DNA of 64,000 nucleotides, from sequence record OQ708376.1. One strand, written 5' to 3'. This document shows positions 1 through 64,000 of this stretch, piece by piece. A program made the position numbers and the translations under genes. The notes beneath the pieces were generated by a model. It saw only the letters and a list, made by a program, of their open reading frames with translations, did no database searches and had not been told where the DNA came from. How positions within the stretch are numbered: the stretch's first letter is position 1; each line of letters opens with the position of its first letter.

Positions 1-137
1 AGTAGGCAGAGGAAGTCTGCCGTACTTTGTAGTTTCCAAGCTCCTTTTCCATTTTTCAAATTACATCAAATGTAATCAAAAGTAATCACGCAATGATTAG
101 TACTGAATTATTACTTTCACCTTAATTACAATTACCC

Positions 138-157
138 TTTTACCCTTCGGGGTAAAA
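138..157. other. perfect hairpin TTTTACCC-TTCG-GGGTAAAA
   Basis: 8-bp inverted repeat closing a cUUCGg tetraloop in gene-free DNA. Confidence 0.7.
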
Positions 158-779
158 TTCAATTACCCCTTGAGGCTCCAGCAAAAAGTTGGTTAGTACT
201 CCATCCTAAATCTCGATCCTAAAAATTTTGGAGTACCTATGAAATAAAAGTTGGATCTTCGAAAGTTGAAATTTACGTTGGGACGTTTATGATTTGTGGG
301 ATATAATGATGTTTGTAGACGGGTAGTTCTCAAGAATATCAGTACTGAAAGATGAAAGAAAGTTATTGACTTTATGATTCAGTACTGTATAATGTTCTAC
401 ATAGGGTGATGAGTTGCTGCGAACAATTCATTTACTCTACCTCCTGTCGTGAGACAGTACAGAAAAGATAGTTCCTCCTGTGGTGGTACATCTTTTTGAA
501 CCTCATATGAAAATCGTAATAACAGTACTGATATTAACAGAATGGTGTCAGTACTGATTTTAATCTAAAGCATTATGCCACCAGCACAAGCTGGTGGATT
601 CCCTCTAACAGTATTCAGTACTACATGATGGTCTTCATCCTCCTAGGGTAACATAGTGAGGGCTATGATGGCAGTACTGAATACTCCCTTTCAAAAGATA
701 GATCTATGGTATAGTACTGACGGATTTTGGGCGTAGTTACCCTGGATGGATTTTGGGCGTAGATATGTCTAGCCCTCCA

Positions 780-907
780 GAAGTCTGGAAGTAAAGATGG
801 CTATCCATCTAGACGGCTAAACGGCTAGATTTCTGGATGGCTGGATGGCTAGACGTTTGGACGGCTAAACGGCTAGATGGTTACACGTCTGGAAGTATAG
901 ACGGCTA
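780..907 (+). repeat. degenerate 8-bp tandem array, 16 units, consensus GAYGGCTA
   Basis: gatggcta/gacggcta/aacggcta units stay in exact 8-nt register from 780 to 907. Confidence 0.8.
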
Positions 908-1074
908 AATCAAAATTTTATTTTGTTTTTTCCAATAGTTCCCCTACCGCGTGGGGATAGTTTCCCCGCAGTATCTGGTGTTAGATTTTTCTGAATCTGG
1001 AATCATTATCTTATAAACTGGGGGCAATGTCAACGGCCTGGCCGGATATTTTTAAAAATTTTTTCAGTACTGAA

Positions 1075-1125
1075 TTTTGGGCGTAACTATGCACCCGGTG
1101 GGCTTGAGTCTTTCTCGACTTGATG
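1075..1125 (-). ncRNA. candidate small RNA S1 (CCCA-NN-GGGTG family)
   Basis: TTGCTT-16-TATAAT on - strand, then hairpin AGTC-GAGAAA-GACT and AGCCCACCGGGTGC; no ORF. Confidence 0.45.
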
Positions 1126-1224
1126 GAACTATTATACAGTACTGGAAAAATAAAGCAATACCCTGGAAGCAAAAAAGTTTTAATTAATTTGCTTGCTATC
1201 CTGGGCCGGACTATGGTACTATAT

Positions 1225-1280
1225 TTCAGTACTGAGAAAGTGCGTTTACCTGCTAGGGTGCGGGAGTGTATCCTTTTTTT
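1225..1280 (+). ncRNA. candidate small RNA S2 (degenerate)
   Basis: ACCTGCTAGGGTGCGGGAGTGTATCC followed by T7. Confidence 0.35.
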
Positions 1281-1294
1281 ATATCTTGAATTTT

Positions 1295-1341
1295 GGACGG
1301 ATCTTCCCACCCCCTGGGGTATCCGCTTTCTCGCGTCTATG
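1295..1341 (-). ncRNA. candidate small RNA S3
   Basis: TTGACT-16-TATAAT on - strand, then CCCAGGGGGTGGGAAGATCCGTC. Confidence 0.4.
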
Positions 1342-1536
1342 TAGTAATTATACGCTTTTTCAGGATCAAGTCAATACCTAAAAACAAAATAATTGAAAAT
1401 AATTTAACGCGTTTAAACGGCCTGTAAAGCCCTGGAATGATTGGAATGGTGCAAATGTATAGCTTATGTGTATTAATGCGTTAGAATGCGTCTGAGGACG
1501 TTTTACGGGGTATAGGGATGATTTAGTGGATTGATT

Positions 1537-1623
1537 CAGTACTGAATAATAGTACTCCTATATAGAAAGATAGTTCCCCTGGATGATTGCAGTACTGAAT
1601 AATAGTACTCCTATATAGAAAGA
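1537..1623 (+). repeat. 34-bp perfect direct repeat x2
   Basis: cagtactgaataatagtactcctatatagaaaga at 1537-1570 and 1590-1623. Confidence 0.9.
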
Positions 1624-1737
1624 AAACTATTTTAAAAGTATTTGTAGAAAGTACTTGCACCGTACTGATAAAAGCGTATAATGTTTTACATCGAGAGCGG
1701 GAACACTTCCCGCTACACATTAAGAGAGATTAAAACG

Positions 1738-2100
1738 ATGGCGACTCAAATCAATAAAATCATGCTTAACCTGGTAAACTTCCGCGATGAGATGAAAGGT
1801 CTTCCGGCTGAAACTGTAAAAATTCACATTGCAGCTTATCGGGAACTTATTGCAATGTTGCCGCTTAAGCGTGAACAATACGCCGCTACTTTGATGCTGG
1901 ATTCAATGATCCATATAATGATCTCAAATGATTTGACGATGGTTTATCAGTATATGGGCGAAAATTTCGCGGTGTGTAGTAAGCCAGTACCAGGGATGGC
2001 AACAACTGAGGAATTGCACGGCTTAAACTTAAAACAAGATGCATGGGATAATATGCCTCGTTTCCTGGTATGGGCTGACAGTGGCAAAATTTACAAATAA
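1738..2100 (+). CDS. hypothetical early protein
   Basis: ATG after promoter-hairpin-RBS cassette. Confidence 0.8.
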   Translation: MATQINKIMLNLVNFRDEMKGLPAETVKIHIAAYRELIAMLPLKREQYAATLMLDSMIHIMISNDLTMVYQYMGENFAVCSKPVPGMATTEELHGLNLKQDAWDNMPRFLVWADSGKIYK

Positions 2101-2193
2101 GTTTAATAAAGTACTTGCAAACTATGTTTAATGGCGTATAATGTTTTACATCAGGTGGGGAATAGTTCCCCACTATATAAGAGGATTAAAAAA

Positions 2194-2433
2194 ATGGCTA
2201 AATCAAAAATGTTCTTAGGTCACAAAAACAAAACTCATTGGAATGTAAGCCTTTGGATTAATAACGATGAGGGATTGTATCGGTTGGCCCAGGACTTTAT
2301 TAACGATAGCACTAATCGCAATGATGCGGCCCGTCATATGATGTTATTTTTAGAACAGACTGGACAAGATAAAACACCGGACGGATTCAAATATAGCACT
2401 ACTGCGATCCGTGCGGCGATGGTTGGAATGTAA
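2194..2433 (+). CDS. conserved phage hypothetical protein (WNVSLWINNDEGLY...TPDG)
   Basis: GAGGA RBS; motif recalled from a widespread phage family. Confidence 0.8.
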   Translation: MAKSKMFLGHKNKTHWNVSLWINNDEGLYRLAQDFINDSTNRNDAARHMMLFLEQTGQDKTPDGFKYSTTAIRAAMVGM

Positions 2434-2519
2434 TAGAATTTATTTAAAGTACTATCATTTTTTTGCGATAGTACTTTATAATAGTGTTTTATTCATACAC
2501 CAACGATAAGGGCAACAGC

Positions 2520-2786
2520 ATGAAAATTAAGTATTTTGCGACGCGTGAACAAGCTCGGATCGCCGCACGCCAGGACGGGGCAACGTTTAAAGATATGGGC
2601 GTACAATCGGAACGTGGTAAACGTTGGGCCATTGTAAAGCGTAGTACCGCCAGATCATTACAGTACTGGTTAGCGGCCTTAAAAAGTCCCGATAGTGTAT
2701 CGCGTCGAGTGGTAGAAATAAAGCTCGACCGAAAGGGCAACCGCGTGACCGTGTACCGTACTAAAAAGATTGCAGTACTTGAATAA
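2520..2786 (+). CDS. basic early protein, paralogue of 14497..14892
   Basis: shared ATREQARIAAR/FKDMG/RWA/DRKGNRVTVY motifs. Confidence 0.8.
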   Translation: MKIKYFATREQARIAARQDGATFKDMGVQSERGKRWAIVKRSTARSLQYWLAALKSPDSVSRRVVEIKLDRKGNRVTVYRTKKIAVLE

Positions 2787-2867
2787 AAAGTACTTGCAAA
2801 CTATGTTTAATGGCGTATAATGTTTTACATCGAGAGCGGGAACTCTTCCCGCCTATAACCTGGAGTA

Positions 2868-3104
2868 ATGAAAATGACTAATATGTATATGACTGAAGTT
2901 AAAACCGTAAAAGATACTACCACGAATAAAACTACTTACTTACAGCGGATCTGTGGTGTATGGCAACGTATCAGCAAATCAAAGTACTTTAAATTAACAT
3001 CATATGCAAACCGTTCGGATTCATTCAGTACTGAAATAAAAGGTAATAAAGTACACCAATACGGCACTTATTATTATTATAGCCTGGACGCGATTGCAGT
3101 ATAA
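2868..3104 (+). CDS. hypothetical early protein
   Basis: cassette with GGAG RBS. Confidence 0.75.
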   Translation: MKMTNMYMTEVKTVKDTTTNKTTYLQRICGVWQRISKSKYFKLTSYANRSDSFSTEIKGNKVHQYGTYYYYSLDAIAV

Positions 3105-3169
3105 GCAGTTTACAAATCTTTACAATTGCCGGTATTGACTTATTTTGTCAGTACTGGCATAATGTATTC

Positions 3170-3215
3170 ATTGGCAGATAAGCCGTAGCCCATAGGGTGC
3201 GGGAGTGTATCTATA
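3170..3215 (+). ncRNA. candidate small RNA S4
   Basis: TTGACT-17-CATAAT (3135-3163), then AGCCCATAGGGTGCGGGAGTGTATCTA. Confidence 0.45.
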
Positions 3216-3234
3216 GAAAAATTAGTTTAGTATA

Positions 3235-3273
3235 GTTACAATTGTGCACCCGGTGGGTTAGCTGTTGTCATGG
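3235..3273 (-). ncRNA. candidate small RNA S5 (convergent with S4)
   Basis: TTGACA-17-TATAAT on - strand, then AACCCACCGGGTGCACAATTGTA. Confidence 0.45.
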
Positions 3274-3389
3274 GGTATATTATACCAGTACTTGATAATG
3301 CTGTCAATACTTTTTTTTTACTATTCAGTACTGAAAACTATTTTTAAAAAGTACTTGCAAACTATGTTTAAAGGCGTATAATGTTTTAC

Positions 3390-3464
3390 ATCAGGACGGG
3401 GAACGAAATAAGTAACTTCCCGTTAAGTAGCCCAGGAGTAAGGCACACGAAAAACTCCCCTGAT
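3390..3464 (+). ncRNA. candidate multi-stem RNA J1
   Basis: promoter 3356; ATCAGG/CCTGAT closing stem with two internal hairpins; next promoter follows with no ORF. Confidence 0.45.
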
Positions 3465-3532
3465 AAAATAGTTTGACAAATGTTTTTAAAAGCGTATAAT
3501 ACTTACATCAACTACTGAATGAGGGTTACAAA

Positions 3533-4144
3533 ATGAAAACTATCACTACTACTACTTATGTTATGGCTTTTTCTGAATTGAACGCAGAACAACAAACGTC
3601 AGCTATCGAACTGGTTCGGGAACGTGAAAAAAACTCAAACGACAATTATTTTTCTGAAAGTGAAATTGAATACTATAAAGAAACAGTACTACCGGAATAT
3701 GGCATTAATGACGCTGAAATACAATTCAGTGGTTTTTGGTCCCAGGGTGACGGTGCATCAATCAGTACTGACCACGTTGACGCAGTGAAGTTTTTACGCA
3801 AGGTAAGAGCATTAACTAAGTATCGCTCAATCCGTCACTTGCTGAATGAAGATGATTTGGCGATGAGTGTAAAACGTTCGCACTCCCACTACTCGCATGA
3901 GAATACTGTAAGCGGGTACATTGAATCGGCTTACACTGATTTAACCGCAAAACAAGAAACGTTAGTTAATGAGCTTGAGGAACTACTCACTGAAACTATT
4001 CGTGAATTGTCCCGCAAGTTGTACCGTGATTTAGAGAATGCATATGAGGATCAATTCACTACTGAAAACATTACGGCACTGATTGAGGGTAACGAATATC
4101 AATTCAATGTTATTGATGGCGTAGTAGAATCAATCGAATATTAA
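3533..4144 (+). CDS. conserved phage protein (SGFWSQGDGAS family; often auto-annotated as antitoxin-like, unproven)
   Basis: FSEL...FSGFWSQGDGAS...HYSHE...LYRDLE..YE...NEYQF pattern; acidic. Confidence 0.8.
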   Translation: MKTITTTTYVMAFSELNAEQQTSAIELVREREKNSNDNYFSESEIEYYKETVLPEYGINDAEIQFSGFWSQGDGASISTDHVDAVKFLRKVRALTKYRSIRHLLNEDDLAMSVKRSHSHYSHENTVSGYIESAYTDLTAKQETLVNELEELLTETIRELSRKLYRDLENAYEDQFTTENITALIEGNEYQFNVIDGVVESIEY

Positions 4145-4236
4145 TTTAAAAAGTACTTGCAAACTAAGTTTAAAAGCGTATAATACTTTATATCGAGAGC
4201 GGGAATAGTTCCCGCTACTAATGAGGAATACTACAA

Positions 4237-4401
4237 ATGAATACTTTTACCTTCGCTCAATTGAACGCCCTGGATGTATTGTCTGATGCTTTGCGGGATG
4301 CAACTGAAAGCGGTTTATTTGACAATGTTGACATTCACCCTGATGTAATTAATAATTTTTGTGATGCTATCGCAGAAGTACTGGAAGATCTAAAAAAATA
4401 A
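4237..4401 (+). CDS. small acidic hypothetical protein (54 aa)
   Basis: below track cutoff; cassette and GAGGA RBS. Confidence 0.7.
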   Translation: MNTFTFAQLNALDVLSDALRDATESGLFDNVDIHPDVINNFCDAIAEVLEDLKK

Positions 4402-4489
4402 TAGAAAGTACTTGCAATTAGTTTTCAGTACTGTATAATGGTTTACATCAAAGGGAGAAATGGTTCTCCCTGGTAATGAGGAAAATACA

Positions 4490-4711
4490 ATGGCTAATAT
4501 CACTACTCTTTCCCAACTGGAAGCACTGGTTAAATCTATGCGGGAACATGCTGACAAAATCGGCGTACAAGATCCAGCCGTTTGCTTCTGCGACGAATTG
4601 AATGATGATACCCTGGTAATAGCAGAAGTCCAGGACGTTTCTAACTATTCCTCGCGTTACACTGGCGGCGTAGCAAATAAAGGTGACTTCTGTTTATACC
4701 TTACAAAATAA
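4490..4711 (+). CDS. hypothetical early protein
   Basis: GAGGA RBS after hairpin. Confidence 0.75.
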   Translation: MANITTLSQLEALVKSMREHADKIGVQDPAVCFCDELNDDTLVIAEVQDVSNYSSRYTGGVANKGDFCLYLTK

Positions 4712-4746
4712 CAACGCGGGGAGATAATAACTCCCCGTTACTTTTT
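4712..4746 (+). terminator. intrinsic terminator
   Basis: GGGGAG/CTCCCC stem and T tract. Confidence 0.6.
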
Positions 4747-4764
4747 CAGTACTGAATCATTTAA

Positions 4765-4812
4765 TAGACGGATCTCGGCACCCGGTGGGTTAGTGACTGT
4801 TTCGTCTTGATG
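4765..4812 (-). ncRNA. candidate small RNA S6
   Basis: TTGACA-17-CATAAT on - strand, then AACCCACCGGGTGCCGAGATCCGTC. Confidence 0.45.
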
Positions 4813-4954
4813 TAGTAATTATGCCAGTACTGGATGCACTTGTCAACAATTATTTTCCAAATACTTTTTATTAAAATACTTGCAATTAGTTTTTAAACGC
4901 GTATAATGTTTTGCATAGGGGGAGCGGTTCCCCTGGTAACTAAGGAATAATAAA

Positions 4955-5191
4955 ATGCTTGAACAAATCAAATCAACGTCTTCGAATGTAACGGGAACGG
5001 TAGCACACTTTACTAGTGATGAATCGCGGGGCGTTCCCTATTGTGCTGTACATGTAAACACTGAGGGTAACTACTGGTTTACGGTTTACGGATCATATTC
5101 ATTTGGACGGCCTGGACATCAAAAAATTCTGGATAAAGTACAACCAACGGGTAAAAATATCACTGCCGAAATGTTTTATAAAAAATCATAA
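4955..5191 (+). CDS. hypothetical early protein
   Basis: cassette and AAGGA RBS. Confidence 0.75.
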   Translation: MLEQIKSTSSNVTGTVAHFTSDESRGVPYCAVHVNTEGNYWFTVYGSYSFGRPGHQKILDKVQPTGKNITAEMFYKKS

Positions 5192-5275
5192 AGTACTTGC
5201 AATTAGTTTTTAGTACTGTATAATATTTTACATCGCAAGGGGAAACGGTTTCCCCTGGTAACTAAGGATAATCAA

Positions 5276-5575
5276 ATGAAAATTGCAATCATCGCCCTGG
5301 CTTTATCTGTTTCCTCTTTCGCTGTTAATGCGTCATTAGATGTAAGTAGTGAAAAATTCATTCAGTGCACTGTTGCAATGACCGATGAAAGAACTGGCGA
5401 GATTGTATTAAAGGATTTAGAGATCCAGCCGGAAGCATTTAAAAACGGCCCGTTCCATGAAGAAGACGAAAACGGTAGCACGACAATTTATTATGATGCC
5501 AGTACTAAACGCGGTTCGGTCACTGTAATGGATACCGAGAAAGTAACTCATACCGGCGTTATTAATTGCCGTTGA
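5276..5575 (+). CDS. exported/periplasmic protein
   Basis: signal peptide MKIAIIALALSVSSFAVNA; two Cys. Confidence 0.75.
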   Translation: MKIAIIALALSVSSFAVNASLDVSSEKFIQCTVAMTDERTGEIVLKDLEIQPEAFKNGPFHEEDENGSTTIYYDASTKRGSVTVMDTEKVTHTGVINCR

Positions 5576-5596
5576 TAGATACTACGGGGTAACATC

Positions 5597-5827
5597 ATGA
5601 CTAAGCGAATTGTTTTACTTAACGAAAGCAGTACTACACAACTACTTAACGCCGTGCATTATGATATTGAAACGAGCGTTAATCTTATCAGTACTGTAGT
5701 TCTGTTGGACACTGGAAAGGTAGCCAATGATAAAGCGATTGCAGGTATACTAACGGATCTTGTGCCTGGTAGCAGTGCACCAATAACGTTAAATGGTAAA
5801 GTGTTTAATATTTTACTCACTGATTAA
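5597..5827 (+). CDS. hypothetical protein
   Basis: ORF followed by terminator. Confidence 0.7.
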   Translation: MTKRIVLLNESSTTQLLNAVHYDIETSVNLISTVVLLDTGKVANDKAIAGILTDLVPGSSAPITLNGKVFNILLTD

Positions 5828-5833
5828 GTACAT

Positions 5834-5855
5834 AGCCCACCTGGTGGGCTTTTTT
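5834..5855 (+). terminator. intrinsic terminator
   Basis: AGCCCAC-CTG-GTGGGCT and T tract. Confidence 0.85.
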
Positions 5856-5944
5856 GTTTTTGTAGTATCGTAGTACTGAGATACTTTGAAAATAGTTTTA
5901 AAAAAGTAGTTGACATTACCACAGAAAAGCGTAGAATGTATTAC

Positions 5945-6017
5945 ATCAAGACGGGGAGCACTAAGTAGACCGCCAGTAAGTCGAACGAAAAACTGGACAC
6001 GTCGAGAAAACTTTGAT
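5945..6017 (+). ncRNA. structured leader/RNA J2
   Basis: shares ATCA.GACGGGGA, TAAGTAG and AGTAAG-N5-CGAAAAACT with J1/J3. Confidence 0.4.
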
Positions 6018-6060
6018 ACACTAATAAACGTAAACTAAACTTTAATTGAGGATTTATAAA

Positions 6061-6543
6061 ATGGCTAATGTAAAATCATTCATCAAAGCACTGGTAGCAA
6101 ATGAAACTAACGTCGCGGCTGAGATCCTGGCTGAACTGGATAACGATACCATGAAAGCGGTACGCAACAATTTTAACATTGCGTACAGTGAAGCTAAAGA
6201 ACTGCAAGCCAAAAAGGTAGCAGAACTGGAAGAACAGAAAAAAGCCCGTGAAGCAGAACTACAAGCAACAATTGAAAGTATTCAGGCGGCAGTGTCTGGA
6301 TTGGATCTGGAAGTGGTTGTAGAAATGGCACATAAAGCCCTGGCGGTTAAGTACGGTGAAGATAAGCCGGAATCTAAACCTAAAAAATGGATTCAAGAAC
6401 GTGTTACTGTAGTACTTGATAACGGTGAAGAACATTTGATTCCTGTACGCGGTAACTGCATTGCGGTAGTACTGGACGCTATCAAAGAAAGCGGTATGAC
6501 TCGCGAGGAATGGATCGAAGCTCATCGCAAAGTTGAAGCATAA
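6061..6543 (+). CDS. H-NS-like protein (putative)
   Basis: coiled-coil N-terminus; C-terminus VVLDNGEEHLIPVRGNCIAVVLDAIKESGMTREEW parallels H-NS [35 protein letters not shown]. Confidence 0.5.
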   Translation: MANVKSFIKALVANETNVAAEILAELDNDTMKAVRNNFNIAYSEAKELQAKKVAELEEQKKAREAELQATIESIQAAVSGLDLEVVVEMAHKALAVKYGEDKPESKPKKWIQERVTVVLDNGEEHLIPVRGNCIAVVLDAIKESGMTREEWIEAHRKVEA

Positions 6544-6564
6544 CAATTAAAGTACTGAATCACT

Positions 6565-6591
6565 AGCCCACCTTAAACAGTGGGCTTTTTT
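6565..6591 (+). terminator. intrinsic terminator
   Basis: AGCCCAC..GTGGGCT and T tract. Confidence 0.85.
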
Positions 6592-6828
6592 GTGTCTGTA
6601 GTATTCCAGTCCACCAGCACCGCCTAGAATCGATTCTAACGCATTAAACTGATTATCTGATACATCGCCCTAGCTGGTGGCGTTAAGGTCGTTAGAATGC
6701 GATTGAGAGCGTTTAAAGTATTTTGCAAAAAGTAATAAAAAGTACTTGCACGATTAAGAGATTAGCGTATAATGTTTTACATCGAGAGGGGGAAACGGTT
6801 CTCCTTCCAAATCAAAGGAATCAAAACA

Positions 6829-7056
6829 ATGGCTATTATCATTACTCGCGTATCTGGTACTACTGGCAACGAACAAGTAGTTGCAGTCATTACTAACAAG
6901 GCAGGTGCGGAATTGCAAAATGCAATGAATACCTGGGCCGTTAATGAGTTCGGTCAGTGGGCAAGTGTAGCATACATTGAAACCTATCAAGTGCCGTCGA
7001 TTAGTTTAACTGATTTGGGCGTTGAGCGTATCCTTTGCCTGGATGAATTAAATTAA
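6829..7056 (+). CDS. hypothetical early protein
   Basis: cassette and RBS. Confidence 0.75.
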   Translation: MAIIITRVSGTTGNEQVVAVITNKAGAELQNAMNTWAVNEFGQWASVAYIETYQVPSISLTDLGVERILCLDELN

Positions 7057-7142
7057 AAAAAGTACTTGCAAAGTAAATCGAATAAAGTATAATACATTAC
7101 ATCAAGGGGAGAAATGATTCTCCCCACTACAAGGAAACTAAA

Positions 7143-7355
7143 ATGGCTATCATTACTAAAATCAAAGTTAACAAGACTATCGTTAAACTGGCAGAAGTGA
7201 AAGAAGGTTATAAAGTATCTTGGTGCGGTATGTATCGGACGTTCGCAGATATAGATGATGCGATCAATTATTACAGTGACACGGTTAAAAACTTTGTTCG
7301 TGCTGATGTGGTTATGGCAGTGGCAACATATAAAGCAGCGAAAGAAAGTAAGTAA
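7143..7355 (+). CDS. hypothetical early protein, similar to 10054..10233
   Basis: cassette; MAII..K...G.Y.VS.....R...D/E.A pattern. Confidence 0.75.
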   Translation: MAIITKIKVNKTIVKLAEVKEGYKVSWCGMYRTFADIDDAINYYSDTVKNFVRADVVMAVATYKAAKESK

Positions 7356-7446
7356 AAATATTATCACAGTACTATTGACATAGTTTGATAGTACTGGCAT
7401 AATAGATTTTATCAAGACGACACATATTAATTTAAGGAATACTAAA

Positions 7447-7770
7447 ATGGCTAAAACTATCATCAACACCGTTTCCCTGGCTGCAATCCATGCAATCAAT
7501 GTTGACGGTAAACGTTGGACTGATTCATATGGCAATACTTATCATTCTTGTCATGTAAGCGTTGAACTGGATAACGGCTTGAATGATCTGGCGGTTGAAT
7601 CATTTACTTATGGCTATGAGGATGCATATCAACAAACGGCGGTATCACTCTTAAAGGAATCAGTAGACGGGCTTGATACTGTTGAAACCTCCCTCTATCG
7701 TTTGTGCAATGATCTTAATATCCCGTTGCATTGTACTGTACAGGATGTAAAACGTAAAAAAGATCTTTAA
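7447..7770 (+). CDS. early protein, paralogue of 14078..14401
   Basis: RWTD..GNTYHSC, FTYGY, DVKRKKD motifs. Confidence 0.8.
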   Translation: MAKTIINTVSLAAIHAINVDGKRWTDSYGNTYHSCHVSVELDNGLNDLAVESFTYGYEDAYQQTAVSLLKESVDGLDTVETSLYRLCNDLNIPLHCTVQDVKRKKDL

Positions 7771-7850
7771 TTAGCTTTACTTTATGCAGATACTTTGATA
7801 TAGTGTCTGCATAGGGGAAAGAAATTAAATCAACTTAAGAGGAAAGTAAA

Positions 7851-8120
7851 ATGAAAAATATCAGTACTTTAATCGATGCAGGTACACATGTTCGTCGGTC
7901 TATGGTTGCAACCAGTTCTACAAAACAAGTAGCGAGCGGTTATCTTGTATTTGTGCACGATGGAAAACTCCTGGAACGTTCAATCAATTTTGATGTTAAA
8001 AACAATTGCCGTTTTATTATCTTTCGCCGTGAACAATATAAAATTGATTTGCCAGCGAAGCCCATTAGCGGGGCGTACAACGTGCAATCATTGTTTGAGC
8101 GTCAACCTTACACCTATTAA
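7851..8120 (+). CDS. hypothetical protein
   Basis: GAGGA RBS. Confidence 0.7.
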   Translation: MKNISTLIDAGTHVRRSMVATSSTKQVASGYLVFVHDGKLLERSINFDVKNNCRFIIFRREQYKIDLPAKPISGAYNVQSLFERQPYTY

Positions 8121-8171
8121 TCAAAACATCGTTAGCGGTCGATTTAGGCCGCTTATATTGGGGATTATACC

Positions 8172-8444
8172 ATGAACGTTAATCAAGTACTGAATGAGAT
8201 CGAAAGCATCATTAAACCGATGAAGCGTACTGATGCTATGTTAACACCGGAAGAATGCCGCCTTTATGAGCGTTACAGCGTCGAACAAGTCCAGGCAATG
8301 GCTATGGCTACCCCAGCCGTTTCACCGCCTGAGAATGCGTTACAGGACGTTACAGGGGATTATATCATTAATCCAGTACTAGGGAAGATGACTGCAATCA
8401 CCGAAGATCAAAAAGACTACTTAAGCCAGTACTTAAAAGGTTAA
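8172..8444 (+). CDS. hypothetical protein
   Basis: ORF track. Confidence 0.7.
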   Translation: MNVNQVLNEIESIIKPMKRTDAMLTPEECRLYERYSVEQVQAMAMATPAVSPPENALQDVTGDYIINPVLGKMTAITEDQKDYLSQYLKG

Positions 8445-8449
8445 TTAAT

Positions 8450-8659
8450 ATGCTTACTGTACAGGATAAGATCGACATCTTAAAGGTTAATATGTATGTG
8501 ATTGATGCCGTACCTGGTAAAGTATTTGCATACGATGATAGTACTGTAAGCGATTTCTACTATAGCCAGGACGTGGGGGATCTTTCTGTACAGTCGGTTA
8601 TTGAAAACGTAGTTAATGCAGCGTATGAGCATTTACTTTCAAATAGTACTTGCAATTAG
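8450..8659 (+). CDS. hypothetical protein
   Basis: ORF track, operonic spacing. Confidence 0.7.
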   Translation: MLTVQDKIDILKVNMYVIDAVPGKVFAYDDSTVSDFYYSQDVGDLSVQSVIENVVNAAYEHLLSNSTCN

Positions 8660-8727
8660 TTTTTAAACGCGTATAATGTTTTACATGAAGGGGAGAAATG
8701 ATTCTCCCCAATAACAGGAGAAACAAA

Positions 8728-8880
8728 ATGAAACAATACAACGCTCGGTTTGATGTTACTATCGGTAACGGCAAAGGTCAATTCTCTTTCAGTACTCGCC
8801 GCAGTTATACAGAAAACTTCCTGCGTAATTGTGCACTGACCGCCGCTCAAATTAAACACTATTTTCAGGCTAAAAAATGA
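8728..8880 (+). CDS. hypothetical early protein (50 aa)
   Basis: cassette and AGGAG RBS. Confidence 0.7.
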   Translation: MKQYNARFDVTIGNGKGQFSFSTRRSYTENFLRNCALTAAQIKHYFQAKK

Positions 8881-9154
8881 AATCATTAGCTTATTACAGT
8901 TCGGCCCTGGTCGGTGCATTGATCGCGGCATTGTTAGTAACCTATCTATTCTTTATGGTGATTTAAATGAATCCAACAGGTTTAAACTATAAAAGTTGTT
9001 CTGCATTTACGAAAGCAAATAAAGCGAATGCACGTAAAGCGAAAGTACAGGAATACATCAAGCAAGGCATGACGCGAAAAGCGGCGATTATAAAAGCTAA
9101 AAATAAATGAAAAAAGTGGTTGACTTCGGTCAGCCATTTTGTTATTATATATTC

Positions 9155-9200
9155 ATTGAGAGATAGCTCACTAGCCCACAGGGTGCAGGAGTGTATCTAT
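9155..9200 (+). ncRNA. candidate small RNA S7
   Basis: TTGACT-17-TATTAT, then AGCCCACAGGGTGCAGGAGTGTATCTA. Confidence 0.45.
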
Positions 9201-9320
9201 TGTATGAGTATTGAGTACTGAAAACTATTTTTAAAAAGTACTTGCAAACTATCTCAATAAGCGTATAATGTTTTACATCGAAAGGGGAAACGGTTTCCCC
9301 TGGTAATAAGGAAACAAATC

Positions 9321-9662
9321 ATGACTATCTCAATTGCTCAATCTAACTTTGAAAATGAAATCATCGCCCAGGCACTGCGTTTAAATGATGGTCGGGCCGA
9401 AATTAATTACGGTTTCAATTCAGGCGGTTGCGAAAAATATCAGTACTTTGTAACGGCTGATGGCGGTGTCCTGGGTATCAATACAGTTATTGTAAACATC
9501 CAAAAAATTAATTTCAATGATCCAGACGATAGCCAGTTTTACATCACTGGCGTAGACGTGAACTATGAGGATGACTCACTAACTGATGATCACACTGGCG
9601 AGCGGTTAGAAAGTGCATACGGTGAAGATGATTATCAGTCCGGTCCAGAAGATTTCGAATAA
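9321..9662 (+). CDS. acidic conserved phage protein
   Basis: GG..YF.TADGGVL...VNYED..L.DDHTGERLESAYGE pattern; D/E-rich tail. Confidence 0.8.
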   Translation: MTISIAQSNFENEIIAQALRLNDGRAEINYGFNSGGCEKYQYFVTADGGVLGINTVIVNIQKINFNDPDDSQFYITGVDVNYEDDSLTDDHTGERLESAYGEDDYQSGPEDFE

Positions 9663-9758
9663 TATAAAAAAATAGTTTGACAATAGATTATAGTACTGTA
9701 TAATAGTTTACATCAAGGGGAGAAAAACTTCTCCCCACTAACAGAGAGAGAAAACAAA

Positions 9759-9971
9759 ATGGCTAATATCCGGTCGAAATTAAAAAATGCAAAACAAGTT
9801 TTATTTTCAGATCATGAATACTTTAATAAAGATATTACAGGAGTTACAAGTATCAAGGAAGTAAAAGAAAAAACCGGCGTTTTGTGTGATGTGCGATTAG
9901 TTGGAACATTTGGGAATAACGTGCTATATCGCTGCGGTGATTACAATTTTACACTGACTATCATTAACTAA
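9759..9971 (+). CDS. hypothetical early protein
   Basis: cassette. Confidence 0.75.
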   Translation: MANIRSKLKNAKQVLFSDHEYFNKDITGVTSIKEVKEKTGVLCDVRLVGTFGNNVLYRCGDYNFTLTIIN

Positions 9972-10053
9972 AAATATTATCACAGTACTATTGACATAGT
10001 TTGATAGTACTGACATAATAACTTTTATCAACTACACTATTAAGGAATTAAAA

Positions 10054-10233
10054 ATGGCTATCATCGCAAAAACTGAAATCGTTGGTCTGGATTCTATCAT
10101 CATGACGTTTGAAGATCAAAAAGGTATGTATGTAGTTTCATATGGTGATTATGTTCGGGAGTATGAAACGGTAGACGAAGCCTTTGAAAGTTACATTCGC
10201 CAGGTGAATAAAGCATACGACGATTACCGCTAA
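10054..10233 (+). CDS. hypothetical early protein (59 aa)
   Basis: below track cutoff; promoter 9991 and AAGGA RBS. Confidence 0.7.
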   Translation: MAIIAKTEIVGLDSIIMTFEDQKGMYVVSYGDYVREYETVDEAFESYIRQVNKAYDDYR

Positions 10234-10332
10234 AATATATTACCAGTACTATTAAAGATATTGACAACGTTTGATAGTACTGTATAATAAGTTTTATCAA
10301 CAGTAGTTAACTTAACCTAAGAGAGAAATAAA

Positions 10333-10476
10333 ATGATCGCACTGGATTCATTCATCGACGCAGTACTGGCAAAAACTGGCGAGGATCTGACCGCAGAACA
10401 ATACGCAATGATCGAGCAATGCCAGCAAGACGGTAAATCGGTGAAAGATACTGTTAAGATTATCCGCAAGATGTAA
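10333..10476 (+). CDS. hypothetical early protein (47 aa)
   Basis: promoter 10261, RBS, followed by terminator. Confidence 0.65.
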   Translation: MIALDSFIDAVLAKTGEDLTAEQYAMIEQCQQDGKSVKDTVKIIRKM

Positions 10477-10482
10477 GATTAT

Positions 10483-10510
10483 AGCCCACTGGTTAACGCT
10501 GGTGGGCTTT
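10483..10510 (+). terminator. intrinsic terminator containing a Chi site
   Basis: AGCCCAC..GTGGGCT-TT. Confidence 0.6.
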
Positions 10511-10581
10511 AATTCATTACCCTATACAATGCCAGTACTAAACCGTTTATCTCGTTAGAATGCGTTACAGGACGTTTAACA

Positions 10582-10779
10582 ATGATTAGCATGAAATCAG
10601 TACAAAAACAAATAGAAACATTATCAAAAATTAAACGTAAACAGTACTCCTTAGAATATACAATCAATGGTAACTATCATCTAATGAAAGAGAATAATTT
10701 TATAGTCATTGATGAATCATTGCAAATCATTAGTATAGTACTGAAAGCATTAATCAATGACAGAAAAAAATTAAAATAA
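10582..10779 (+). CDS. hypothetical protein
   Basis: ORF track. Confidence 0.55.
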   Translation: MISMKSVQKQIETLSKIKRKQYSLEYTINGNYHLMKENNFIVIDESLQIISIVLKALINDRKKLK

Positions 10780-10818
10780 ACTATTGACAATATCATCAAG
10801 TACTGGCATAATACTTAC

Positions 10819-10866
10819 ATCAAGACGAGAACGTCACTAACCCATAGGGTGCACAAATGTAACTGT
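10819..10866 (+). ncRNA. candidate small RNA S8
   Basis: TTGACA-17-CATAAT, GACG-AGAA-CGTC hairpin, AACCCATAGGGTGCACAAATGTA. Confidence 0.45.
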
Positions 10867-11110
10867 ATAATATTGATCAAAAAATGATCTGATCAATACT
10901 TGATCAATTTGCGTAAAGTAGTATAATTCTATGCAGTTGGTTAGACGAAAGGTTATGATTAGTAGTGCAAGTGTATAAAAATTTTCATGGTGTATCGTTT
11001 CGCACATATGGGGATGAATATGTGGTATCATGTGGATTGGAAAAAGTAAGAACAAGTAATATTATTGTCGCATTACAGTACTATAGTATTTTTATAATGA
11101 GGTTAAAATA

Positions 11111-11368
11111 ATGGCTGTAGGATTCGCGAAAGATGGGGCCGAACAAGACGAGATTAACGCAGTGATTCAGGCCGCCGTTAACCACGCTAGAAAGCAAATT
11201 AACGCACAAATAGAATCACTGATACATTGCCTCGACTGCGGCGATATAATCCCTGAGAATCGACGCCAGGCCGTTAAGGGATGTAAGTACTGCATAACTT
11301 GCCAGGAGGATCATGATAGTACTTTTAAACGTCCCCCGCGTAATTGTTGGCATAGATCTATGAGATAA
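11111..11368 (+). CDS. TraR/DksA C4-type zinc-finger protein
   Basis: MAVGFAKDGAEQD N-terminus; CLDC-x17-CITC; IPENRR. Confidence 0.92.
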   Translation: MAVGFAKDGAEQDEINAVIQAAVNHARKQINAQIESLIHCLDCGDIIPENRRQAVKGCKYCITCQEDHDSTFKRPPRNCWHRSMR

Positions 11369-11431
11369 AAAGTATTGACAGTACTGAAAGATAGTGTATA
11401 ATGTTTTATATCTTAACTGAGGATAGAAATC

Positions 11432-11788
11432 ATGGGAATACAACATATCACGCGTACTACTGACAATGGCGAGATCACTGGTTATCAAGTACAGGGCAAA
11501 GTAGCACAATTGCAGTACTGGTTTGTTAAACGTGGAATCATTGCACCGGATCTTGATTATGACCGTGTAGCGTTTATTGATTCTCTTTATGTTGATCCTG
11601 ATAGTCGGGGCAATGGTGAAGGTAACGAATTAATGAATGCCTTTATTGATGCCGCCGATGATTCAGATTGTATCATTTTAGAATGCGATACGGGAGAAGA
11701 TAACGCCTTTAATCTTAAAGAATGGTACGAAGGTTTCGGATTCGAGGTACTGATCGATAGTGAATATCCTATCATGATTTTATCATAG
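11432..11788 (+). CDS. GNAT family N-acetyltransferase
   Basis: motif A LYVDPDSRGNGEGNELM; motif B LKEWYEGFGF. Confidence 0.85.
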   Translation: MGIQHITRTTDNGEITGYQVQGKVAQLQYWFVKRGIIAPDLDYDRVAFIDSLYVDPDSRGNGEGNELMNAFIDAADDSDCIILECDTGEDNAFNLKEWYEGFGFEVLIDSEYPIMILS

Positions 11789-11860
11789 TACTTGCATTTA
11801 GTTTTCAGTAGTGTTATAGTACTTACATCAAGGGGAAACATCTTCCCCTACTAAGAGGAA

Positions 11861-12055
11861 ATGAAAATGGAAAACTTATCAAGTATTTTAGTACAAGATG
11901 ATTTCGGTAATCCTGGAAGTGCTATCATTGTTCGGGGTAATAAAGCAACATTTGTTATTGCTGGTGGACCTGTACAGCGTAGCATTAAAAACAATGCCGT
12001 TACTATTAATAATGTACGCTATCGCTTAGATAAAGAATTGATTCATAAACTGTAA
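11861..12055 (+). CDS. hypothetical early protein
   Basis: cassette. Confidence 0.7.
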   Translation: MKMENLSSILVQDDFGNPGSAIIVRGNKATFVIAGGPVQRSIKNNAVTINNVRYRLDKELIHKL

Positions 12056-12082
12056 TATTAATTTAATAGAGGATAACAATAA

Positions 12083-12406
12083 ATGTACATTCATACTACT
12101 ATCACAAAGGAAGTCCGTTGCCAGTTCGAAAGTATTCCGGGCGTATGTTTCATCACTGGTACGTTTTCCCCTGGTGATCGTGATAATCCAGTACTGTTAC
12201 AATTACGCCATCCATCATGGGATAAAGCATTTGATCTACCGTTGAATGAATTCGCAACTACTGCTGAAAAGTACATTAAAAATATTCGCGAGAATGATCG
12301 ACTATTCATTAATGCTTTTAGTGATTCCGCGTTAAGCGAGATCCACGGTGTATTGGTTGCAATCATGGAATCAATGGAGAAAACTAAATTCAAACAAGGT
12401 GAATAA
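12083..12406 (+). CDS. hypothetical protein
   Basis: GAGGA RBS. Confidence 0.75.
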   Translation: MYIHTTITKEVRCQFESIPGVCFITGTFSPGDRDNPVLLQLRHPSWDKAFDLPLNEFATTAEKYIKNIRENDRLFINAFSDSALSEIHGVLVAIMESMEKTKFKQGE

Positions 12407-12489
12407 AAACTATTGACAAGATAATCTAGTACTGTATAATAAGTTACATGAAGGGGAGAAATGATTCTCCCCACTGAGAGGAAAGAAAA

Positions 12490-12702
12490 ATGCAAGGTCA
12501 ACTAATCGTTCGTAAATGGTCTGATACTAACGCTAAACCGTGGGATGTACAATACATCGGACCGGATGGGGTATCACGTTATCAGCCTGGCGTAACGCAT
12601 AGTACTGAGCAATATGCCGCCGCTCACCGCGAACGCCTGTTAGAATCCATGAAACAGGGATACGGTGAAAAATTCATTCAAGATCATTGGCTGAAAGATT
12701 AA
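12490..12702 (+). CDS. hypothetical early protein
   Basis: cassette. Confidence 0.75.
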   Translation: MQGQLIVRKWSDTNAKPWDVQYIGPDGVSRYQPGVTHSTEQYAAAHRERLLESMKQGYGEKFIQDHWLKD

Positions 12703-12719
12703 TATAAGGAGTACAGCTT

Positions 12720-13127
12720 ATGCAAATGAATCCGATGATTATTGTTTTAGCTGTACTTATGATCATTCATGCAATAGTAGAAGTATTAACGCAATCAGGA
12801 GTAATAAAATGATTCAAGTAGAATTATCAGTACTGAAAGATCTGTTTTATCGGTTAGGTACTACTGGCGAGTATCCTAAAAGTGATACCGCAAAACTTTT
12901 TGTATCACTCGACTTATGGCAACGCGAACAATTAGTAATGTCCTGGCGTAAAGGTAAAGCAGATAGCGAGGTGAAAGCATGAAAGAATTCTTATTCGAAG
13001 TAGTGTTTCAAGGTGTCGGTAGTAACCAACTGATTCGCTCAAGTGGTTACAATGTTAACCAGGCATGGAATAACATTAAACAAATGTACCCGAACGCTAT
13101 CACCTATCGCAACCCGAAACAAGTTTA
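12720..13127 (+). CDS. three tiny coupled ORFs (~30, ~57, ~49 aa; first hydrophobic)
   Basis: AAGGAG/AGGAG/GAGG RBSs with ATGA overlaps; below track cutoff. Confidence 0.5.
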
Positions 13128-13181
13128 AAAATAATTGAAAAAGGGATTGACTCCGGTCAGTCCCTTTGCTATTATATACGC

Positions 13182-13223
13182 ATAGAAACAAATCAGCCCA
13201 CAGGGTGCATAAATGTATCTATT
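13182..13223 (+). ncRNA. candidate small RNA S9
   Basis: TTGACT-17-TATTAT, then AGCCCACAGGGTGCATAAATGTATCTA. Confidence 0.45.
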
Positions 13224-13301
13224 GTTTGCTGGTGGCTAGTACTGAAAACTATTTTTAAAAAAGTACTTGCATTGTACTTAGAATCAAGTATAATGTTTTA
13301 C

Positions 13302-13374
13302 ATCAGGACGGGGAACGAAACAAGTAACCCCGTTAAGTAGTCCAGGAGTAAGACATAAGAAAACCTCCCCTGAT
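13302..13374 (+). ncRNA. candidate multi-stem RNA J3
   Basis: near copy of J1 with stems preserved. Confidence 0.45.
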
Positions 13375-13443
13375 AAAATAGTTTGACAATAGAAAGTAAA
13401 CGAGTATAATACTTACATCAACCACTGATAAGGAAACATTAAA

Positions 13444-13719
13444 ATGCGGATTCTACTGACAGCTAACGAAATCGAACAAGTACTGACTACTAACCTGGAA
13501 GACTGGAAACGTGAAGCAGATATCCAGGCGGTTCAACGGCTTAACGATGAGTTAACGCCGGATGACTTAAGCAAGATTGTAGATCCTCAATTCTACGAAG
13601 ATATCCACGACACCGCGTTAAGCGTCGAGGATGTACTAGATAAGCACTACATTGATATTGATTTGCAGGTTTACGGTCGTAAAAACTTTATCACTATTCA
13701 CGACATTTACAATAATTAA
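13444..13719 (+). CDS. acidic hypothetical protein
   Basis: promoter and AAGGA RBS; D/E-rich. Confidence 0.75.
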   Translation: MRILLTANEIEQVLTTNLEDWKREADIQAVQRLNDELTPDDLSKIVDPQFYEDIHDTALSVEDVLDKHYIDIDLQVYGRKNFITIHDIYNN

Positions 13720-13805
13720 GTATTGACAAAGTATCTTAGTACTGTATAATAGTTTACATCGAGAGGGGGAATGGTTCCCCTCCTAACAAAGAGAGAGAAA
13801 TAAAA

Positions 13806-13988
13806 ATGGCTAAATGCACTATCTGTAAGAAAGAAATCGTATTAGTTCCAAGTGCCCGTGAACGTGCCGCTCGGTTCGGTGGCAAAGCGTCAGACTATAC
13901 AAAAATGTTTACTACCCATGCAGCTTGCCAGGTAGCAAAACGTTCACAAGAAAGCGTAGAATTAATGCGTAAACTTTCCAAAAAATAA
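13806..13988 (+). CDS. small putative Zn-binding protein
   Basis: CxxC ... HxxC. Confidence 0.75.
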   Translation: MAKCTICKKEIVLVPSARERAARFGGKASDYTKMFTTHAACQVAKRSQESVELMRKLSKK

Positions 13989-14077
13989 GTATTGACAAAG
14001 TATCTTAGTACTGTATAATAGTTTACATCAAGCGAGGGGAATGGTTCCCCTCCTAACTAAAAGAGAGAGAAATAAAA

Positions 14078-14401
14078 ATGGCTATGATCCTTACCCAGAA
14101 AGTAGAACTGAAAATTGTAACCTCCTTTGACATTAAAGTTAATCGCTGGACTGATCGGAACGGTAACACTTACCACTCTTGCTACGTGTCCGCGTTAATT
14201 GGCGACCGCTGGGAAGACTTGGGACATGAAACCTTTACTTACGGTTACGGTACACAAGGAGAATACACGGGCTTGGAGATCATTAAAGAAACCGTTATAG
14301 GTTTCAACCCGAAAGAAAAAGTTATTCACCGCATCGAAAAAGAGATTAACAAAGAAATAACAGTTCGCTACTACGATGTAAAACGTAAGAAAGACATGTA
14401 A
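14078..14401 (+). CDS. early protein, paralogue of 7447..7770
   Basis: RWTDRNGNTYHSC, FTYGY, DVKRKKD. Confidence 0.8.
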   Translation: MAMILTQKVELKIVTSFDIKVNRWTDRNGNTYHSCYVSALIGDRWEDLGHETFTYGYGTQGEYTGLEIIKETVIGFNPKEKVIHRIEKEINKEITVRYYDVKRKKDM

Positions 14402-14496
14402 TAGAATCCATTTAAAGTACTATTTGACATTGCCCAGATAGTACTTTATAATAGACTCTAACTTGTAGTACTAACTCAACTAATAGGATGTATACC

Positions 14497-14892
14497 ATGA
14501 TTACTAAATTCTACGCTACCCGTGAAGCTGCCCGTATTGTTGCACGCGAGGAAGGAGCAGCATTTAAAGACATGGGCAAAGATGCACCGAAAGGTCAACG
14601 CTGGGCCGTACAGTTCAAAGAAATCTCTGATATCGTGAATTCACCGGAGCCAGTACTAACAGCAGCAGAACTAAAACGAGCGGATTTACTGGCGGCAGTA
14701 CTTAACGCACAAGATGAATTTATCGCTGATTCTGATATCAAAGTACAGACAAACCATACCGCTTGGACTCACGCGGATCACCTGGCAAACCTTAAGCGTC
14801 CAAGTGAACTGGTTCGCAACCAGAAAGAGATCCGACACGACCGTAAGGGTAATCGTGTAACAGTATACAGTAAACGCCGCCAGGTTATCTAA
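14497..14892 (+). CDS. early protein, paralogue of 2520..2786
   Basis: ATREAARIVAR, FKDMG, DRKGNRVTVY. Confidence 0.8.
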   Translation: MITKFYATREAARIVAREEGAAFKDMGKDAPKGQRWAVQFKEISDIVNSPEPVLTAAELKRADLLAAVLNAQDEFIADSDIKVQTNHTAWTHADHLANLKRPSELVRNQKEIRHDRKGNRVTVYSKRRQVI

Positions 14893-14914
14893 TAACTTGC
14901 AGTACTAACAACAC

Positions 14915-14939
14915 GGCGGGATCAGTTCCCGCCTTTTTT
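14915..14939 (+). terminator. intrinsic terminator
   Basis: GGCGGGA/TCCCGCC and T tract. Confidence 0.85.
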
Positions 14940-14954
14940 ATAGGATAAACTAAA

Positions 14955-15209
14955 ATGATTAAGGTACAACTATCTAAAGATAATATCTTGCGGGTACACT
15001 ATAAAGCACCACAGAGAATCATCACAAAGGCCGTACAGCTTGCTAATGAGTTTATTAATGGTAACCTATTACCAAGGAAGTTAAGCAACGGAAAACTGCG
15101 TGTAATCGATGTAGACACTAACAACAGAATAGTAATTGAGAACACAGGAAAGATAAACCTATATGAACACCAACAATATAATAAGAAAATAAAACTAATA
15201 TCACGTTGA
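14955..15209 (+). CDS. basic hypothetical protein
   Basis: AGGA RBS. Confidence 0.7.
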   Translation: MIKVQLSKDNILRVHYKAPQRIITKAVQLANEFINGNLLPRKLSNGKLRVIDVDTNNRIVIENTGKINLYEHQQYNKKIKLISR

Positions 15210-15262
15210 CAGTACTCAATTGTTTTAGTACTATGTACATATACCAACACGGGAGAAACAAA

Positions 15263-15481
15263 ATGAAATTATCTAAAATCGAAAAGAAAACTATTGATGA
15301 AGCAGTTAAGCACGGTTATACCTTTCGTAATGATTCACATTTTACCAATTTTCAACAAGGGTATCGTACTATTAAAAAACTCATTGACAAAGGTTTATTA
15401 GTTGAAGTCAATAACGGCAATGGTATTGAGTATCAACCAACACAAGACGCATTTTATTTTAAGAAATATAATATTATCTAA
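15263..15481 (+). CDS. possible winged-helix protein
   Basis: TIKKLIDKGLLVEV...YQPT pattern. Confidence 0.55.
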   Translation: MKLSKIEKKTIDEAVKHGYTFRNDSHFTNFQQGYRTIKKLIDKGLLVEVNNGNGIEYQPTQDAFYFKKYNII

Positions 15482-15539
15482 TTGACAGTACTCAAATGTT
15501 TTAGTACTATATGTACATACCAACACGGGGAAAAACAAA

Positions 15540-15782
15540 ATGATTACTTTAGAAAAACGTATCAAAGAAACTACATCGCTGGTGGAACTGTTAACAGTAC
15601 TGAAATGCCGTACTACTCGGTTTAGTACACCGGACTTTATTAATATGGTTGATGTTAATGGTCGCTATCGTATCACGGTCGAACAAGGAGCGGCGAAAGT
15701 ATTCAGTACTAAAAACACTAAGGAAGTGATTCACGCTGTAAGTGTTAAAAAAGTAGTTGCCATTGATAGTAAAGTACTGTAA
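15540..15782 (+). CDS. hypothetical protein
   Basis: promoter nearly identical to that of 15263. Confidence 0.7.
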   Translation: MITLEKRIKETTSLVELLTVLKCRTTRFSTPDFINMVDVNGRYRITVEQGAAKVFSTKNTKEVIHAVSVKKVVAIDSKVL

Positions 15783-15813
15783 GATAGTTTCATTAACTCA
15801 AGGAGAACATGCA

Positions 15814-16398
15814 ATGCGTAATTATACTAAATTCATCCGTACCCTGTCAGAAATGGAAACCAACAAAGAGATCCTTTCAGCTTGTCGGTTAGCTGGTCTG
15901 GAGATCATCGGTGCGGGTTCTTCCCGTATTGTATTCGCTTTAAATGATCGGTTAGTGATTAAGGTCGCGAATTGTGATGCGGGTGTAGAACAAAATGAAA
16001 CTGAATGTAAGGTATGGAATTTTTTAGATTATGACCGCCCTCAATTGAAACAGTACTTTGCAAAGGTGCATATGCATTTATGCGATCCTGATAATATGTT
16101 TATCGTTATGGATCGGTTGAGTACTGCAAGTAAAGGCAGTGTAAAGCACGTAAACGCGTGCAATGAATTAAAGTACAATATTAAACGTAATGCCATTGAA
16201 CGCCAGCACCGCTTTGCTGATGCACTACAACACGTTGATGATACATTATCAACACTAACGATAAGAGATATCAGAAAACAGAATATCGGCCAGGATCGTA
16301 ATGGCCTTATTAAAGTACTTGATTACGGTTTAACCCGCAATATCTGGAATCAGTACTATAAAAAGCGTGATGTAGAAGCAAGTAAGGTAACACGATAA
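15814..16398 (+). CDS. minimal Ser/Thr protein kinase-fold protein
   Basis: GAGSSRIVF, VIK, helix-C Glu (NETE), RDIRKQN, LDYG. Confidence 0.85.
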   Translation: MRNYTKFIRTLSEMETNKEILSACRLAGLEIIGAGSSRIVFALNDRLVIKVANCDAGVEQNETECKVWNFLDYDRPQLKQYFAKVHMHLCDPDNMFIVMDRLSTASKGSVKHVNACNELKYNIKRNAIERQHRFADALQHVDDTLSTLTIRDIRKQNIGQDRNGLIKVLDYGLTRNIWNQYYKKRDVEASKVTR

Positions 16399-16451
16399 AA
16401 AAGATTAAAAAAGGGATTGACTCCGGTCAGTCCCTTTGCTATTATATATTC

Positions 16452-16498
16452 ATTGAGAGATAACTCACTGACCCATAGGGTGCGGAAGTGTATCTATT
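16452..16498 (+). ncRNA. candidate small RNA S10
   Basis: TTGACT-17-TATTAT, then ACCCATAGGGTGCGGAAGTGTATCTA. Confidence 0.45.
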
Positions 16499-16619
16499 AT
16501 ATAAGTATTCAGTACTGAAAACTATTTTTAAAAAAGTACTTGCATTGTACTTAGAATCAAGTATAATGTTTTACATAGAGAGGGGGAAATGGTTCTCCCT
16601 GGTAATAAGGAATAAAATC

Positions 16620-16841
16620 ATGACTACAATGACTTGCATTTACGCTTCCAATCTTCTGAATGATGCGGCCTTTAATGTTGATTCAGAATATCAATGTTAT
16701 CGGGATGAAAATAAAAAAGTTTTTGTAGTTGATAATAATGGTTTCCATATTGAATTACAATCCGGTTTCACTGGTGTTGATGGTAAATCAGTGTGGGGCG
16801 TACAGGATGATAAAGGCACATATCATTTTAAACGTAATTAA
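16620..16841 (+). CDS. hypothetical early protein
   Basis: cassette. Confidence 0.75.
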   Translation: MTTMTCIYASNLLNDAAFNVDSEYQCYRDENKKVFVVDNNGFHIELQSGFTGVDGKSVWGVQDDKGTYHFKRN

Positions 16842-16925
16842 GTATTGACAAAGTATATCAGTACTGTATAATAGTTTACATCAAGGGGAGAATAGTTCTC
16901 CCCGATACTAAAAGGAAACAAAATT

Positions 16926-17198
16926 ATGTCCAGCTACTCCGCTACTATGATCATTAAAGATATGAACGGTAATCCTACTTCTGCTGGTGGATCATTTGGA
17001 AACATTAATTTAGATGGTCGGTTATCCATGCAATCAGCCATCGATGCAGCGAAAGAAGTTTTTAAGAATGAATGTACTGTTAGTAAGATGGATTATATGG
17101 GATTCGCTATCGAGAAAACTAATCGTTTTGTGAACTACAAAAATCCACTGATGATTGATACTAACCTGAAAGCTAACGAAGTGGGGTACTTATTATGA
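16926..17198 (+). CDS. hypothetical early protein
   Basis: cassette. Confidence 0.75.
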   Translation: MSSYSATMIIKDMNGNPTSAGGSFGNINLDGRLSMQSAIDAAKEVFKNECTVSKMDYMGFAIEKTNRFVNYKNPLMIDTNLKANEVGYLL

Positions 17199-17386
17199 CA
17201 GTAGAAGAAGTTAAAAAAGTACTGGCAGTACTACGCTATCATAATCATTGCAAGGTGAAGAATGATCCTGATTATGTTGATTCATCCCTGGAGGAAGACA
17301 CATTAAACGCAATAAGCCATATGCAAACATTAGCAAAGCGTATGACCGAAAAGAATAGACCGGACTATATCGGAAATAAAATTTAA
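17195..17386 (+). CDS. hypothetical protein
   Basis: ATGA overlap. Confidence 0.7.
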   Translation: MTVEEVKKVLAVLRYHNHCKVKNDPDYVDSSLEEDTLNAISHMQTLAKRMTEKNRPDYIGNKI

Positions 17387-17472
17387 AAAGTACTTGCATT
17401 GTAGTTAGATTAACGTATAATGTTTTACATAGAGCGGGGGAATAGTTCTCCCGCCAGTCCAGGAGATACACC

Positions 17473-17736
17473 ATGAACACTATCGAAATCACTATCAATG
17501 CACACGTATACGACAACGTAGTACTGCAAACTACTATGACCGCTAATGATACCAGTACTTTGCGGAATACCGTTGTAAGTGCTGTATGTGCTGCAATCGG
17601 TGATGTAGCCCTGGAAAATGCAGAACACATCAACAACGGTTTCACTATGTGCAAACGTGATAACGCAAAACATATCATCTTAGAAGGTTACGGCGGTGTA
17701 GAATATAATCTTTATATGAAAAAAGTACTTGCATAA
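17473..17736 (+). CDS. hypothetical early protein
   Basis: cassette. Confidence 0.75.
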   Translation: MNTIEITINAHVYDNVVLQTTMTANDTSTLRNTVVSAVCAAIGDVALENAEHINNGFTMCKRDNAKHIILEGYGGVEYNLYMKKVLA

Positions 17737-17803
17737 TAACTAAAACAAAGTATAATGTTTTGCATAGGGGGAGATATCCTCCCCCACTAAAAGGAGTAAT
17801 AAA

Positions 17804-18028
17804 ATGGCTAACTTTGATGAACTGATGCGGGAAGTAGCTAACCTGGCAGAAGAGAAGAAATCATTCGATTCTATCTATAACACCGCTCACCGTGATTCAG
17901 TACTGGCATGTACTCAGGATCAAAAAGATGAACTAATCGCCACCTATCATGAAGCATGGAAGTACTACCGACAATGGGAGAAAGAAGAAAGTGAGTCTAC
18001 CATTGACGGCCTCAATAATCTAATCTAA
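17804..18028 (+). CDS. acidic helical early protein
   Basis: cassette. Confidence 0.75.
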   Translation: MANFDELMREVANLAEEKKSFDSIYNTAHRDSVLACTQDQKDELIATYHEAWKYYRQWEKEESESTIDGLNNLI

Positions 18029-18104
18029 AAGTTTTATTTCAGTACTATTGACATAGCTTGATAGTACTGATGTAATAACTTTACTAACTACAAGGGGAAA
18101 CATA

Positions 18105-18362
18105 ATGGAACAGTTCACACAATATCGGGTAAATCCTCAAGCTATGGCCTACGTAGAAGACCATAAAACATTACCAGTACTGCAACCAGTTAAAGGCCAT
18201 ATCTATCGTGCTATGTCGTGGAGTACTGCACAGGATGGATATAAAACCGTTGCCGTGGGTATGTATTGCGGGAATGGTGAATGGTTTGATCCAAATAATC
18301 CGGTAGCCATTGACAGTACTGAAAAAATGAAATGGGCCGACTACATCGAAGATATTTCATAA
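18105..18362 (+). CDS. hypothetical protein
   Basis: promoter and RBS. Confidence 0.75.
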   Translation: MEQFTQYRVNPQAMAYVEDHKTLPVLQPVKGHIYRAMSWSTAQDGYKTVAVGMYCGNGEWFDPNNPVAIDSTEKMKWADYIEDIS

Positions 18363-18451
18363 AACTATTTGACAGTACTAACCAGTAATGTATAATGTTT
18401 TACATAGAGCGGGGGAATAGTTCTCCCGTCAATAGTTTGGAGTAAAACATT

Positions 18452-18652
18452 ATGTCTATCGCTATCGCCCTGGTTGAAGTACTGAAAGAAGCTAAAGCCA
18501 ACCTTATCGATGTACAGATTAAGGAATTACAAAATGGTTTAATCGGCTGTACTTGTACCGCTGGTGGAGCGGCAGACTATCGGGAATTCGAATCACTTGA
18601 ATCGATGGTCCGTTATCTTACCATGATCGTAGAAGATTGGAGAATCATCTAA
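18452..18652 (+). CDS. hypothetical early protein
   Basis: cassette. Confidence 0.75.
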   Translation: MSIAIALVEVLKEAKANLIDVQIKELQNGLIGCTCTAGGAADYREFESLESMVRYLTMIVEDWRII

Positions 18653-18709
18653 CAAAAAAGAATAAAAAAAGGGATTGACTCCGGTCAGTCCCTTTGCTAT
18701 TATATACTC

Positions 18710-18750
18710 ATAGACAAAAACTAGCCCACTGGGTGCAGGAGTGTATCTAA
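18710..18750 (+). ncRNA. candidate small RNA S11
   Basis: TTGACT-17-TATTAT, then AGCCCACTGGGTGCAGGAGTGTATCTA. Confidence 0.45.
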
Positions 18751-18898
18751 AATATATAGTTAATAACGGTGAGTAACTATCTGCTGGTGGGGTGAAAACT
18801 ATTAATAAAAAAAGTATTGACAAAGTATATCAGTACTGCAATAATGTATCTCGTAGGGCGGCAATGGTGCGACGGCCCACAAAGTTAGGAGATTCAAA

Positions 18899-19231
18899 AT
18901 GAGTACTTCAATCGCTATCGTTAAAGCTTTCATCCGTACCAATGTTTCATCTGTATTCATCGACGGTCTGGATCGGGAAGTAGAATACTCAATCATTATC
19001 GCACAGACTGCAAACGGTGCTCGGTATATCCTTAATGATAGTGAAGCAAATCACTACTACTTCACTAAAGCTACTGGCTTTAAACGCATCGATGCTGACG
19101 TAGTATACACTAAGATGAATAAGCTGGTAGACAAGATTAACGCGAAAGGTACTATCGATTTACAGTACTGGACCGAAACCGATCCAGAATATGGATCTCA
19201 CCGCTACCTGAATCCAGGTATTAAAATGTAA
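18899..19231 (+). CDS. conserved phage hypothetical protein
   Basis: AGGAG RBS; IDLQYWTETDPEYGS C-terminus. Confidence 0.75.
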   Translation: MSTSIAIVKAFIRTNVSSVFIDGLDREVEYSIIIAQTANGARYILNDSEANHYYFTKATGFKRIDADVVYTKMNKLVDKINAKGTIDLQYWTETDPEYGSHRYLNPGIKM

Positions 19232-19320
19232 AAAGTACTTGCATAGTACTTAGAATCAAGTATAATGTTTTACATAGAGAGGGGGAAATGGTTCTCCCTC
19301 CTAAATTAAGGAGTTTTATC

Positions 19321-19722
19321 ATGACCTTCTCAATCAATTCCTTCGCTGACGTTTTAGTACTGGCTCGGACTTTCGGTAAAGATGCACTGGAGTACGCTGT
19401 AAGTAATGGTACTATCCAACCGGAACAGTGCCGCATCATTGGAAACTGCAAACGTTGGGCGGTATCCAATACTATTGCACTGGAAAACTTCCACGATGGC
19501 AACAATGAATATTCTGTTGATGTAGTATTCGAAGCCGTTGATCTCGGCGGTATCTATAATACTAACCTGAATGATGTGCGTATCGTTCGCACGGGGTTCG
19601 GTGCTTATGATGTATCTATTCGTGAAGCTATGAACACCGGATACATTAGCAAGGACTTACTTGCTCACATCATGCAGCTGTGTACGGAACGTAACGAAGC
19701 ACGCACTATCTTAGGACTGTAA
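19321..19722 (+). CDS. hypothetical early protein
   Basis: cassette and AAGGAG RBS. Confidence 0.75.
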   Translation: MTFSINSFADVLVLARTFGKDALEYAVSNGTIQPEQCRIIGNCKRWAVSNTIALENFHDGNNEYSVDVVFEAVDLGGIYNTNLNDVRIVRTGFGAYDVSIREAMNTGYISKDLLAHIMQLCTERNEARTILGL

Positions 19723-19790
19723 GCGTTACACATCACCAAACATCATAGGCCGCCTTGTAGCGGCCTTAACTATATCAGGAGGGCATACAT

Positions 19791-20000
19791 ATGTTCTATA
19801 CAGTATACAGCGTTCTAGGTACTATTGCAGGCGTACATGATAACGTCAATGATGCTATGCGTACAGTACTGCAACAGGTTCCACTAAAGCCTAAGACCAT
19901 TAAGCAGATGACAGCACGACTAACCAGGGCGACCGATGGCGTGGAAGTATGGCAGGACTACGGGGATACACAGATAATCGTTAGCGTAACGAAGGATTAA
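19791..20000 (+). CDS. hypothetical protein
   Basis: AGGAGG RBS. Confidence 0.7.
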   Translation: MFYTVYSVLGTIAGVHDNVNDAMRTVLQQVPLKPKTIKQMTARLTRATDGVEVWQDYGDTQIIVSVTKD

Positions 20001-20028
20001 TGCGTAAAGGGATCTAGTACTGATTCAG

Positions 20029-20094
20029 AAAAAAGTCAAGGCGTTTTTAAAATTATGCGTTAAAAAAATGCATAGGTAATCCCTTGACTTTTTT
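20029..20094. repeat. perfect 13-bp inverted repeat at region boundary
   Basis: AAAAAAGTCAAGG (20029-41) / CCTTGACTTTTTT (20082-94). Confidence 0.8.
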
Positions 20095-20249
20095 GAAATA
20101 AAAGGGATTGGACTATGGCAAAATGCGTAGGGGGCTAAAGGGCGGGTAACCTTAGCGACTTCGATAAAGGGGTATTACGAATAAAATGTTATTGACTTTT
20201 TATACAATTCATATATTATATGATTGATATTATTTTCAAGGGAGTCCCT

Positions 20250-20447
20250 ATGCGTATTTTAACTCAAGCAGAACACCACGAAAGACTTATCAATAACATG
20301 GCTATGATAATGTATAAGTCACATGAACGTGGTATTTCCTATAAGCGTGAATTAATTATGGCACTATTCATTGGAACTAACTTTCAGGAAAGGTATGTCA
20401 AGGATTGGATTTGGTATTTAATTGAAGATGTAACGAGTAAACTATGA
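20250..20447 (+). CDS. GTNYQ-family paralogue 1
   Basis: FIGTNFQE. Confidence 0.85.
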   Translation: MRILTQAEHHERLINNMAMIMYKSHERGISYKRELIMALFIGTNFQERYVKDWIWYLIEDVTSKL

Positions 20448-20644
20448 AAATGCGTAAATTAACCGAAAAAGAATATCAAGCACTGTTACGTAAAAACTTC
20501 ACAAAGATTTATAATACAGACACACACGTAGAACGAATGGAGTTATACCTTTTGATTACATTGGGAACAAACTATCAGGGTAGATGGGTGTGGCAATATA
20601 TGGATACATTGAAAAATAAAATATTGTCCACGAGGAAACAATGA
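20444..20644 (+). CDS. GTNYQ-family paralogue 2
   Basis: LGTNYQG; ATGA coupling. Confidence 0.85.
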   Translation: MKMRKLTEKEYQALLRKNFTKIYNTDTHVERMELYLLITLGTNYQGRWVWQYMDTLKNKILSTRKQ

Positions 20645-20850
20645 AAACTATAACACGAACCCAATCATACGGTCTTATCTTGAAATACATGGACTTAATG
20701 GTGGATATCAGCAAAGACCTTCCTAAAACTGAAATTGAAGTTGCAAGAGCAGAGATCCGCATGTTGGCTGTACTGAACACAAACCATCAGGAAGATTATG
20801 TTGAAGAATGGATTCGATTTTTAATAGAAGATATAAAGAGTAAACTATGA
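20641..20850 (+). CDS. GTNYQ-family paralogue 3
   Basis: LNTNHQE. Confidence 0.85.
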   Translation: MKTITRTQSYGLILKYMDLMVDISKDLPKTEIEVARAEIRMLAVLNTNHQEDYVEEWIRFLIEDIKSKL

Positions 20851-21062
20851 TTATTATAGAAAACTCATATCAATATACTGAACGCATCGCTGCCAGACAA
20901 CTTGAAATCCTCATAATATACGAAGAGACTTCTGATTTAAACTTAGCCGAGGTATTGGAAAATGAAATACTTTTGGGTGCATTCTTAGGAACAGACTATC
21001 AGAAGTATTATGAGGAAAAGTATTTGTCATCTCTTGAGAAATATATCAGGAGCAAATTATGA
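20847..21062 (+). CDS. GTNYQ-family paralogue 4
   Basis: FLGTDYQK. Confidence 0.85.
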   Translation: MIIIENSYQYTERIAARQLEILIIYEETSDLNLAEVLENEILLGAFLGTDYQKYYEEKYLSSLEKYIRSKL

Positions 21063-21271
21063 TTTTTTTAACACCAGAAGAATATAAGAAACGTTTCAAT
21101 TCCGCACAGGGTGAAATCTTACTTATATACCTTTCAAATGCAGACCTTAACTTATCAAGGGTATTAGAAAAAGATTTACTTATGGGTGCATTCCTTGATA
21201 CAGACTTTCAGGTGTATTATGTAGGGGAATACTTAATTGCACTTCAGAATTATATCAGGAGTAAACTATGA
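21059..21271 (+). CDS. GTNYQ-family paralogue 5
   Basis: FLDTDFQV. Confidence 0.85.
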   Translation: MIFLTPEEYKKRFNSAQGEILLIYLSNADLNLSRVLEKDLLMGAFLDTDFQVYYVGEYLIALQNYIRSKL

Positions 21272-21495
21272 AACATTTAAGTAATATTGAGAAGATGAGA
21301 ATTATCATTGATGCATTAAACAAATACGATACCCTTTTACAAATAAAAGGTTTAACTCGATTGGAACACAAGATAAACACCACCGATGTACGCATGATGG
21401 CTGTACTGGGGACGAACTTCCAGGAAGAGTATGTTATTGCACACATAGTTGCACTCAAGAATTACATTATGGACAAATGTAATGAACATCATTAA
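21268..21495 (+). CDS. GTNYQ-family paralogue 6
   Basis: VLGTNFQE. Confidence 0.85.
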   Translation: MKHLSNIEKMRIIIDALNKYDTLLQIKGLTRLEHKINTTDVRMMAVLGTNFQEEYVIAHIVALKNYIMDKCNEHH

Positions 21496-21706
21496 TAACT
21501 TTGAATACGAGGCCCGTGCTAAGAGTGCCAGAAAAAAAGAGAACACCATTTACTTCACTATGATGTACTTACAATGGACTGAAATTGAAGAAAAGGTTGC
21601 TGAAGTATGGATGTTGGAATTCATGGGGACGCAGTATCAGAATAGGTTTGCGGGTGAGTATATCAATGTTCTTATGAAACAAATAGAAAGAAAGGAAAAG
21701 AACTAA
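21482..21706 (+). CDS. GTNYQ-family paralogue 7
   Basis: FMGTQYQN. Confidence 0.85.
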   Translation: MNIINNFEYEARAKSARKKENTIYFTMMYLQWTEIEEKVAEVWMLEFMGTQYQNRFAGEYINVLMKQIERKEKN

Positions 21707-21864
21707 TGGTTTTCATTAACATATCTGACCAACTCGATACTAAACTAGAAGTCGAGCAGAGTGAGGGATGGATGCTGTACTTTCTTGGAACTTCTCATCA
21801 AAATTTTTATATCCATGAACACATAGTTGCACTCACAAATCTAATAAGGGATAAATGTAAATGA
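21706..21864 (+). CDS. GTNYQ-family paralogue 8 (52 aa, N-terminally short)
   Basis: FLGTSHQN; below track cutoff. Confidence 0.75.
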   Translation: MVFINISDQLDTKLEVEQSEGWMLYFLGTSHQNFYIHEHIVALTNLIRDKCK

Positions 21865-22118
21865 AACACTTGACGAACGATGAATATTCACTTAGAATTC
21901 GAAAGCTCACCCCAGAAGCAAGAGTAATCTACGATGACGGTGAACTTTCATGGAACGAGATGAAAGTTAAAGTTCATGAGCTATGGTTGCTGTACTTTGT
22001 GGGAACCCAATATCAAGAGAAATATTGTACCGATTATCTTGAACAACTAATGGATCTTATACAGATAAAACTAAATGAACGAATTGTGGAAAAATATGAA
22101 GACTTTATCAAGCACTGA
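21861..22118 (+). CDS. GTNYQ-family paralogue 9
   Basis: FVGTQYQE. Confidence 0.85.
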   Translation: MKHLTNDEYSLRIRKLTPEARVIYDDGELSWNEMKVKVHELWLLYFVGTQYQEKYCTDYLEQLMDLIQIKLNERIVEKYEDFIKH

Positions 22119-22347
22119 GTATCAGACTGCCCTCTTCTCCCTTCTAAACACTCTCCGCACGAACAATAAACTTTATAATTCCCGTGAAGCTGATATCGTC
22201 AACGGTGATGTTTATCTTATGAAATTCATTGGAACAAACTATCAAGAACTGTTCACTCAACGATATATCTCTGCACTGAGAAACGAAATATCAGATAAAA
22301 CCCGCCAAGCCAGAAGAGAATGGAAGAGACAATGCAACAAAGACTAA
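22096..22347 (+). CDS. GTNYQ-family paralogue 10
   Basis: FIGTNYQE. Confidence 0.85.
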   Translation: MKTLSSTEYQTALFSLLNTLRTNNKLYNSREADIVNGDVYLMKFIGTNYQELFTQRYISALRNEISDKTRQARREWKRQCNKD

Positions 22348-22583
22348 ATCACAAAATGTATTTTAAACTATTACAGAATCTGGGACAAAAACACTATGAT
22401 ACAGTATCTGAAATATTACCCTATGATATCATGCGTTTAATTCATAGTGAGGCAGAGATGCTTGTACTGATGACAGGCACTGATAAAACAGCAATTACCA
22501 AATCTATAGATATGTTCATCGATGCACACTGCCAACACATTAGAACCGAGATATGGAGACGTGAGAATGAAAATCCTGACTGA
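22320..22583 (+). CDS. GTNYQ-family paralogue 11 (divergent)
   Basis: EMLVLMTGTDKT. Confidence 0.7.
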   Translation: MEETMQQRLNHKMYFKLLQNLGQKHYDTVSEILPYDIMRLIHSEAEMLVLMTGTDKTAITKSIDMFIDAHCQHIRTEIWRRENENPD

Positions 22584-22782
22584 GCATGAGTATTACAATA
22601 GGTTAAGAACTATACAAGGAAAAGTCTCGTGGACTTTTTTAGATAATTCTATTGCAGAAGCGGACCGATGTGTTATAATAGCTGAAATGAAGCTATTACT
22701 CTTCATTGGGACAAACTATCAAAGTATCTACATAGACGCATGGTTAAGCAGCTTACGTCTGAAGTCGGTGAGTTTAAAATGA
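22567..22782 (+). CDS. GTNYQ-family paralogue 12
   Basis: FIGTNYQS. Confidence 0.85.
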   Translation: MKILTEHEYYNRLRTIQGKVSWTFLDNSIAEADRCVIIAEMKLLLFIGTNYQSIYIDAWLSSLRLKSVSLK

Positions 22783-22997
22783 GAAAATTAATAGGTTTCG
22801 AATATGTTAAGCTTCTACAAACCTGTGGAATCAGAAGGAGAATGATTCAAAAGGATAAAAGAATTGCCGAAGAACGAAAGTATATAATGATAACTGAACT
22901 TTATGTCTTAACACTCTTAGGCACAAACTATCAACACACTTATGTAGACCTATGGATCGATGCACTACAGAAAGAGGTTAAAAGTAAATGCAAATGA
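22779..22997 (+). CDS. GTNYQ-family paralogue 13
   Basis: LLGTNYQH. Confidence 0.85.
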   Translation: MRKLIGFEYVKLLQTCGIRRRMIQKDKRIAEERKYIMITELYVLTLLGTNYQHTYVDLWIDALQKEVKSKCK

Positions 22998-23206
22998 TTA
23001 ATTTAAGTAAAGACGAATTTTATGTTATACTGGCGAAAACTTATCCAGCACGTAAGGCCGTTTATGATAGTAACATTATTGAACCCTCAAAGAAGTTGAT
23101 TTTAGTAAATGAGATAAAGATGCTTTCAGTCTTAGGGACAAACTATCAAGAGAATGCTGTACTGATGTTAATTGATGCCCTCCAGCGAGAGGTTAAACGT
23201 AAATGA
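22988..23206 (+). CDS. GTNYQ-family paralogue 14
   Basis: VLGTNYQE. Confidence 0.85.
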   Translation: MQMINLSKDEFYVILAKTYPARKAVYDSNIIEPSKKLILVNEIKMLSVLGTNYQENAVLMLIDALQREVKRK

Positions 23207-23433
23207 AAATGATTCATTTAACTTACCATGAATATCAAAAACGTTTAAATGCATCCAGAGATATAAGGATTCAAATATTCAATAACAAAAGATTGAAGCC
23301 TGATATCAGAAAAATCAAAATTATAGAAGCAGAGTTATGCAACTTTCTAGGGACCAACTATCAGGCAGGTAAGGTAAAAAACTATCTTAGAGAACTAATG
23401 AATAGTATTGAAAATAAATGTAAGGGTAATTAA
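23203..23433 (+). CDS. GTNYQ-family paralogue 15
   Basis: FLGTNYQA. Confidence 0.85.
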   Translation: MKMIHLTYHEYQKRLNASRDIRIQIFNNKRLKPDIRKIKIIEAELCNFLGTNYQAGKVKNYLRELMNSIENKCKGN

Positions 23434-23434
23434 C

Positions 23435-23674
23435 ATGAAAATGATTAAATTATCTCAAGCAAAATATAAAGAACGCCTGGTGAAAATTGCACCTGGACTT
23501 AATGAAATCCATCACGGAGAAGTCATTAAACACGGAAATAAGATGATTATGAAACTTGAGTTAAAGGTGGGTGCATTCATAGGAACAAACTATCAGGAGT
23601 ATTATGTAGATGAATACATAATCGCACTTAAGAGATACATTGGAAGAAAACTATATCTACAAACTAAAGAATAG
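23435..23674 (+). CDS. GTNYQ-family paralogue 16
   Basis: FIGTNYQE. Confidence 0.85.
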   Translation: MKMIKLSQAKYKERLVKIAPGLNEIHHGEVIKHGNKMIMKLELKVGAFIGTNYQEYYVDEYIIALKRYIGRKLYLQTKE

Positions 23675-23703
23675 TATTGAAAATAAATGTGAGGTTGATG
23701 AAC

Positions 23704-23967
23704 ATGCAAATGATCAATTTAAGTAAAGATGAATATACCGAGCGTATGACAAAAATTACGCACAAACGTAATACAATCTATCACAACCCAGAAATTCAAC
23801 ACAGTAAGAAAATGATTATGATGCGTGAGTTAAAGATGGGTGTATTCTTAGGAACAAACTATCAAGATACAGAAGTAAATCGCTTAATCGCGGAGTTACT
23901 ACTGGAAATCAGAGGTAAGCTGTACTTTCATCAAATGACCCAACCACTGAGGTGTACTGATCGATGA
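23704..23967 (+). CDS. GTNYQ-family paralogue 17
   Basis: FLGTNYQD. Confidence 0.85.
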   Translation: MQMINLSKDEYTERMTKITHKRNTIYHNPEIQHSKKMIMMRELKMGVFLGTNYQDTEVNRLIAELLLEIRGKLYFHQMTQPLRCTDR

Positions 23968-24215
23968 ATACTATGAATAAAATTAATAAAATCGACTTAG
24001 CAGAAAGTTTTGCCAGAATGGGGGAAGCTCTGAAAAGATACGAAAAGGAATATGGTCATTTAAGCTTTTCTATAGAAAAGAGATATGAACTGGAAACAGA
24101 GTTTAAAATGCAGAGTCTCTTAGGAACACAATATCAAACAAGATATGTTCAAACTTGGATTGATTGTTTAATCCAGACAATTCATGTAAGGAACATTAAA
24201 TGCAAAATGAAATGA
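23964..24215 (+). CDS. GTNYQ-family paralogue 18
   Basis: LLGTQYQT. Confidence 0.85.
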   Translation: MNTMNKINKIDLAESFARMGEALKRYEKEYGHLSFSIEKRYELETEFKMQSLLGTQYQTRYVQTWIDCLIQTIHVRNIKCKMK

Positions 24216-24454
24216 TATACTTAACCTATAATGAATACGTCGAGAGATTAGTTCGTGCCAAGAGATATACCAATAAACGTCCAATTGACCTAAACCAAAC
24301 CCCAGCAGAAAGGAGTGCAGAAGTATTATTCCAATCACTACCATATCTTCTGGGAACTGATAGACAAGAGGAATATGTTGCACGTATGATTAGATATCTT
24401 AAAATCACTATTAAGGAAAAAGTAAATGCAAATGAAATACTTAACAGACGATGA
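24200..24454 (+). CDS. GTNYQ-family paralogue 19
   Basis: LLGTDRQE. Confidence 0.85.
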   Translation: MQNEMIYLTYNEYVERLVRAKRYTNKRPIDLNQTPAERSAEVLFQSLPYLLGTDRQEEYVARMIRYLKITIKEKVNANEILNRR

Positions 24455-24677
24455 GTTAAAAGAACGACTAATTAAATCAAGAAAACATACAAATCAACTT
24501 CCAAACGACACAAACAAGTCTCCAGCGGAAAGGAGTGCAGAAGTTTTATACATTCAACTCATGTACTTTCTTGGCACTGACAGACAAGAGTATTACATTG
24601 AAAGTATGCTTCGATATCTTAAATTCTCTATAAAGGAAAAGATACATGATCAAGTATTTAAAAATCCTAACAGTTAA
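24426..24677 (+). CDS. GTNYQ-family paralogue 20
   Basis: FLGTDRQE; recent duplicate of 19 (PAERSAEVL). Confidence 0.85.
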   Translation: MQMKYLTDDELKERLIKSRKHTNQLPNDTNKSPAERSAEVLYIQLMYFLGTDRQEYYIESMLRYLKFSIKEKIHDQVFKNPNS

Positions 24678-24888
24678 TGAATATCATAAGATTGTAATGA
24701 AAACTAATAGTGATTACGCTAAAAAATCAAACCCAAAGTACATACTGGAACACACATTTGAAGAACGTCAATTAGCTTTAGTTGAAGCAAAACTTCTTGC
24801 ACTATTAGGAACAAACTATCAGGAAGAATACAATAGAAAACTAATATACCTTTTAACTAAACATATAAGAAAAAGAAAAAATGCATGA
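24646..24888 (+). CDS. GTNYQ-family paralogue 21
   Basis: LLGTNYQE. Confidence 0.85.
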   Translation: MIKYLKILTVNEYHKIVMKTNSDYAKKSNPKYILEHTFEERQLALVEAKLLALLGTNYQEEYNRKLIYLLTKHIRKRKNA

Positions 24889-25115
24889 AACACTTGACAG
24901 ATGATGAACATGGGCTTATAGTAATGGATGTAATCAACATCGAATACAAAAAGTTGATACGCTATCGTTGTTATGAAGATAAGCAACTCGTTCTAGCAGA
25001 ACAGAAGTTGTTTCGACTCTTAAACACAAACTACCAAGCACAATACGAAGAATCGTATATGTACCTTTTGGCGAGGAAAGCAAAAAGAGATTATGAAAAT
25101 TTTAAGCAAAGGTGA
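24885..25115 (+). CDS. GTNYQ-family paralogue 22
   Basis: LLNTNYQA. Confidence 0.85.
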   Translation: MKHLTDDEHGLIVMDVINIEYKKLIRYRCYEDKQLVLAEQKLFRLLNTNYQAQYEESYMYLLARKAKRDYENFKQR

Positions 25116-25314
25116 TTCAGTAATATTACTTATAGAGAGTTCAAGTAAATTCTTAAACATAACACTGTCTGATATAGATGAAGATGACAAAGAAGTACTG
25201 AGAGCAGATTTAAGAGTACTGTTACATATCGGAACAAACCTACAAGAAGAATATGTAGAGTGCTACATCAATGAACTTAAAGAATCAGTACTGAGAAAAT
25301 GCAAATGCAAATGA
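25093..25314 (+). CDS. GTNYQ-family paralogue 23
   Basis: HIGTNLQE. Confidence 0.85.
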   Translation: MKILSKGDSVILLIESSSKFLNITLSDIDEDDKEVLRADLRVLLHIGTNLQEEYVECYINELKESVLRKCKCK

Positions 25315-25532
25315 AAATCATTACCGATGTAGAATACCTAACAATCATAAATGGACTGTTTTTGAAGCTCTTCGTCATTAACACATCAGATATACCAGAT
25401 ATGGATAAAATTATTAAGAGAAATGAAGTCTATGTTCTAGCTACCCTTGGAACGAACTATCAAGAACACGACATTAAAGATTATATTAATACACTTAAAC
25501 GAGCGATTGAACTAAAATGCCAAAACCACTAG
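25299..25532 (+). CDS. GTNYQ-family paralogue 24
   Basis: TLGTNYQE. Confidence 0.85.
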   Translation: MQMQMKIITDVEYLTIINGLFLKLFVINTSDIPDMDKIIKRNEVYVLATLGTNYQEHDIKDYINTLKRAIELKCQNH

Positions 25533-25732
25533 GAACAGCAGAATACATTGAACTCATGGGATTACACTTCTCATCCTTTCAGAAACTTATGCGAGAATCA
25601 AAGAATGATTTAGAATATACCATCAGAGGTTCCGATTTAAGAATGCTTCTCACCCTAGACACAGATTCCCAAGAGCGATTTGTCAATGAGCATATTAGAG
25701 CACTTTTAATGGAAATTAAAAGTAAACTATGA
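25517..25732 (+). CDS. GTNYQ-family paralogue 25
   Basis: TLDTDSQE. Confidence 0.8.
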   Translation: MPKPLGTAEYIELMGLHFSSFQKLMRESKNDLEYTIRGSDLRMLLTLDTDSQERFVNEHIRALLMEIKSKL

Positions 25733-25944
25733 AGATAATATCAAACCAAGAGTACTTGGCACTATTCAGGAAGAATAATCACAAATATATGGCACTTGAT
25801 TCAAGAACTGATATAAGTGAACTTGAAAAAAATCTTTTGCGTTCAGATATGATAGTACTGACACTCTTAGGAACACAGCATCAAGAGAGAACTGTTAATT
25901 CACACATAGGTATTCTTATACAGATTGTACAGGAAAAGATATGA
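25729..25944 (+). CDS. GTNYQ-family paralogue 26
   Basis: LLGTQHQE. Confidence 0.85.
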   Translation: MKIISNQEYLALFRKNNHKYMALDSRTDISELEKNLLRSDMIVLTLLGTQHQERTVNSHIGILIQIVQEKI

Positions 25945-26162
25945 GAATCATATCACAACAAGATATTCTTAAGTTCACAAGGGTTCATGCATCTGAATTT
26001 GATGCTATATTATCAAAAAGTTACAACAACCCTTATACACAAGATGTACATTACAGTGAATTATGGATGTATATACTTTTAGGTACAAATAAGCAAGAGC
26101 AAGCCGTACAGAAGTATTTGACAGCTTTACGTGATGCTACAGCTAATGGAGTATGTGTTTAA
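25941..26162 (+). CDS. GTNYQ-family paralogue 27
   Basis: LLGTNKQE. Confidence 0.85.
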   Translation: MRIISQQDILKFTRVHASEFDAILSKSYNNPYTQDVHYSELWMYILLGTNKQEQAVQKYLTALRDATANGVCV

Positions 26163-26163
26163 T

Positions 26164-26406
26164 ATGAAAGTACTATCTGAATTAGAAATGTATCATAGAT
26201 TTAATAAGTACTATCATTTACTTAAGCCTATACAGAGGATTAAATGTCCATTTGAAGAGAAACAGGTATTAATTTATGAGCATAAGTTATTTGTATCATT
26301 AGGTACGAATGAACAAGAGTATTATTTGAAGTTGTACTTGATTACATTAATAGATTTAATTCACTATAAAACCAAACAAGCTAATAAAGAGAAATATGAA
26401 AACTAA
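26164..26406 (+). CDS. GTNYQ-family paralogue 28
   Basis: SLGTNEQE. Confidence 0.85.
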   Translation: MKVLSELEMYHRFNKYYHLLKPIQRIKCPFEEKQVLIYEHKLFVSLGTNEQEYYLKLYLITLIDLIHYKTKQANKEKYEN

Positions 26407-26740
26407 TATACAACTCAAGGTATATAAATCATTTGAACATACATATATCAAAAGTAGTCTATGTAGAGATGTAATGGATTACAAGGGTAAGCCATTCACA
26501 ATTACCTATGATTCTTATGTTAGTGATTTATATATATCATTTGTTAATTACGAAAATAAAATATACAAGCACGTTGATATTAAAGATTTAAGTACTTTAT
26601 CACCAGAGGAATACTTTCAGGAATCATTAGTATGGGATTTAGAGTTCCCTATGCCATTAGTACATAAGATGATAGTACTAATGAAAGAATCTAAACAGGA
26701 GCCTAATAGTGGTTATGAAGAACACACAGTTGAGTATTAA
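26396..26740 (+). CDS. EExxFQ-motif family protein
   Basis: LSPEEYFQESLVWD. Confidence 0.8.
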   Translation: MKTNIQLKVYKSFEHTYIKSSLCRDVMDYKGKPFTITYDSYVSDLYISFVNYENKIYKHVDIKDLSTLSPEEYFQESLVWDLEFPMPLVHKMIVLMKESKQEPNSGYEEHTVEY

Positions 26741-27110
26741 AAGTACTGATAATACTAAGAGTTATACAAGCTCAAGTACTGTGACAATCGAAGTGAATTC
26801 TATTAATGCTGGTAATGCAGTAGATAAGTTCTTTATTGCTCAAGGGTACAGGAAAGATATTCATCAATACTGTTCAGTATATGGGGAGTACAATTCTACT
26901 GAAGATATAATTTATTGGTCAACACATCAAGATTATATAACTAAAATTGGCGTTCCAGATGTTAGTACTTTATCTGAAGAAGAATACTTTCAGTACAGCT
27001 TAGTACATGATGTACCTATACCTTTAGGGTTAATCAAGGGTATGCAGGAAGAGGTTCATAAGCTTAAATCCATGAGTTCAGGTACTTTCATTAGAACAGT
27101 GCAATACTAG
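26715..27110 (+). CDS. EExxFQ-motif family protein
   Basis: LSEEEYFQYSLVHD. Confidence 0.8.
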   Translation: MKNTQLSIKSTDNTKSYTSSSTVTIEVNSINAGNAVDKFFIAQGYRKDIHQYCSVYGEYNSTEDIIYWSTHQDYITKIGVPDVSTLSEEEYFQYSLVHDVPIPLGLIKGMQEEVHKLKSMSSGTFIRTVQY

Positions 27111-27111
27111 C

Positions 27112-27140
27112 TTGACAGTACTTTTTATTACTGATATAGT
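27112..27140 (+). promoter_or_regulatory. sigma70 promoter
   Basis: TTGACA-17-TATAGT. Confidence 0.75.
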
Positions 27141-27169
27141 GCACCAACGTTAATCATAGGGTACAGATT

Positions 27170-27415
27170 ATGTTAAAATTTTTAAATTTCCTTATCGTCT
27201 TGTGTATTGTTCTTGGAATTGCACCGTTTGTATTAGCGTATCTGGATTCAGATGAAATGCAGAAGATGAATTGCACAAAGACAGGACAGAGTAGAGAAGA
27301 GACGGTTATGATGCCTGTAACGGTTATTGTGAATAACATACCAATTACGAACATGATTCCTACCCTAACGACAACGTACCAGTACTCTTGTGCAGACGGA
27401 GAGAGGTGGAGATGA
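27170..27415 (+). CDS. membrane-anchored protein
   Basis: N-terminal TM helix; two later Cys. Confidence 0.75.
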   Translation: MLKFLNFLIVLCIVLGIAPFVLAYLDSDEMQKMNCTKTGQSREETVMMPVTVIVNNIPITNMIPTLTTTYQYSCADGERWR

Positions 27416-27732
27416 AATTTAATATAGCAAAAACATCGAATGTATGTATATTTGGTTATGCAGATGAGTTAGGTGATATTGACATTCTTTTGTACAAAAA
27501 GGATGGTGTTATGCATTTCAAGTACCAGGATGAAGAGGCAGACAATTATCCTTTACCTAATTTAGTACAAATGCAGGAAGAGGAATTATTCCAGTACAGC
27601 TTAGTATATGACATTGATATTTGCACGATGCCAGTACTAATTAATATTCAAAAAGTGATGCTCGATGTGTTTGATAGGCTAATACAAGGCACACAAGGAA
27701 GAACCATATATGTCAATGTACAAGACAATTAA
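27412..27732 (+). CDS. EExxFQ-motif family protein
   Basis: MQEEELFQYSLVYD. Confidence 0.8.
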   Translation: MKFNIAKTSNVCIFGYADELGDIDILLYKKDGVMHFKYQDEEADNYPLPNLVQMQEEELFQYSLVYDIDICTMPVLINIQKVMLDVFDRLIQGTQGRTIYVNVQDN

Positions 27733-27925
27733 TCAAGAATGGAAGACCCAAAAGTACAGGGAATTCAGTACTAGTTTAACAAAAGATGCATTGAATTTAA
27801 AAAGAACAGAGTTTGATATGTTTATTTTTCTTGGAACACGTTCACAGGAACAATACATTCATTATTATATAAGTTCATTGCGAACGGAGATCGTATACAA
27901 AACACAGGGTATTATAAAAAAGTAA
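27710..27925 (+). CDS. GTNYQ-family paralogue 29
   Basis: FLGTRSQE. Confidence 0.8.
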   Translation: MSMYKTINQEWKTQKYREFSTSLTKDALNLKRTEFDMFIFLGTRSQEQYIHYYISSLRTEIVYKTQGIIKK

Positions 27926-27933
27926 ACCAATAT

Positions 27934-28161
27934 TTGTACGCTACAAAGTACAGGGATTTTTGTTTAAAGGGTGGTGATGAAGATTTTTCTTTGCGATTAT
28001 CAGAATTTAATCTGTTATTTTATCTTGGTACATCGGAACAAGAAGAAATGGCACAGAAATTTATCAAGCACCTTGAACAAAAAATTCATATGCAAATTTT
28101 GATGCTTAAGGTACATAATGAGATAAACAAATATGAACCCAACAATAGTACAGGATCTTAA
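27934..28161 (+). CDS. GTNYQ-family paralogue 30
   Basis: YLGTSEQE; TTG start. Confidence 0.75.
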   Translation: MYATKYRDFCLKGGDEDFSLRLSEFNLLFYLGTSEQEEMAQKFIKHLEQKIHMQILMLKVHNEINKYEPNNSTGS

Positions 28162-28522
28162 ACAAGTAATATTCCTTTTGAATACAAGAAGTGAAATGTA
28201 TACAGAGTTTAAAGAGATTAATGCATTTTATCAGAATTTTGTAATTCAAGAGTTCAGTGATTTAATTACAGATGCATTATTTGAATTATCGGAAAAATAC
28301 AAAGGAACAGAGTTCAGTGTTAAGAATGTATTACGTTCTTTATCAAAGCGTATAATAAAATTAGATCATTTTACATTTGACAATAAAGATTTATTCAGTC
28401 ATAATCCAAGTACAGCTTTATATTTTATTCCTGATTCAGACAAAAATCATCCTATTCATTACGGATGGATTTTGTCGTACATAGTACAAGGAAAGGAGTA
28501 TCCTATTAAATGGAACGATTAG
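28133..28522 (+). CDS. hypothetical protein
   Basis: ORF track, coupled. Confidence 0.7.
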   Translation: MNPTIVQDLKQVIFLLNTRSEMYTEFKEINAFYQNFVIQEFSDLITDALFELSEKYKGTEFSVKNVLRSLSKRIIKLDHFTFDNKDLFSHNPSTALYFIPDSDKNHPIHYGWILSYIVQGKEYPIKWND

Positions 28523-28671
28523 GGCGATTAGATTATTACACAATTAATACAAATTATTTGTTGCGTAATATAAAATCCGATTACAAAATATGGATAAAGA
28601 ACAGAGATAGTATGTGTTATGAATTTTATTTAGATTATGCCATCAAACGCTTTTTAAGAGAAGAACATTAA
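28510..28671 (+). CDS. hypothetical protein (53 aa)
   Basis: fills gap with overlaps on both sides. Confidence 0.5.
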   Translation: MERLGRLDYYTINTNYLLRNIKSDYKIWIKNRDSMCYEFYLDYAIKRFLREEH

Positions 28672-28853
28672 TGCACACACCGCACAAAAATACAAAAACG
28701 ATAAATGTTTTAAATGATTCTTTATTGGTGAGTATAAATTTATATTATAAAATTCATTTAAATGGTGGTATTGAAAATTTTAGTTATTATTTGAGTGCAA
28801 TATCGCAAGAGCATTTAATATACCAAGATCATTTATTGCACCCGAATCCATAA
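28671..28853 (+). CDS. hypothetical protein
   Basis: TAATG overlap. Confidence 0.55.
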   Translation: MHTPHKNTKTINVLNDSLLVSINLYYKIHLNGGIENFSYYLSAISQEHLIYQDHLLHPNP

Positions 28854-28861
28854 GGCAAATT

Positions 28862-29407
28862 ATGAATGATATAGAATTATTAGCACACAAGATTAGTACA
28901 ATAATGCTTATCCTCAATAACAACCATCCTATATCGCAGATAGATGGAATCCTGAGTCAGAGGACAGGTGGTAGTTTATATTTGACATTAACAGAGGTTA
29001 TCGCAAGGAATTACATTGATATTGAAATCGAGAACAGTGATGCATCAGGAAAGGTTGATGTAGGTGCATTAATCAGTTCAAATCCAGTATCAGCATCCCC
29101 ATTGACCAAAGGTGTTAGTACAGGATTCGAAGGGTATTTGTGGTACAATACCAATGATGATTATTTTATATATCAGCATTCCAATACAAATTATGATGAA
29201 GACAAATTTCAGTTCATAGACCCTTATGATGAAGCTGAAGTATTTCAAAAATCATTAATCACAAAACCGCATGAGATGATGTATCTAATGTTATTCAGTA
29301 CAATGCATTTGAATCGATTAATTAAAGGTTTAAAATTTTATATTCAATTGAATTTAGTCCATGTAGTTTATGATTTATTAATGCAAGGATATAGTTATGA
29401 AGTATAA
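28862..29407 (+). CDS. EExxFQ-motif family protein
   Basis: DEAEVFQKSLI. Confidence 0.8.
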   Translation: MNDIELLAHKISTIMLILNNNHPISQIDGILSQRTGGSLYLTLTEVIARNYIDIEIENSDASGKVDVGALISSNPVSASPLTKGVSTGFEGYLWYNTNDDYFIYQHSNTNYDEDKFQFIDPYDEAEVFQKSLITKPHEMMYLMLFSTMHLNRLIKGLKFYIQLNLVHVVYDLLMQGYSYEV

Positions 29408-29708
29408 AATGATGTATACCCCAGATATGATTTATGTTGAATTAGAAGATGATGACGATGGGTGGAATTTGATTTATTCAAGAAGTTCAGGTTGGTACAT
29501 GGCACATTTAAATGATTCGATAGTTACAGATTATTTTGTAGATTTCAATACATTATCCGATGAAGAATTGTTCCAACAGCAATTAGTAATTGACACGGGT
29601 GGTTATGATGTTTTATTATTAAAAAAGATACAGAAAGCTGTTATTGATTTTAAGCCCATGATATGGCAAAGGAAATATTATGACCTCGAAGTACCGTACC
29701 AGCAATGA
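29397..29708 (+). CDS. EExxFQ-motif family protein
   Basis: LSDEELFQQQLVID. Confidence 0.8.
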   Translation: MKYKMMYTPDMIYVELEDDDDGWNLIYSRSSGWYMAHLNDSIVTDYFVDFNTLSDEELFQQQLVIDTGGYDVLLLKKIQKAVIDFKPMIWQRKYYDLEVPYQQ

Positions 29709-30246
29709 AATTCAGTACACCTACGCTAATGCAATCCTTATGGGACAAAAGTTAGCTTGTATTGTTGCAGCCTTATATAATGCACAGAAAGATTACAAGC
29801 GTCACATCCACAAATGTATTGGTATTATTCCATCGAAGTACAATACATATATTGCGTGCACGAGTCATTTTGATAAACGATTCAATACACCTGATACCCC
29901 AAATGCCAGTAGTGTTATTGGTCTTTTGGATTTCGCACCTGGTGCTGTTATTGGAAAGAATGATTTAGAGTACACATGGTATAATAAAAATGCCCCGTTA
30001 GTAATGGTAAAATATGATACAGAAACGAATAAAACAATAGAGTACAATACATATAAATCAGAGGAAGAATTTTTCCAAGGTTCATTGCTTGTGCCAGTGC
30101 GTTTGTTGTTTTATAATGTCCTTATTAGTACAGTACACAATAGTCCATTACACAAGAATCACAAAATTAATTTCAATTTTTGTGCTTATGCGATTGATGG
30201 TGTGTATGAGTGTTTAATGGAGGTATTGAGTTATGAAGCTGAATAA
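29680..30246 (+). CDS. EExxFQ-motif family protein
   Basis: SEEEFFQGSLL. Confidence 0.8.
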   Translation: MTSKYRTSNEIQYTYANAILMGQKLACIVAALYNAQKDYKRHIHKCIGIIPSKYNTYIACTSHFDKRFNTPDTPNASSVIGLLDFAPGAVIGKNDLEYTWYNKNAPLVMVKYDTETNKTIEYNTYKSEEEFFQGSLLVPVRLLFYNVLISTVHNSPLHKNHKINFNFCAYAIDGVYECLMEVLSYEAE

Positions 30247-30574
30247 TACATTTGATATTAATAAGTTAAGAGAATGGTTTTATAGTATTGAAATTGAAGC
30301 CATCCCGTATCATAGATATGAACAATATAATTTAACCAGTATTGATATCAGTGAGTTGTACGCGTATTATCAAAGTGCATTAGAGATGCATAAGTTATTT
30401 TTGAGTACAGATTTTGTTCTAAATTACAATTTTGAGGAATTTAATAATTATAATTTAGTACAGAAATATGTAGTAGCAAAGTACATGTACAATCAAGGTA
30501 TCAAAGGTTGCCTCGAATTCAATACCGTTCTTATTTTAGTTGAGGTAATTTTATGCACCGCATGTCTGATTTAG
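30233..30574 (+). CDS. hypothetical protein
   Basis: ORF track, coupled. Confidence 0.7.
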   Translation: MKLNNTFDINKLREWFYSIEIEAIPYHRYEQYNLTSIDISELYAYYQSALEMHKLFLSTDFVLNYNFEEFNNYNLVQKYVVAKYMYNQGIKGCLEFNTVLILVEVILCTACLI

Positions 30575-31050
30575 AGTTCAGTTTAGATGCAGCCTTTAAA
30601 TTTGTTCACAAAATAGAAACAATATATCGTACATTATGTGCAATAACATCAGTATCAAAAGAGTTTGATGTTGGTGAAAGGTATCAGGTGTGGAATAATT
30701 CATTTTATAATAAAGAACATTCTGCGACGGCATTTTATATTTTAGCATTTAATCCCAGCAATTGTTACCCAGAGAAGCATGAACGTTATCCAAATGACGA
30801 CATGTGGTTTGAGTACAAAGAAGATGCTGATATGTCGTCAATTGTAGTTCCTGATGATTTTAATGCACAAGATTTAACAGAAGAGTGGTGGTTCCAGCAG
30901 AATTTAGTACATGATGATATTGATTTATTTTTCTATATTGCATTTAAAATGCTTTATCACAACAATATAGTTAAAGAAAGTTTATCGTTTTCATGTCTAT
31001 ATATTGATGATTTGTACAATGAAATTCAAATAAACATGCCTGTATCGTAA
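30553..31050 (+). CDS. EExxFQ-motif family protein
   Basis: LTEEWWFQQNLVHD. Confidence 0.8.
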   Translation: MHRMSDLEFSLDAAFKFVHKIETIYRTLCAITSVSKEFDVGERYQVWNNSFYNKEHSATAFYILAFNPSNCYPEKHERYPNDDMWFEYKEDADMSSIVVPDDFNAQDLTEEWWFQQNLVHDDIDLFFYIAFKMLYHNNIVKESLSFSCLYIDDLYNEIQINMPVS

Positions 31051-31106
31051 GATATGGGCTTTTTTCGTTTTGGTATTGACAAAGAAGTGCAAAGCTGTTA
31101 TCATGT
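31038..31106 (+). terminator. terminator (GTAA tetraloop, T6) followed by sigma70 promoter
   Basis: GCCTGTATC-GTAA-GATATGGGC-T6; TTGACA-17-TATCAT at 31076. Confidence 0.7.
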
Positions 31107-31132
31107 GTAATCATTTTAAAGGAGAACATATA

Positions 31133-31645
31133 GTGAGTTTCATAATCCCAAGTACATACGAAGATGCATCAAGTGCAGTTCATAAGATTCATTATATTTT
31201 TAATTTAATTATTAGATCTGCAAAAATTAAAATGTATGCACCTCTTGTGACAAATAATCGAAATGAAGAAATTTTTATTAGCACAGACAAAATTATTTTT
31301 CCATATTTCAATGAAGATAGATTGTGGTTCATACATTTAGCTGCATTACAAAAATATAAGATGTCAATTCGTAATAATTTGGATATACCGTTATATCATC
31401 CTGATATTGGAGAGGATGAATATTTTCAGTACAGTACAGTACACCGCCATGAAGATATCTTTGTTGCTATGCTTATTGCTAAATTGAATACCGTTGATTT
31501 GGAGCAGTACAAATACAATAATAAATCATGTAAGATCATAATCCCTGCATTCATAGCTCTTTATGATTATGTGGTGCATAACAAAAAAGATGATACATAT
31601 GCTTTCAATGAAGAGTATTTGAATTTTTTTAAGGAGAACATATGA
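31133..31645 (+). CDS. EExxFQ-motif family protein
   Basis: GEDEYFQYSTVH; GTG start after GGAG. Confidence 0.75.
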   Translation: MSFIIPSTYEDASSAVHKIHYIFNLIIRSAKIKMYAPLVTNNRNEEIFISTDKIIFPYFNEDRLWFIHLAALQKYKMSIRNNLDIPLYHPDIGEDEYFQYSTVHRHEDIFVAMLIAKLNTVDLEQYKYNNKSCKIIIPAFIALYDYVVHNKKDDTYAFNEEYLNFFKENI

Positions 31646-32169
31646 GCAGTGAAGTGCTGAAATCAATGACATTCAATGAAATTGGTACATTTAAAGATAA
31701 GATCATTGATTGCATTGAATACATGATTTGTAGTAATATCGAAAGTATCGAGATATTTAACAAGACAAATCGCTCTTACCATATGATGTACATTGCAAAC
31801 AATAATGGTATCATTCCATTTATTTCGGATAGTACAATATGGTACGCATGTGATACGAAAAAAACCACAATAGGTTTACATTCATTTGAGACACATTATG
31901 ATCTAATTATTCCTGAACATTGTATGCAAGAAGAAGAATATTTTCAAATGCAATGTATACATTCACCATTAGTGTTGTTTAGTTTATATATTATACCTTA
32001 TATCACCAAATGTGTTCATGAGAATAAAGCTCCGTGGAATCATGAATTTGTATCGTTGAAGTTATTGTATAATGTATTAGTAGAATATTATGATTACAGG
32101 CACAATGGTACAATCAGTGATGTATGGGATTTTGAATCGCTAAGGGTGAAAACATACACAGGTGAATGA
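31642..32169 (+). CDS. EExxFQ-motif family protein
   Basis: QEEEYFQMQCIH. Confidence 0.8.
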   Translation: MSSEVLKSMTFNEIGTFKDKIIDCIEYMICSNIESIEIFNKTNRSYHMMYIANNNGIIPFISDSTIWYACDTKKTTIGLHSFETHYDLIIPEHCMQEEEYFQMQCIHSPLVLFSLYIIPYITKCVHENKAPWNHEFVSLKLLYNVLVEYYDYRHNGTISDVWDFESLRVKTYTGE

Positions 32170-32785
32170 TATGACCAGAATTAAAATGTATGATTTGATG
32201 CAGTACAGTAAAATTGCCATTCCAGTGCTTAATAAAGTGCTGGATGCATTCATTGCCAAATACCCTGAGAATTCAGTGTTATGTATTCCATTTAGTGTTC
32301 CAGATAAAGATGATATATTCCAAGTGAATGTCAGTACACGTGGTATTACATTACAGCAGAAATACATGGATACGGAATATTATGGAATAAAGTTGGATTC
32401 AGTACAGGGTTCAAAATCAGCCTATGATTTTTTTGTTCCTAATAATATAGAGTCATGGGAAACAAACATTTCAAAGAAAGATGAAAATGATGTTCCTATT
32501 AGTGGTGTGTTCAACAATAAAGTTTTTTATTATTACGAAACCGACAAATTCCCTGAAGAGTTATATTACAATTCAGAAATGAATGAAGATGTAGATGCAT
32601 TCATGTTTCAATTATCTTTAGTACATGATATCATTGATGTTCAAGAGTTAAGAGCAGAAATCAATTTAGCTAAAGAGTTATCGGACATGCTGCCACCGTT
32701 TAGTATGCTTTTTTGTGAAGGTGGTTATTTTTCAAAAGAAGTGTTTGAACATTTCGTAGATGTTGTAAAAGGGTTGGATATATAG
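32162..32785 (+). CDS. EExxFQ-motif family protein
   Basis: DVDAFMFQLSLVHD. Confidence 0.8.
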   Translation: MNDMTRIKMYDLMQYSKIAIPVLNKVLDAFIAKYPENSVLCIPFSVPDKDDIFQVNVSTRGITLQQKYMDTEYYGIKLDSVQGSKSAYDFFVPNNIESWETNISKKDENDVPISGVFNNKVFYYYETDKFPEELYYNSEMNEDVDAFMFQLSLVHDIIDVQELRAEINLAKELSDMLPPFSMLFCEGGYFSKEVFEHFVDVVKGLDI

Positions 32786-32786
32786 T

Positions 32787-32981
32787 ATGCTTACAGTTGA
32801 TGTTAAACAAAAATACCGTAAGTTTGATTGGTTCACCGACAGTTTCCAGCTTGAATTATTACATTTGAATATCTGTGAAACATTATGTGCAGAAACACAA
32901 GATGAATTTGATGATAGAGTGATGAACATAGTAATGCTTTCTTGCTTTAAACATTTTGGTTATTTTTTCGGACAGAATTGA
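32787..32981 (+). CDS. hypothetical protein
   Basis: ORF track. Confidence 0.65.
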   Translation: MLTVDVKQKYRKFDWFTDSFQLELLHLNICETLCAETQDEFDDRVMNIVMLSCFKHFGYFFGQN

Positions 32982-32989
32982 GGTAAAAA

Positions 32990-33505
32990 ATGCATCAACA
33001 CAAGCATCATTCATATGATTTTGCAATTAACATTATGAAGTTTATTCGAGCGTTGGAGGATGGGAAGCTTAGTCATAAGTACAGGAAAGAGGGTAACAAT
33101 TGGTTCAGAAATGATTCCGAGTTCAGTTGTCATAAAATCGTGTATAGTAATCAGTACAGTGCCAATTACCTACAAGATGTAGTGATGTGTTTTGAATACG
33201 TGTTGCAGTTCAGGGGTTCAATCCAAGATGAGTTGATGGAGAACATGTACATCCGATACCTTCCAATGCTCAAAGATGAAAATGTATTATTAAATTCAAT
33301 ATACCAACGAGTTCGTGAAATTGAGTGCAGGGATATATTAGATACAGAAGAATCGTATTTCCAGCAATCCCTGATTTATGCACCTGATTTATTACAGGTA
33401 CATAATTTGTTTAATACATTACGTCAAAACATCAGTACAGACATATTTTTGTCATTATCGGATTATGATACATTTGTCAAAGATTTAGAGGAAATAGGTT
33501 TATGA
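32990..33505 (+). CDS. EExxFQ-motif family protein
   Basis: TEESYFQQSLIY. Confidence 0.8.
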   Translation: MHQHKHHSYDFAINIMKFIRALEDGKLSHKYRKEGNNWFRNDSEFSCHKIVYSNQYSANYLQDVVMCFEYVLQFRGSIQDELMENMYIRYLPMLKDENVLLNSIYQRVREIECRDILDTEESYFQQSLIYAPDLLQVHNLFNTLRQNISTDIFLSLSDYDTFVKDLEEIGL

Positions 33506-33846
33506 GTCGATTTTCGGTTTATATAGTAAACGTCAGTAAAGATGGTAGTTTAATTGAATTTGATGTAGTTGATAACAATGATAATTCATATGGTATTAAG
33601 GTACAGGACAATGATGTACAGTTCAGTACAAGGACAAATTTTGAGAATCCAGTCCAAGTTCCGAATTTCATAGAAGATGAAGCTGCACGATTCCAATACG
33701 AAACGGCATATGACAATGTACATATGCATATTATTATGCAAACGAGTTTAGTTCAATTAGTTCCTTTGTTCAGACAAAATATATATGTACATGAAGTGTC
33801 GATTAATGGCATTCAAAGTTCCGTTTTGTTCGGTACAAATATGTAA
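33502..33846 (+). CDS. EExxFQ-motif family protein
   Basis: EDEAARFQYETAYD. Confidence 0.75.
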   Translation: MSRFSVYIVNVSKDGSLIEFDVVDNNDNSYGIKVQDNDVQFSTRTNFENPVQVPNFIEDEAARFQYETAYDNVHMHIIMQTSLVQLVPLFRQNIYVHEVSINGIQSSVLFGTNM

Positions 33847-33856
33847 GGAAAGTACA

Positions 33857-34399
33857 ATGAGTTTATTAGATACATTAGAAAAAGACAGAAGTGCAATTAA
33901 GCGTTTAAAAGAGCAAGTACAAAAGATTGTATACAACGTTGATAAGTTTGAAGTCCCAGGAAGATTTGGTGATATTTCCCATACGGAGATCAAATCCCTT
34001 AAGTCAGATTTGTTGATTAAAAATAAAAATGGGTTGATTTTAGTTTTGAGTTCAGATATGATGGGGGCAACACATAGTTATAATGCAGTATCGGTGCGTT
34101 CAGAGTGTGAAGGTATATATCTATCACAGGGTTTCAATAGCGAGACACAGGTTTGTTTTTGTGATGCAGTACATGACCCTATGAAGTTCACGAGAAGTGA
34201 AGCCCAAGCGTTATTAGAGCTATCAGACGAGAGTTTGTTTCAGTACAGTACAATGTATGACAATGATAAGCTTCGTTGTATGTACGCTGTAAAGCATTAT
34301 ACACAGGAGTTCTCTGGATTTGCATACCTTTTAGTTAGAACCAATACCATATATATTGATATGTTAGAAGATTACATCGATAAAGTTGTTAATGTATGA
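33857..34399 (+). CDS. EExxFQ-motif family protein
   Basis: LSDESLFQYSTMYD. Confidence 0.8.
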   Translation: MSLLDTLEKDRSAIKRLKEQVQKIVYNVDKFEVPGRFGDISHTEIKSLKSDLLIKNKNGLILVLSSDMMGATHSYNAVSVRSECEGIYLSQGFNSETQVCFCDAVHDPMKFTRSEAQALLELSDESLFQYSTMYDNDKLRCMYAVKHYTQEFSGFAYLLVRTNTIYIDMLEDYIDKVVNV

Positions 34400-34553
34400 T
34401 TTTGTGATGGGATGATGCTAATGAAAGAGTTATTTGAAGATCAGTTCAATACATATGTGGATAATATTCTTTATTCCAGTCGTGCCAGTCAACGAGGAAA
34501 TCGTGCTTACAATATTGATTACCTATTGGTGGTGCTGAGTTCACAGTACACCA

Positions 34554-34784
34554 ATGCGGTACAAAGGGTTTATTATGAAAAGTGAAAGTAATAGTGATAT
34601 TGCAAAGGAGAAGTTTAAGTGCAGTTTAGATTACGGTTTAAATAATTTTCTTACATGCACAATGTACAGGGATGAGGATTATGAACAATCCGTAATTTCG
34701 TTGCATCGATATTTCGAAATAATTTACGCAAGATATCTTAGAAGGTTAGAGGGAATAGGGGATTGGTATAATGATTACGTTTGA
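34554..34784 (+). CDS. hypothetical protein
   Basis: ORF track. Confidence 0.65.
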   Translation: MRYKGFIMKSESNSDIAKEKFKCSLDYGLNNFLTCTMYRDEDYEQSVISLHRYFEIIYARYLRRLEGIGDWYNDYV

Positions 34785-35007
34785 AGAACCAGAAACAATG
34801 AGTCCATATACGATGAAAGGTTTTGAATTCATGATGGATTCGATTTTGAAGAGTTCGTGTTTAGTACACAATCCTGAGCGTGCAACAGTGAGGGAATATC
34901 AGGACAATGCATTACAGCGTGTAATGAATATGTACAGGAATACGAGTCGCAAGCTTTGTGCGTTGAAAAGGATTGAAGAAATCAAGGTTTCTAGGCTGAA
35001 TAAATAG
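34771..35007 (+). CDS. hypothetical protein
   Basis: ORF track, coupled. Confidence 0.65.
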   Translation: MITFEEPETMSPYTMKGFEFMMDSILKSSCLVHNPERATVREYQDNALQRVMNMYRNTSRKLCALKRIEEIKVSRLNK

Positions 35008-35205
35008 AGACGTTTCATTTTGACAGGCCGCAGGGGGGTCAAAAAAATTTCCGCTGAAAAACATGCTAAGGTATATGTTTAATATAAAGTTTTATATTGT
35101 GTTTTTCAGAGTACAGTTCATGTTTCCTTAAACAAAAAAAATACCCCGCCACCGAACGTGCTCCTTATATTGGAGTTTACCTTATTAATTAAAGTTGAGG
35201 ATTAC

Positions 35206-35583
35206 ATGGAAATAAAATATAATCAATATTGTGTAAGGACATGGATGTACACGGGTGAGTTAGTTACGCACTGTAACTTATACAAAGGTGATTTAAACTA
35301 CGCCAGGGACAAGATTTTAAAGTACTGGAATGCTGACTTTTATTTGATGGATTTTAGTACTGGGTTTAGGGGTAAAGCAACCGAGATGTTGGACTATACA
35401 GTACTTGATGATGCTGCACTGTTTCAGGAGGCATTAGTATTTGACAAGAAGTACATCTGTACATTAGAAGAGATGATTGAATTACAGCGTAGAATTAAAT
35501 GTATTCACAGGGAATGTATAGATATCTGGTGCAGTACTGGTGAAGATGATTTTTGTAATCATTTCAATCTAGGGGAAGTGTGA
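35206..35583 (+). CDS. EExxFQ-motif family protein (CNLxKGD subfamily)
   Basis: CNLYKGD; LDDAALFQEALVFD. Confidence 0.8.
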   Translation: MEIKYNQYCVRTWMYTGELVTHCNLYKGDLNYARDKILKYWNADFYLMDFSTGFRGKATEMLDYTVLDDAALFQEALVFDKKYICTLEEMIELQRRIKCIHRECIDIWCSTGEDDFCNHFNLGEV

Positions 35584-35744
35584 TGGAATTTGATTTTTTA
35601 ATATCAGTACATACGGTCAAGGGTGCACCTCAGTACCTTTGTAATTTAAACAAAGGTGATTTGATTATGGATACAGATACAGAGGCTGTATACAGTTCTA
35701 ATATTCTGTACAAATTCAGTACTAATCTGAAGGAGATTTTATGA
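35583..35744 (+). pseudogene. truncated duplicate of 36112..36468
   Basis: MEFDFLISVHT...CNLNKGDL then diverges; lacks FQ motif; 53 aa. Confidence 0.65.
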
Positions 35745-36112
35745 AAAAAGAAATTAGAATTCAATTCGGTATGAGGAAAAAAGAGGTCATCTGTACACTG
35801 AATCATGCGGTCGTGGAAAGCCTTGGTGGTGCATTACAAAAATTCTCCCATTTTGTTCTTGTACTATATGAAAATGGGTCTTTTAAAATCTTCACATATG
35901 ATGATTCAAAAAATTACCGTAATGATTTTGTAAATCTGACAGTACTGTCAGAAGAGGAATTCTTTCAGGAAAGTACTGTCTGGAATTTACCAGGAGCACC
36001 AATTGAATACGTCCGTGCTACACAGGCAGAAATGATCAAAGTAATGCAGAACTATCCAGAAGATTATATGACTAAGTTTCCTGAATCTATTTATGTAGAG
36101 GTTGAGTACTGA
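35741..36112 (+). CDS. EExxFQ-motif family protein
   Basis: LSEEEFFQESTVWN. Confidence 0.8.
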   Translation: MKKEIRIQFGMRKKEVICTLNHAVVESLGGALQKFSHFVLVLYENGSFKIFTYDDSKNYRNDFVNLTVLSEEEFFQESTVWNLPGAPIEYVRATQAEMIKVMQNYPEDYMTKFPESIYVEVEY

Positions 36113-36468
36113 TGGAATTTGATTTTTTAATATCAGTACATACTTTCAAGCACAGTTATCAGTACTTTTGTAATTTAAACAAAGGTGATTTAATGCACAG
36201 TGCAAATGAGTATATTCATTACACTCAGGGTAAATTTACATTCATTGATTACAGTTCATTACAGTATCCACACCAAGATATGCCGGACTATACATTAATG
36301 GATACCGCAGAACTATTCCAAGAATCATTAGTATTTGATAAGAAGTACTTGTGTACATTTGAAGAAGTTATTGCAATACAAAATGAAATGAAAGAGTATG
36401 CTGCTTTGCATAAACCCAATGCAAGTATTAATCAAGAATACAAATTCAATTTAGGAATTCAAGAATGA
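36112..36468 (+). CDS. EExxFQ-motif family protein (CNLxKGD subfamily)
   Basis: MDTAELFQESLVFD. Confidence 0.8.
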   Translation: MEFDFLISVHTFKHSYQYFCNLNKGDLMHSANEYIHYTQGKFTFIDYSSLQYPHQDMPDYTLMDTAELFQESLVFDKKYLCTFEEVIAIQNEMKEYAALHKPNASINQEYKFNLGIQE

Positions 36469-36824
36469 CATATGATTATTCTATGTACTATTATAAGTTA
36501 CCTAAAGGATGGGACTTGTGCTGTAATCTTATTAAGGGCGACTCGGAACATGAGTTGAGTTTATATATGCATTACAAAGATTCTTGTTTTAAATTTATTC
36601 ATGTATCACATGACGACTATGACTATGAATCTGAGAGTCTTATAGATTATACAGTACTGGACGATGGTGAACTATTTCAGGCTGCATTAGTGTTTGATAA
36701 GAATAAGTACTCCTGTACATTTGAAGAAATGGTTTCTTTGCAAAATGAAATGAAGAGATTTGAAAAAGAAAACGTATTTAATCCATCCCCATCAAGAACG
36801 AATAATTATTATTTCAATATATGA
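36465..36824 (+). CDS. EExxFQ-motif family protein (CNLxKGD subfamily)
   Basis: LDDGELFQAALVFD. Confidence 0.8.
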   Translation: MTYDYSMYYYKLPKGWDLCCNLIKGDSEHELSLYMHYKDSCFKFIHVSHDDYDYESESLIDYTVLDDGELFQAALVFDKNKYSCTFEEMVSLQNEMKRFEKENVFNPSPSRTNNYYFNI

Positions 36825-36833
36825 GATTATAAA

Positions 36834-37328
36834 ATGACATTACAGAGTTCATTGGAAAAAGCAAAGAAGATTCATGAGTACATGAATATGGCAAAAGAAG
36901 GTTCAGTTTACGGTGTTTTCAAAGACACAAGTACTCAATATTATGTGCCGGATAACCTCCTTTATAATGACTGCTCAGATACAGAAACGTGCGTACTGGA
37001 TACAGAAACATGCATACTAGATACCGACCCTAATGATTATGAATGCTTCATTAATATGCATAATGAGTACATGGTCTATATTAATGATGCAGATATTACC
37101 ATATACAGTACTGACAGCGATTCCGATGACATTATAATTCCGAGTGAAGTACTAGAAGGTCCGTGGGATAGTGAAGAGTATTACTTCCAACAAAGTACTG
37201 TATACGATGATGAAGTACTTGAAGTATTAGTTATTATGTGGTACTTTAAAAGTATTGGTTCTGGGAACTTCTATTTCGATTACAGATACGTAACGAAAAC
37301 TGTAGATAACGGTATTAACAGGGGTTGA
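36834..37328 (+). CDS. EExxFQ-motif family protein (SLxxALExA/FYLD subfamily)
   Basis: GPWDSEEYYFQQSTVYD. Confidence 0.85.
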   Translation: MTLQSSLEKAKKIHEYMNMAKEGSVYGVFKDTSTQYYVPDNLLYNDCSDTETCVLDTETCILDTDPNDYECFINMHNEYMVYINDADITIYSTDSDSDDIIIPSEVLEGPWDSEEYYFQQSTVYDDEVLEVLVIMWYFKSIGSGNFYFDYRYVTKTVDNGINRG

Positions 37329-37329
37329 A

Positions 37330-37800
37330 ATGAGTTTAGAAAGAGCATTAGAGATTGCGAAGTTAATTGATTTATGCAGCAAAGAAATTGTAGCAAATTG
37401 TCTCAATGGATATCTATTCAAGGAAGGTAAATCTTATTGTCGAATGAGATACGATGACAGTAGTGAGTACATTCACATGTACGATGAAAACTTAGATTCT
37501 TCTGAAACAACACTCAATGGGTGTGATGTTAATTTGGAAGATAATTACATGTACTTCTGTCGTGATGCTGATATTTTAATACAAGATTCTGACATTCTAA
37601 CTGGTGGTGAAGAGAAACATCTTCCGTATTCAGTACTGGATAATGACTGGGGAAGTGAAGAGTACTACTTCCAGCAGAATACTATCTACGAGGAAGATGT
37701 ACTTGACAAGCTTGTCATTCTGTGGTACTTTAATAATACAGATTGTCCTAGCTTCTATTTGGACTTGGATCTACTACGAGTTATTAAAGAGGATATATGA
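37330..37800 (+). CDS. EExxFQ-motif family protein (SLxxALExA/FYLD subfamily)
   Basis: WGSEEYYFQQNTIYE. Confidence 0.85.
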   Translation: MSLERALEIAKLIDLCSKEIVANCLNGYLFKEGKSYCRMRYDDSSEYIHMYDENLDSSETTLNGCDVNLEDNYMYFCRDADILIQDSDILTGGEEKHLPYSVLDNDWGSEEYYFQQNTIYEEDVLDKLVILWYFNNTDCPSFYLDLDLLRVIKEDI

Positions 37801-38240
37801 GTTTAGCAAGTGCACTTGAACTAGCACACAGAATACATCACTTCCACGATAACATAAAAAGTGGGTTCTATGGTGATAAAGTAAGTGCATTTGGTGATGA
37901 GTATTATCTATCAGGTATAAAGACATACTCTGATGATATTTTACTTATGGGACAGGATAAAGACAATACTATACAGTACTCTTCATGTAGTCAATATACT
38001 AATTTTTTTGTATATATTCCAGGTACTAAGATTACTTTTGACACAACAAATACACCTGTTGACTTCGGGGTACTTGATGGCCCGTGGGGTACTGAAGAGT
38101 ATTACTTCCAACAGAGTCTCATTTTTAACCAAGAAATTCTTGATTCCTTGGTTGTGTTGTGGTACTTTAAGGAATTGAATTTTGAACCATTCTTTCTTGA
38201 CTGGGGAGCATGTGAATATTTAAGTACAGGGGATTTGTAA
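37797..38240 (+). CDS. EExxFQ-motif family protein (SLxxALExA/FYLD subfamily)
   Basis: GPWGTEEYYFQQSLIFN. Confidence 0.85.
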   Translation: MSLASALELAHRIHHFHDNIKSGFYGDKVSAFGDEYYLSGIKTYSDDILLMGQDKDNTIQYSSCSQYTNFFVYIPGTKITFDTTNTPVDFGVLDGPWGTEEYYFQQSLIFNQEILDSLVVLWYFKELNFEPFFLDWGACEYLSTGDL

Positions 38241-38728
38241 TGTCATTACAAAGTGCATTGAAAGAAGCAAAGAAGATTCATGAGTACATGATTATGGTAC
38301 AGGAAGGTTCAGTACCAGGTGTATATAAAACATCTGATACTGAATTTTTTGTAAAAGACCGTGACGATTATGACGAGTCCGAGATATGTGCAGAAACATT
38401 AGTACTGCACACTGATACTGGTGACAGTGATAACTGTGAATATCATATGTACAATCAGTACATTAGTTATTGCCGTAATGAAGATATTACCATCTACAAC
38501 ACAGATAGTGATGCTGATGACACTATCATTCCTTATTCAGTACTGGAAGGACCGTGGGATAGTGAAGAATATTACTTCCAGAATAGTACGTTGTACAATG
38601 AAGAAGAATTAGATGTTATTGTAATTATGTGGTATTTCAAAAGTATTGACTCCAGTAGTTTCTATTTTGATTATGAATATGTAGAGAATACTGTAGGAGA
38701 AGGTAATGTCATTACAAAGTGCTCTTGA
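38240..38728 (+). CDS. EExxFQ-motif family protein (SLxxALExA/FYLD subfamily)
   Basis: GPWDSEEYYFQNSTLYN. Confidence 0.85.
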   Translation: MSLQSALKEAKKIHEYMIMVQEGSVPGVYKTSDTEFFVKDRDDYDESEICAETLVLHTDTGDSDNCEYHMYNQYISYCRNEDITIYNTDSDADDTIIPYSVLEGPWDSEEYYFQNSTLYNEEELDVIVIMWYFKSIDSSSFYFDYEYVENTVGEGNVITKCS

Positions 38729-39158
38729 AAAAGCAAAAGAACTACATGGATACTTTGACGATATAAAGGCAGGAAAGTTCAAAGAAGTGTACAAAGCCGA
38801 GAACGGCAACTACTACAAGGATGAAATGTATAATAACTCCGTTGGTGTAAGGGTTATTCTTGGGTTGAATTCCAATAGTCCTATATCGTTTTCTGAATAC
38901 AATAGAGATGCAGAATTTATTAGTTATGTTGAAAATGGTAGCATTCGTTTTATTAATCGCAAAAAACCATTAATTTTGAATTATGAAGTACTGGAAGGTC
39001 CGTGGGATAGTGAAGAGTATTACTTCCAAAACAGTACTGTTTACGATGATGAAGTACTTGAAGCATTAGTTATTATGTGGTACTTAAAGAGTGTTAACTG
39101 TCCTCGATTTTATTTGGATTTCGAAGAACTTCGTAAAGATCCAGAAGGTATAGAATGA
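38706..39158 (+). CDS. EExxFQ-motif family protein (SLxxALExA/FYLD subfamily)
   Basis: GPWDSEEYYFQNSTVYD. Confidence 0.85.
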   Translation: MSLQSALEKAKELHGYFDDIKAGKFKEVYKAENGNYYKDEMYNNSVGVRVILGLNSNSPISFSEYNRDAEFISYVENGSIRFINRKKPLILNYEVLEGPWDSEEYYFQNSTVYDDEVLEALVIMWYLKSVNCPRFYLDFEELRKDPEGIE

Positions 39159-39469
39159 AAAACTTATTCAGTGTTCAGTACGTTCCTGGTGAAATTAGTT
39201 TATTGTATCTGTTTGATCATGATAATTCATTATTACTAGTAGTAAAGAAATGCCAAGCTAGTTCGTTTGTTGAATACATTCACGATAGTGAATATATACC
39301 TGATTTTTTAGAGTGTGATTATTACGATGAACATGAATCATTTATTTTCCAGGAATCGCTCGTATGGGATAAATCGATCAACTTCTTTACGTTAATTGAA
39401 TTACAAAAGCAGGTGAAGTATCATTGGAATTACTTAATCACACAGGATTACATTGAGATAGAAATATAA
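39155..39469 (+). CDS. EExxFQ-motif family protein
   Basis: HESFIFQESLVWD. Confidence 0.8.
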   Translation: MKNLFSVQYVPGEISLLYLFDHDNSLLLVVKKCQASSFVEYIHDSEYIPDFLECDYYDEHESFIFQESLVWDKSINFFTLIELQKQVKYHWNYLITQDYIEIEI

Positions 39470-39777
39470 TGACTAAAAATGAATTTGATTCACTTTGTAC
39501 GGTTTATAATTCATTGACAGAAATACCTGACTTTATTAATTACATTTCAGCTTTAAATCAAATTATGCATAGTTTTGAACAATCGTTTGAAGAGAAATAT
39601 GCTGGTAGAAAAGTTCTATGTCATATGTCAATGTACTTAGGAGATGGTGAGCCTTACACTACAAGTACTACATGTGAAATAAAAAAATATAATATATTAT
39701 TGGGGACAATAGAATTCACAGTATCCAATGGTGGTAGTTATATGTACTTTAGAGATGGAGTGGTTGAATTATTATGA
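39469..39777 (+). CDS. hypothetical protein
   Basis: coupled ORF, no FQ motif. Confidence 0.7.
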   Translation: MTKNEFDSLCTVYNSLTEIPDFINYISALNQIMHSFEQSFEEKYAGRKVLCHMSMYLGDGEPYTTSTTCEIKKYNILLGTIEFTVSNGGSYMYFRDGVVELL

Positions 39778-40223
39778 GTTACGAAAGTGCAATCAAGAAA
39801 GCAAATGATATTCTACGCGTCGTTAAATTCTTCAAAGAAAATCCTGAATACTTAGCTGATGAAAACCATGATCACGATGAGAGATTGAGACGAAAAATTG
39901 TCGCTTTATTTGACACTAATGCGGATAATTATAGTCTAATTGAGTTAGCATACGATTATATTTCATTGAACCGAAACGGCAATATAGTTAATATAGAAAG
40001 ACATGCAACTGAAGAATCTTTTAAAATTTCAGATATTTTATCCCTGAGTACTGAAGAAGGGTACTTCCAGGGTAGTACTGTTTATGAACAAGGGACACTT
40101 GACAATCTATGCACATTCAGTGTAATATATCAGAAATCTGTACTAGATGTATTTTATCTTGACACTGCTGAACTGGATACACTAACCAATTTTGTTACTA
40201 CTGAAGAGGCTACATTCGAGTGA
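39774..40223 (+). CDS. EExxFQ-motif family protein
   Basis: STEEGYFQGSTVYE; FYLD. Confidence 0.8.
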   Translation: MSYESAIKKANDILRVVKFFKENPEYLADENHDHDERLRRKIVALFDTNADNYSLIELAYDYISLNRNGNIVNIERHATEESFKISDILSLSTEEGYFQGSTVYEQGTLDNLCTFSVIYQKSVLDVFYLDTAELDTLTNFVTTEEATFE

Positions 40224-40756
40224 TGAAAGTTAACATCAATGACTTTGATGCATTACAAGATTTATCAAAAAAGATTCGCACCATTGTACCAGTACTCAAA
40301 AAATGCAGTACTGGTTTAATCGATCCTAGTACTGTTGTTAATGAGAAGTACAATTTTCATTATGTATTACAGGGTACTGGGGCATTCCAGAAGTGTGAGG
40401 TGCGTGAGACACACGTAATTGATACATCATTGTTTTCTATTGGTGCACCTGTGTCGAATAATACTATTTTCCTAGACAACGCTGGAAATATTCAACAATT
40501 AACATTTAAGAAAAGGAAAAAGAACAATAACATTGGTGTGTATGCGATGAAGTGGGGTCAACCTGATTTGAAGCGTGAAATTCACATCCCTAAGTACAAT
40601 TACAATGCATTTGACGAACAGTGTTTTCAACTATCGTGTACTGACCCTGACTATGCTATCATTCAGTTCTATATGGAATTGCAGATAGCATTTAACAGTA
40701 ATTTGTATATTAACTTATTGGCGATGAACATCGATGAAGTATTCAAAAACATTTAA
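40220..40756 (+). CDS. EExxFQ-motif family protein
   Basis: FDEQCFQLS. Confidence 0.75.
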   Translation: MMKVNINDFDALQDLSKKIRTIVPVLKKCSTGLIDPSTVVNEKYNFHYVLQGTGAFQKCEVRETHVIDTSLFSIGAPVSNNTIFLDNAGNIQQLTFKKRKKNNNIGVYAMKWGQPDLKREIHIPKYNYNAFDEQCFQLSCTDPDYAIIQFYMELQIAFNSNLYINLLAMNIDEVFKNI

Positions 40757-40952
40757 TCGAATTGAATACATGAGAACTGTGAGTGCAGTGTGGGACATAT
40801 GGTTCACTACTAAACCAAAAATGGATTACCATGACTTTAAGCTCTTGTTCTTCGTTGGCTCTAACAAACAGGATGTTGCAATGAAGGGTTATATTCAGCA
40901 CTTACAGGAACTAATCCAGAAGAGAATATATGAAAATAATAGACCAAAATGA
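40734..40952 (+). CDS. GTNYQ-family paralogue 31
   Basis: FVGSNKQD. Confidence 0.75.
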   Translation: MKYSKTFNRIEYMRTVSAVWDIWFTTKPKMDYHDFKLLFFVGSNKQDVAMKGYIQHLQELIQKRIYENNRPK

Positions 40953-41121
40953 CATTGCTAAACTATTCAATATATATTCTACTAGAATGATGCAAACAGA
41001 CTCATATAGTACTGAATTCAAAGAGTTGAAAGTACTGATGTACTTGGGAACCCAATATCAGGAACAAGTTATTTTGGAATATATTAATTCGCTGAAGAAG
41101 GATATCCGTTATGTACGATGA
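40930..41121 (+). CDS. GTNYQ-family paralogue 32
   Basis: YLGTQYQE. Confidence 0.8.
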   Translation: MKIIDQNDIAKLFNIYSTRMMQTDSYSTEFKELKVLMYLGTQYQEQVILEYINSLKKDIRYVR

Positions 41122-41671
41122 TTTAGATCTTGCGTTTGAACGTATGGTAATTTTAATGCAATGTGCAGAAATGCATGAAACAATCCGTCGCACCAAAGGG
41201 ATTGAATATACAAGTAAACTATTCTCATACGAAAGTCGTCGAGGGATGGATCATTTTTACTGCACTGATTGTTCAAAGTTTTCAGTACTGAAATATTATC
41301 ATCCTACTGTTTCCAATAATAGTTTAATATCCACATATGACGGTGATCTGTTTAGTGTAATGTATGACACATTACATCCATCAATTTCAATCTATAAAGA
41401 TTGCGATAGTAGTTTATCGTATATAATTGAAGATTACTTATCTCCTAATACTGAAGAGAATATTTTTCAGAACAGTGTGTTGCATGATGAATTAAGTATA
41501 AAATGCATCTATATGTTCAATAAGTTAAAAGAGTACGCCGATAATAATTACTTAATTGATAAGTTAGCAGTATTGTCTGTTTCCGTTTTTAATACAAATG
41601 ACATTGATATGAAATACTATAATGAGATTTGTAAAGTACATCATATGTATAAGGAACTATTATGTCAATAA
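41111..41671 (+). CDS. EExxFQ-motif family protein
   Basis: TEENIFQNSVLHD. Confidence 0.8.
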   Translation: MYDDLDLAFERMVILMQCAEMHETIRRTKGIEYTSKLFSYESRRGMDHFYCTDCSKFSVLKYYHPTVSNNSLISTYDGDLFSVMYDTLHPSISIYKDCDSSLSYIIEDYLSPNTEENIFQNSVLHDELSIKCIYMFNKLKEYADNNYLIDKLAVLSVSVFNTNDIDMKYYNEICKVHHMYKELLCQ

Positions 41672-42264
41672 ATGCAAATAAATGTTGTAGTGCAGATGTG
41701 CATTTGTTTTTTAAGAAATTAGCAAATGATATTATATATATGCAGGAAATGATTTATCACAAACGAGCGGATTTAGAAAAAGCATTAGTACAGTTCTCAT
41801 TTATGCTTGATGGTGATATATTTCTAGAGAGTGATGCATTGCGAATAGTATTAGACAAAAATGCTAAAAGATTTTTATTTCATATAGATAATAAATTATG
41901 TTCCTCCGTATGTCGTACTTTTTATAATCGTGATTCGGACTTATATCAATTCCTTTATGCTAAAGGTGCAGTAGAAGCATCATATGGTGATGGTTATGCC
42001 CTAGGAAATAGTATTCCATTTATGAAATCATTTAAAATAGAACACATCAGTACTGATGAAGATGCAATGTTCACAAATGATATAACTATGGGACGTGAAG
42101 ATGCAATGCGATATATTACAAATTCTATGCATACATTCTTTCAACGATCAGAATTTGATAATGTATATATATCAAATGTAAATATTTTCACTGACCTGTG
42201 TCAGTACTTGAGAAGTGTTTGTGATTTTGATGAAAGCTATTGTAAGCTTTATACTGAGGTATAA
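41662..42264 (+). CDS. hypothetical protein (possible divergent FQ member)
   Basis: TDEDAMFTND. Confidence 0.7.
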   Translation: MSINANKCCSADVHLFFKKLANDIIYMQEMIYHKRADLEKALVQFSFMLDGDIFLESDALRIVLDKNAKRFLFHIDNKLCSSVCRTFYNRDSDLYQFLYAKGAVEASYGDGYALGNSIPFMKSFKIEHISTDEDAMFTNDITMGREDAMRYITNSMHTFFQRSEFDNVYISNVNIFTDLCQYLRSVCDFDESYCKLYTEV

Positions 42265-42269
42265 AACAA

Positions 42270-42632
42270 ATGAACACATTAAGTATTACATACTATACAA
42301 CTAAAAAATTAGTTACTTGTTTAATATCATTGAAGACAAACCATGATGATATGTTTGATATGGCGGCATATGAATTAGAATTATCAGAAGATGGCTTCAA
42401 GAGCTATGAAGTATATAGCTATGTTCGTGAAGATGTAATTGACACTACACTAATGCAAGAGGATGAGTTATTCCAAGAAAGTTTAGTATGGGATAATAAG
42501 TACGATTGTAACTTTGATTTCTTATGTTTAATCCAGAAAGAAATGAAAAGAATCTTTGATAATTATCCAGTGAAGAGATTGAGTACTGGACCGGAGCAGT
42601 ACAGGAGAATTTTATTCCGTTATGAAGACTGA
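42270..42632 (+). CDS. EExxFQ-motif family protein
   Basis: MQEDELFQESLVWD. Confidence 0.8.
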   Translation: MNTLSITYYTTKKLVTCLISLKTNHDDMFDMAAYELELSEDGFKSYEVYSYVREDVIDTTLMQEDELFQESLVWDNKYDCNFDFLCLIQKEMKRIFDNYPVKRLSTGPEQYRRILFRYED

Positions 42633-42957
42633 ATTAGTGAAAGTAATGTACGCTACTCATATTAAACTACTACTTGTGAAATTTGATTATAATAAAAAAC
42701 ATAATGATTTCTATACTTTAATTCGTGATGAAAATACATTCTCCTTGCGATGCAACAATATACCGTTGAAGATAAATGATTTTACTTCACTTGACGAGGG
42801 TGAATTATTTCAAGAATCATTAGTTTTTAATAGTAATATAAAAATTGATATAGAAGTTATTAAAAAATACCAGATTTTATTGAACAAAATTATGAATTGT
42901 TATCCATGTGAAATAGGAGGTCATATGCAGTTCAAATCAAAAATGTATGAATTATGA
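42622..42957 (+). CDS. EExxFQ-motif family protein
   Basis: LDEGELFQESLVFN. Confidence 0.8.
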   Translation: MKTELVKVMYATHIKLLLVKFDYNKKHNDFYTLIRDENTFSLRCNNIPLKINDFTSLDEGELFQESLVFNSNIKIDIEVIKKYQILLNKIMNCYPCEIGGHMQFKSKMYEL

Positions 42958-43501
42958 GGTTTATATGTTAGATGAAAAAATGAACAATGGAACACAATAT
43001 AATCATCTTAAGTTGGATACATTCGAATCAGCTATCAGTACTGCACAAGATATAATTGATATTATCAAGTTCATTAAAGAAAATAAGTTCAAATGTTTGA
43101 AAATACTAAATCGTTCAATGTACCGTGATAACAATATTCATGTATCAGTACGTAGACCGAAAGATAAAGAAAGTGGGAGAGATTTCTATAACAACAGTGA
43201 GCAGTTCGAATGTGAATATGATCCAGAATTCAGAGGCGGTTTCATGTGTTACAGTATAAAGGATACCTCACACATTGAGATACGTTCATCGAAAGGTGGC
43301 ATACGTACATTAGAGTTCATTGATATAGTTTTAAATCAGGAATACTACTTTCAACTATCATTATTGTTTCCTGCATACGATTTAGGAGTTCTATTCATGT
43401 ATAAGTACTTTTATGAGCACTGGAATGAAGACTTCTATCTGGACTTAGAAGATTACCAATTAGTTTGGAAAGAAATGGTAGAACTTCGCAATCCCTCTTG
43501 A
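42947..43501 (+). CDS. EExxFQ-motif family protein
   Basis: NQEYYFQLSLLF; FYLD. Confidence 0.8.
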   Translation: MNYEVYMLDEKMNNGTQYNHLKLDTFESAISTAQDIIDIIKFIKENKFKCLKILNRSMYRDNNIHVSVRRPKDKESGRDFYNNSEQFECEYDPEFRGGFMCYSIKDTSHIEIRSSKGGIRTLEFIDIVLNQEYYFQLSLLFPAYDLGVLFMYKYFYEHWNEDFYLDLEDYQLVWKEMVELRNPS

Positions 43502-43560
43502 CACCCACCGATTCTTTGTGATATAATCCCTTTATATTAATTGTAAAGGGTTATAACACA

Positions 43561-44037
43561 ATGTCCAAAGACCTATCATTTAGCAATGCACAAAAAATAG
43601 CAAAAGACATTATCAGGGTTTATAAATTCCTTGCGAATGTTACTGAAGATTTTTCCGTGGGGGAACATAAAGTTATTAAACGAAATGGATACCTTTCATT
43701 TATGGATGGGTTACTCTATAGTTCAGATGAATCAACTTGTAGCATTAGAGTACTTGATGAAGTACCAAGTGGTGATTTTATTTCATACCATTTTCCAAGT
43801 TCAGATAATTTCAAATACTACAATCATCTTCTTATAAATGAAGCATTTAATACGATTGTAATTAACACTGAAGAAGAGTTCTTCCAGTACAGTACTGTGT
43901 ATCCAGAGAGGATTGTTTTCAGTTCAGTGATTTTAACAGCCCTTAAAAATGAACTAAATTCCGATAGTGATCATTTCTACTTGGACCTGAACAATGTCGA
44001 TTGTATTATTGAGTACCTGGAGAAAAATGGTTTATGA
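43561..44037 (+). CDS. EExxFQ-motif family protein
   Basis: TEEEFFQYSTVY; FYLD; promoter TTGACA..TATAAT at ~43499. Confidence 0.8.
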   Translation: MSKDLSFSNAQKIAKDIIRVYKFLANVTEDFSVGEHKVIKRNGYLSFMDGLLYSSDESTCSIRVLDEVPSGDFISYHFPSSDNFKYYNHLLINEAFNTIVINTEEEFFQYSTVYPERIVFSSVILTALKNELNSDSDHFYLDLNNVDCIIEYLEKNGL

Positions 44038-44519
44038 TTACTACAGAATATGATTACTATGGTGTTTTAGAATTTACAGAAAATATCTATCGCATTGCAA
44101 AGGAGTTCAGAAGTCCTAAGCCTTTTGGTGGAATGCCTTTTGGTGGTATGTTTCAATACGATGAGTTCAGTTCATCTAAAGGAAGACTAGCATTTACTAA
44201 TGGTAGAGGTAATCAAATCTACGCGGAGTACTTTGATGATAATGACTTTCATTACAAAGCCGAATACATTTCATATTGCCCTGGGTCTGATTTGAAGATT
44301 AATATTGATACATTTAGAGAAGCAGTATTTGTTCCGTATAATGATTTAGTCTTCATGTCAGAGGAAATGTACTTTCAGGGTTCTTGTATTCATGATGTAA
44401 AAGTACTTAATGCTATGTTATTTTATGGTGCACTACTTAATCATTACAAATACAATCAACGATTCTTTTTAGATTTAGCAGTCTACTATAAATGCGTGGA
44501 TTATTTGAATGCAAAATAA
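44034..44519 (+). CDS. EExxFQ-motif family protein
   Basis: MSEEMYFQGSCIHD; FFLD. Confidence 0.8.
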   Translation: MITTEYDYYGVLEFTENIYRIAKEFRSPKPFGGMPFGGMFQYDEFSSSKGRLAFTNGRGNQIYAEYFDDNDFHYKAEYISYCPGSDLKINIDTFREAVFVPYNDLVFMSEEMYFQGSCIHDVKVLNAMLFYGALLNHYKYNQRFFLDLAVYYKCVDYLNAK

Positions 44520-44871
44520 GAAAACAATTCAGTACATGACGGATGGCAATGAATGCTTTGCTTCAAGATATGAATTCAACAAGAACCATTTCGTAACCTA
44601 TATCCCTGAATATAATCAGTTTTATCTACAGATTTACCAAAATGATTCATATATGAATGAGATATATTCTGAAATAAAAATCCCGGATTATAGTACTTTA
44701 TCAGAAGAGGAATTGTTTCAGCAGAGCACTATCAGTACTGAAGATGTGTATGAAATAATGGAATACCAGAAGGTACTTAAATATTTCCATGAAGTTCAGG
44801 ATATACAAATGGATAGTGTTAAAGCGTGGAATTATAACACATACGAGGTAAATTATGTTCGAAATGATTAA
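44509..44871 (+). CDS. EExxFQ-motif family protein
   Basis: LSEEELFQQSTI. Confidence 0.8.
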   Translation: MQNKKTIQYMTDGNECFASRYEFNKNHFVTYIPEYNQFYLQIYQNDSYMNEIYSEIKIPDYSTLSEEELFQQSTISTEDVYEIMEYQKVLKYFHEVQDIQMDSVKAWNYNTYEVNYVRND

Positions 44872-45268
44872 AATTATGCAACGATGTATTGTAGACCAAC
44901 ACGGGATATATGGATATCGTTTAAGTGCTCCTATTGACAAAAATAAAACAACCTATGTAAGCTATAATGCTGTACAAGGATTTGATATATTCATTGATGC
45001 CAACAATAAAATCAAACAAGCTAAGGATGTGTCTATAATGACCCCTGACGAGCTATTTCAGTACAGCTTAGTTCTGCCTACCTGTATTGATTTACAACGT
45101 CTAGGAGCTATACAGAAGGTTTTACGCGAACATAAAGTACAACCCAATAAAGTCACACACATTCCAGAAACAATCTTCAAAACCATAGAAGTAGAAACTC
45201 CTGATTATATGTTAAGTGATGATGAGTACTACGAGAAACACTTCCCTGGTAAAGTTTGGAGAGACTAA
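44855..45268 (+). CDS. EExxFQ-motif family protein
   Basis: MTPDELFQYSLVL. Confidence 0.8.
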   Translation: MFEMIKIMQRCIVDQHGIYGYRLSAPIDKNKTTYVSYNAVQGFDIFIDANNKIKQAKDVSIMTPDELFQYSLVLPTCIDLQRLGAIQKVLREHKVQPNKVTHIPETIFKTIEVETPDYMLSDDEYYEKHFPGKVWRD

Positions 45269-45750
45269 TGAACCGAAAGTACAGAGAAACTATGAAGTTC
45301 GCTAAGGAGTGTTTAGAGACAGTTGATTTCATTTTCGATAACAAAGACTCACTGGGTCATCACTTCGTAATTACAAAGAAAGAAGATAAGAGATACAAGT
45401 GTGAAAGATTAGGATACAGTATTGAGTTCTCCTTAATGATTGATGGAATGATAAACTCCTTATATGAATGTGGTAAGACTGATTACCTTTCATTTAGATC
45501 ATGGAGTGAAGGTATCATGTTCTTGAGAACAAATGGAGTTTTATATCCGTTTCTTGATGATTTATCAGAAGAAAGTTACTTTCAAAATAGTTTAATTTAC
45601 ACAGAAAAAGAACTCAAGATGCTATTCATTATGTCGTACTTTAAAAAGTACTGCAAATTTAATACATTATCTTTTGAGATTTCTGCAATGAAAGTATTCA
45701 TTAAAAATGTAAAAGAATTAAAGAGGGCTTTTAATGTACATAGAAAATGA
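45268..45750 (+). CDS. EExxFQ-motif family protein
   Basis: LSEESYFQNSLIY. Confidence 0.8.
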   Translation: MNRKYRETMKFAKECLETVDFIFDNKDSLGHHFVITKKEDKRYKCERLGYSIEFSLMIDGMINSLYECGKTDYLSFRSWSEGIMFLRTNGVLYPFLDDLSEESYFQNSLIYTEKELKMLFIMSYFKKYCKFNTLSFEISAMKVFIKNVKELKRAFNVHRK

Positions 45751-46276
45751 GAATGTAAAATGCATTACTGACATTTGTATAAAATTAATGAAAATTTTCA
45801 TTAACCCAAAATACAAGACTCGTTCTTTACATCATAATATTGATGAGCATTGTACCATTAATATACTAGGTAGTATTCTTGATGTAAAATATGATGGTAA
45901 AATGTTATTCGGTATAAGAGAAGAGAAGATAGATGATGCATTCTTTTCTTCTAAAGATAAATTTGAACCTTCTGATTATAAAGTGATTATTCGTGATGAT
46001 AGCATCTATATTAGTAGTGATTATTCAAATTACTTCGATAAAATATACACTGAAAACGTTGACTACCATTATGAAATGATTGATTTACCAGTAACAGACA
46101 TTGATATGGAGAGAATCAAATTTTCATTATCAGATAATGAGTACTTAGGTATACAAACATATTATTCACTACAAGGAAAGATTCCACCTGCTATGTATAT
46201 AAGGATTGAGATTGGTAATGTATTCAATGATAAGGTTATATCAATTGCTGATAAAATATTGAGGGTTGAATTATGA
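45734..46276 (+). CDS. hypothetical protein
   Basis: coupled ORF. Confidence 0.7.
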   Translation: MYIENENVKCITDICIKLMKIFINPKYKTRSLHHNIDEHCTINILGSILDVKYDGKMLFGIREEKIDDAFFSSKDKFEPSDYKVIIRDDSIYISSDYSNYFDKIYTENVDYHYEMIDLPVTDIDMERIKFSLSDNEYLGIQTYYSLQGKIPPAMYIRIEIGNVFNDKVISIADKILRVEL

Positions 46277-46836
46277 ATATCAATGATTACCAATTTCATA
46301 GGCTTGAATTTCGTCATTGTGTTGCATTTGCAAAAACATTGATGTGCATCATTGACACTCTTTCATCCAAACAATTTCGTAAGGATAATGATTTATTTCT
46401 GAAAAAAGGTCGTGTAACATCATCCGATATCAGTGTTGAACTATTTGTTGATATCAGTGTTGATACCGGAGACAGTACAAGGGTTGGTTGTATAGGTCAT
46501 ATTGGTACACATTGCTTCACATGGAATCCAAATACAAGTCAAGTACGAATTGATTATAGAAATTCACGTTGGGTTGATCTTAGTACTGAATCCGATTTAG
46601 AATCAGCTATGTTCCAGCTAAGTTTAATTCACAATCCTAATGAACTTCTTTACATTATTACTTTCAGTTATCTGTTACAAAACTACGATAATCCATCAGG
46701 GTTTTTCATAGAATCGGATATAGAAGAAATTATGGAAGAGTTTCCTAGTTTAAAGGATATTCTGGAAGAAAAAGATTTCTATGAAGACTTCAGAGATTTA
46801 TACGACATGCACTTGGAGTTATTTAAGAATGGATAA
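46273..46836 (+). CDS. EExxFQ-motif family protein
   Basis: DLESAMFQLSLIHN. Confidence 0.8.
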   Translation: MNINDYQFHRLEFRHCVAFAKTLMCIIDTLSSKQFRKDNDLFLKKGRVTSSDISVELFVDISVDTGDSTRVGCIGHIGTHCFTWNPNTSQVRIDYRNSRWVDLSTESDLESAMFQLSLIHNPNELLYIITFSYLLQNYDNPSGFFIESDIEEIMEEFPSLKDILEEKDFYEDFRDLYDMHLELFKNG

Positions 46837-47347
46837 AGATGATATTCTAATTAGACTAATTAAGAGTTTAATAAAGTTCTCAAATAATGATGTCGATACA
46901 TACAAAGTAGGGGATATTGAATTCAAATCATTTGGTATGTACGGTGAGGACAAAACATATTATGCGTCAATGAAATTTCAAGATTTTCACGAGATGTTAA
47001 TATCGTTATCATATGAAGATGTTGATCCAAGATGGAGTTCCAGTATTTCACTATCGAGAATGGTAATTCGTAGTAAGCATCGTTACATTTCGTCAAAGAA
47101 TACTCCTAACTTGATTAATATTGTGTTGAATGAAAATACCAATCCTATATCTAAACTTGATATCGTACCGTTAACCGATGAAGTACTTTTTCAATTGAGT
47201 ACCATTTGTGATGAAGATGTGATATCATGTATGAAAATTTATGAGAAGGTTGGGAGTGATATTCCCATGAACTATTACCTAACTATAGATGGAACGTACC
47301 TTCGAGATGAGGTTCTAGCGTACATTGACAGTGTTTTACCAAAATAA
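46829..47347 (+). CDS. EExxFQ-motif family protein
   Basis: LTDEVLFQLSTICD. Confidence 0.8.
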   Translation: MDKDDILIRLIKSLIKFSNNDVDTYKVGDIEFKSFGMYGEDKTYYASMKFQDFHEMLISLSYEDVDPRWSSSISLSRMVIRSKHRYISSKNTPNLINIVLNENTNPISKLDIVPLTDEVLFQLSTICDEDVISCMKIYEKVGSDIPMNYYLTIDGTYLRDEVLAYIDSVLPK

Positions 47348-47406
47348 AGACCCGTATGGGTCTTTTTGTGTTTATGGCTTTACAAGAGCATTCAGGTGTG
47401 TTATAC
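47346..47406 (+). terminator. terminator followed by sigma70 promoter
   Basis: AAAGACCC-GTAT-GGGTCTTT-TT; TTTACA-17-TATACT. Confidence 0.8.
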
Positions 47407-47434
47407 TTGATTTTAAATAGAGTTGGAGGAATCT

Positions 47435-48001
47435 ATGAGTACTGAATTAATTAAAGAAGTCACATTACTTCTGAAGCATTGTTTTAAGTTCATTCCTGAT
47501 ACTGGTTCCCGCCAGTACATTAAAGTCAATGAGAAATATAACATCAATATCCTTGCATCCGAAACTGCAAGCAGTTATGCTAACATTGAGTTGGATTCTG
47601 AAGAAAAATATACAGTATTACAAATCATATCAGATGTACAACGTAAACAAGATTATCGTTCTTCATTTTACAACGATCATCTGTGTGTTTGCTCAAACTT
47701 CAGTGAGAATAAAATTGTGTATAAGAATTTATACACACATGAAGTGATTGATACATATAATTATAAAATTTCATCTGATGAATACAATGTGCTAATGTTC
47801 AACGCAAACCTTTTGTATGATGCCAGTACTGTACGCTGTTTAGAGTTAGCATATAAAATTCCAAAGATCATGGAAAGAAAAGATTTGATTCACTTTAAAA
47901 CTATTTTAAAATACAGTACAAAAGAATTAGAGGATTTAGTACAGGCTCTTAAGAATTTCATTAATGAACATGTACCTGTTAAATTCGAGGATGCACAATG
48001 A
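47435..48001 (+). CDS. hypothetical protein (divergent FQ member)
   Basis: DEYNVLMFNANLLYD. Confidence 0.75.
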   Translation: MSTELIKEVTLLLKHCFKFIPDTGSRQYIKVNEKYNINILASETASSYANIELDSEEKYTVLQIISDVQRKQDYRSSFYNDHLCVCSNFSENKIVYKNLYTHEVIDTYNYKISSDEYNVLMFNANLLYDASTVRCLELAYKIPKIMERKDLIHFKTILKYSTKELEDLVQALKNFINEHVPVKFEDAQ

Positions 48002-48582
48002 ACCATATCAGAACTAAAATTTTGAGACTCATGCATGACATTGCAGAACTTTCAGAGATTCATGACATTACAGAAATTGTTGAATTTGATGATTATCGAC
48101 TGAAAATTGAAAACAAATCCAAACATCGTTTTGGATCAGTTCAGTTGGATGTATATAAAACTTATGAATTTTCTAAAAAAATTAAAAGTTCATGGGATAC
48201 GATTACTATGTACATTCGCACATCCAGAAATCGTGAACGTATTGGTTCTATTTCTTCTAATATGGTATTTGCGAATGCATTACATGAAAAAATGAATAAA
48301 ATTGTAGAATCTGATTTCAGTGAAGATGATGGTTTTATTGGGTTGGATGTTCCACCAGAATTAGACCAAAGTGAAGATATTCGAGATGCATTCATTTTCC
48401 AGAAATCATTGTTGGACAATTACAAAGAATTCGAGTACTTAATGCTTTGTTACGATACTGCAAAAGTTCTTGATTGTGGTGAACTAGTTATGTACAATGA
48501 TTTTATCAATTACAAGACTGATGTTCTGAATACACTACTTCAAAATATAGAATCGGTTAAGGAAAAATATGAACGCTTATAG
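47998..48582 (+). CDS. EExxFQ-motif family protein
   Basis: IRDAFIFQKSLLDN. Confidence 0.8.
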   Translation: MNHIRTKILRLMHDIAELSEIHDITEIVEFDDYRLKIENKSKHRFGSVQLDVYKTYEFSKKIKSSWDTITMYIRTSRNRERIGSISSNMVFANALHEKMNKIVESDFSEDDGFIGLDVPPELDQSEDIRDAFIFQKSLLDNYKEFEYLMLCYDTAKVLDCGELVMYNDFINYKTDVLNTLLQNIESVKEKYERL

Positions 48583-49147
48583 TTATATGACAGAACGCCA
48601 TCAGTTATTATATGATATCAGTACAAAAATGTTATCAATTGTTAGTAGTGCAAAAGAAATTGAAAAACAATACCTCATCCGTGATGTAGCAATTTCATCT
48701 AAATGTTGGTCCAATGAATATTACGATCACGGTATTCTTACTATTTCTGGGGCTAGAAATATTTGTATTGTAAAAAATAAAAATAAAAGTAATGAAGAGT
48801 GTGAGATTATAACCGATATACAAATTAAGGATGATGGAAGTTTTTCACACCACCCATTCCATATTAGTACTATTGGTGTTTTATATAATATTAAAGTACT
48901 ATTCGGTGATGAAGAGTATGTGTTAAAAGCCATCAATCCAGATTCAAGTACAGTTGAAGAAGAACTGTTCCAGATGAGCACTGTTATACCTGAAGAGGTT
49001 CTTAGTACTGTTATTTTTTGTAGTTTAATTTATCATGAATACAAAAAGTACCAGTTCGATTTCCACATGTTAGGAACATACATCTTCAATAATTTGAATG
49101 TAGATCGTTTAACAGCATTAAATGCAGCAATGGATAAGGTGCTATAA
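48569..49147 (+). CDS. EExxFQ-motif family protein
   Basis: VEEELFQMSTVI. Confidence 0.8.
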   Translation: MNAYSYMTERHQLLYDISTKMLSIVSSAKEIEKQYLIRDVAISSKCWSNEYYDHGILTISGARNICIVKNKNKSNEECEIITDIQIKDDGSFSHHPFHISTIGVLYNIKVLFGDEEYVLKAINPDSSTVEEELFQMSTVIPEEVLSTVIFCSLIYHEYKKYQFDFHMLGTYIFNNLNVDRLTALNAAMDKVL

Positions 49148-49575
49148 TGACAAGAGATGATTGTTTGTACATATGGGATATAATTGAAACTACACTTTCA
49201 AATCCAGAAAATTATAAAACAAAAAAAAGACAACGACACAAAATATGGATAGATTTGTTCGTTGAGGGCATACACGCAGTGACTATCTGGGATTCACCGA
49301 GGGCATCATCATCTACTCTGTTGGACAATGAATGCATTGATTGCATTAATTCCACTTTTCATCTCTACGGTACTACAATTTTTGGTACATTTCTGGATAT
49401 TGAAAGTAAAGATGATATTGATTCACTTGCGTTACAATACCAAGTACTATATAATACTAAATTAATTTACGATTTAGTACTAGCTTCTTATGTGTATAAA
49501 TTAATGATGAAATATAATCATATTTCTGTTTCAGTTTATACTAAGGATATTCTTTCATTAAGAGACAAAACATGA
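49147..49575 (+). CDS. hypothetical protein (divergent FQ member)
   Basis: DIDSLALQYQVLYN. Confidence 0.7.
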   Translation: MTRDDCLYIWDIIETTLSNPENYKTKKRQRHKIWIDLFVEGIHAVTIWDSPRASSSTLLDNECIDCINSTFHLYGTTIFGTFLDIESKDDIDSLALQYQVLYNTKLIYDLVLASYVYKLMMKYNHISVSVYTKDILSLRDKT

Positions 49576-50081
49576 GTTTATTAAATGCACGCGAATTGGT
49601 TGAGATGTATGAGATTTTGTCTTCATATAAAAATTCTCATGGAGATGTGATTCTCGACAAAAAGTTCCATGTCAGTGTTGAACATATATCAAATATAGAT
49701 ATGATTTCTTTGGTGGAAAGTAATAAGTCAGGTCTTGAACGCGATATCATGCGTTTGATTTATATTCCCAAACCATCATATACTAATGATAGTTCAATTA
49801 GTAATGAGACATTCATGTATAGTCCCGGTACGGATTCTACTATAGTATCGCTGTCCAATAAATCAATGGATACTTTCCAATTCATATATACCAGTACTGA
49901 TAACATTGAAGAAATTGAATTTCAAAACAATACATTAAGTCCATGTAGTAGTGTTATAACCTTTATGTCATATCTATGGTCAACTAAAACAAGTGCTGTT
50001 GTATATAGTTCAAATTATACACAAGATAGTATTGTTGAATCATATAAAGTTCTAAAGGAATACTATGAAAATAACAAATGA
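49572..50081 (+). CDS. EExxFQ-motif family protein
   Basis: IEEIEFQNNTL. Confidence 0.75.
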   Translation: MSLLNARELVEMYEILSSYKNSHGDVILDKKFHVSVEHISNIDMISLVESNKSGLERDIMRLIYIPKPSYTNDSSISNETFMYSPGTDSTIVSLSNKSMDTFQFIYTSTDNIEEIEFQNNTLSPCSSVITFMSYLWSTKTSAVVYSSNYTQDSIVESYKVLKEYYENNK

Positions 50082-50646
50082 TTTTATTAAAAGTGTAGTA
50101 CACCCTATGCTTAGTATTATGAAAAAAATACAGAATCTACCGGAAGATAACGATTACAAGTTTAATCGTTTTGATTCAGATGTGTTTTGTATTGAAATTG
50201 AAATTAATAACAATCGCAATTTACATTTAAAATTCAAAGAATCTTCGAGTCCGTACTACAACTTTGATATGAATTTTAAAATAGATACTGACATTGAAGA
50301 AAACATAATATCAAATCATACTAGCAAAAATGGTTTTATGCATAGAACTACTATGTACAATAATAAAAATAGTATTATATCTAAATGGAATCAACAATTC
50401 ACTAAAATTTGTGAAATTGAATATAATGATTTTGGTGAAGAACATTACTTTCAGTTAAGTACAATTCATGAACTTCCACCATATGATTATGTTAAAACAT
50501 GGTTTGATATTCATAATATAATTGATGATGCAATCAAACTTCCATTTGGTGTGTCAATATCATATACTGCTCCTAAAACATTTGTTTTTACTGAAGATAT
50601 GATTATGAAAAAGATATGGGCAATCATCCCACTTATGATGGATTAA
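50065..50646 (+). CDS. EExxFQ-motif family protein
   Basis: FGEEHYFQLSTIHE. Confidence 0.8.
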   Translation: MKITNDFIKSVVHPMLSIMKKIQNLPEDNDYKFNRFDSDVFCIEIEINNNRNLHLKFKESSSPYYNFDMNFKIDTDIEENIISNHTSKNGFMHRTTMYNNKNSIISKWNQQFTKICEIEYNDFGEEHYFQLSTIHELPPYDYVKTWFDIHNIIDDAIKLPFGVSISYTAPKTFVFTEDMIMKKIWAIIPLMMD

Positions 50647-50707
50647 ATTTGTACCAGGGGTTGACTCTGGTTTTTTTGTATGATACATTGTTCTCAAGGA
50701 GAATTTT

Positions 50708-51259
50708 ATGAACTACAATCATGATCTTTTTACATTATGTGCATCCAAATGTGTTGAAGGATGGGCAGATAAAATCAATACCATAATTCATCGATATCTC
50801 GTCTTTAGTTCCCGTGCACGAAGTGAGGGGGCTATGGATTTCAAATATACACTATCTATTGATGGTGTAACTATCCATGCAGACGAAGAACGTCTGAACA
50901 TTAATTTGTATGATTCCTGTGTATTTGCTATTCACCAAAAGATGGGGAAAGGATGGGGTTGTAATAACATTAACTCCAAAGCTATCTTTTGGGTTGGTCA
51001 CCATCAGACAGTACTTGATCCTTCAATCAAATCTAATCTTTTATCCGATAATATGGTTTATGATTTATTGTACTCCGAAGAACAACATTTTCAGTTAAGT
51101 ACATTGCATGTTCTGGCACAGTACGAGGATTGTTACAAAACATTAGAACTATGCCATTCCCTTGAACTTAAAGATAAATTAATACAAGTTTACCCTTCAT
51201 TCTTTCATGAAGAAGTCCAAAGTACACTAGATCATATTTTATATGGATACGATAAATGA
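50708..51259 (+). CDS. EExxFQ-motif family protein
   Basis: SEEQHFQLSTLH. Confidence 0.8.
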   Translation: MNYNHDLFTLCASKCVEGWADKINTIIHRYLVFSSRARSEGAMDFKYTLSIDGVTIHADEERLNINLYDSCVFAIHQKMGKGWGCNNINSKAIFWVGHHQTVLDPSIKSNLLSDNMVYDLLYSEEQHFQLSTLHVLAQYEDCYKTLELCHSLELKDKLIQVYPSFFHEEVQSTLDHILYGYDK

Positions 51260-51858
51260 GAAAAAGTTATCAAGAAGCTATTGACTTAATTCGTGAAGTT
51301 ATCAAGGTGGCTCCTGCTGCTATTGAGTTCAAGAAGTCCATATACAAGAAGTATGGGTCAATGTCGAGTATGTGCTTTCAAAAGAAACGTAGAGCATTCA
51401 CTACCCAGTACTGGAATGATTCTATCATCCTGAGCAATGAGACTCAGCGTATTTTAACACTAGAATCTGAACCTAATGAGTACGGGGAAGGAAACATTTG
51501 TGTACCTGATTATGATGAAATTAACTTCAACTGCGGTGATTTTGAAACAACATTATTACTTCATGAGGGTTATCCAGAAGGTGATGTATTAGCTGAATAC
51601 AATCCAAAAACTAAAATTCTCAAAAGAGGAATTCAGTTCACTATTAATAACAAAGATGATGTTGAAGCAGCACTGATGCAACTGAGTACAAGTGAACCTA
51701 TCACTATTAGTGTAGAAGAGTTATGGGGAATTATTTCAGTACTCAATGAGTGCTACAAAGTAAAATCATTGCGTAAACACAGCATTATATTACATACCAA
51801 TATGGCAAATATAAAATGTAAGCACATTCAAGAAATGGTGGTTCCAGATGGACTTTAA
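51256..51858 (+). CDS. EExxFQ-motif family protein (divergent)
   Basis: DVEAALMQLSTS. Confidence 0.75.
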   Translation: MRKSYQEAIDLIREVIKVAPAAIEFKKSIYKKYGSMSSMCFQKKRRAFTTQYWNDSIILSNETQRILTLESEPNEYGEGNICVPDYDEINFNCGDFETTLLLHEGYPEGDVLAEYNPKTKILKRGIQFTINNKDDVEAALMQLSTSEPITISVEELWGIISVLNECYKVKSLRKHSIILHTNMANIKCKHIQEMVVPDGL

Positions 51859-52432
51859 AGAAATTGAAAGTAAATTAAAGTACTTCAAAGATATCAAACT
51901 TCTTTGGAAAAAGTATAAAGTTGATTACAATTTCAGTGATGATGAGACAATAAAATACATTGAGATTAATATCAAAATCAAGTTCAAGAATAATAATTAT
52001 GGTGAAGTAACCTTAAATCATACTGGTATATCACTCAAGGACTATGATGGTACAACACTCGCATATTTTGACTTCACACCAGAACCAGGTGAAACACTAC
52101 TTAGTGAGATAAATTCCTATGACATGGAAGTGTTCGGCGGGAATCCGTTACTGTTCCGACTTTCTGAAGAGTGGAGTGAAGAGTACTACACTTACAAAGA
52201 TGGTGTAGTACTTGACATTCATGGAGAAGTTGTGAATGACTTGGAAGAACGTTTGTTCCAAGAATTGTGTGTTTCAAATACTTCATATGCATACAATCAT
52301 ATCCTTGACATGTTTGATTTATATAGTAAAATAGATGCTGAAATGAAGGCACATGGTATTCATTACCTTACAATTAACGACTATGCTCAACTCGAAACCG
52401 CTGTGAAAGCATTGACTAAAGTACTGAAATAG
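51848..52432 (+). CDS. EExxFQ-motif family protein
   Basis: DLEERLFQELCV. Confidence 0.8.
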   Translation: MDFKEIESKLKYFKDIKLLWKKYKVDYNFSDDETIKYIEINIKIKFKNNNYGEVTLNHTGISLKDYDGTTLAYFDFTPEPGETLLSEINSYDMEVFGGNPLLFRLSEEWSEEYYTYKDGVVLDIHGEVVNDLEERLFQELCVSNTSYAYNHILDMFDLYSKIDAEMKAHGIHYLTINDYAQLETAVKALTKVLK

Positions 52433-52441
52433 GAATGAAAT

Positions 52442-52855
52442 ATGAAACTGTATCATGCGAGTACTGTAAAAATTGATAACTTTTATATCCCGTATGGTGG
52501 TCTTCATATGGGAGGTAAACACAGTGCTTTGGAAGCTGCATTACGCAAGCTGAGAAGCCCACTGAACGTAGTAGACGCATGTACAGTATACTTGCATACC
52601 TTAGAAGTTGATGTTGATAACGTGCTTCTGTGTGAAGATTTAGGCAGTGATGATGAGTGGCGTTCACTTATTGAGAATTGCACTGCTCAAGGTTATGATG
52701 CTGTTCAGTACAAAAATGATTACGAGCCAGACAATGTTCCTAGCTTTATGATTTGGGATGCATCTAAAGTTCGCATCATTGAAGTTGATGCTATGCATAT
52801 GGATGAAGCTGAAATGATTATCGAAGATTTTCTTGATGAATATGAAGGTGTATAA
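52442..52855 (+). CDS. ADP-ribosyltransferase-fold protein (putative)
   Basis: LYHAS strand-1 His, GLHMG, GYDAVQYKNDYE, terminal FMIWD.SKVRI as in ART-PolyVal-like domains. Confidence 0.6.
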   Translation: MKLYHASTVKIDNFYIPYGGLHMGGKHSALEAALRKLRSPLNVVDACTVYLHTLEVDVDNVLLCEDLGSDDEWRSLIENCTAQGYDAVQYKNDYEPDNVPSFMIWDASKVRIIEVDAMHMDEAEMIIEDFLDEYEGV

Positions 52856-53391
52856 TGACTGACCCGATGGTAGCACTGGCACGTACTAAGTTACTATTAA
52901 AGATTGGTGAGATTTTTACGGTTCTTCTGTCCAATAATATTGATATTACTGAGCTAGATATTAAGCAACCGTGGGAAGTGACTATGTTCTCGGCGTTCCA
53001 CCGATTGTCATATAAAGGTGAAAGTGTTCTTGATTTTAACCCTAAAGCAAAATTCATAGATTATGCTGCGTTGTACAGAGAGTTGCACCGAAATATTTAT
53101 TCCGGTTGTATAACCAATAACTTCAAAGAAATTAAAGTTCAAACTGCATCACATGAGTTCAATGATTTACTTTATCCAGAATTTAATCTAACGGAAGAAT
53201 TACTCTTTCAGTACTCGTTAATTCTCACAAATCTCGAAACGCTAGAGTACTACAAAGAGTTAGTAGATATTTTTATGAATACACGACTTTCAAAAGATAT
53301 TGTGATATTCTGGTATACAGAGCATGTTACGGAGGAATTGCTTACTGAATTTCTTCTAAATATGACAGCTATAAAGGAGAAGTTATGTTAG
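52855..53391 (+). CDS. EExxFQ-motif family protein
   Basis: LTEELLFQYSLIL. Confidence 0.8.
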   Translation: MTDPMVALARTKLLLKIGEIFTVLLSNNIDITELDIKQPWEVTMFSAFHRLSYKGESVLDFNPKAKFIDYAALYRELHRNIYSGCITNNFKEIKVQTASHEFNDLLYPEFNLTEELLFQYSLILTNLETLEYYKELVDIFMNTRLSKDIVIFWYTEHVTEELLTEFLLNMTAIKEKLC

Positions 53392-53858
53392 ATATTTTAG
53401 GAAACATCGATACTGCAAATTATTTTATCCAGGACGCACTGTTCAATACAGTTCAACAAGGATTAGAAGTTCGTCATAACGTTTACCAAGGTGATGGTTA
53501 TTTCGTTGATATTGTTGAGGCACGAAAGAATACGTTTAATGTTAACATTACAACACTGGGTAGACAGAACATTGCACGAATTTTAGTAAGTAAAGATGAA
53601 ATTGTATTGAGATACAGTGCTAAGTTTATGTTGACTTATAAGAAAAAAACTGATATGTTCAGTACTAATTTATTTGATGAGCCATTTGACCTTGAAGATA
53701 TTGAAGCTACTTTCTTTACTCAAAGTACTATGGTAAAATACACTGATGTTCAATTTTCTGCTGATGTAATGTCGGAAACATTACAAATGATCAAGGTATT
53801 ATTTTATGCATTTGAGCAATTTAGAGAAGAAAGAAACAAGGTTAACAACCACAGATGA
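53385..53858 (+). CDS. EExxFQ-motif family protein (divergent)
   Basis: DIEATFFTQSTM. Confidence 0.75.
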   Translation: MLDILGNIDTANYFIQDALFNTVQQGLEVRHNVYQGDGYFVDIVEARKNTFNVNITTLGRQNIARILVSKDEIVLRYSAKFMLTYKKKTDMFSTNLFDEPFDLEDIEATFFTQSTMVKYTDVQFSADVMSETLQMIKVLFYAFEQFREERNKVNNHR

Positions 53859-54219
53859 ACTAATAGAGGCGATCACTAAGGAGTCAAAATACCACAAAGG
53901 GATTCGTCTATATTTTATAGATATTGGTTCAATGGAAGGCATATACATTTATGGTTCACAATCTTTATCTTATGATGTAATGCCAAAAAAACATGTAAAA
54001 ATCTTTTTAGGTTCAGATAAAAAAACTTTCTTGACAATTAATGATAAAAACGTTATTATGAATTCGTTGGGTCATGATAAGGTGGAAATTGATCTAAACA
54101 CACTGGAGGATATTGATTTTTTTCAATACGAGTGTTTAGGTGTTGACTTACATGGCATTAGTAGCGATATGATAAAATCATTAATCAAATATTTCGAAGG
54201 TGTTCATAAATGTATCTAA
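53806..54219 (+). CDS. EExxFQ-motif family protein
   Basis: LEDIDFFQYECL. Confidence 0.75.
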   Translation: MHLSNLEKKETRLTTTDELIEAITKESKYHKGIRLYFIDIGSMEGIYIYGSQSLSYDVMPKKHVKIFLGSDKKTFLTINDKNVIMNSLGHDKVEIDLNTLEDIDFFQYECLGVDLHGISSDMIKSLIKYFEGVHKCI

Positions 54220-54707
54220 CTAAATCAATGAAAAATTCATTTGATAAAATCAAGAGTTGTCTTGATGGGGAAAATATTACAAGTGTTACACAAACTGCTG
54301 ACCAAATTCAAAGCAGTTCAAGTGATTGTACTGTTATTTTAGGTTTACATAGTCTACGTTTATCAATAGTAAATAATATTGACAACACTGCTATTGTAAT
54401 CACACCATGCCATATTCAAAATGAGAATGGTGTATATCTTCATCACATGGGAACAGTATTTCATATTTTCAATACAAACGAAAACATTGTTAAGGAATAC
54501 AAATCTCTTAATATTGATTCAGGTGAATTATTTCAAATGAGTACTTTGTACTCATGTAATTTTACAGATACTTCATGTATTTTGCCATTTTTCTTGGAAA
54601 TTATTAAGAAAATGGAAAATTTAAAACGTGAATACAATAAAGAAATGGTTCCTGAAGCTATATTAAATATTACTAATGCTATAGAGAAGTATAATGCAGT
54701 GACTTAA
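54210..54707 (+). CDS. EExxFQ-motif family protein
   Basis: IDSGELFQMSTLYS. Confidence 0.8.
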   Translation: MYLTKSMKNSFDKIKSCLDGENITSVTQTADQIQSSSSDCTVILGLHSLRLSIVNNIDNTAIVITPCHIQNENGVYLHHMGTVFHIFNTNENIVKEYKSLNIDSGELFQMSTLYSCNFTDTSCILPFFLEIIKKMENLKREYNKEMVPEAILNITNAIEKYNAVT

Positions 54708-54749
54708 TAAAAACGCACATGGAGTGCATTAGAAGATCAAGGATAGATC

Positions 54750-55223
54750 ATGGAGATTAAAACTGTTGAAAATGGGAAAATTGATGACATTTTAGAGTTG
54801 GACGCATTCAAAGTTCATGATATAATGTTTAATGTGAAGGACATTATTCAATGTCTATTTTTGTGTAGCAAGACAATGCATGATTTTTTTCACAACCCAA
54901 ATACTAACGTTTTTATACTAACAATCAGTACTGAAAACTCGTTTATCATGGGTATGCCTATGAGTACAAATGAACAATATATTGATTGTGTTATTCGTAA
55001 TAACGATAGTATTACGCCACAATCTGAAGTACGTAAAAAGAAAAACACCTACACAATCAAAGATGATAAAATTATGATGTGCTGTAGTAAAGGGTTTATA
55101 TTAGATAATTTTATCGTCAAAGACAGTTATCACGACTTTAAAGTGTCTGAAAATCAATCCAATGTAGTTCTTTATGCGAGTGACATAGAAAGTCTAACAG
55201 TTAAAGATCCCAGTTTGGAGTAA
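54750..55223 (+). CDS. hypothetical protein
   Basis: AAGGA RBS. Confidence 0.75.
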   Translation: MEIKTVENGKIDDILELDAFKVHDIMFNVKDIIQCLFLCSKTMHDFFHNPNTNVFILTISTENSFIMGMPMSTNEQYIDCVIRNNDSITPQSEVRKKKNTYTIKDDKIMMCCSKGFILDNFIVKDSYHDFKVSENQSNVVLYASDIESLTVKDPSLE

Positions 55224-55225
55224 GT

Positions 55226-55357
55226 ATGGCTAAGAAAGTAAACAATTTCGTACAGAAACACATGAATGAGTTTAACAAGCCTCAGACACATGTGGACCGT
55301 AAAAAAGCAATGAAGAATGGTAAAGTAAAACACAAGTCGAGATTTATTCTCGACTAA
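55226..55357 (+). CDS. 43-aa basic peptide (N..QKH..FNK...VDRKK..K.G..KHK)
   Basis: GGAG RBS; widespread small phage family pattern; ends in terminator hairpin. Confidence 0.7.
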   Translation: MAKKVNNFVQKHMNEFNKPQTHVDRKKAMKNGKVKHKSRFILD

Positions 55358-55390
55358 TTTTTTGTCCGAAATTTAGGAGATTGTATTACT

Positions 55391-56239
55391 ATGGATACAA
55401 CAGATTTTCGTAATTTCAAAAAGTATTCAGTACTTGAACATATCAACGAATTTCTGAATTCCCCAACACCATTTGGTATCAGTACATCAGATACATACGA
55501 TGGATATAGAATCTTCCCATGCAATGACTTTCAAATTTCTGTCAAAAAAGGTACTTCAAAAGAAGTTGCAATTCGTGATGTAGTACTGTATAGCGATTCT
55601 TCTATTTCTTACTGTCATGATGTGAACAATTTTGAATCTCTTTCAACACCTAATTGTTCATACTACAAATCCAATGACACAATGATGTACAAAGAAGAAC
55701 ACATCAATGGGGTTTCGTTTTATAAAACCGCCAGCGATAAATCATATACATCTAGAGATGATTTTGGAAAATATACATGCACTATGTATACGGATGATGA
55801 AAAATCAAATCGTATTCATTCATTCGAATCCAAATTCAAAGAGAGTGAAGTTTCAAATATCACTATACAAGAAAAGGTTACAGAAGATGGTGTTGTGTAT
55901 CGTAGTACTGCATTCTTCCGAATGAAAGATATTGCAACTGGTCGCCCAATGATGTATAATATTGACATATCCATGAAAGGTGAATCATCGGAAGTGGTGA
56001 TTAGTACTGGTTATCGTGCCAACTACACATTTACAATGGAATCACCTGATGCATCGTTGGTACATCTATTCAACAATTTATATACTTTCCAATTCGAACT
56101 TAGTTTCGAAACAAATGAATATCAAATATTTGAGATATTAAAAAGTAATATTATTAATAAATTGGAATATTACTTCAAGTTAGGCGGGAAGATGAACATA
56201 GTTAATACTATGTTACATAACATAAAAGAAACATTATAA
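55391..56239 (+). CDS. hypothetical protein (282 aa)
   Basis: AGGAG RBS. Confidence 0.8.
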   Translation: MDTTDFRNFKKYSVLEHINEFLNSPTPFGISTSDTYDGYRIFPCNDFQISVKKGTSKEVAIRDVVLYSDSSISYCHDVNNFESLSTPNCSYYKSNDTMMYKEEHINGVSFYKTASDKSYTSRDDFGKYTCTMYTDDEKSNRIHSFESKFKESEVSNITIQEKVTEDGVVYRSTAFFRMKDIATGRPMMYNIDISMKGESSEVVISTGYRANYTFTMESPDASLVHLFNNLYTFQFELSFETNEYQIFEILKSNIINKLEYYFKLGGKMNIVNTMLHNIKETL

Positions 56240-56255
56240 ATCTGGAGGATTTGGT

Positions 56256-56549
56256 ATGGATACTAAATTCAAAATTATTTTTAAAACTAAGCCGTATATT
56301 CCACATACAGCAGAACGTTTTATACCACATGGTGCTGAGGAAATTATTCACCAAGATGGTACTAAGTTATACCTTGTTCCTTGTTCTTATGAACGTGCAG
56401 TAGAAATGTTACTAATGAATGCTAGACTATGCAAAAACAAGTACATTAGTTACCTATACAATGAACATATTTTAGATTTCAATGATGAAAATATGTTCAT
56501 TCTAGCAATTGAGGATTTTGATAACTGGTACAATATTATTAAAATCTAA
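56256..56549 (+). CDS. hypothetical protein
   Basis: GGAGG RBS. Confidence 0.75.
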   Translation: MDTKFKIIFKTKPYIPHTAERFIPHGAEEIIHQDGTKLYLVPCSYERAVEMLLMNARLCKNKYISYLYNEHILDFNDENMFILAIEDFDNWYNIIKI

Positions 56550-56557
56550 TGAAAATA

Positions 56558-56596
56558 ATGTGAACATATTAGATTCTTGTGATATAATGTTCACAT
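56558..56596 (+). promoter_or_regulatory. promoter with operator-like inverted repeat
   Basis: ATGTGAACAT / ATGTTCACAT, second arm overlapping TATAAT (56583-88). Confidence 0.5.
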
Positions 56597-56620
56597 CTTT
56601 TTTTGATAACGGAGATATAG

Positions 56621-57007
56621 ATGAATACAAGTTCAATCCTAAAAGCAATTGGTGGTGTTTTACTCATTGAAGTAAAAGGTGAACCAAAGCTATGCTGTTT
56701 AGAAGATATGAAGAATACAAAACACTTCAGTACTGGTCAGATTTTCAATGCCATTCGTATTCTAAATGACAAATCCATTGCTGATTATGGAAAAGTTTGG
56801 CCTGTATATCAAAATGCTGATGGTGATATCAGTACTGATTGGAAAACAATTGAGGCGGTACGACAAAGTTGTGAGAGTGATTGGGACTTCATTGTTGAAG
56901 TTTGTGATCAACTACAAGAAGATGTTCCAGAAATTGTTGAACGAAAAGAAGTTCTAGCACGACTTGAAAAATTCCGTCACGGAACACTACAGTATGACAC
57001 AATCTAA
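56621..57007 (+). CDS. hypothetical protein
   Basis: GGAG RBS. Confidence 0.8.
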   Translation: MNTSSILKAIGGVLLIEVKGEPKLCCLEDMKNTKHFSTGQIFNAIRILNDKSIADYGKVWPVYQNADGDISTDWKTIEAVRQSCESDWDFIVEVCDQLQEDVPEIVERKEVLARLEKFRHGTLQYDTI

Positions 57008-57056
57008 TCTGCTTATTAAAAATATCTAATTAACATTATATAAAAGGAATTTAAAA

Positions 57057-57362
57057 ATGGAAGACAATGGAATGAAATTTGATATGTTTGAAGGTGTACC
57101 AGAGTTCGATTTCAACAAACTTGAAGAAGGTGAGGAATCAGAACTAGTTAGTGTTACACTTAAAGCAGATTCTAAAAAGAAATATTCATCATCAGTACGT
57201 TCACGTTCACAAGAAGAATACGAATCATTTATTGAAAGTATTCATTATGAAACATTCCATCACGCAGATGGAACTCCATATGAAGTACGTGTAACAGTAC
57301 TGAAGCCTGAAGTAAATCCAATGGAAAATCTACGTCCTGTTTACTGCTGGGCAAGTCACTAA
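57057..57362 (+). CDS. acidic hypothetical protein
   Basis: AAGGA RBS; followed by terminator. Confidence 0.75.
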   Translation: MEDNGMKFDMFEGVPEFDFNKLEEGEESELVSVTLKADSKKKYSSSVRSRSQEEYESFIESIHYETFHHADGTPYEVRVTVLKPEVNPMENLRPVYCWASH

Positions 57363-57367
57363 TAAAC

Positions 57368-57401
57368 CAAAGGACGGGATTTGTTATCTCGTCCTTTTTT
57401 T
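57368..57401 (+). terminator. intrinsic terminator
   Basis: AAAGGACGGGAT..ATCTCGTCCTTT and T tract. Confidence 0.8.
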
Positions 57402-57413
57402 GTCTGGAGATGT

Positions 57414-58268
57414 ATGAAACTTTATCTAATCGTTGACTACAATAAGGATTATGCTGGTAACTTCACCGAAGATTCGGATGGATATTGCACATCGACTAAT
57501 GTCAATGTACGTATCAGTAATGCTCATGAACATGAATCTTGTAAAAATCTAAAAGATTTTATCACATACCGAGCATTTGAAAAGAACTTCTGCCGCAGTA
57601 GATATTCGAAGTTTGAGTACCCGTTAATTGATGTTCCTGATGATTTAATGTTCCAGTTAATGCTAACTGGAGTTCAAGATTATGATTACATAGCATATAA
57701 TCATATTACTAAGAAAATTTATATTGGTACATCATCACATGACACTTCTATGTATGCATCATGCCCAGATGATCGAATGAATGATAGAAAATCATACTAT
57801 AGTGGATCAGTTGGTTTAAATGATTCATTAAATGAAAATTTATTCTTTGAGTATGTTTATGATTACCATCATGAGAAAAAAGAACGTGAAGATTACTGTA
57901 TAGCAATTGATAGTACTAATGGGTATGAAGACGTGAAAGAAGCACTTATGCCGTACATTATTGAAAAGTACTACAAAGATTTTCAGTACTGTAGTAATTT
58001 TCTAATCAGAAATTCTATTATAATCGGTCGCCAATCTAGTGCATACTCTCAGTACTATAATGATTCACCAGTAGCATCGGCAAATGAAATGTGTGATATT
58101 TTACAAATTCCACGTGAAGATATGGCATTCATTTTTACATCTTTTATTGAAGATGATGAGTTGTATATTAAAAATAAACACCGTTTCATGCCAAGCAAGA
58201 TTGAGGTTATTCGAAGTTTTAGTGTTGATATACTAACAAATTTCACAGAAAAAACCGAATATAACTGA
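57414..58268 (+). CDS. hypothetical protein with FQ-like motif
   Basis: VPDDLMFQLML; GGAG RBS. Confidence 0.75.
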   Translation: MKLYLIVDYNKDYAGNFTEDSDGYCTSTNVNVRISNAHEHESCKNLKDFITYRAFEKNFCRSRYSKFEYPLIDVPDDLMFQLMLTGVQDYDYIAYNHITKKIYIGTSSHDTSMYASCPDDRMNDRKSYYSGSVGLNDSLNENLFFEYVYDYHHEKKEREDYCIAIDSTNGYEDVKEALMPYIIEKYYKDFQYCSNFLIRNSIIIGRQSSAYSQYYNDSPVASANEMCDILQIPREDMAFIFTSFIEDDELYIKNKHRFMPSKIEVIRSFSVDILTNFTEKTEYN

Positions 58269-58296
58269 GACAAATGATAAGTTAATGATATAATAT

Positions 58297-58845
58297 AAGG
58301 TGACAACATAATATGTTAGTCACCTTTTTTTAATCCTGAAAGGTTCCCATAAGGAAATGATTAAAAGCCTAATCCACTCGAAAATGTAGAGGGTAGATGA
58401 GTAGTCCTTTCAGTACGAACAGCAGATGAAACCCGTTAGATGATGGCATAGTTTGAACCACTCACGGCAATGCGGCTGTATAAAGAACTCCAATAGGATA
58501 AAGAGAGTTCCTCGATAGACATATAAGGATCGCACCTTACCAATTATCTAAGGGAGATTTCATAAGAAATATGCGGTCGGAATTATACAATATAGTTGCG
58601 TCCAAATTTTGTGAAATCAAATACAAGTACTGGTCATATGGTATTTGTATTATGTGTCGGGATGTTTAAGACCGACGACCGTTGCTACAAGAACCGCGAT
58701 AGAGAGAAACAGAGCAACCCGCTTTCGTCTCGTAAGAGAATTCGTGATATGAACTATGTGAAGGCCACCAGCGTCAAACTTTTTTGTTCTTTCCCCTGCG
58801 GGGGGATGAAATATGCTCAAGCAAACCCCGTCAATATTAATTAAA
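58297..58845 (+). ncRNA. candidate large structured non-coding RNA
   Basis: ~550-nt intergenic stretch with many helices (see finding); TGnTATAAT at 58286-94. Confidence 0.45.
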
Positions 58846-58871
58846 AGAAAATAGTACTTGTAGAATTAGAC

Positions 58872-59492
58872 ATGCGTAGCATGATAATTCTACTGATGTT
58901 GATGCAATCAACGTCACGTATATTCATTGATGTTTCCATAGGAATAATGATGGCATTTATTAGAAAAGAAAAAACTGTTACTTATAAAACTTTGAATTTT
59001 GATGATTGCATTAATCAATCACAAGACGAAGATATCTTTACTGGATATGTGGTTATTAAAGAAAAAGGATGCATTTCTTATATAAAGGAATTGCAAAATG
59101 GAATTGAAGTAACTTCAGTTAAATTACTTCCTACTCAAAAACCAACAATATCAAAAGCCCAGTATGGTAATTATTTTGAAGAAAGATATAGTAATAATTC
59201 AATAAGTGTTAAGGCTCATATTATTAAAGGAGAACTAGAAGGAGAATATAGAAAATACAACCCACAAGGAAAATGTGTTTGGGTTAAATACTTCAATTCA
59301 GGATATGATGTAACATCTGAAATTATAGAGTTCTTAGGTTTAAAATGTACCCCTGAGACTATTCACGATTACAAGTTCAATACTGAAGAAGAGTTTAATC
59401 TGATGATGCGTTACGGTTCACATTTTAAATTTTTATATGAATATAACATTGACAGTAGTACTTTTGATAAGATAGTACACAACTGTCTCTAA
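58872..59492 (+). CDS. MORN-variant repeat protein (start uncertain)
   Basis: IIKGELEGEYRKYNPQGKCVWVKYFNSG; C-terminal NTEEEFNL. Confidence 0.65.
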   Translation: MRSMIILLMLMQSTSRIFIDVSIGIMMAFIRKEKTVTYKTLNFDDCINQSQDEDIFTGYVVIKEKGCISYIKELQNGIEVTSVKLLPTQKPTISKAQYGNYFEERYSNNSISVKAHIIKGELEGEYRKYNPQGKCVWVKYFNSGYDVTSEIIEFLGLKCTPETIHDYKFNTEEEFNLMMRYGSHFKFLYEYNIDSSTFDKIVHNCL

Positions 59493-59508
59493 CAAAAGGA
59501 ATTATATA

Positions 59509-60030
59509 ATGTCGAAGAAGGATGCTTCGAAAAAACATTCAGTACATTTTAGTACTGGAAAAGATAACTGGACAACTCCAAAGGATTTCTTTGAAGATTT
59601 GGATGAACTCTGGGAATTTACACTAGATGCAGCATGTGTCAAAGAAACTGCATTGTGTGATAATTTTTTCACTCCAGAAGATGATTCACTGTCACAGGAT
59701 TGGGGAAATAATATAGTTTGGTTGAATCCACCATATAGTGACTTGAAAACTTGGTTATCCAAAGCAGTAGATGCATATAATAACGGGGCAACTGTAGTTA
59801 TTCTTGTACCCTCAAGAACCGATACAATTGCTTTTCAGGATTATGCTGCTAAAATATGTGATTGTATTTGTTTTATTAAGGGAAGATTGAGATTTGGTAT
59901 ACCAGAAGAACCCGATAAGAAAACAGATTCAGCACCATTTCCTTCGTGTCTGATAGTACTGGATAAGTACTTAACCACTGCTAAAATCAATTATCTTAAA
60001 TCTCTTGGGTTGGTGATGAAGAATTTATGA
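59509..60030 (+). CDS. dam: phage DNA N6-adenine methyltransferase (Dam family, T1/HP1 type)
   Basis: WTTP..FF, FTLDAAC, WLNPPYS, LVPSRTDT, FIKGRLRF. Confidence 0.92.
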   Translation: MSKKDASKKHSVHFSTGKDNWTTPKDFFEDLDELWEFTLDAACVKETALCDNFFTPEDDSLSQDWGNNIVWLNPPYSDLKTWLSKAVDAYNNGATVVILVPSRTDTIAFQDYAAKICDCICFIKGRLRFGIPEEPDKKTDSAPFPSCLIVLDKYLTTAKINYLKSLGLVMKNL

Positions 60031-60560
60031 AAGAAACATGCGTATTAACTTTTGGACGTGTTAATCCCGTACATCGTGGACATGGTTTAGTTTTTGAAAA
60101 GGCCAAAACATTACAAGAACAGTACAATGCTGATTTAAAAATATATCTAAGCACCAGTACTGACAATATAAAAAACCCACTCCCACCTGAACTAAAAATG
60201 TATTATACAGAGGGATTCTATCCTTCAGTGCAAGAGAACATCTACACAGAAGACAATCTATTTGATATAATGAGAGAACTGGATGGAAAGTACTTAGATG
60301 TTCTTTTCATATGTGGTTCTGACCGTATTGATTCTTTTCAAAAAACTCTTGACATGTACAATGGTAAGTTGTATAATTTTTGTAGTATAAAAGCAATTCA
60401 AGCAGGTATTGACCGTAATGTAAGTCAATATAGCTCAACACAAATGCGTAACTTCGCAAAAAATGAAGATTTTGATAGTTTTCGTGAGTTTTTACCTGGA
60501 AATGACGAGGACTTAAAAATACAATTATTTGAAGACGTTATAAAATACATGAGGAAATAA
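60027..60560 (+). CDS. HIGH-superfamily nucleotidyltransferase (cytidyltransferase-like)
   Basis: TFGRVNPVHRGH, KNPL, GSDR, SSTQMR. Confidence 0.85.
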   Translation: MKETCVLTFGRVNPVHRGHGLVFEKAKTLQEQYNADLKIYLSTSTDNIKNPLPPELKMYYTEGFYPSVQENIYTEDNLFDIMRELDGKYLDVLFICGSDRIDSFQKTLDMYNGKLYNFCSIKAIQAGIDRNVSQYSSTQMRNFAKNEDFDSFREFLPGNDEDLKIQLFEDVIKYMRK

Positions 60561-60562
60561 TT

Positions 60563-60856
60563 ATGTCAGTACTGTTCAAAACCAATCCAGTACTTTGGGA
60601 TCAAAATGAGCAATCAGGATTTCGTTCCATCCATGTTGAATACAAAGGTAATACTGTAGTTGCAATTATTGCTAACAAAACTCTAGGAAACTGGACTGCA
60701 CAGGTTGTTCCTATGGGATATTCTTACACATCTGATGAGGTTCAATTCCTGGCTGAACTATATCGTCAAGTGCCGTTTATCATTAATGTACTAGAAGGTA
60801 ATGATACATTATCACATGCAGATGTGATTAATTTTCTTGGAAACTTGCATGTGTGA
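60563..60856 (+). CDS. hypothetical protein
   Basis: GAGG RBS. Confidence 0.75.
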   Translation: MSVLFKTNPVLWDQNEQSGFRSIHVEYKGNTVVAIIANKTLGNWTAQVVPMGYSYTSDEVQFLAELYRQVPFIINVLEGNDTLSHADVINFLGNLHV

Positions 60857-61136
60857 TGAAATAAATCTTACAGGATATTTTTTACAAGAATCAATGATTA
60901 AATTTAGTGATAAATTTTCAGTACTGGATGGTATCGAAATGTGGCATGTCAAACCACTGTTCCACACTTTCAGTAAAGAGCACAAAATGTTATTGACTGA
61001 AGCCAGTAAATCAAATAACATATGTGAAATCAAAATTGGTGTAAATGTCTATAAAGGGATGGTTATCTTTTTTGACAATAACAGCAACTACTTTTATATT
61101 GTTAAGGAGCATTACGTTGACAAATACAAATACTAA
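60849..61136 (+). CDS. hypothetical protein
   Basis: coupled ORF. Confidence 0.65.
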   Translation: MCDEINLTGYFLQESMIKFSDKFSVLDGIEMWHVKPLFHTFSKEHKMLLTEASKSNNICEIKIGVNVYKGMVIFFDNNSNYFYIVKEHYVDKYKY

Positions 61137-61731
61137 TACATATTTCCGTTATCTTCGCTTAGGTCTTTCCCTACGTCCGATCCGTGGAAAGTGCGATTCA
61201 CTCGCTGACCTTGACTATGCATATGCATTACATCATGAAGGTGTACAGTATGTATTGGGTGATTATGGTGAATTTGAAGAAACAAATGACAGTACTGGAA
61301 TTAATGCTGGTGTAGAAAATCTTAACAACATTGCTAACAGTTCTCGCCATGACATTGTGTTACAGATTCAAAACTTTATTGAGCAGCACACAGGTAAACG
61401 TGTTTGGTGCTATGTCGGTACGGATGCACAAATGTCAATTTCATTCGGTAACGATGAAGGATATGTTGCACAGCTTATTATGGATTTTGAATCTGAAGAG
61501 AAGTTTTTAGAATTCAAAGAAAAGATTATTCAGTCACTTGTTGATATGGGTATCCCCGAAGATAAAATGCCAGAAGTCCAAAACATTGATGAATTTGTTT
61601 TGATTCCATCTGATGAGAAATATGATGCAATGTTTACTGCTCTTAATATTCCAGGAGTTATTGTGGAGTACTTTGATGATGGTGATGATAGTATCTATAT
61701 CGATCTAGATGACGATGACGACGATGAATAA
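61045..61731 (+). CDS. very acidic hypothetical protein (true start probably downstream)
   Basis: poly-Asp C-terminus; followed by terminator. Confidence 0.7.
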   Translation: MSIKGWLSFLTITATTFILLRSITLTNTNTNTYFRYLRLGLSLRPIRGKCDSLADLDYAYALHHEGVQYVLGDYGEFEETNDSTGINAGVENLNNIANSSRHDIVLQIQNFIEQHTGKRVWCYVGTDAQMSISFGNDEGYVAQLIMDFESEEKFLEFKEKIIQSLVDMGIPEDKMPEVQNIDEFVLIPSDEKYDAMFTALNIPGVIVEYFDDGDDSIYIDLDDDDDDE

Positions 61732-61738
61732 TGTACAT

Positions 61739-61766
61739 AGCCCGACATAAGTTCGGGCTATTTTTG
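61739..61766 (+). terminator. intrinsic terminator
   Basis: TAGCCCGA..TCGGGCTA and T tract. Confidence 0.8.
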
Positions 61767-61777
61767 TAAGGGGATAT

Positions 61778-62053
61778 ATGAATTATAAAGTTCTACAATA
61801 TACATACAGTGTTTTGTTTGATTTACATCACAATGGAAGATATCTCAATACAATACGAGAAAACACATTCACTCATACTATCTGGATTAATCACTTAATA
61901 ATGATACGTGAATATTTTGTTAATAGTGAGATAATCATTCGTGGTAAAAAACAGAAGATAGAACAAGTTAATAGTTTTGGTGGTAAATTAGTACTATCAT
62001 TTATAGATAGTAATACTAATGAAAGATATAGTATAGATTTGGTGGACATATGA
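61778..62053 (+). CDS. TYKxLY-family paralogue 1
   Basis: LQYTYSVLFDL. Confidence 0.75.
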   Translation: MNYKVLQYTYSVLFDLHHNGRYLNTIRENTFTHTIWINHLIMIREYFVNSEIIIRGKKQKIEQVNSFGGKLVLSFIDSNTNERYSIDLVDI

Positions 62054-62316
62054 ATTATAAAGATTTCCTACTAACATACAAGATTATTCGAGATTTAGCA
62101 CACGACAATGATAGCCCTAGTCTAGAAGACACATGCACTGAAATGATTCATACGATTCGTGGTAAGATTAAAAAAAAATTCAGTACTGTTATTATTGGTG
62201 ATGACCATGCAGAATTTTCTGATATAATCATTAGACGTGATGGTAAAGTTGAGGTTCAGTACTACACTGATTTTGGATTTACCAGTATTCCGTTGGAGAT
62301 ATTCCCTTGGGATTAA
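62050..62316 (+). CDS. TYKxLY-family paralogue 2
   Basis: FLLTYKIIRDL. Confidence 0.75.
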   Translation: MNYKDFLLTYKIIRDLAHDNDSPSLEDTCTEMIHTIRGKIKKKFSTVIIGDDHAEFSDIIIRRDGKVEVQYYTDFGFTSIPLEIFPWD

Positions 62317-62618
62317 ATTTAAATGATATACAATTCACTTATAAGATCCTATATGATTTGTATGATGTATACCTTGTTAGTAACAACATAGGTTCACATA
62401 ACCGATCCAAAGAACAACCATTTATTGATTTATATATTGAGTACTTAGATTCAGTAGGTGAATATATAAAAAAGAATTACAGTACTTTTATCGATGGAAA
62501 TGATAAATTCGATTTCTATGGTGTGCAATCATATAATGGTATAATCCATGTTCAATTTCAGGAAATAACCGATAGGGGATTTATCGAGATTAAAGTTGTG
62601 AAGTTGGTGAATTTATAA
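62307..62618 (+). CDS. TYKxLY-family paralogue 3
   Basis: LNDIQFTYKILYDLY. Confidence 0.8.
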   Translation: MGLNLNDIQFTYKILYDLYDVYLVSNNIGSHNRSKEQPFIDLYIEYLDSVGEYIKKNYSTFIDGNDKFDFYGVQSYNGIIHVQFQEITDRGFIEIKVVKLVNL

Positions 62619-62628
62619 GAGGTTACAT

Positions 62629-62940
62629 ATGTTATTAAATGATATACAATTCACATACAAATTTTTGTATATCCAATACGCTACGGTTGATGCTGGAGAA
62701 TATCTCTACAGTGAAATCTATCGTTCGGTATGGATAAAGTTTTTGGATGAATTACATGAATATTACCATGATTTGTGTATAGTTCGTGATAATAAAATAT
62801 ACAAATTCCGCGATATTGTTAGTCATAGCGGTAAGCTACGATTGGAATTAAGTACTGATAGTGATGTTGATTGGATTGGTGTAAATTTACTGGAATTGAA
62901 GAATGAAAAACAACTTAAAGGAAATACAAGTATTTTATAA
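62629..62940 (+). CDS. TYKxLY-family paralogue 4
   Basis: LNDIQFTYKFLY. Confidence 0.8.
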   Translation: MLLNDIQFTYKFLYIQYATVDAGEYLYSEIYRSVWIKFLDELHEYYHDLCIVRDNKIYKFRDIVSHSGKLRLELSTDSDVDWIGVNLLELKNEKQLKGNTSIL

Positions 62941-63187
62941 ATTCTTATACTTATCATATGTAAAAGATGAGTACTATGAAAGTGTGTATTATTTTTTATG
63001 GCAACATTACCGTACTATAGTAAGAGATTTATATATAGGAAAATCTATCATATCCAATGGTGAAAAATGTATCTGTACGGATGTAGTTAGTTTTAATGGT
63101 TCTTTAACACTGTGTTTCAGATGCGATAATAATAGTGGGTCATTTTCATTAAACGTATATCAGTTAGAAGGAATAAATTTTGAATAA
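62903..63187 (+). CDS. TYKxLY-family paralogue 5
   Basis: LKEIQVFYKFLY. Confidence 0.8.
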   Translation: MKNNLKEIQVFYKFLYLSYVKDEYYESVYYFLWQHYRTIVRDLYIGKSIISNGEKCICTDVVSFNGSLTLCFRCDNNSGSFSLNVYQLEGINFE

Positions 63188-63380
63188 ATGTCCATATTGT
63201 AACAGTACTCAATTAGCTCGTTTCCGTTTAGATTCAGACTGGGCGACTGGTGCTGGTGATTTCTTCCCTATTAATGATGATGCGGAATACACCGAAGAAC
63301 AACACAAAGATTTTGATAAATCATGGCGACCTGACATTGAGTGCATTTATTGCCTTAATTGTGAGCGTGTTCATGACTAA
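63180..63380 (+). CDS. zinc-ribbon protein
   Basis: CPYC ... CLNC. Confidence 0.75.
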   Translation: MNKCPYCNSTQLARFRLDSDWATGAGDFFPINDDAEYTEEQHKDFDKSWRPDIECIYCLNCERVHD

Positions 63381-63636
63381 AGCTGAACTAATAGTTCATA
63401 CATATAAAATGATATCAAGTACTGAGTTATCATATAGTGCAGATAATCCAGTACTGGATTATTTTGTTGAATTATTGAAAGAGCATTATATTGGTAAATC
63501 ACTGATTCTTAATAATATTAATTTCACGGTAAAGGATGTAGCACCTGGAAAAAACGTACTAATAGTATGTGTTACTTCATCTGATAACCCAGTATACCCA
63601 ATATCAATAATTTTTGAGATATTAGGAGATTTATGA
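63373..63636 (+). CDS. TYKxLY-family paralogue 6
   Basis: IVHTYKMI; YIGKS as in 62903. Confidence 0.7.
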   Translation: MTKAELIVHTYKMISSTELSYSADNPVLDYFVELLKEHYIGKSLILNNINFTVKDVAPGKNVLIVCVTSSDNPVYPISIIFEILGDL

Positions 63637-63923
63637 ATATCATTTTAATGCAGAAAACATATGCTATATTGGTGAAAGATTATTCCATTACTTTCGATTC
63701 ACAAGAAAGTGCTCTACATAACCTATACAAAAACGTAACACAAGAATACAGAAATATGTTTTCTGACTTAGTAGTAGGAAGGTATTTCAGTACTAGAAAA
63801 TACCCAAAACTTCAAATAGTTGATGTTTCTTTTTATTTCAATGGTCATATTACTATTCATAGTTTAGACCAAGATTCAACAACGTACTTAAACTTTTCAT
63901 TTGATGAGGTAACATTTTTATGA
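63633..63923 (+). CDS. TYKxLY-family paralogue 7
   Basis: MQKTYAILVKDY; VSFYFNG. Confidence 0.7.
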   Translation: MNIILMQKTYAILVKDYSITFDSQESALHNLYKNVTQEYRNMFSDLVVGRYFSTRKYPKLQIVDVSFYFNGHITIHSLDQDSTTYLNFSFDEVTFL

Positions 63924-64000
63924 GAACAGTATTTTTTATCTGGAGTCTTTTTTCATTGGCAGTACTGACAGTATGTGGGATTTGTTTCCTTTCATCAATT

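Follow-up and report, generated by a model that had tools for sequence, protein, structure and literature searches.

Several described systems resemble this locus in part. The terminal-redundancy module of the Bacillus phage SPO1 and the pre-early region of T5 are genome-end modules of small early host-takeover genes; these genes are unrelated and typically have individual promoters. Immunity proteins of colicins, pyocins and polymorphic toxins are small (~85 aa) and helical, combine conserved and variable specificity parts, and at times form tandem arrays that neutralise diversified targets. The Z domain of protein A is a small three-helix-bundle binder scaffold in which a fixed core carries many specificities. 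In the related jumbo phage PA5oct, the early genes are the terminal-repeat genes (PMC7318152), and Pectobacterium phage CBB has 22 paralogous ORFs (PMC5259590).

Here we analysed a window comprising bases 1-64,000 of Escherichia phage vB_EcoM_CRJP21 (Asteriusvirus), a jumbo phage of E. coli (record OQ708376.1). Like SPO1, T5 and PA5oct, CRJP21 has many small uncharacterised genes on one strand at or next to a long direct terminal repeat, with strong host-type promoters nearby. However, the description of a host-takeover module fits the CRJP21 repeat (1-20152) and not the array described here, which lies just outside the repeat, contains one fold ~30 times, shows translational coupling and has no strong promoter within it. 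Duplicated small genes, present in both CBB and CRJP21, are a recognised trait of related jumbo phages; CRJP21 differs in that a single family accounts for 32 copies in 64 kb, 28 contiguous and four outlying, and has a confident predicted fold without structural relatives. Immunity-protein arrays offer an analogy of working principle only. Membership in that family was rejected: there was no Pfam match to colicin or pyocin immunity proteins, none of the fold matches was to such a structure, and the CRJP21 fold has three helices whereas immunity proteins have four.

Results

The source record annotates 28 consecutive + strand genes, gp_50 to gp_77, at 20250-26406, all labelled 'hypothetical protein'. 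Annotation and HMM searches confirmed the proposal of an earlier note on this DNA that these are tandem paralogues and that the window holds 32, with gp_60 being just a probable member. Most genes are joined by ATGA or short overlaps, as the note had also observed: 24 of the 27 junctions overlap, including 12 of the 4-base ATGA type, and the other three have gaps of 1, 1 and 29 nt. With annotated or family-consistent starts, the products are 52-87 aa long, and a Shine-Dalgarno-like motif accompanies 21 of the 28 starts. Identity between paralogues averages 25%, with gp_68/gp_69 the closest pair at 51%. Leave-one-out HMMs recovered 31 of the 32 copies at E <= 1.2e-7 (27 of the 28 array members and all four outliers); shuffled controls reached at most 16 bits.

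The members, all on the + strand, are given here with coordinates, length and leave-one-out E value. The run begins with gp_50 (20250..20447, 65 aa, 2.9e-13), gp_51 (20444..20644, 66 aa, 1.7e-13; dN/dS up to 1.0-1.4 against two relatives), gp_52 (20641..20850, 69 aa, 4.1e-17) and the acidic gp_53 (20847..21062, 71 aa, pI 4.5, 3e-12), which is 50% identical to gp_54 (21059..21271, 70 aa, 1.4e-15). These are followed by gp_55 (21268..21495, 75 aa, 1.9e-18; dN/dS 0.7-1.1) and by two slots without a close orthologue in five of ten relatives, gp_56 (21482..21706, 74 aa, 1.4e-15) and the short gp_57 (21706..21864, 52 aa, 9.5e-14), which lacks most of helix 1. Next come gp_58 (21861..22118, 85 aa, 4.1e-20), the copy used for the structure model, gp_59 (22096..22347, 83 aa, 7.8e-14), gp_60 (22332..22583, 83 aa), and gp_61 (22567..22782, 71 aa, 1.4e-16), a hypervariable slot with 57-61% identity to relatives. 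For gp_62 (22779..22997, 72 aa, 1.1e-18), the record places the start at 22842, giving a shorter product; starting at the ATG at 22779 instead recovers both the N-terminus typical of the family and an ATGA junction.

The second half of the run contains gp_63 (22988..23206, 72 aa, 9.5e-16), the basic gp_64 (23203..23433, 76 aa, net charge +9, 1.2e-19), gp_65 (23435..23674, 79 aa, 2.7e-20), whose slot lacks a close orthologue in four relatives, and gp_66 (23704..23967, 87 aa, 3.1e-18), 46% identical to gp_65. Two allele classes of gp_67 (23964..24215, 83 aa, 2.9e-11) exist across the genus, at ~43% and ~81% identity. The remaining members are gp_68 (24200..24454, 84 aa, 1e-13), gp_69 (24426..24677, 83 aa, 2.5e-17), gp_70 (24646..24888, 80 aa, 3.7e-14), gp_71 (24885..25115, 76 aa, 8.8e-9), gp_72 (25093..25314, 73 aa, 5.1e-17), gp_73 (25305..25532, 75 aa, 7.4e-19), which has two slot-related copies in most relatives, gp_74 (25517..25732, 71 aa, 2.4e-13), gp_75 (25729..25944, 71 aa, 1.6e-17), gp_76 (25941..26162, 73 aa, 1.4e-13; dN/dS 0.7-1.7 in several pairs) and the final gp_77 (26164..26406, 80 aa, 1.5e-13).

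The single copy that leave-one-out failed to recover was gp_60 (E = 1), in which the turn is altered and carries a six-residue insertion. It matches the family profile weakly but in register (hhalign E 4.4e-4, probability 33%), its AF2 model of moderate confidence (pLDDT 68) has the three-helix layout of the family, and its orthologues are 80-88% identical with dN/dS 0.22-0.31. The profile match and modelled layout suggest that gp_60 is a probable diverged copy.

A 28-member HMM detected four further copies in the window at E 1e-7 to 1e-12 and no others, in agreement with the two additional pairs previously noticed. The first pair consists of gp_82 (27710..27925, +; HMM E 1.8e-12, leave-one-out E 2.6e-13), within the next paralogue array, and a copy without a CDS in the record (27934..28161, +; HMM E 2.4e-7, leave-one-out E 9.1e-9), whose start is uncertain, whose profile match covers the C-terminal half only and whose orthologues are annotated in relatives. 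The second comprises gp_113 (40734..40952, +; HMM E 4.8e-7, leave-one-out E 1.2e-7), matching through its C-terminal half, and gp_114 (40930..41121, +; 63 aa, HMM E 8.8e-12, leave-one-out E 5.8e-12). In three of these four outliers, the match lies mainly or entirely in the C-terminal part of the profile. Further paralogue families occupy the same genome region.

Searches found no relative of the family in Pfam or NCBIfam, and none was found in PADLOC, which covers defence proteins, or by sequence search of the PDB. In PHROGs, phrog_4148, of unknown function, matched 31 of the 32 window copies (best E 9e-27) and phrog_28039 also matched 16, indicating that the sequence cluster was already catalogued, in entries that lack a function, structure or genomic description. 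Thus, the family matches no characterised one, as the earlier note had supposed, and the Asteriusvirus genome papers that we searched do not mention the array.

The AF2 model of gp_58 is a three-helix bundle (pLDDT 97.7, pTM 0.81; helices 6-24, 31-45 and 52-84) and not the helical hairpin envisaged earlier. Six residues make up the inter-helix loop, which is beta-bridged to the N-terminus; helix 3 spans 22-33 residues. A Foldseek search of the PDB with this model returned no relative (best E 1.8). The Z domain is likewise a small three-helix bundle, whose surface can vary almost entirely while the core stays fixed, an example indicating that such a fold can bear many binding specificities; there was no sequence or significant structural match to it, and what sets the array family apart is the beta-bridge linking its N-terminus to the turn, together with its long third helix. 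A sponge role, one of the functions suggested previously, had no structural support, the sole sponge match being T4 Vs.4 (7uq2; E 4.9, rmsd 16.5).

No column is fully conserved among the 32 copies, and the turn described as invariant is near-invariant: in gp_58 numbering, T49, Q52 and L63 are each present in 31 of 32 copies and G48 in 28. The conserved columns comprise the G-T-(N/D)-x-Q turn and residues spaced 3-4 apart along the seams of all three helices, together with one charged residue per helix (E8, E40 and K70); other positions vary. Columns of the turn have a mean entropy of 1.4 bits, versus 2.5-3.4 elsewhere, and a pN/pS of 0.15, versus 0.39-0.61. The earlier picture of a hypervariable N-terminal and a fixed C-terminal helix calls for correction: conservation in the C-terminal helix is limited to one stripe of positions, and the N-terminal helix retains L4, E8, Y9 and I23. 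Most simply, the motif would represent a structural turn, helix cap and core residues, with no obvious shared active site; the turn, the helix stripes and the charged residue of each helix most likely serve to stabilise the fold. Conserved seams with variability elsewhere fit the suggestion of a diversified library on one scaffold, although that scaffold is not a hairpin.

The same residues could instead be functional, since T49 and Q52 are polar and near-invariant and E8, E40 and K70 are conserved. The copies would then be adaptors or hetero-oligomer subunits whose turn and charged residues form a common interface to one partner (another copy, a phage protein or a host hub), with variable surfaces that tune or recruit and a coupled operon that fixes the stoichiometry of an intracellular multi-subunit assembly. 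Tight translational coupling favours co-expression at a set ratio, and every relative keeps all copies in one place. We nevertheless consider this unlikely: helix cap, turn and core residues account more simply for the conservation, and copy number and slot content differ between phages, which is unexpected in a fixed assembly. The mass-spectrometry table of phAPEC6 virion proteins (PMC7247149) includes none of the array members, a result that also disfavours the hetero-polymer proposed earlier, as a virion component.

The charges of the array proteins are mixed (pI 4.5-9.9; 16 of 28 basic, six acidic), providing no common physicochemical clue. The basic copies, with net charge up to +9, and the superficial resemblance of the helix-Gly-turn-helix to DNA-binding motifs raise the alternative that helix 2, turn and helix 3 form a helix-turn-helix or RNA-binding module, in which case the paralogues might read different phage or host sequences and thereby time gene expression. 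Single members matched SarA/Rot-type and PucR regulators weakly (E 0.006-0.04, one member each), but these matches are at noise level, no Pfam or NCBIfam helix-turn-helix family matched more than one member, and the PDB fold search yielded just a TetR chain (E about 4-6). The six-residue loop with its beta-bridge and the 22-33-residue helix 3 differ from the short recognition helix of such proteins, six copies are acidic, and would-be nucleic-acid contact positions are not enriched in conserved basic residues. Small regulators therefore appear a still more doubtful explanation.

The array adjoins the left direct terminal repeat (1..20152, +), which lies outside the family, is 20,152 bp long, is 100% identical to record positions 346150-366301 and is dense with small genes, each behind its own strong sigma-70-type promoter. 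The repeat contains 106 promoter-like sites versus 67 +/- 7 expected (11 with perfect consensus on the + strand), 28 terminator-like sites versus 12.7 +/- 3.7 expected and 24 copies of a 55-nt promoter cassette. This cassette is absent from the array, which could therefore belong to a different temporal class, and no perfect sigma-70 consensus or strong promoter was found inside the array. The array starts 98 bp past the repeat boundary (98-99 bp across CRJP21 and vB_Ec-M-J), and the intervening segment (20153..20249, +) belongs to a 250-bp spacer (20001-20249), most of which is unchanged in an alignment of nine phages. Within it, a putative sigma-70-like promoter (20192..20219, +; TTGACT-16 nt-TATTAT, 10/12 match), with its -35 TTGAC invariant in the nine phages, is followed by a Shine-Dalgarno-like AAGGGAG at 20238-20244. 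From this position and promoter match, we infer that the array is expressed early.

Rather than a fast-turnover island, the array is an old feature with conserved gene order throughout the genus. It is collinear in ten relatives, nine with 26-30 copies, intact in every good-quality genome, and one with a fragmented array. Diverged metagenomic relatives also carry it, including a highly diverged one with at least 14 tandem copies downstream of a gp_49 homologue. Low paralogue identity together with slot orthologues throughout the genus indicates that the copies are old and individually retained. Across slots dN/dS is mostly 0.1-0.45, indicating that each copy is a functional gene; these are real genes under purifying selection. 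Slot identity is mosaic among relatives, with 99-100% beside 40-70%; three slots are absent in several relatives and additional copies occur in others. The 288 members from ten genomes form 41 clusters at 70% identity, and worldwide the family comprises ~100 sequence types at 50% identity.

A largely dispensable, lineage-specific expansion, redundant or marginal in function and persisting under weak selection or by hitch-hiking in a recombination-prone accessory region, would agree with the restriction of the family to a single genus plus a few relatives, its catalogued status as of unknown function, the dN/dS near or above 1 in gp_51, gp_55 and gp_76, the slot losses and the filling of the same region by other paralogue families. 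We regard it as quite improbable given purifying selection in most slots, the persistence of intact copies despite their age (<=51% identity), and the survival of the array in a relative where just one flanking gene aligns (65% nucleotide identity).

Discussion

These results partly support the earlier interpretation. The array would supply ~30 paralogous, soluble, non-virion mini-proteins on a single three-helix-bundle scaffold. Strong divergence at positions predicted to be exposed, from helical periodicity, may give each copy a distinct binding surface. Located just inside the unique region beside the promoter-dense repeat, the genes would probably be transcribed by host RNA polymerase as one operon, starting at the single conserved sigma-70-like promoter or reading through from within the repeat. 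Gene-to-gene translational coupling would then make all the proteins available at once, early in infection. Most likely, such a set would act as a battery of protein binders, each directed at its own host factor or component of a defence system.

Slot-wise allelic mosaicism is compatible with an arms race. However, collinear stability and mostly purifying selection differ from typical fast-turnover counter-defence islands, and the age and collinearity of the array temper the arms-race reading. We tentatively propose, with a probability of roughly 0.45, that the genes form an old and maintained operon, encoding intracellular scaffold proteins whose binding surfaces have diversified and which may serve host takeover or counter-defence in these jumbo phages.

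Gene array and family membership

Record OQ708376.1 (Escherichia phage vB_EcoM_CRJP21, genus Asteriusvirus; 366,301 bp), of which the window is the first 64 kb, annotates gp_50 to gp_77 (20250-26406) as 28 consecutive plus-strand genes, each a 'hypothetical protein', which appear in the list of open reading frames as one run of small, overlapping plus-strand frames. The proteins are 52-87 aa long when the annotated starts are used for all genes but gp_62 (22779-22997); this gene is annotated from 22842, but starting it at the ATG at 22779 yields a family member of full length and an ATGA junction. Neighboring genes overlap at 24 of the 27 junctions, with 12 junctions of the ATGA type, bearing out the description in the earlier note of a run of small genes joined by ATGA or short overlaps, and a Shine-Dalgarno-like motif was found at 21 of the 28 starts.

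A hidden Markov model (HMM) built from the 28 copies and searched against all six frames of the window found exactly four further copies (E 1e-7 to 1e-12), at the places named in the earlier note (27710, 27934, 40734 and 40930), while the remaining open reading frames all gave E > 0.2. For the copy at 27934-28161, the CRJP21 record annotates no CDS. These four outlying copies are embedded among other tandem paralogue families that lie past the array, comprising 12 members of 53-137 aa (26396-45268), eight members of 147-164 aa (36834-45750) and three members (61778-63187).

Leave-one-out HMM tests recovered 31 of the 32 copies at E <= 1.2e-7, with shuffled copies scoring at most 16 bits; the copy not recovered was gp_60. 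A profile of gp_60 orthologues aligned weakly with the rest of the family (E 4.4e-4, probability 33%), in register from helix 2 through the G-T-D turn to helix 3 and with a six-residue insertion. A structure modelled from gp_60 and protein P0082, without family information, had the same three-helix layout as the family at moderate confidence (pLDDT 68). We consider gp_60 a probable diverged member.

Predicted fold and conserved residues

The AlphaFold2 model of gp_58, made from the 32-member alignment, is of very high confidence (pLDDT 97.7, pTM 0.81) and has helices at residues 6-24, 31-45 and 52-84; a beta-bridge of one residue connects residue 2 with T49 of the turn. Conserved columns of the family, in gp_58 numbering, are M1, L4, E8, Y9, I23, E40, L43, F46, L47, G48, T49, N50, Q52, Y55, Y59, I60, L63, I67 and K70, and within each helix they recur at three- or four-residue spacing, pointing to a buried seam. 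One charged residue is conserved in each helix (E8, E40 and K70), and most other columns have an entropy of about 3 bits or more. As read from the sequences, G48 permits the turn, and T49 and Q52 have a spacing that we take to be that of a helix-capping box. Five positions (M1, G48, T49, Q52 and L63) are at least 90% conserved among 95 worldwide representatives, and pN/pS among orthologues was 0.15 in the turn compared to 0.39-0.61 elsewhere.

Together, the periodicity of the helix seam, the turn and cap residues and the low pN/pS of the turn suggest most simply that the conserved part of the family is the fold itself, in which case the surfaces of the three helices would all carry the diversity. 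The view in the earlier note that the N-terminal helix is hypervariable and the C-terminal helix fixed is only partly right: conserved columns occur in every helix, and diversity would as well. A system in which the copies act on a shared partner or assemble into a hetero-oligomer is a rival reading that we regard as unlikely.

Relatives in databases

The earlier note recognized no known family, and this still holds after Pfam, NCBIfam, PADLOC, PDB-sequence and fold searches, none of which returned anything characterized. Scans of all 32 members against Pfam, NCBIfam and PADLOC gave only scattered single-member noise; for the PADLOC-DB defense proteins there was no family-wide match, with six different models each matching one member (E 6e-4 to 0.04). 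PDB sequences searched against the 32-member and 95-member profiles gave a best E of 0.5, Foldseek comparison of the gp_58 model with the PDB found no relative (best E 1.8), and Foldseek comparison with the viral library BFVD found only uncharacterized Asteriusvirus proteins. In PHROGs, phrog_4148 matched 31 of the 32 members and phrog_28039 matched 16, both being of unknown function, and gp_58 aligned with phrog_4148 over essentially its full length (profile positions 1-73 of 74, E 4.9e-24). The sequence cluster of the family is already catalogued, yet undescribed.

When 1.84 billion cluster representatives were searched exhaustively with a profile, only 101 proteins were obtained, all of 52-122 aa, and the named relatives all belong to Asteriusvirus phages or to contigs of ~350 kb labelled E. 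coli. P0103, P0106, P0113 and others carrying the label 'Escherichia coli' lie on contigs of 344-360 kb that are whole jumbo-phage genomes, and the occurrence of such genomes within bacterial assemblies has been described (PMC12768965); these contigs provide natural phage-host pairs for analyses of distribution. A motif scan of IMG/VR produced six matches attributable to chance but nothing convincing as a member of the family, and tblastn of the distant member P0084 against isolated phages gave no match. No tRNA genes or Rfam families were found in the window.

Several known classes of small helical protein were considered and rejected. Colicin and pyocin DNase immunity proteins had no Pfam match and none among the 50 PDB fold matches listed (best E 1.8), and they have a four-helix fold, in contrast to the three helices predicted here. 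The suggestion of a sponge, made in the earlier note, was not upheld, since the solved cyclic-oligonucleotide sponge 7uq2_A (T4 Vs.4/Acb2 type) was matched only at E 4.9, with a TM of 0.49 and an rmsd of 16.5, which is no significant structural similarity. Three- and four-helix bundles of the MIT/FAT type (E 2-5, rmsd 5-12) resembled the model only as generic helical bundles.

Nucleic-acid-binding regulators would be a further possibility, one that we consider quite unlikely. The copies of the array are of mixed charge, spanning pI 4.5-9.9, and include 16 basic and six acidic ones. Curated helix-turn-helix profiles matched single members only (E 0.006-0.04), with no profile family matching more than one member, and among the Cro/C1, SarA/Rot and TetR types of this fold the best match was a TetR chain at E 3.8-6.3 and an rmsd of about 9; a helix-turn-helix regulator was therefore rejected. 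Helix-turn-helix domains have a tight turn and a short recognition helix, whereas in the gp_58 model the loop is six residues long and the third helix 33.

Comparison of the array among phages

The array occupies the same place in ten relatives, nine of which carry 26-30 near-full-length copies. The exception, CMSTMSU (MH494197.1, marked 'UNVERIFIED'), has 35 profile matches of which only 14 are near-full-length, indicating interruption of roughly half of the array genes in this record; the interruptions are likely due to sequence quality rather than biology, and this genome was excluded from the selection analysis. Array positions, or slots, which we name by CRJP21 gene number, are collinear among these phages, and their identity is mosaic, with many slots 99-100% identical to CRJP21 and slots 50, 58, 61, 62, 67 and 73 falling to 40-70% in those same genomes. 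The 288 members from ten genomes formed 81 clusters at 90% identity, 41 at 70% and 32 at 50%.

Within CRJP21, neighboring copies are 29.4% identical compared to 24% for distant copies (permutation p < 0.0002), and the closest pairs are adjacent, the best being only 51% identical, indicating that the array grew by local duplication long ago. Tandem arrays were also found in two diverged metagenomic relatives, with 16 and nine profile matches; one of these has only a stretch of gp_49, the gene upstream of the array, in common with CRJP21 (65% identical) and retains the array downstream of gp_49. Not every phage has slots 56/57 and 65, and additional copies are present near slots 68 and 73. A largely dispensable expansion appears highly unlikely to us; dN/dS is 0.1-0.45 for most slots, with gp_51, gp_55 and gp_76 at about 0.7-1.4.

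Terminal repeat and transcription

Positions 1-20152 of the window are identical (100%) to the final 20,152 bases of the record and so constitute the left direct terminal repeat. Repeats of 20-21.5 kb have been reported for Sharanji, G17, vB_Ec-M-J and fEgEco12, with confirmation by restriction digests for fEgEco12. The CRJP21 feature table for these stretches has no repeat feature, and the vB_Ec-M-J record annotates its repeat. Across 18000-32000, the terminal repeat has a G+C content of 0.36-0.41, and the paralogue arrays have a lower one of 0.30-0.35.

The terminal repeat is crowded with small genes carrying their own signals, having 106 promoter-like sites compared to 67 +/- 7 expected and 28 terminator-like sites compared to 12.7 +/- 3.7 expected; its plus strand contains 11 perfect TTGACA-16/17-TATAAT sites. 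A cassette of ~55-75 nt, consisting of AGTACTTGCAA or TTGACA, 16 nt, TATAAT, GTTTTACATC and then a GC-rich hairpin, is found at 24 sites between 361 and 19288 before the small genes of the repeat (e.g. 4407-4461, 16531-16605 and 19230-19304). This cassette probably serves the phage as its early-promoter and leader unit, but it is not used by the array. Four hairpins with a 12-bp stem that contains TTGACT and is followed by TATTAT (9113-9140, 13140-13167, 16410-16437 and 18668-18695) score both as terminator and as promoter, and a smaller inverted repeat around TTGACT (20078-20109) lies directly ahead of the repeat boundary. Near the left genome end, degenerate short-period repeats at 779-907, with 8-nt units ending in GGCT and Tandem Repeats Finder periods of 24, 32 and 48, could be a protein-binding array for packaging or replication.

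With the repeat ending at 20152 and the array starting at 20250, the array lies outside the repeat, 98 bp past its boundary, and the arrangement in vB_Ec-M-J is similar (repeat to 21525, array from 21624, 99 bp past the boundary). The 250-bp spacer before the array is mostly invariant among nine phages and in CRJP21 contains a promoter-like TTGACT-16-TATTAT (20192-20219), with a Shine-Dalgarno-like site preceding the ATG at 20250. In PBECO4, the repeat-boundary spacer is separated from the first array gene by an additional 366-bp gene that has a promoter-like site of its own (positions 2549-2914 of the PBECO4 locus, L005); this gene is absent from the other eight aligned phages. Within 20250-26406 there was no perfect (12/12) promoter, and the 41 promoter-like sites were fewer than the 57.5 expected. 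The simplest reading of the sequence is that the host polymerase would transcribe the array as a single long unit with translational coupling, presumably early in infection.

In PA5oct, a related jumbo phage, the genes of the terminal repeat are early genes (PMC7318152). A search of the Asteriusvirus literature turned up no transcriptome or proteome of infected cells. In a host-takeover module of the SPO1, T5 or PA5oct type, the genes would be expected inside the terminal repeat, each with a strong early promoter of its own; in contrast, the CRJP21 and vB_Ec-M-J arrays lie outside, and the CRJP21 array has no perfect internal promoter.

Proposed role of the array

The array corresponds to gp467c-gp489c of phAPEC6, for which the virion proteome table (PMC7247149) contains no gp460-gp489 and passes from gp347 to gp549, with the caveat that very small proteins can escape detection. 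A virion component was rejected because this range is missing from the table, and the array proteins are thus probably intracellular.

We propose, with a probability somewhat below one half (about 0.45), that the array encodes co-expressed intracellular scaffold proteins, presumably made early, whose diversified binding surfaces serve host takeover or counter-defense. In a bolder version, which we find fairly unlikely, the array would be a modular counter-defense arsenal in one early operon, made up of ~30 natural 'mini-binders' that have in common a three-helix scaffold not seen before, each neutralizing a different host defense or factor and with alleles swapped slot by slot between phages through recombination. 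An arms-race reading is favored by the slot-wise allele replacement, the few fast slots and the gain and loss of slots; the age and collinearity of the array and the mostly purifying selection on it speak against such a reading.

Both small early genes at the ends of phage genomes and sets of paralogues in jumbo phages are already known. What is new here is the scale, with 28 contiguous copies among a total of 32, a single fold without structural relatives, an operon of coupled genes immediately past the repeat and the mosaic identity of the slots. Function aside, the family marks the terminal-repeat boundary in Asteriusvirus genomes, and several annotations are corrected. If the copies are individual binders, one operon would supply ~30 ready probes for E. 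coli host factors and defense systems, and about 100 sequence types would be available when relatives are included, all on a very small fold that is predicted with confidence and has no known relatives. In that case, host-interaction genes would be organized as one scaffold with many surfaces in one coupled operon, in contrast to the usual mixed islands, and the purpose of some of the 'dark' coding capacity in jumbo coliphages would be explained.

Follow-up and report, generated by a model that had tools for sequence, protein, structure and literature searches.

The region studied here has counterparts in phages that have been described before. In phage CBB, the syntenic region is regarded as early (PMC5259590), and in phAPEC6, which possesses a capsid inner body, none of the 62 proteins of the virion proteome comes from gp410-470, the equivalent region (PMC7247149, Table 1). 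In this study, we analysed the first 64 kb (hereafter the window) of Escherichia phage vB_EcoM_CRJP21 (Asteriusvirus), a 366-kb jumbo phage of E. coli. The first-pass annotation of this DNA had reported about 50 proteins sharing one acidic motif over 28 kb, and this count held: a position score found a motif-like segment in 50 out of the 55 ORFs that are 95 aa or longer on the plus strand between 26396 and 54707, and 42 ORFs were matched at E<=2e-4 by a profile made from database representatives alone (the external profile). Pairwise phmmer connected 31 ORFs of the array and an iterated HMM 38. A strict regular expression for the motif, [FYWLM]FQ.[SN][LTCV][VILM], gave 31 matches in the three plus-strand frames, all within 26612-54528, with none in the plus frames of the window outside the array region and two in the minus frames. 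With 42 firm and about eight decayed copies, the family spans 28 kb and makes up about 8% of all genes in the phage. The genes are tightly packed, 54 of the 63 junctions being overlapping or no more than 10 nt wide; the proteins have a median pI of 5.0 and net charge of -9, and no TM-like segment was found in them. In the array, a single small alpha/beta domain, soluble and mostly acidic, has been expanded in tandem in a lineage-specific manner.

All members are encoded on the plus strand and occur in a short and a long form (length, motif and external-profile HMM E value in brackets). Short members are found at 26396..26740 (114 aa, SPEEYFQESLVWD, 1.1e-11), 26715..27110 (131 aa, SEEEYFQYSLVHD, 2.3e-12), 27412..27732 (106 aa, QEEELFQYSLVYD, 2.1e-13), 29397..29708 (103 aa, SDEELFQQQLVID, 8.7e-8), 33502..33846 (114 aa, DEAARFQYETAYD, 8.1e-6), 35741..36112 (123 aa, SEEEFFQESTVWN, 2.9e-11), 39155..39469 (104 aa, HESFIFQESLVWD, 4.3e-5), 42270..42632 (120 aa, QEDELFQESLVWD, 3.7e-11), 42622..42957 (111 aa, DEGELFQESLVFN, 1.6e-10), 44509..44871 (120 aa, SEEELFQQSTIST, 2.8e-13) and 44855..45268 (137 aa, TPDELFQYSLVLP, 4.2e-10). 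The CNLxKGD subfamily noted in the first-pass annotation is real and also short, comprising 35206..35583 (125 aa, DDAALFQEALVFD, 5.8e-12), 36112..36468 (118 aa, DTAELFQESLVFD, 5.6e-16; modelled) and 36465..36824 (119 aa, DDGELFQAALVFD, 1.7e-11). So is the long SLxxALExA...FYLD subfamily, which includes, besides its relatives, the block 36834-39158: 36834..37328 (164 aa, SEEYYFQQSTVYD, 1e-23), 37330..37800 (156 aa, SEEYYFQQNTIYE, 1.9e-20), 37797..38240 (147 aa, TEEYYFQQSLIFN, 1.2e-21), 38240..38728 (162 aa, SEEYYFQNSTLYN, 1.5e-23; phrog_9317) and 38706..39158 (150 aa, SEEYYFQNSTVYD, 1.5e-24; modelled). Long members upstream of these are 28862..29407 (181 aa, DEAEVFQKSLITK, 9.1e-19), 29680..30246 (188 aa, SEEEFFQGSLLVP, 2.9e-18), 30553..31050 (165 aa, TEEWWFQQNLVHD, 1.8e-15), 31103..31645 (180 aa, GEDEYFQYSTVHR, 6.1e-13), 31642..32169 (175 aa, QEEEYFQMQCIHS, 4e-13), 32171..32785 (204 aa, VDAFMFQLSLVHD, 9.6e-5), 32990..33505 (171 aa, TEESYFQQSLIYA, 2.7e-19) and 33785..34399 (204 aa, SDESLFQYSTMYD, 6.9e-13). 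Downstream follow 39774..40223 (149 aa, TEEGYFQGSTVYE, 1.4e-22), 40223..40756 (177 aa, weakened motif DEQCFQLSCTDP, 2e-4), 41111..41671 (186 aa, TEENIFQNSVLHD, 6.3e-12), 42947..43501 (184 aa, NQEYYFQLSLLFP, 6.8e-26), 43561..44037 (158 aa, TEEEFFQYSTVYP, 3.3e-24), 44034..44519 (161 aa, SEEMYFQGSCIHD, 1.1e-22), 45268..45750 (160 aa, SEESYFQNSLIYT, 3.1e-24), 46273..46836 (187 aa, LESAMFQLSLIHN, 7.4e-18; phrog_22855), 46781..47347 (188 aa, TDEVLFQLSTICD, 3.3e-14), 48569..49147 (192 aa, VEEELFQMSTVIP, 1e-9), 50065..50646 (193 aa, GEEHYFQLSTIHE, 2.4e-11), 50708..51259 (183 aa, SEEQHFQLSTLHV, 5.7e-5), 51848..52432 (194 aa, LEERLFQELCVSN, 8.3e-5), 52855..53391 (178 aa, TEELLFQYSLILT, 1.5e-6) and the array's last, 54210..54707 (165 aa, DSGELFQMSTLYS, 1.5e-5).

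Eight degenerate ORFs had no standalone significance against the external profile. Seven of these are probable members: 47435..48001 (188 aa, degenerate motif NVLMFNANLLYD, 0.56), the C-terminal part of which pairs with 47998..48582 (194 aa, RDAFIFQKSLLDN, 0.28), 49147..49575 (142 aa, degenerate, DSLALQYQVLYN, 0.058), 49572..50081 (169 aa, IEEIEFQNNTLSP, 0.015), 51256..51858 (200 aa, VEAALMQLSTSEP, 0.0061), 53385..53858 (157 aa, degenerate, IEATFFTQSTMVK, 0.12) and 53806..54219 (137 aa, EDIDFFQYECLGV, 0.033). The eighth, 41662..42264 (200 aa), with an ambiguous motif position and a motif-like score but no HMM support, is a possible decayed member, as is the HMM-negative 45734..46276 (180 aa), which lacks FQ and has an HMM-positive positional counterpart in phage A4 (L005 28704-29318). 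The weak copies reported earlier at 57414 and 58872 turned out to be motif-like strings only, the former giving no match to the external profile and the latter an E value of 0.98 with the in-window profile.

The family motif is a 13-residue core segment, (S/T)EEx(Y/L/F)FQxS(L/T)(V/I)(Y/H/W)D, whose F is separated from the C-terminus by 32-75 residues in the motif-bearing ORFs of the array. Nearly all polar residues conserved family-wide fall within it (T/S102, E103, E104, Q108, S110 and D114), and the conserved hydrophobic positions are spread along the whole fold. Within the motif, variability is highest at the position following the Q, and the S after that is conserved. Synonymous codons in the motif vary freely (TTT/TTC 22/17, CAG/CAA 24/15) and its Ser is encoded by both AGY and TCN codons; conservation of the motif acts at the protein level. 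It persists among relatives at 20-30% identity, and Klebsiella phage Muenster has at least 35 copies of it. Helix capping would not usually require as many as six conserved polar residues out of 13, which counts against a capping-only role.

In pairwise comparison the array proteins seem unrelated, but profiles pick up homology in the flanks after removal of the motif. In a leave-out test on 25 long members, with the motif removed, relatives of >30% identity excluded and a cut-off of z>=4, the N-terminal part alone matched the family profile in 16 members (maximum z 15.5) and the C-terminal part alone in 14, whereas homology outside the motif was not detected by this test in about nine divergent long members. 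AlphaFold2 predicted a compact alpha/beta domain both for the long member 38706..39158 (pLDDT 91.2, pTM 0.87; motif as helix 103-109 and turn 110-114) and for the short member 36112..36468 (pLDDT 85.1, pTM 0.82; motif in helix 65-74), the motif being the domain's most confident part (pLDDT ~98). The predicted order in long members is an N-terminal helix, a seven-stranded antiparallel sheet, the motif, the main helix, one strand and a C-terminal helix; short members are without both terminal helices, and the succession of sheet, motif helix, main helix and terminal strand is common to both models. Judged by this order of elements, long and short members are one predicted fold, in which the motif is modelled as a short helix and turn bridging the variable sheet and the conserved main helix and not as a separable box. 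The beta-rich upstream part followed by helices, as described in the first-pass annotation, agrees with the models, in which long members additionally begin with an alpha-helix.

Among 1.84 billion database representatives the domain forms 152 clusters, all of 65-202 aa, with no fusion to any other domain. No relative of the family was found in Pfam, NCBIfam or the PDB; these searches gave no F-box, SOCS-box or other Pfam match, and the PDB yielded no similar fold among enzymes or sponges. The only structural relatives came from other Rak2-like jumbo phages and are uncharacterised, a 124-aa RaK2 protein reaching a target-normalised TM-score of 0.70 with the long model. The domain was found in Rak2-like jumbo phages only, and the small protein fold of the array is previously undescribed. 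The modular adaptor library proposed earlier is supported in part. A sharply conserved 13-residue segment does recur in very divergent small proteins, and since nearly all conserved polar residues lie in the motif, a constant site with a variable surface is a fair description. A portable docking plug on unrelated modules, with the modularity of F-box or SOCS-box proteins, is not supported, given the flank homology, the common predicted fold and the absence of fusions and of F-box/SOCS-box Pfam matches; the flank homology and the AlphaFold2 models together point to one globally homologous fold, the first of two outcomes, the other being the lack of a shared partner, that were named in advance as jointly contrary to that proposal.

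The array is syntenic with that of the congeneric phage A4, but positional counterparts are mostly 25-45% identical, compared with 90-100% in the flanks. At the hypervariable locus 45268..45750, the counterparts within the genus are 100, 65, 41 and 31% identical. Within the motif the dN/dS ratio was 0.14-0.20, compared with 0.34-0.41 outside it, and for the family overall it was 0.30-0.39 against 0.14-0.15 for neighbouring genes; it stays below 1 everywhere, so that positive selection leaves no direct signature. Purifying selection continues to act on degenerate copies (dN/dS 0.20; 0.10 for the 47435 ORF versus phage E9.1). The natural chimera P0053 joins the N-terminal part of 42270..42632 in frame to the C-terminal part of its neighbour 42622..42957, and new variants may come about as copies duplicate, diverge and recombine with their neighbours.

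The rare intergenic gaps of the array hold strong sigma-70-like promoters and terminator-promoter pairs, all on the plus strand. A sigma-70-like promoter (11/12 match with TG) lies at 27112..27140 and a perfect consensus (12/12 with TG) at 43498..43527. Terminator-like hairpins at 31038-31059 and 47346-47365 precede a sigma-70-like promoter at 31076-31104 and a promoter-like site at 47379-47407, respectively, and a third hairpin (50653-50671) overlaps a promoter-like site at 50661-50689. Promoter-like sites overall are no more frequent than in shuffled sequence, and their placement in intergenic gaps alone is suggestive. The array would be transcribed early by the host RNA polymerase from these promoters, and its products would remain cytoplasmic.

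Our preferred reading of these data (with a probability of about 0.55) is that one new fold has expanded in this lineage and that its members are probably early host or defence binders. The family may be a diversified library that binds or inhibits proteins of the host. Defence or toxin effectors are the most plausible targets, and the hypervariable sheet and termini would confer specificity. Of the motif residues, the hydrophobic ones (F, L/T, V/I and the aromatic residue) would anchor the sheet-helix junction, the S/T, EE and D would cap the two helices, and the invariant Q with the acidic pair would form the family's sole conserved polar patch. It is possible, but unlikely, that all members instead dock on a single shared partner through this acidic/polar patch (EE, Q, S, D), and that the variable sheet brings different targets to that partner. 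That the motif holds essentially all conserved polar residues, is under the strongest protein-level selection in the protein and is unchanged across genera with different Enterobacterales hosts would suit such docking, and the partner could be a hub of the host or else a protein of the phage, for example the ADP-ribosyltransferase-like product encoded within the array in both genera, which is better conserved (59% identity) than the family (20-40%). However, the models show the motif as an integral secondary-structure element, predicted with maximal confidence, within a single domain, helix-cap and core roles fit its conserved residues, it is absent from other domain types among the 1.84 billion representatives, and purifying selection persists on copies in which it is degenerate. 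A capsid site, one of the hubs suggested earlier, is disfavoured because no protein of the region occurs in the phAPEC6 virion proteome.

The clustering of invariant polar residues (E-E...Q...S...D) at a helix N-terminus in small, soluble, acidic proteins might also mark a small catalytic or ligand/metal-binding site, the paralogs being enzymes or sponges of varied specificity. We regard this as improbable, given that the family matches neither enzyme nor sponge folds of the PDB, nor any Pfam or NCBIfam family, that no further conserved polar residue would complete the site, and that a set of 50 enzyme paralogs, each of 100-200 aa, would be out of the ordinary. Known protease recognition sites include E-x-x-Y-x-Q and L-F-Q. 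Only the similarity that EEYYFQ and EELFQ bear to these favours a 3C/NIa-type site, E-x-x-(Y/L)-F-Q, whose cleavage would free the N- and C-terminal parts; this is very improbable, as the segment is a helix predicted at pLDDT ~98 within a compact domain and not an exposed linker, the residue after the Q is so variable and the following S conserved, conserved fold residues extend well past the would-be cleavage point, no matching protease was found, and the proteins are not in phAPEC6 virions, where the prohead protease acts. Equally slight is the chance that these are packaged or ejected proteins sharing a capsid-targeting signal, like the internal proteins of T4. The hypervariability of the family around a single constant segment and the inner body of the phAPEC6 capsid (PMC7247149) would fit this, but the region's products are missing from the 62 virion proteins, the motif is central and not N-terminal, and the promoters resemble early, host-type ones.

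The conserved gene embedded in the array, at 52442..52855 on the plus strand, does not belong to the family and is a putative ADP-ribosyltransferase by ortholog annotation. Its product gave no match to Pfam or PDB sequences. The record of Muenster_123, its Klebsiella-phage ortholog with 59% identity, names a putative ADP-ribosyltransferase and cites HHpred 4GV2_A at 99.8%, and in phage A4 the product is 90.5% identical.

The FQ array, a run of small plus-strand genes (26396-54707) whose products carry an EE-FQ-S-D motif, results from the lineage-specific expansion of what is probably a single new small fold. The phage, Escherichia phage vB_EcoM_CRJP21, is an Asteriusvirus with a genome of 366,301 bp; the 8 kb from 26396 match it at 100% identity with unchanged coordinates and share about 95% identity with other phages, among them PBECO4, 121Q, phAPEC6 and Sharanji. 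All CDS in the first 30 kb of OQ708376.1, which include the array start, are annotated as 'hypothetical protein' bar one acetyltransferase (11432-11788). A strict motif pattern gave 31 plus-frame matches in the window, all within 26612-54528 and none outside the array, and two in minus frames; the refined consensus is (S/T)EEx(Y/L/F)FQxS(L/T)(V/I/L)(Y/H/W/F)(D/N). Short forms have an additional D-(Y/L)-(T/S)-x-L upstream of the motif and, about 20 residues after it, a Gln conserved at 90%. Among the 55 plus-strand ORFs of 95 aa or more between 26396 and 54707, position scoring found a motif-like segment in 50, with the motif F lying 32-75 residues before the C-terminus. Pairwise phmmer placed 31 ORFs in one component, HMM iteration joined 38, and 42 matched an external profile, built from database representatives only, at E≤2e-4. 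The position score and the external profile thus bear out the first-pass annotation, which had described a motif common to about 50 small array ORFs; the weak copies that it placed at 57414 and 58872 were dropped, as the profiles gave them no support. Eight ORFs with a degenerate motif (41662, 47435, 47998, 49147, 49572, 51256, 53385 and 53806) were individually non-significant, and 45734-46276 may be a further decayed copy, since the ORF at the corresponding position in phage A4 is HMM-positive.

The same annotation had described the array proteins as otherwise unrelated-looking. Pairwise comparison agrees with this: when the 14 motif residues were cut out, phmmer recovered only small subfamilies, of 6, 3 and 2 members for the N-terminal parts and of 5, 4, 2 and 2 members for the C-terminal parts. 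Profile comparison does not. In a leave-out test, in which an HMM was built on the pre-motif columns of a 113-sequence alignment after exclusion of the query and of all sequences more than 30% identical to it, and the query part was scored against 200 shuffles, the N-terminal part reached z≥4 (up to 15.5) in 16 of the 25 long members. The post-motif part reached z≥4 against its leave-out profile in 14 of 25, and homology beyond the motif was below profile detection in about nine divergent members of these 25. Conserved hydrophobic positions run through the full length of the long form (A10, I13, I16, Y36, I72, Y74, I80, L118, L127, F135 and L149). The description 'variable plus constant' holds, in the sense of very divergent proteins with one near-invariant 13-residue segment.

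AlphaFold2, supplied with the 113-sequence alignment, predicted the long member 38706-39158 with a pLDDT of 91.2 and a pTM of 0.87. The model consists of a helix (3-21), seven strands within 30-91, a short helix (93-97) and the motif helix (103-109), followed by a turn (110-114), a helix (115-129), a strand (135-138, FYLD) and C-terminal helical turns. The motif is divided between helix 103-109 (EEYYFQN) and turn 110-114 (STVYD), with a pLDDT of about 98. The short member 36112-36468 (pLDDT 85.1, pTM 0.82) was modelled with five strands, the motif helix (65-74), a helix (83-99) and a strand (108-112). Compared by element order, the two models are identical except that the short form lacks the two terminal helices. 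In both models the motif is built into the domain where the variable sheet meets the conserved helix and is not an appended box, and the proposal of a separable docking box is at odds with these predictions, in which the motif lies inside the domain. The motif would hold the fold together and supply the only conserved polar patch of the family. Matches in BFVD gave TM scores of 0.6-0.9 to relatives, all of them uncharacterised proteins of 121Q, SP27, RaK2 (four proteins with consecutive accessions), fHe-Yen9-04, Serratia phage BF and GAP32. Foldseek searches of the PDB revealed no significant match for the long model (best E 0.65) or the short model (best E 0.052), with TM below 0.45 in both cases, and the family profile had no significant match among PDB sequences (best E 1.2).

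Searched with the family profile, 1.84 billion representatives yielded only 152 clusters at E≤1e-3, in which the motif is kept even at 20-30% identity. All 152 are single-domain proteins of 65-202 aa, indicating that the FQ domain is never fused to another domain. No match was found in Pfam (38 members at E≤0.01, eight at E≤1) or, for any member, in NCBIfam. PHROGs places members in phrog_9317, 12674, 15629, 13866, 22855, 19795, 34636, 31297 and 36945 (E down to 1e-144), all of 'unknown function'; it thus splits the family into at least nine unlinked groups, with no record of its unity or motif. The genome papers on RaK2, CBB, phAPEC6, Sharanji and fEgEco12 and a survey of 224 jumbo phages do not describe the family; the RaK2 paper states that about 10% of RaK2 proteins are paralogs and says nothing further on it. 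In Klebsiella phage Muenster (Alcyoneusvirus), a syntenic array starts just past the terminal repeat; it contains at least 35 HMM-positive copies with the same motif and is followed, as in the window, by the same Dam methyltransferase and nucleotidyltransferase. Searching GenBank phages with distant representatives by tblastn gave one weak match, to Muenster, or none. A 1.7-kb metagenomic contig (L003, Logan SRR15237817) carries tandem ORFs of 154, 149, 60 and 159 aa, the last of which is the family member P0061, with a single weak tblastn match in the GenBank phage collection.

The motif codons vary synonymously and Ser is drawn from both codon families, indicating selection at the protein level; this rules out a DNA-level signal such as gene conversion, a recombination element or an RNA element. 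In comparison with phage E9.1, which is 95% identical, the family had a pooled dN/dS of 0.30 and the neighbouring genes one of 0.15 (overall 0.30-0.39 versus 0.14-0.15); within the family, dN/dS was 0.14 inside the motif and 0.34 outside. The degenerate copies gave 0.20 and are therefore still constrained. Pooled dN/dS was below 1, and gene-wide positive selection was not found. The congeneric phage A4 has a collinear array of 43 copies, in which positional counterparts are mostly 25-45% identical and the flanking genes 90-100%; at the 45268 locus, identity across the genus is 100, 65, 41 and 31%. The database protein P0053 is a natural in-frame chimera whose residues 1-85 are of the type encoded by 42270-42632 and whose C-terminus is of the type encoded by 42622-42957. 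The join lies about 10 residues past the motif and the parents are neighbouring genes, so recombination between neighbouring copies gives viable-looking hybrids. Conserved position and copy number together with very fast sequence divergence is the pattern expected for genes facing host variability. In the Salmonella phages SD-2_S15, SD-15_S21, SD-6_S16 and SD-1_S14 (310-326 kb), the 45268 ortholog is reduced to its C-terminal third, which suggests that these smaller genomes carry deletions within the array. In the A4 record, an HMM-positive family member (locus L005, 17064-17600) bears the name 'DNA ligase', which looks spurious, and a 470-aa ORF inside the array (L005, 31131-32543) is named 'methyl-accepting chemotaxis protein'.

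The genes are tightly packed, with 54 of 63 junctions overlapping or within 10 nt. Sigma-70-like promoters on the plus strand lie in gaps at 43498-43527 (12/12 consensus match) and 27112-27140 (strong consensus match), and plus-strand terminator-promoter pairs at 31038-31104 (sigma-70-like promoter at 31076-31104), 47346-47407 and 50653-50689; these sites are consensus matches only and overall no more numerous than expected from shuffled sequence. The corresponding region of phage CBB is regarded as early (PMC5259590). The family proteins are acidic (median pI 5.0) and contain no TM-like segments. Most probably, they form an early cytoplasmic set in which each protein uses its variable sheet and termini to bind a host target of its own.

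One well-conserved gene inside the array, 52442-52855, does not belong to the family. Its product has no Pfam or PDB sequence match but is 59% identical to Muenster_123, a putative ADP-ribosyltransferase according to its record, which cites HHpred 4GV2_A at 99.8%. The gene is 90-100% identical within the genus, A4 included, and Muenster_123 interrupts the Muenster array at the same relative place. The family proteins could use the EE-FQ-S-D patch to dock onto a single shared partner, be it a host hub or this ADP-ribosyltransferase-like enzyme, although we consider this unlikely. Were it true, Rak2-like jumbo phages would carry about 50 substrate-recruiting adaptors on a new fold. This would be the equivalent, in viruses of bacteria, of F-box or PRANC logic, and is undescribed in the literature searched.

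F-box, SOCS-box and poxviral PRANC boxes are autonomous domains of 40-50 aa that bind Skp1 or Elongin BC and are fused to a wide range of unrelated recognition domains; to our knowledge, bacteria have no cullin-type hub. The array shares with these adaptors the logic of a variable and a constant part, but its constant part is 13 residues within a single homologous domain. The lack of Pfam matches, the 152 single-domain clusters and the mutual homology of the N-terminal parts argue against an adaptor of this modular type, and the library of unrelated modules with a portable motif is contradicted by the flank homology, the integral motif of the models and the absence of fusions. A 3C/NIa-type protease site is rejected, as the motif is a predicted helix in a domain (pLDDT about 98) instead of an exposed linker and the residue after Q is variable. 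In T4-type internal proteins, the capsid-targeting segment is N-terminal, is cleaved and directs packaging. The FQ family resembles them as a hypervariable phage set with one short constant segment; however, its motif is structural and lies mid-fold, 32-75 residues before the C-terminus. None of the orthologs in the gp410-470 region of phAPEC6 was among the 62 virion proteins found in that one phage at that study's sensitivity (PMC7247149), which speaks against internal proteins of this kind and against a virion hub, including the capsid site that had been suggested as one of several possible hubs.

The lineage-specific expansion of a probably single fold has parallels in the terminal multigene families of large eukaryotic DNA viruses, such as ASFV MGF360/505/110, the poxvirus Bcl-2-like proteins and other immune-evasion paralogs. 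Like these, the array comprises dozens of small tandem paralogs, located terminally or in an early region of the genome, with a probable common fold, very low pairwise identity, content and sequence that differ between close strains, and a presumed role in host interaction; its paralogs lie on the same strand, are homologous over the whole protein and evolve faster than their neighbours. It differs in its bacterial host, in having no sequence or structural homology to these families and in its strikingly invariant 13-residue segment. Among jumbo phages, a small domain has also undergone lineage-specific expansion in phage G, namely the zinc ribbon (about 35 copies), which Iyer et al. 2021 called 'unprecedented' (PMC7824862); the FQ array has a different fold, is larger (42-50 copies) and is kept as an array in at least two genera.

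One family thus accounts for 8% of the genes of a 366-kb coliphage, with a comparable block in RaK2-group Klebsiella phages, yet it is absent from Pfam, lacks structural relatives among solved proteins and is not mentioned in the genome papers searched. Once it is recognised as a single family with a probable common fold, some 50 'hypothetical proteins' per genome, so far treated separately, become one tractable problem. Since Sharanji infects E. coli K-12 MG1655 and several Asteriusviruses are being developed as therapeutics, a role of the family in host range or counter-defence can be tested directly.

Two other tandem families were observed in the window. About 30 ORFs of 63-90 aa at 20220-26406 have an (F/L)LGTxxQE...Y segment in common and match phrog_4148 (unknown function); four copies lie inside the FQ array (27710-27925, 27934-28161, 40734-40952 and 40930-41121), and with a dN/dS of 0.32-0.41 this family evolves as fast as the FQ family. 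Five to seven ORFs of about 90-100 aa at 61778-63187 (perhaps to 63923) match phrog_35943 (unknown function) and start with MN(Y/L)xD(I/F)..TYK..YDL. Two more paralog pairs occur among the small upstream ORFs (2520-2786 with 14488-14892, and 7447-7770 with 14078-14401). The window is AT-rich, its GC content falling from about 38-39% in 1-20 kb to 30-33% over the three tandem arrays. Nearly all genes lie on the plus strand, and GC skew is positive throughout 1-64000, which fits uniform plus-strand transcription.

Follow-up and report, generated by a model that had tools for sequence, protein, structure and literature searches.

At positions 58269-58949 of the Escherichia phage vB_EcoM_CRJP21, a 681-nt gap separates two annotated genes, gp_148 (57414-58268) on its left and gp_149 (58950-59492) on its right. 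The window, that is the whole 64,000-nt stretch of DNA that was analysed, was identified by megablast as bases 1-64000 of OQ708376.1, the record of a jumbo myovirus with a 366-kb genome that belongs to Asteriusvirus (121Q/PBECO4 group). The gap is without annotation in CRJP21, 121Q, G17, GAP32, CBB and BF, and it is richer in GC than its surroundings (0.38-0.425 across 58300-58900, compared with 0.275-0.335 in the flanks on either side), as an initial annotation made from the sequence had noticed when it proposed a large structured non-coding RNA here. Past 20 kb the window contains no stretch of at least 350 nt that lacks ORFs of 70 aa or more; the gap itself is missing from such a list because two unconserved ORFs, 58055-58309 on the minus strand and 58596-58844 on the plus strand, overlie most of it. 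The comparisons described below suggest that the gap holds an independent structured non-coding RNA gene of ~0.5 kb, represented by four diverged paralogues in this phage and belonging to a clade-restricted family, whose product would act in trans as a folded particle (with a probability of roughly 0.8).

Conservation is concentrated in the intergenic stretch. Within Asteriusvirus it is 95-99.8% identical, against 88-99% for the entire 2.3-kb stretch including the flanking genes (95.2% versus 88.3% in WPEC5, 98.9% versus 93.3% in PBECO4 and 95.5% versus 89.5% in ph0011). In other genera, sensitive blastn still recovered a match of 66-75% identity to approximately 58365-58856, namely in Cronobacter GAP32, Pectobacterium CBB, Serratia BF, Yersinia fHe-Yen9-03/04, Salmonella 7t3/Munch and Klebsiella Kae01 phages, and likewise in Erwinia and Xanthomonas phages, and the matched DNA is almost always unannotated. 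The element was found in 62 of 50,697 phage records at 4-5 places per record (216-275 places altogether), and a second, divergent query returned 62 records again, with identical genus counts. CRJP21 holds four copies (c1 to c4, c1 being the one in the gap), all on the plus strand and ~70-74% identical to each other, a count that covers the genome except ~2.4 kb at 164001-166399. Motif scans of IMG/VR and metagenomes revealed further copies in uncultured jumbo-phage contigs and in wastewater; a looser motif tried for the collection scan, AGAAANNGNNNNACCCGCTT, gave mostly chance matches and was rejected. A 19-mer scan across bacteria and archaea (185,579 genomes, one per species) yielded 61 chance matches, none of which fits the family HMM, so that no cellular or prophage home was found by this pattern scan, a method unable to exclude one. 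The family thus appears to be confined to one clade of jumbo phages, comprising Asteriusvirus, Mimasvirus and Eneladusvirus. For the comparative work, 55 full-length copies were gathered by nhmmer and reduced to 32 representatives of less than 97% identity, which were aligned.

This alignment bears directly on the possibility that the gap simply contains small protein-coding genes, which is suggested by the existence of an ORF of 82 aa on the plus strand and another of 56 aa on the minus strand (Table 1). The stretch homologous to the longer ORF carries 2-12 in-frame stops in all 31 other representatives, and the length shifts between copies are mostly non-multiples of three and hence break the frame, while the strand and position of the longest open frame differ from copy to copy. 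A conserved protein encoded by this ORF had been named in the initial annotation as an observation that would speak against an RNA, and none is seen. PHANOTATE-type gene calling covers the element with 3-5 tiny ORFs, which in SHEFM2K and 7t3 lie on the minus strand; in Kaldavass three tiny ORFs lie over it, one of them on the plus strand, and Yen9-03 has one small plus-strand ORF. The element therefore contains no conserved ORF, since no frame is kept, and a coding explanation is scarcely credible. Recognition of the family corrects a systematic annotation error, in which spurious small ORFs are placed by gene callers.

Table 1. Features of the c1 locus and positions of the four copies in CRJP21 (numbering of OQ708376.1; canonical shares and covarying pairs refer to the 32 aligned copies)
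Feature	Position	Strand	Basis or remarks
-35-like hexamer GAGACA	58267..58272	+	16-nt spacer to TATAAT; 10/12 match plus TG
Extended -10 TGATATAAT	58286..58294	+	TGnTATAAT type
Hairpin AAGGTGAC/GTCACCTT and U-run	58297..58331	+	8-bp stem, 14-nt loop, T7; stem itself 58297-58326
Conserved RNA core, ~507 nt	58336..58842	+	nhmmer and blastn homology, covariation
Domain 1 (P1 enclosing P2 and P3)	58336..58413	+	32-copy comparison
P1 (GAAAGG/CCTTTC)	58336-43/58406-13	+	91% canonical; 7/8 pairs with double changes; slid controls 18-47%
P2 hairpin	58344-47/58353-56	+	differs by replacement of entire hairpin; seen in alignment, uncounted
P3	58374-79/58389-93	+	weaker, 68% canonical
P4	58419-23/58475-79	+	100% canonical; 3 covarying pairs
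P5	58433-36/58464-67	+	100% canonical; 0 covarying pairs
P6 hairpin (GAACTC/GAGTTC)	58485-90/58505-10	+	95% canonical; 6/6 covary; up to 4 pair types per position
Invariant strand CGATAGACATATAAGG	in 58511..58555	+	32-copy invariant columns
P7	58524-27/58536-39	+	100% canonical; 2 covarying pairs
TAAGGGA, invariant	58548-58554	+	32-copy invariant columns
P8 domain	58556..58618	+	
P8	58556-60/58614-18	+	90% canonical; 5/5 pairs covary
Inner stem AATT/AATT within P8	58581-84/58605-08	+	displays conserved 19-nt loop module 58585-58603
ORF, 82 codons, TTG start	58596..58844	+	not a gene
P9, 13-bp hairpin	58620-32/58639-51	+	89% canonical; 11/13 pairs covary
P9 loop with junction strand just 3' of P12	58633-58639 with 58747..58753	+	7-bp long-range pairing
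ORF, 56 aa	58650-58820	-	
P10 hairpin (GTCGG/CCGAC)	58655-59/58673-77 (span 58654..58679)	+	94% canonical; 4 covarying pairs
Multi-helix junction P11-P14	58681..58746	+	98-100% canonical, 2-4 covarying pairs each
P11 (GTTGCT/AGCAAC)	58681-85/58714-18	+	100% canonical; 3 covarying pairs
P12	58695-99/58742-46	+	99% canonical; 4 covarying pairs
P13	58702-06/58722-26	+	100% canonical; 2 covarying pairs
P14 (TCTC-GTAA-GAGA)	58728-31/58736-39	+	98% canonical over 58729-31/58736-38; 3 covarying pairs
Chi site GCTGGTGG	58765..58772	-	within RNA core
3' block: U-rich tract, GC hairpin, invariant tail CAAAxCxCGTCA	58790..58842	+	
3' GC hairpin (TCCCC/GGGGA)	58791-95/58801-05	+	97% canonical
Copy c1	58336-58842	+	
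Copy c2	113265-113792	+	
Copy c3	304155-304606	+	
Copy c4	193700-194196	+	

Compensatory changes among the 32 copies support a folded RNA. RNAalifold on the raw MAFFT alignment mis-paired the variable hairpins, and the variable segments were re-justified and all column pairs scored. On the 32-copy alignment RNAalifold gives 67 pairs, 39 of which show compensatory double changes, with a covariation term of -11.3 kcal/mol; the alignment of homologues for covariation that the initial annotation had proposed thus comes out in favour of an RNA. The variety of pair types can be considerable, as in one P6 pair (GC in 14 copies, UA in 7, CG in 6 and AU in 4) and one P12 pair (CG in 14, UA in 10 and AU in 8). 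When the 3' partner of each helix is shifted by 1-2 columns as a control, the canonical share falls to 18-60%, compared with ~90-100% for the true helices. The predicted fold comprises at least 15 helices together with a 7-bp loop-junction pairing, kept by compensatory changes. All eight helices picked out in the initial annotation are present in the sequence and have comparative support, seven of them within the core as P1, P6, P9, P10, P11, P14 and the 3' hairpin, and the eighth, AAGGTGAC/GTCACCTT, among the orthologues of c1. The reading of P14 as closed by a GNRA tetraloop holds for the helix, which is kept, and fails for its GTAA loop, which is not conserved among copies. For P11, RNAalifold favours an alternative (58681-83/58692-94), and P11 was chosen on covariation grounds. 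Changes in the 3' GC hairpin are limited to C-G becoming U-G, and its slid controls are high owing to the runs of G and C.

Several parts of the fold vary by exchange of whole modules. In the P4/P5 domain (58419..58479) the internal loops are invariant and the apex is swappable, occurring in two unrelated types, one short (GGCATAGTTTGTACC) and one long. The 19-nt loop module displayed within P8 is missing in some copies, is partly swapped for a GC mini-hairpin in 7t3 and L151, and occurs a second time inside P14 of c2-type copies. A long-range contact joins the P9 loop to the junction strand, for which 99.6% of combinations across the 32 copies are canonical, 6 of the 7 pairs show double changes, slid controls reach 21-42% and at least 8 sequence versions exist; it would form either a 7-bp pseudoknot or a bridge between molecules. 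A further candidate pairing, 58514-18/58765-69 (GATAG/CTATC), is 91% canonical with both sides invariant and two mismatches in c1, and is regarded as unproven. Approximately 100 columns are invariant across the 32 copies and these cluster, unpaired, in internal loops and junctions, in blocks that include AGCAnAnGAAACC, CACGGCAAT, GATAGACATAT, TAAGGGA, GACCGT, GAGAAAC, ACCCGCTT and CGTCA. A Shine-Dalgarno role for TAAGGGA was considered and rejected, there being no conserved start codon downstream.

The plus strand is taken as the folded strand because a number of positions are predominantly G-U on it, where the opposite strand would have A-C. The comparison of folding energy with shuffled controls, which the initial annotation had listed among the tests that could count against an RNA, came out weak: the minimum free energy of 58336-58842 is no better than that of shuffles (z = -1.06; -0.41 for the minus strand). 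However, this z-score is uninformative for an A/U-rich RNA and is overridden by the covariation. The element has the properties of a large ornate non-coding RNA, in the descriptive sense given to that class by the Breaker and Weinberg labs, namely a length of more than 400 nt, covarying helices, unpaired conserved blocks, a long-range pairing and no coding potential.

Strand-specific pairing also weighs on the proposal that the element is a repeated site functioning as DNA, for example an origin of replication, a site for recombination or packaging, or a mobile element in decay. The 4-5 repeats per genome, the labelling of part of one copy as a repeat_region in the UE-S1 record and signs of recombination between paralogues are in line with such a site, as is the Chi site within c1. 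Chi sites number 12 in the window against 0.37 expected, 11 of them at 578-18790, and the one in c1 is, as the initial annotation had remarked, the only one outside that early region. However, homologous copies read CTATCATC or CCATCAGC at this position, so the Chi is peculiar to the CRJP21 copy and is probably incidental. Moreover, compensatory changes keep the helices with G-U pairs on one strand, private promoters in the same orientation accompany the copies (31/32), and the loci are syntenic across genera and hence not mobile, all of which makes a DNA-level site very improbable.

A maximum-likelihood tree of the 32 copies contains paralogue groups common to Mimasvirus, Eneladusvirus and uncultured genomes, and the duplications are therefore old. 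The tree is mosaic: the four Asteriusvirus copies group together although c1 is syntenic with the c1 of GAP32, and the syntenic copy of CBB falls with another paralogue type. Such a pattern suggests that paralogues have exchanged sequence or undergone gene conversion.

Upstream of c1, GAGACA and TGATATAAT together form the top sigma-70-like promoter match within 57300-59600, with the -35 and -10 hexamers, the 16-18 nt spacing and the TG extension of a sigma-70-dependent promoter, and transcription would be expected to start at ~58299-58302. The extended -10 pointed out in the initial annotation recurs in the family, as the alignment of the 130 nt upstream of P1 in all 32 non-redundant copies shows TGnTATAAT or a near match (e.g. 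TATACT) in 31 of them, across all genera and all paralogue types, and in essentially all 32 the -10 is preceded at a distance of 16-18 nt by a -35-like TGAAACA, GAGACA, GGGACA or GGAACA. In the XaC1 copy no promoter-like site was seen within the upstream 130 nt. For c2, c3, c4 and their relatives the order is the terminator of the upstream gene, then the promoter, and then the RNA 7-30 nt further on.

Copies of the c1 type have an additional hairpin with a U-run between promoter and core. It has the stable stem followed by a U-run of an intrinsic terminator, carries an ARNold annotation in G17 and GAP32 as terminator of the gene preceding it, and was missed by a simple terminator scan because of its 14-nt loop. 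The order of promoter, U-run hairpin and core is kept in every c1-type orthologue (GAP32, BF, CBB, Yen9-03, 7t3 and uncultured viral genomes, UViGs), where the hairpin starts at the expected transcription start site, and its stem shows compensatory changes (AAGGTGAC in CRJP21, AGGACAG or AGGACGG in others, and a stem of 11 bp in 7t3). The initial annotation had counted this helix as the first of the structured RNA; it is indeed present and covaries among orthologues, but it appears to be a terminator-like 5' hairpin lying outside the conserved core. The hairpin is predicted to serve both as the intrinsic terminator of gp_148 and as the 5'-terminal hairpin of transcripts initiated at the promoter, for which it may be either an attenuator or a protective stem-loop.

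At the other end, conservation stops at ~58842, and a scan at c1 found no plus-strand terminator between 58842 and 59600, so that c1 might double as a long leader for gp_149. Copies of the c2 and c4 types have a terminator-like hairpin inserted directly ahead of the last conserved hairpin and the CGTCA tail, which implies that this block may be outside the mature RNA there; the final conserved block may represent read-through RNA or act differently.

The layout of c1 raises the question of whether the element works in cis, as a leader or attenuator of the downstream operon (gp_149, Dam methylase and cytidylyltransferase), for example one that is riboswitch-like or responds to a protein. A promoter that is always followed by a U-run hairpin in the syntenic copy is the classic arrangement of an attenuator, no plus-strand terminator was detected between the element and gp_149, and the association with the methylase operon persists from genus to genus: GAP32, CBB, BF, XbC2, Kaldavass and 7t3 each have their best-matching copy in synteny with c1, and there a phrog_15199 gene precedes the RNA copy and phrog_16210, Dam methylase and cytidylyltransferase genes follow. 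However, the other paralogues are found in unrelated company. The neighbours of c2 are DUF7325/phrog_35272 and then a Dps-like gene; c3 comes directly after a gene for an RpoD-like sigma factor, precedes small ORFs and an HNH gene, and has a separate promoter-like site downstream; and c4 is flanked by an endonuclease VII gene and a baseplate-hub gene, each encoded on the other strand. This is not the placement of a cis-regulatory leader or riboswitch, as the genes downstream of the four copies are unrelated. In particular, c4 cannot be a leader because it is convergent with its neighbours and has its own promoter and an internal plus-strand hairpin with a U-run. The internal terminator-like hairpin of c2- and c4-type copies, and a size of 500 nt with 15 helices that is far beyond that of known leaders, also weigh against a leader, which is accordingly considered improbable. 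The copies are instead interpreted from their arrangement as stand-alone RNA genes, given their private sigma-70-type promoters and the convergent position of one of them, and the unrelated neighbours of the four copies argue for action in trans.

Sequencing data from wastewater are ambiguous on this point. In eight RNA-labelled runs, practically all matched 31-mers of a 2.1-kb query fall within the 525-nt element. When contigs were placed at 85% identity the flanks were covered too, and the ~2-4x higher depth over the element is strandless and inflated by paralogue-derived contigs. Such depth fits an abundant RNA and equally fits DNA carry-over combined with higher sequence conservation.

Taken together, the element is very probably a functional structured non-coding RNA gene. 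The large RNA proposed in the initial annotation can now be described as a ~500-nt family with at least 15 covariation-supported helices, a pseudoknot-type pairing, plus-strand G-U pairs and a conserved promoter (31/32). Its most likely mode of action is in trans, in the form of a folded particle that the host polymerase would produce early. Host RNA polymerase would transcribe the plus strand from ~58300 early in infection, and the c1 transcript would begin with the terminator-like hairpin, which would also stop read-through from gp_148 and may shield the 5' end of the RNA or act on it as an attenuator. The compactly folded RNA would then act in trans.

To our knowledge, few large structured RNAs of bacteria and phages are known, namely the rRNAs, RNase P, tmRNA, group I/II introns, OLE, GOLLD, ROOL, raiA and HEARO. 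The Rfam 15 covariance models, which include ROOL, GOLLD, OLE, raiA, HEARO, RNase P, tmRNA, 6S, group I/II introns and self-cleaving ribozymes, gave no match at gathering score anywhere in the window; with the threshold relaxed to E up to 10, the region returned only snoRNA/sRNA noise on the A/T-rich 5' hairpin. ARAGORN found no tRNA or tmRNA gene in the window. The lack of resemblance to tmRNA, RNase P or group I/II introns noted in the initial annotation is therefore upheld, and a full-text literature search found no description of the RNA family. In all likelihood the jumbo phages carry here a family of large structured RNA genes that had not been described before; the family itself is new, with no detectable relative, and large phage non-coding RNAs of unknown function have precedents. 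Each earlier large structured RNA opened new biochemistry.

A catalytic or self-processing RNA, whether a large ribozyme of a new kind or the RNA component of a phage ribonucleoprotein enzyme, would account for the complex pseudoknotted fold and for the ~100 invariant unpaired positions, both typical of ribozymes. However, similarity to Rfam ribozyme families is lacking even at E up to 10, no enzyme gene is conserved beside the copies, and there are neither exon-like flanks nor interrupted genes. Catalysis is thus an unlikely function, slightly more so than that of a leader, and the trans-acting particle remains the preferred reading.

Among shorter RNAs, the viral csRNAs are comparative-genomics motifs from IMG/VR phage contigs, some of which lie upstream of Dam methyltransferase genes (PMC10690425). 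The motifs of this 2023 catalogue are 30-151 nt long with a mean of 67 nt (PMC10690425), too short in comparison with an RNA of ~500 nt, and by their description they could at best be fragments of the element. A parallel with 6S RNA is that of a trans-acting RNA tied to sigma-70 transcription, since c3 adjoins the phage RpoD-like gene. However, the sigma-factor neighbourhood is true for only one of the four copies, and 6S is a ~185-nt mimic of an open promoter with one long interrupted helix, whereas the new RNA is branched and multi-domain and has no match to the Rfam 6S model. OLE RNA (RF01071, ~600 nt) is similarly ornate, with long invariant stretches, and works as a scaffold for a ribonucleoprotein. 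It is found in Bacillota as a single copy beside the genes of its partners (oapA/B/C), whereas the new RNA has no Rfam match to it and no conserved neighbouring protein gene.

The nearest analogues in architecture and habitat appear to be ROOL (RF03087) and GOLLD (RF01998), a likeness that is architectural only, though the new RNA may form oligomers in the manner of both. Like the new RNA, both are large (>500 nt), multi-domain non-coding RNAs of unknown function borne by phages or prophages, with many covarying helices, conserved unpaired nucleotides and a pairing between hairpin loop and junction detected by covariation. In ROOL (J6/8-L8) and GOLLD (L20-J13/15), this covariation-detected pairing has been identified by cryo-EM as the intermolecular bridge of an RNA-only nanocage (PMC12286853). 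The pairing of P9 loop and junction would be of the same type, which provides a lead and not a test. The new RNA differs from both in having no sequence or structure match (Rfam covariance models, E up to 10), in its occurrence in jumbo myoviruses infecting Enterobacterales instead of in Bacillota or rumen phages, in the position of its copies, which are not beside tRNA islands (no tRNA was found in the window or in 50 kb of L010), and in the presence of 4-5 diverged paralogues per genome, each with a sigma-70 promoter (31/32 copies).

Among specific mechanisms, an RNA particle that serves as a scaffold or sequesters a partner, in the manner of ROOL, GOLLD or OLE, is considered the most likely, and can be put forward only tentatively. 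Its invariant loops would make tertiary, quaternary or protein contacts, and the covarying pairing of P9 loop and junction would be an assembly contact, possibly between molecules. A still more speculative proposal is that the family represents a third kind of phage-borne ornate RNA, a self-assembling particle that is RNA-only or RNA-scaffolded, with the P9-loop/junction pairing as the intermolecular bridge. The sequence versions of this pairing in CRJP21 are UCAUAU in c1, AUCGAAU in c2, AUUGCAU in c3 and AUUGUAU in c4, and if self-assembly were true these paralogue-specific versions would decide which of the four co-expressed paralogues assemble together, while the strong early promoters would supply particles possibly capturing a host component as infection begins, for instance RNA polymerase, ribosomes or a defence sensor. 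The 4-5 diverged paralogues per genome, unusual for such RNAs, are ready material for specificity tests. Unlike most metagenome-derived RNA classes, this family occurs in culturable E. coli phages (121Q, PBECO4, CRJP21 and others), in which genetics, RNA-seq, pull-downs and cryo-EM are feasible.

Comparison of the 32 non-redundant copies of the structured RNA family gave a tree that is at odds with synteny. The four Asteriusvirus paralogues form one cluster, and the syntenic copy of CBB falls with a different paralogue type. Because the RNA tree and synteny disagree, the alignment suggests that paralogues have exchanged modules or undergone gene conversion. One loop module of 19 nt is conserved (58585-58603 in the window copy; consensus GTACAATATAGATCCGTCC). 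It frequently includes a GATC Dam site and can be carried on one or other of two RNA arms, or on both; the c2-type paralogues considered for this module are listed in the table.

In all syntenic orthologues (58297-58331 in the window; L004, L005, L006 and L332), a covarying hairpin with a U-run lies right after the promoter of the RNA, and its onset coincides with the expected transcription start as placed from the promoter. Since the hairpin directly follows the promoter, the terminator of the upstream gene (gp_148 in the window) lies between promoter and RNA core. Possible roles of this promoter-proximal hairpin are attenuation, insulation and stabilisation of the 5' end.

Immediately upstream of c3, another of the four copies in CRJP21, is a gene for an RpoD-like sigma-70 family factor (L011 36788-37753, corresponding to CRJP21 303089-304054) with the Pfam domains Sigma70_r2, r3 and r4, and an HNH endonuclease gene follows c3 after two small ORFs. 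Elsewhere in CRJP21, also outside the window, a 3.7-kb stretch without any annotated gene (344148-347887; L010 27847-31586) contains no tRNA according to ARAGORN and no copy of the RNA family. At the start of the window, 11 Chi sites (GCTGGTGG) lie within 578-18790, nine of them on the plus strand; the expectation is 0.37 over the whole window, against 11 in the first 19 kb alone. This Chi-dense region also has several long stretches poor in ORFs (table).

Coordinates and copies of listed features
Feature	Sequence	Position
ORF-poor stretch	window	1-1010
ORF-poor stretch	window	9972-10836
ORF-poor stretch	window	12703-13443
ORF-poor stretch	window	19723-20219
Small annotated ORFs over the RNA	L002	1571-2141
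Small annotated ORFs over the RNA	L332	748-1348
Small annotated ORFs over the RNA	L333	648-1306
c2-type copies considered for the 19-nt loop module	L026, L036, L027, L163, L030, L101	

Downstream of the RNA, across 58950-60560, the CRJP21 record seems to have its product names offset by one gene. The gene gp_149 is labelled 'methylase' yet belongs to phrog_16210 (function unassigned) and has no match in Pfam; in 121Q, G17, GAP32 and SHEFM2K, it is the gene after the gp_149 equivalent that encodes the Dam methyltransferase (59509-60030 in the window), and the cytidylyltransferase gene comes directly after that. Over the RNA itself, several genomes carry three to five 'hypothetical protein' ORFs of 30-56 aa (PHANOTATE-style annotation), and these are very likely spurious. 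The minus strand holds every one of them in SHEFM2K and 7t3, and two out of three in Kaldavass. Among the records examined, only that of Escherichia phage UE-S1 marks the element at all, labelling the 5' part of its c4 paralogue as 'repeat_region' (L337 278-435, corresponding to 311350-311507).
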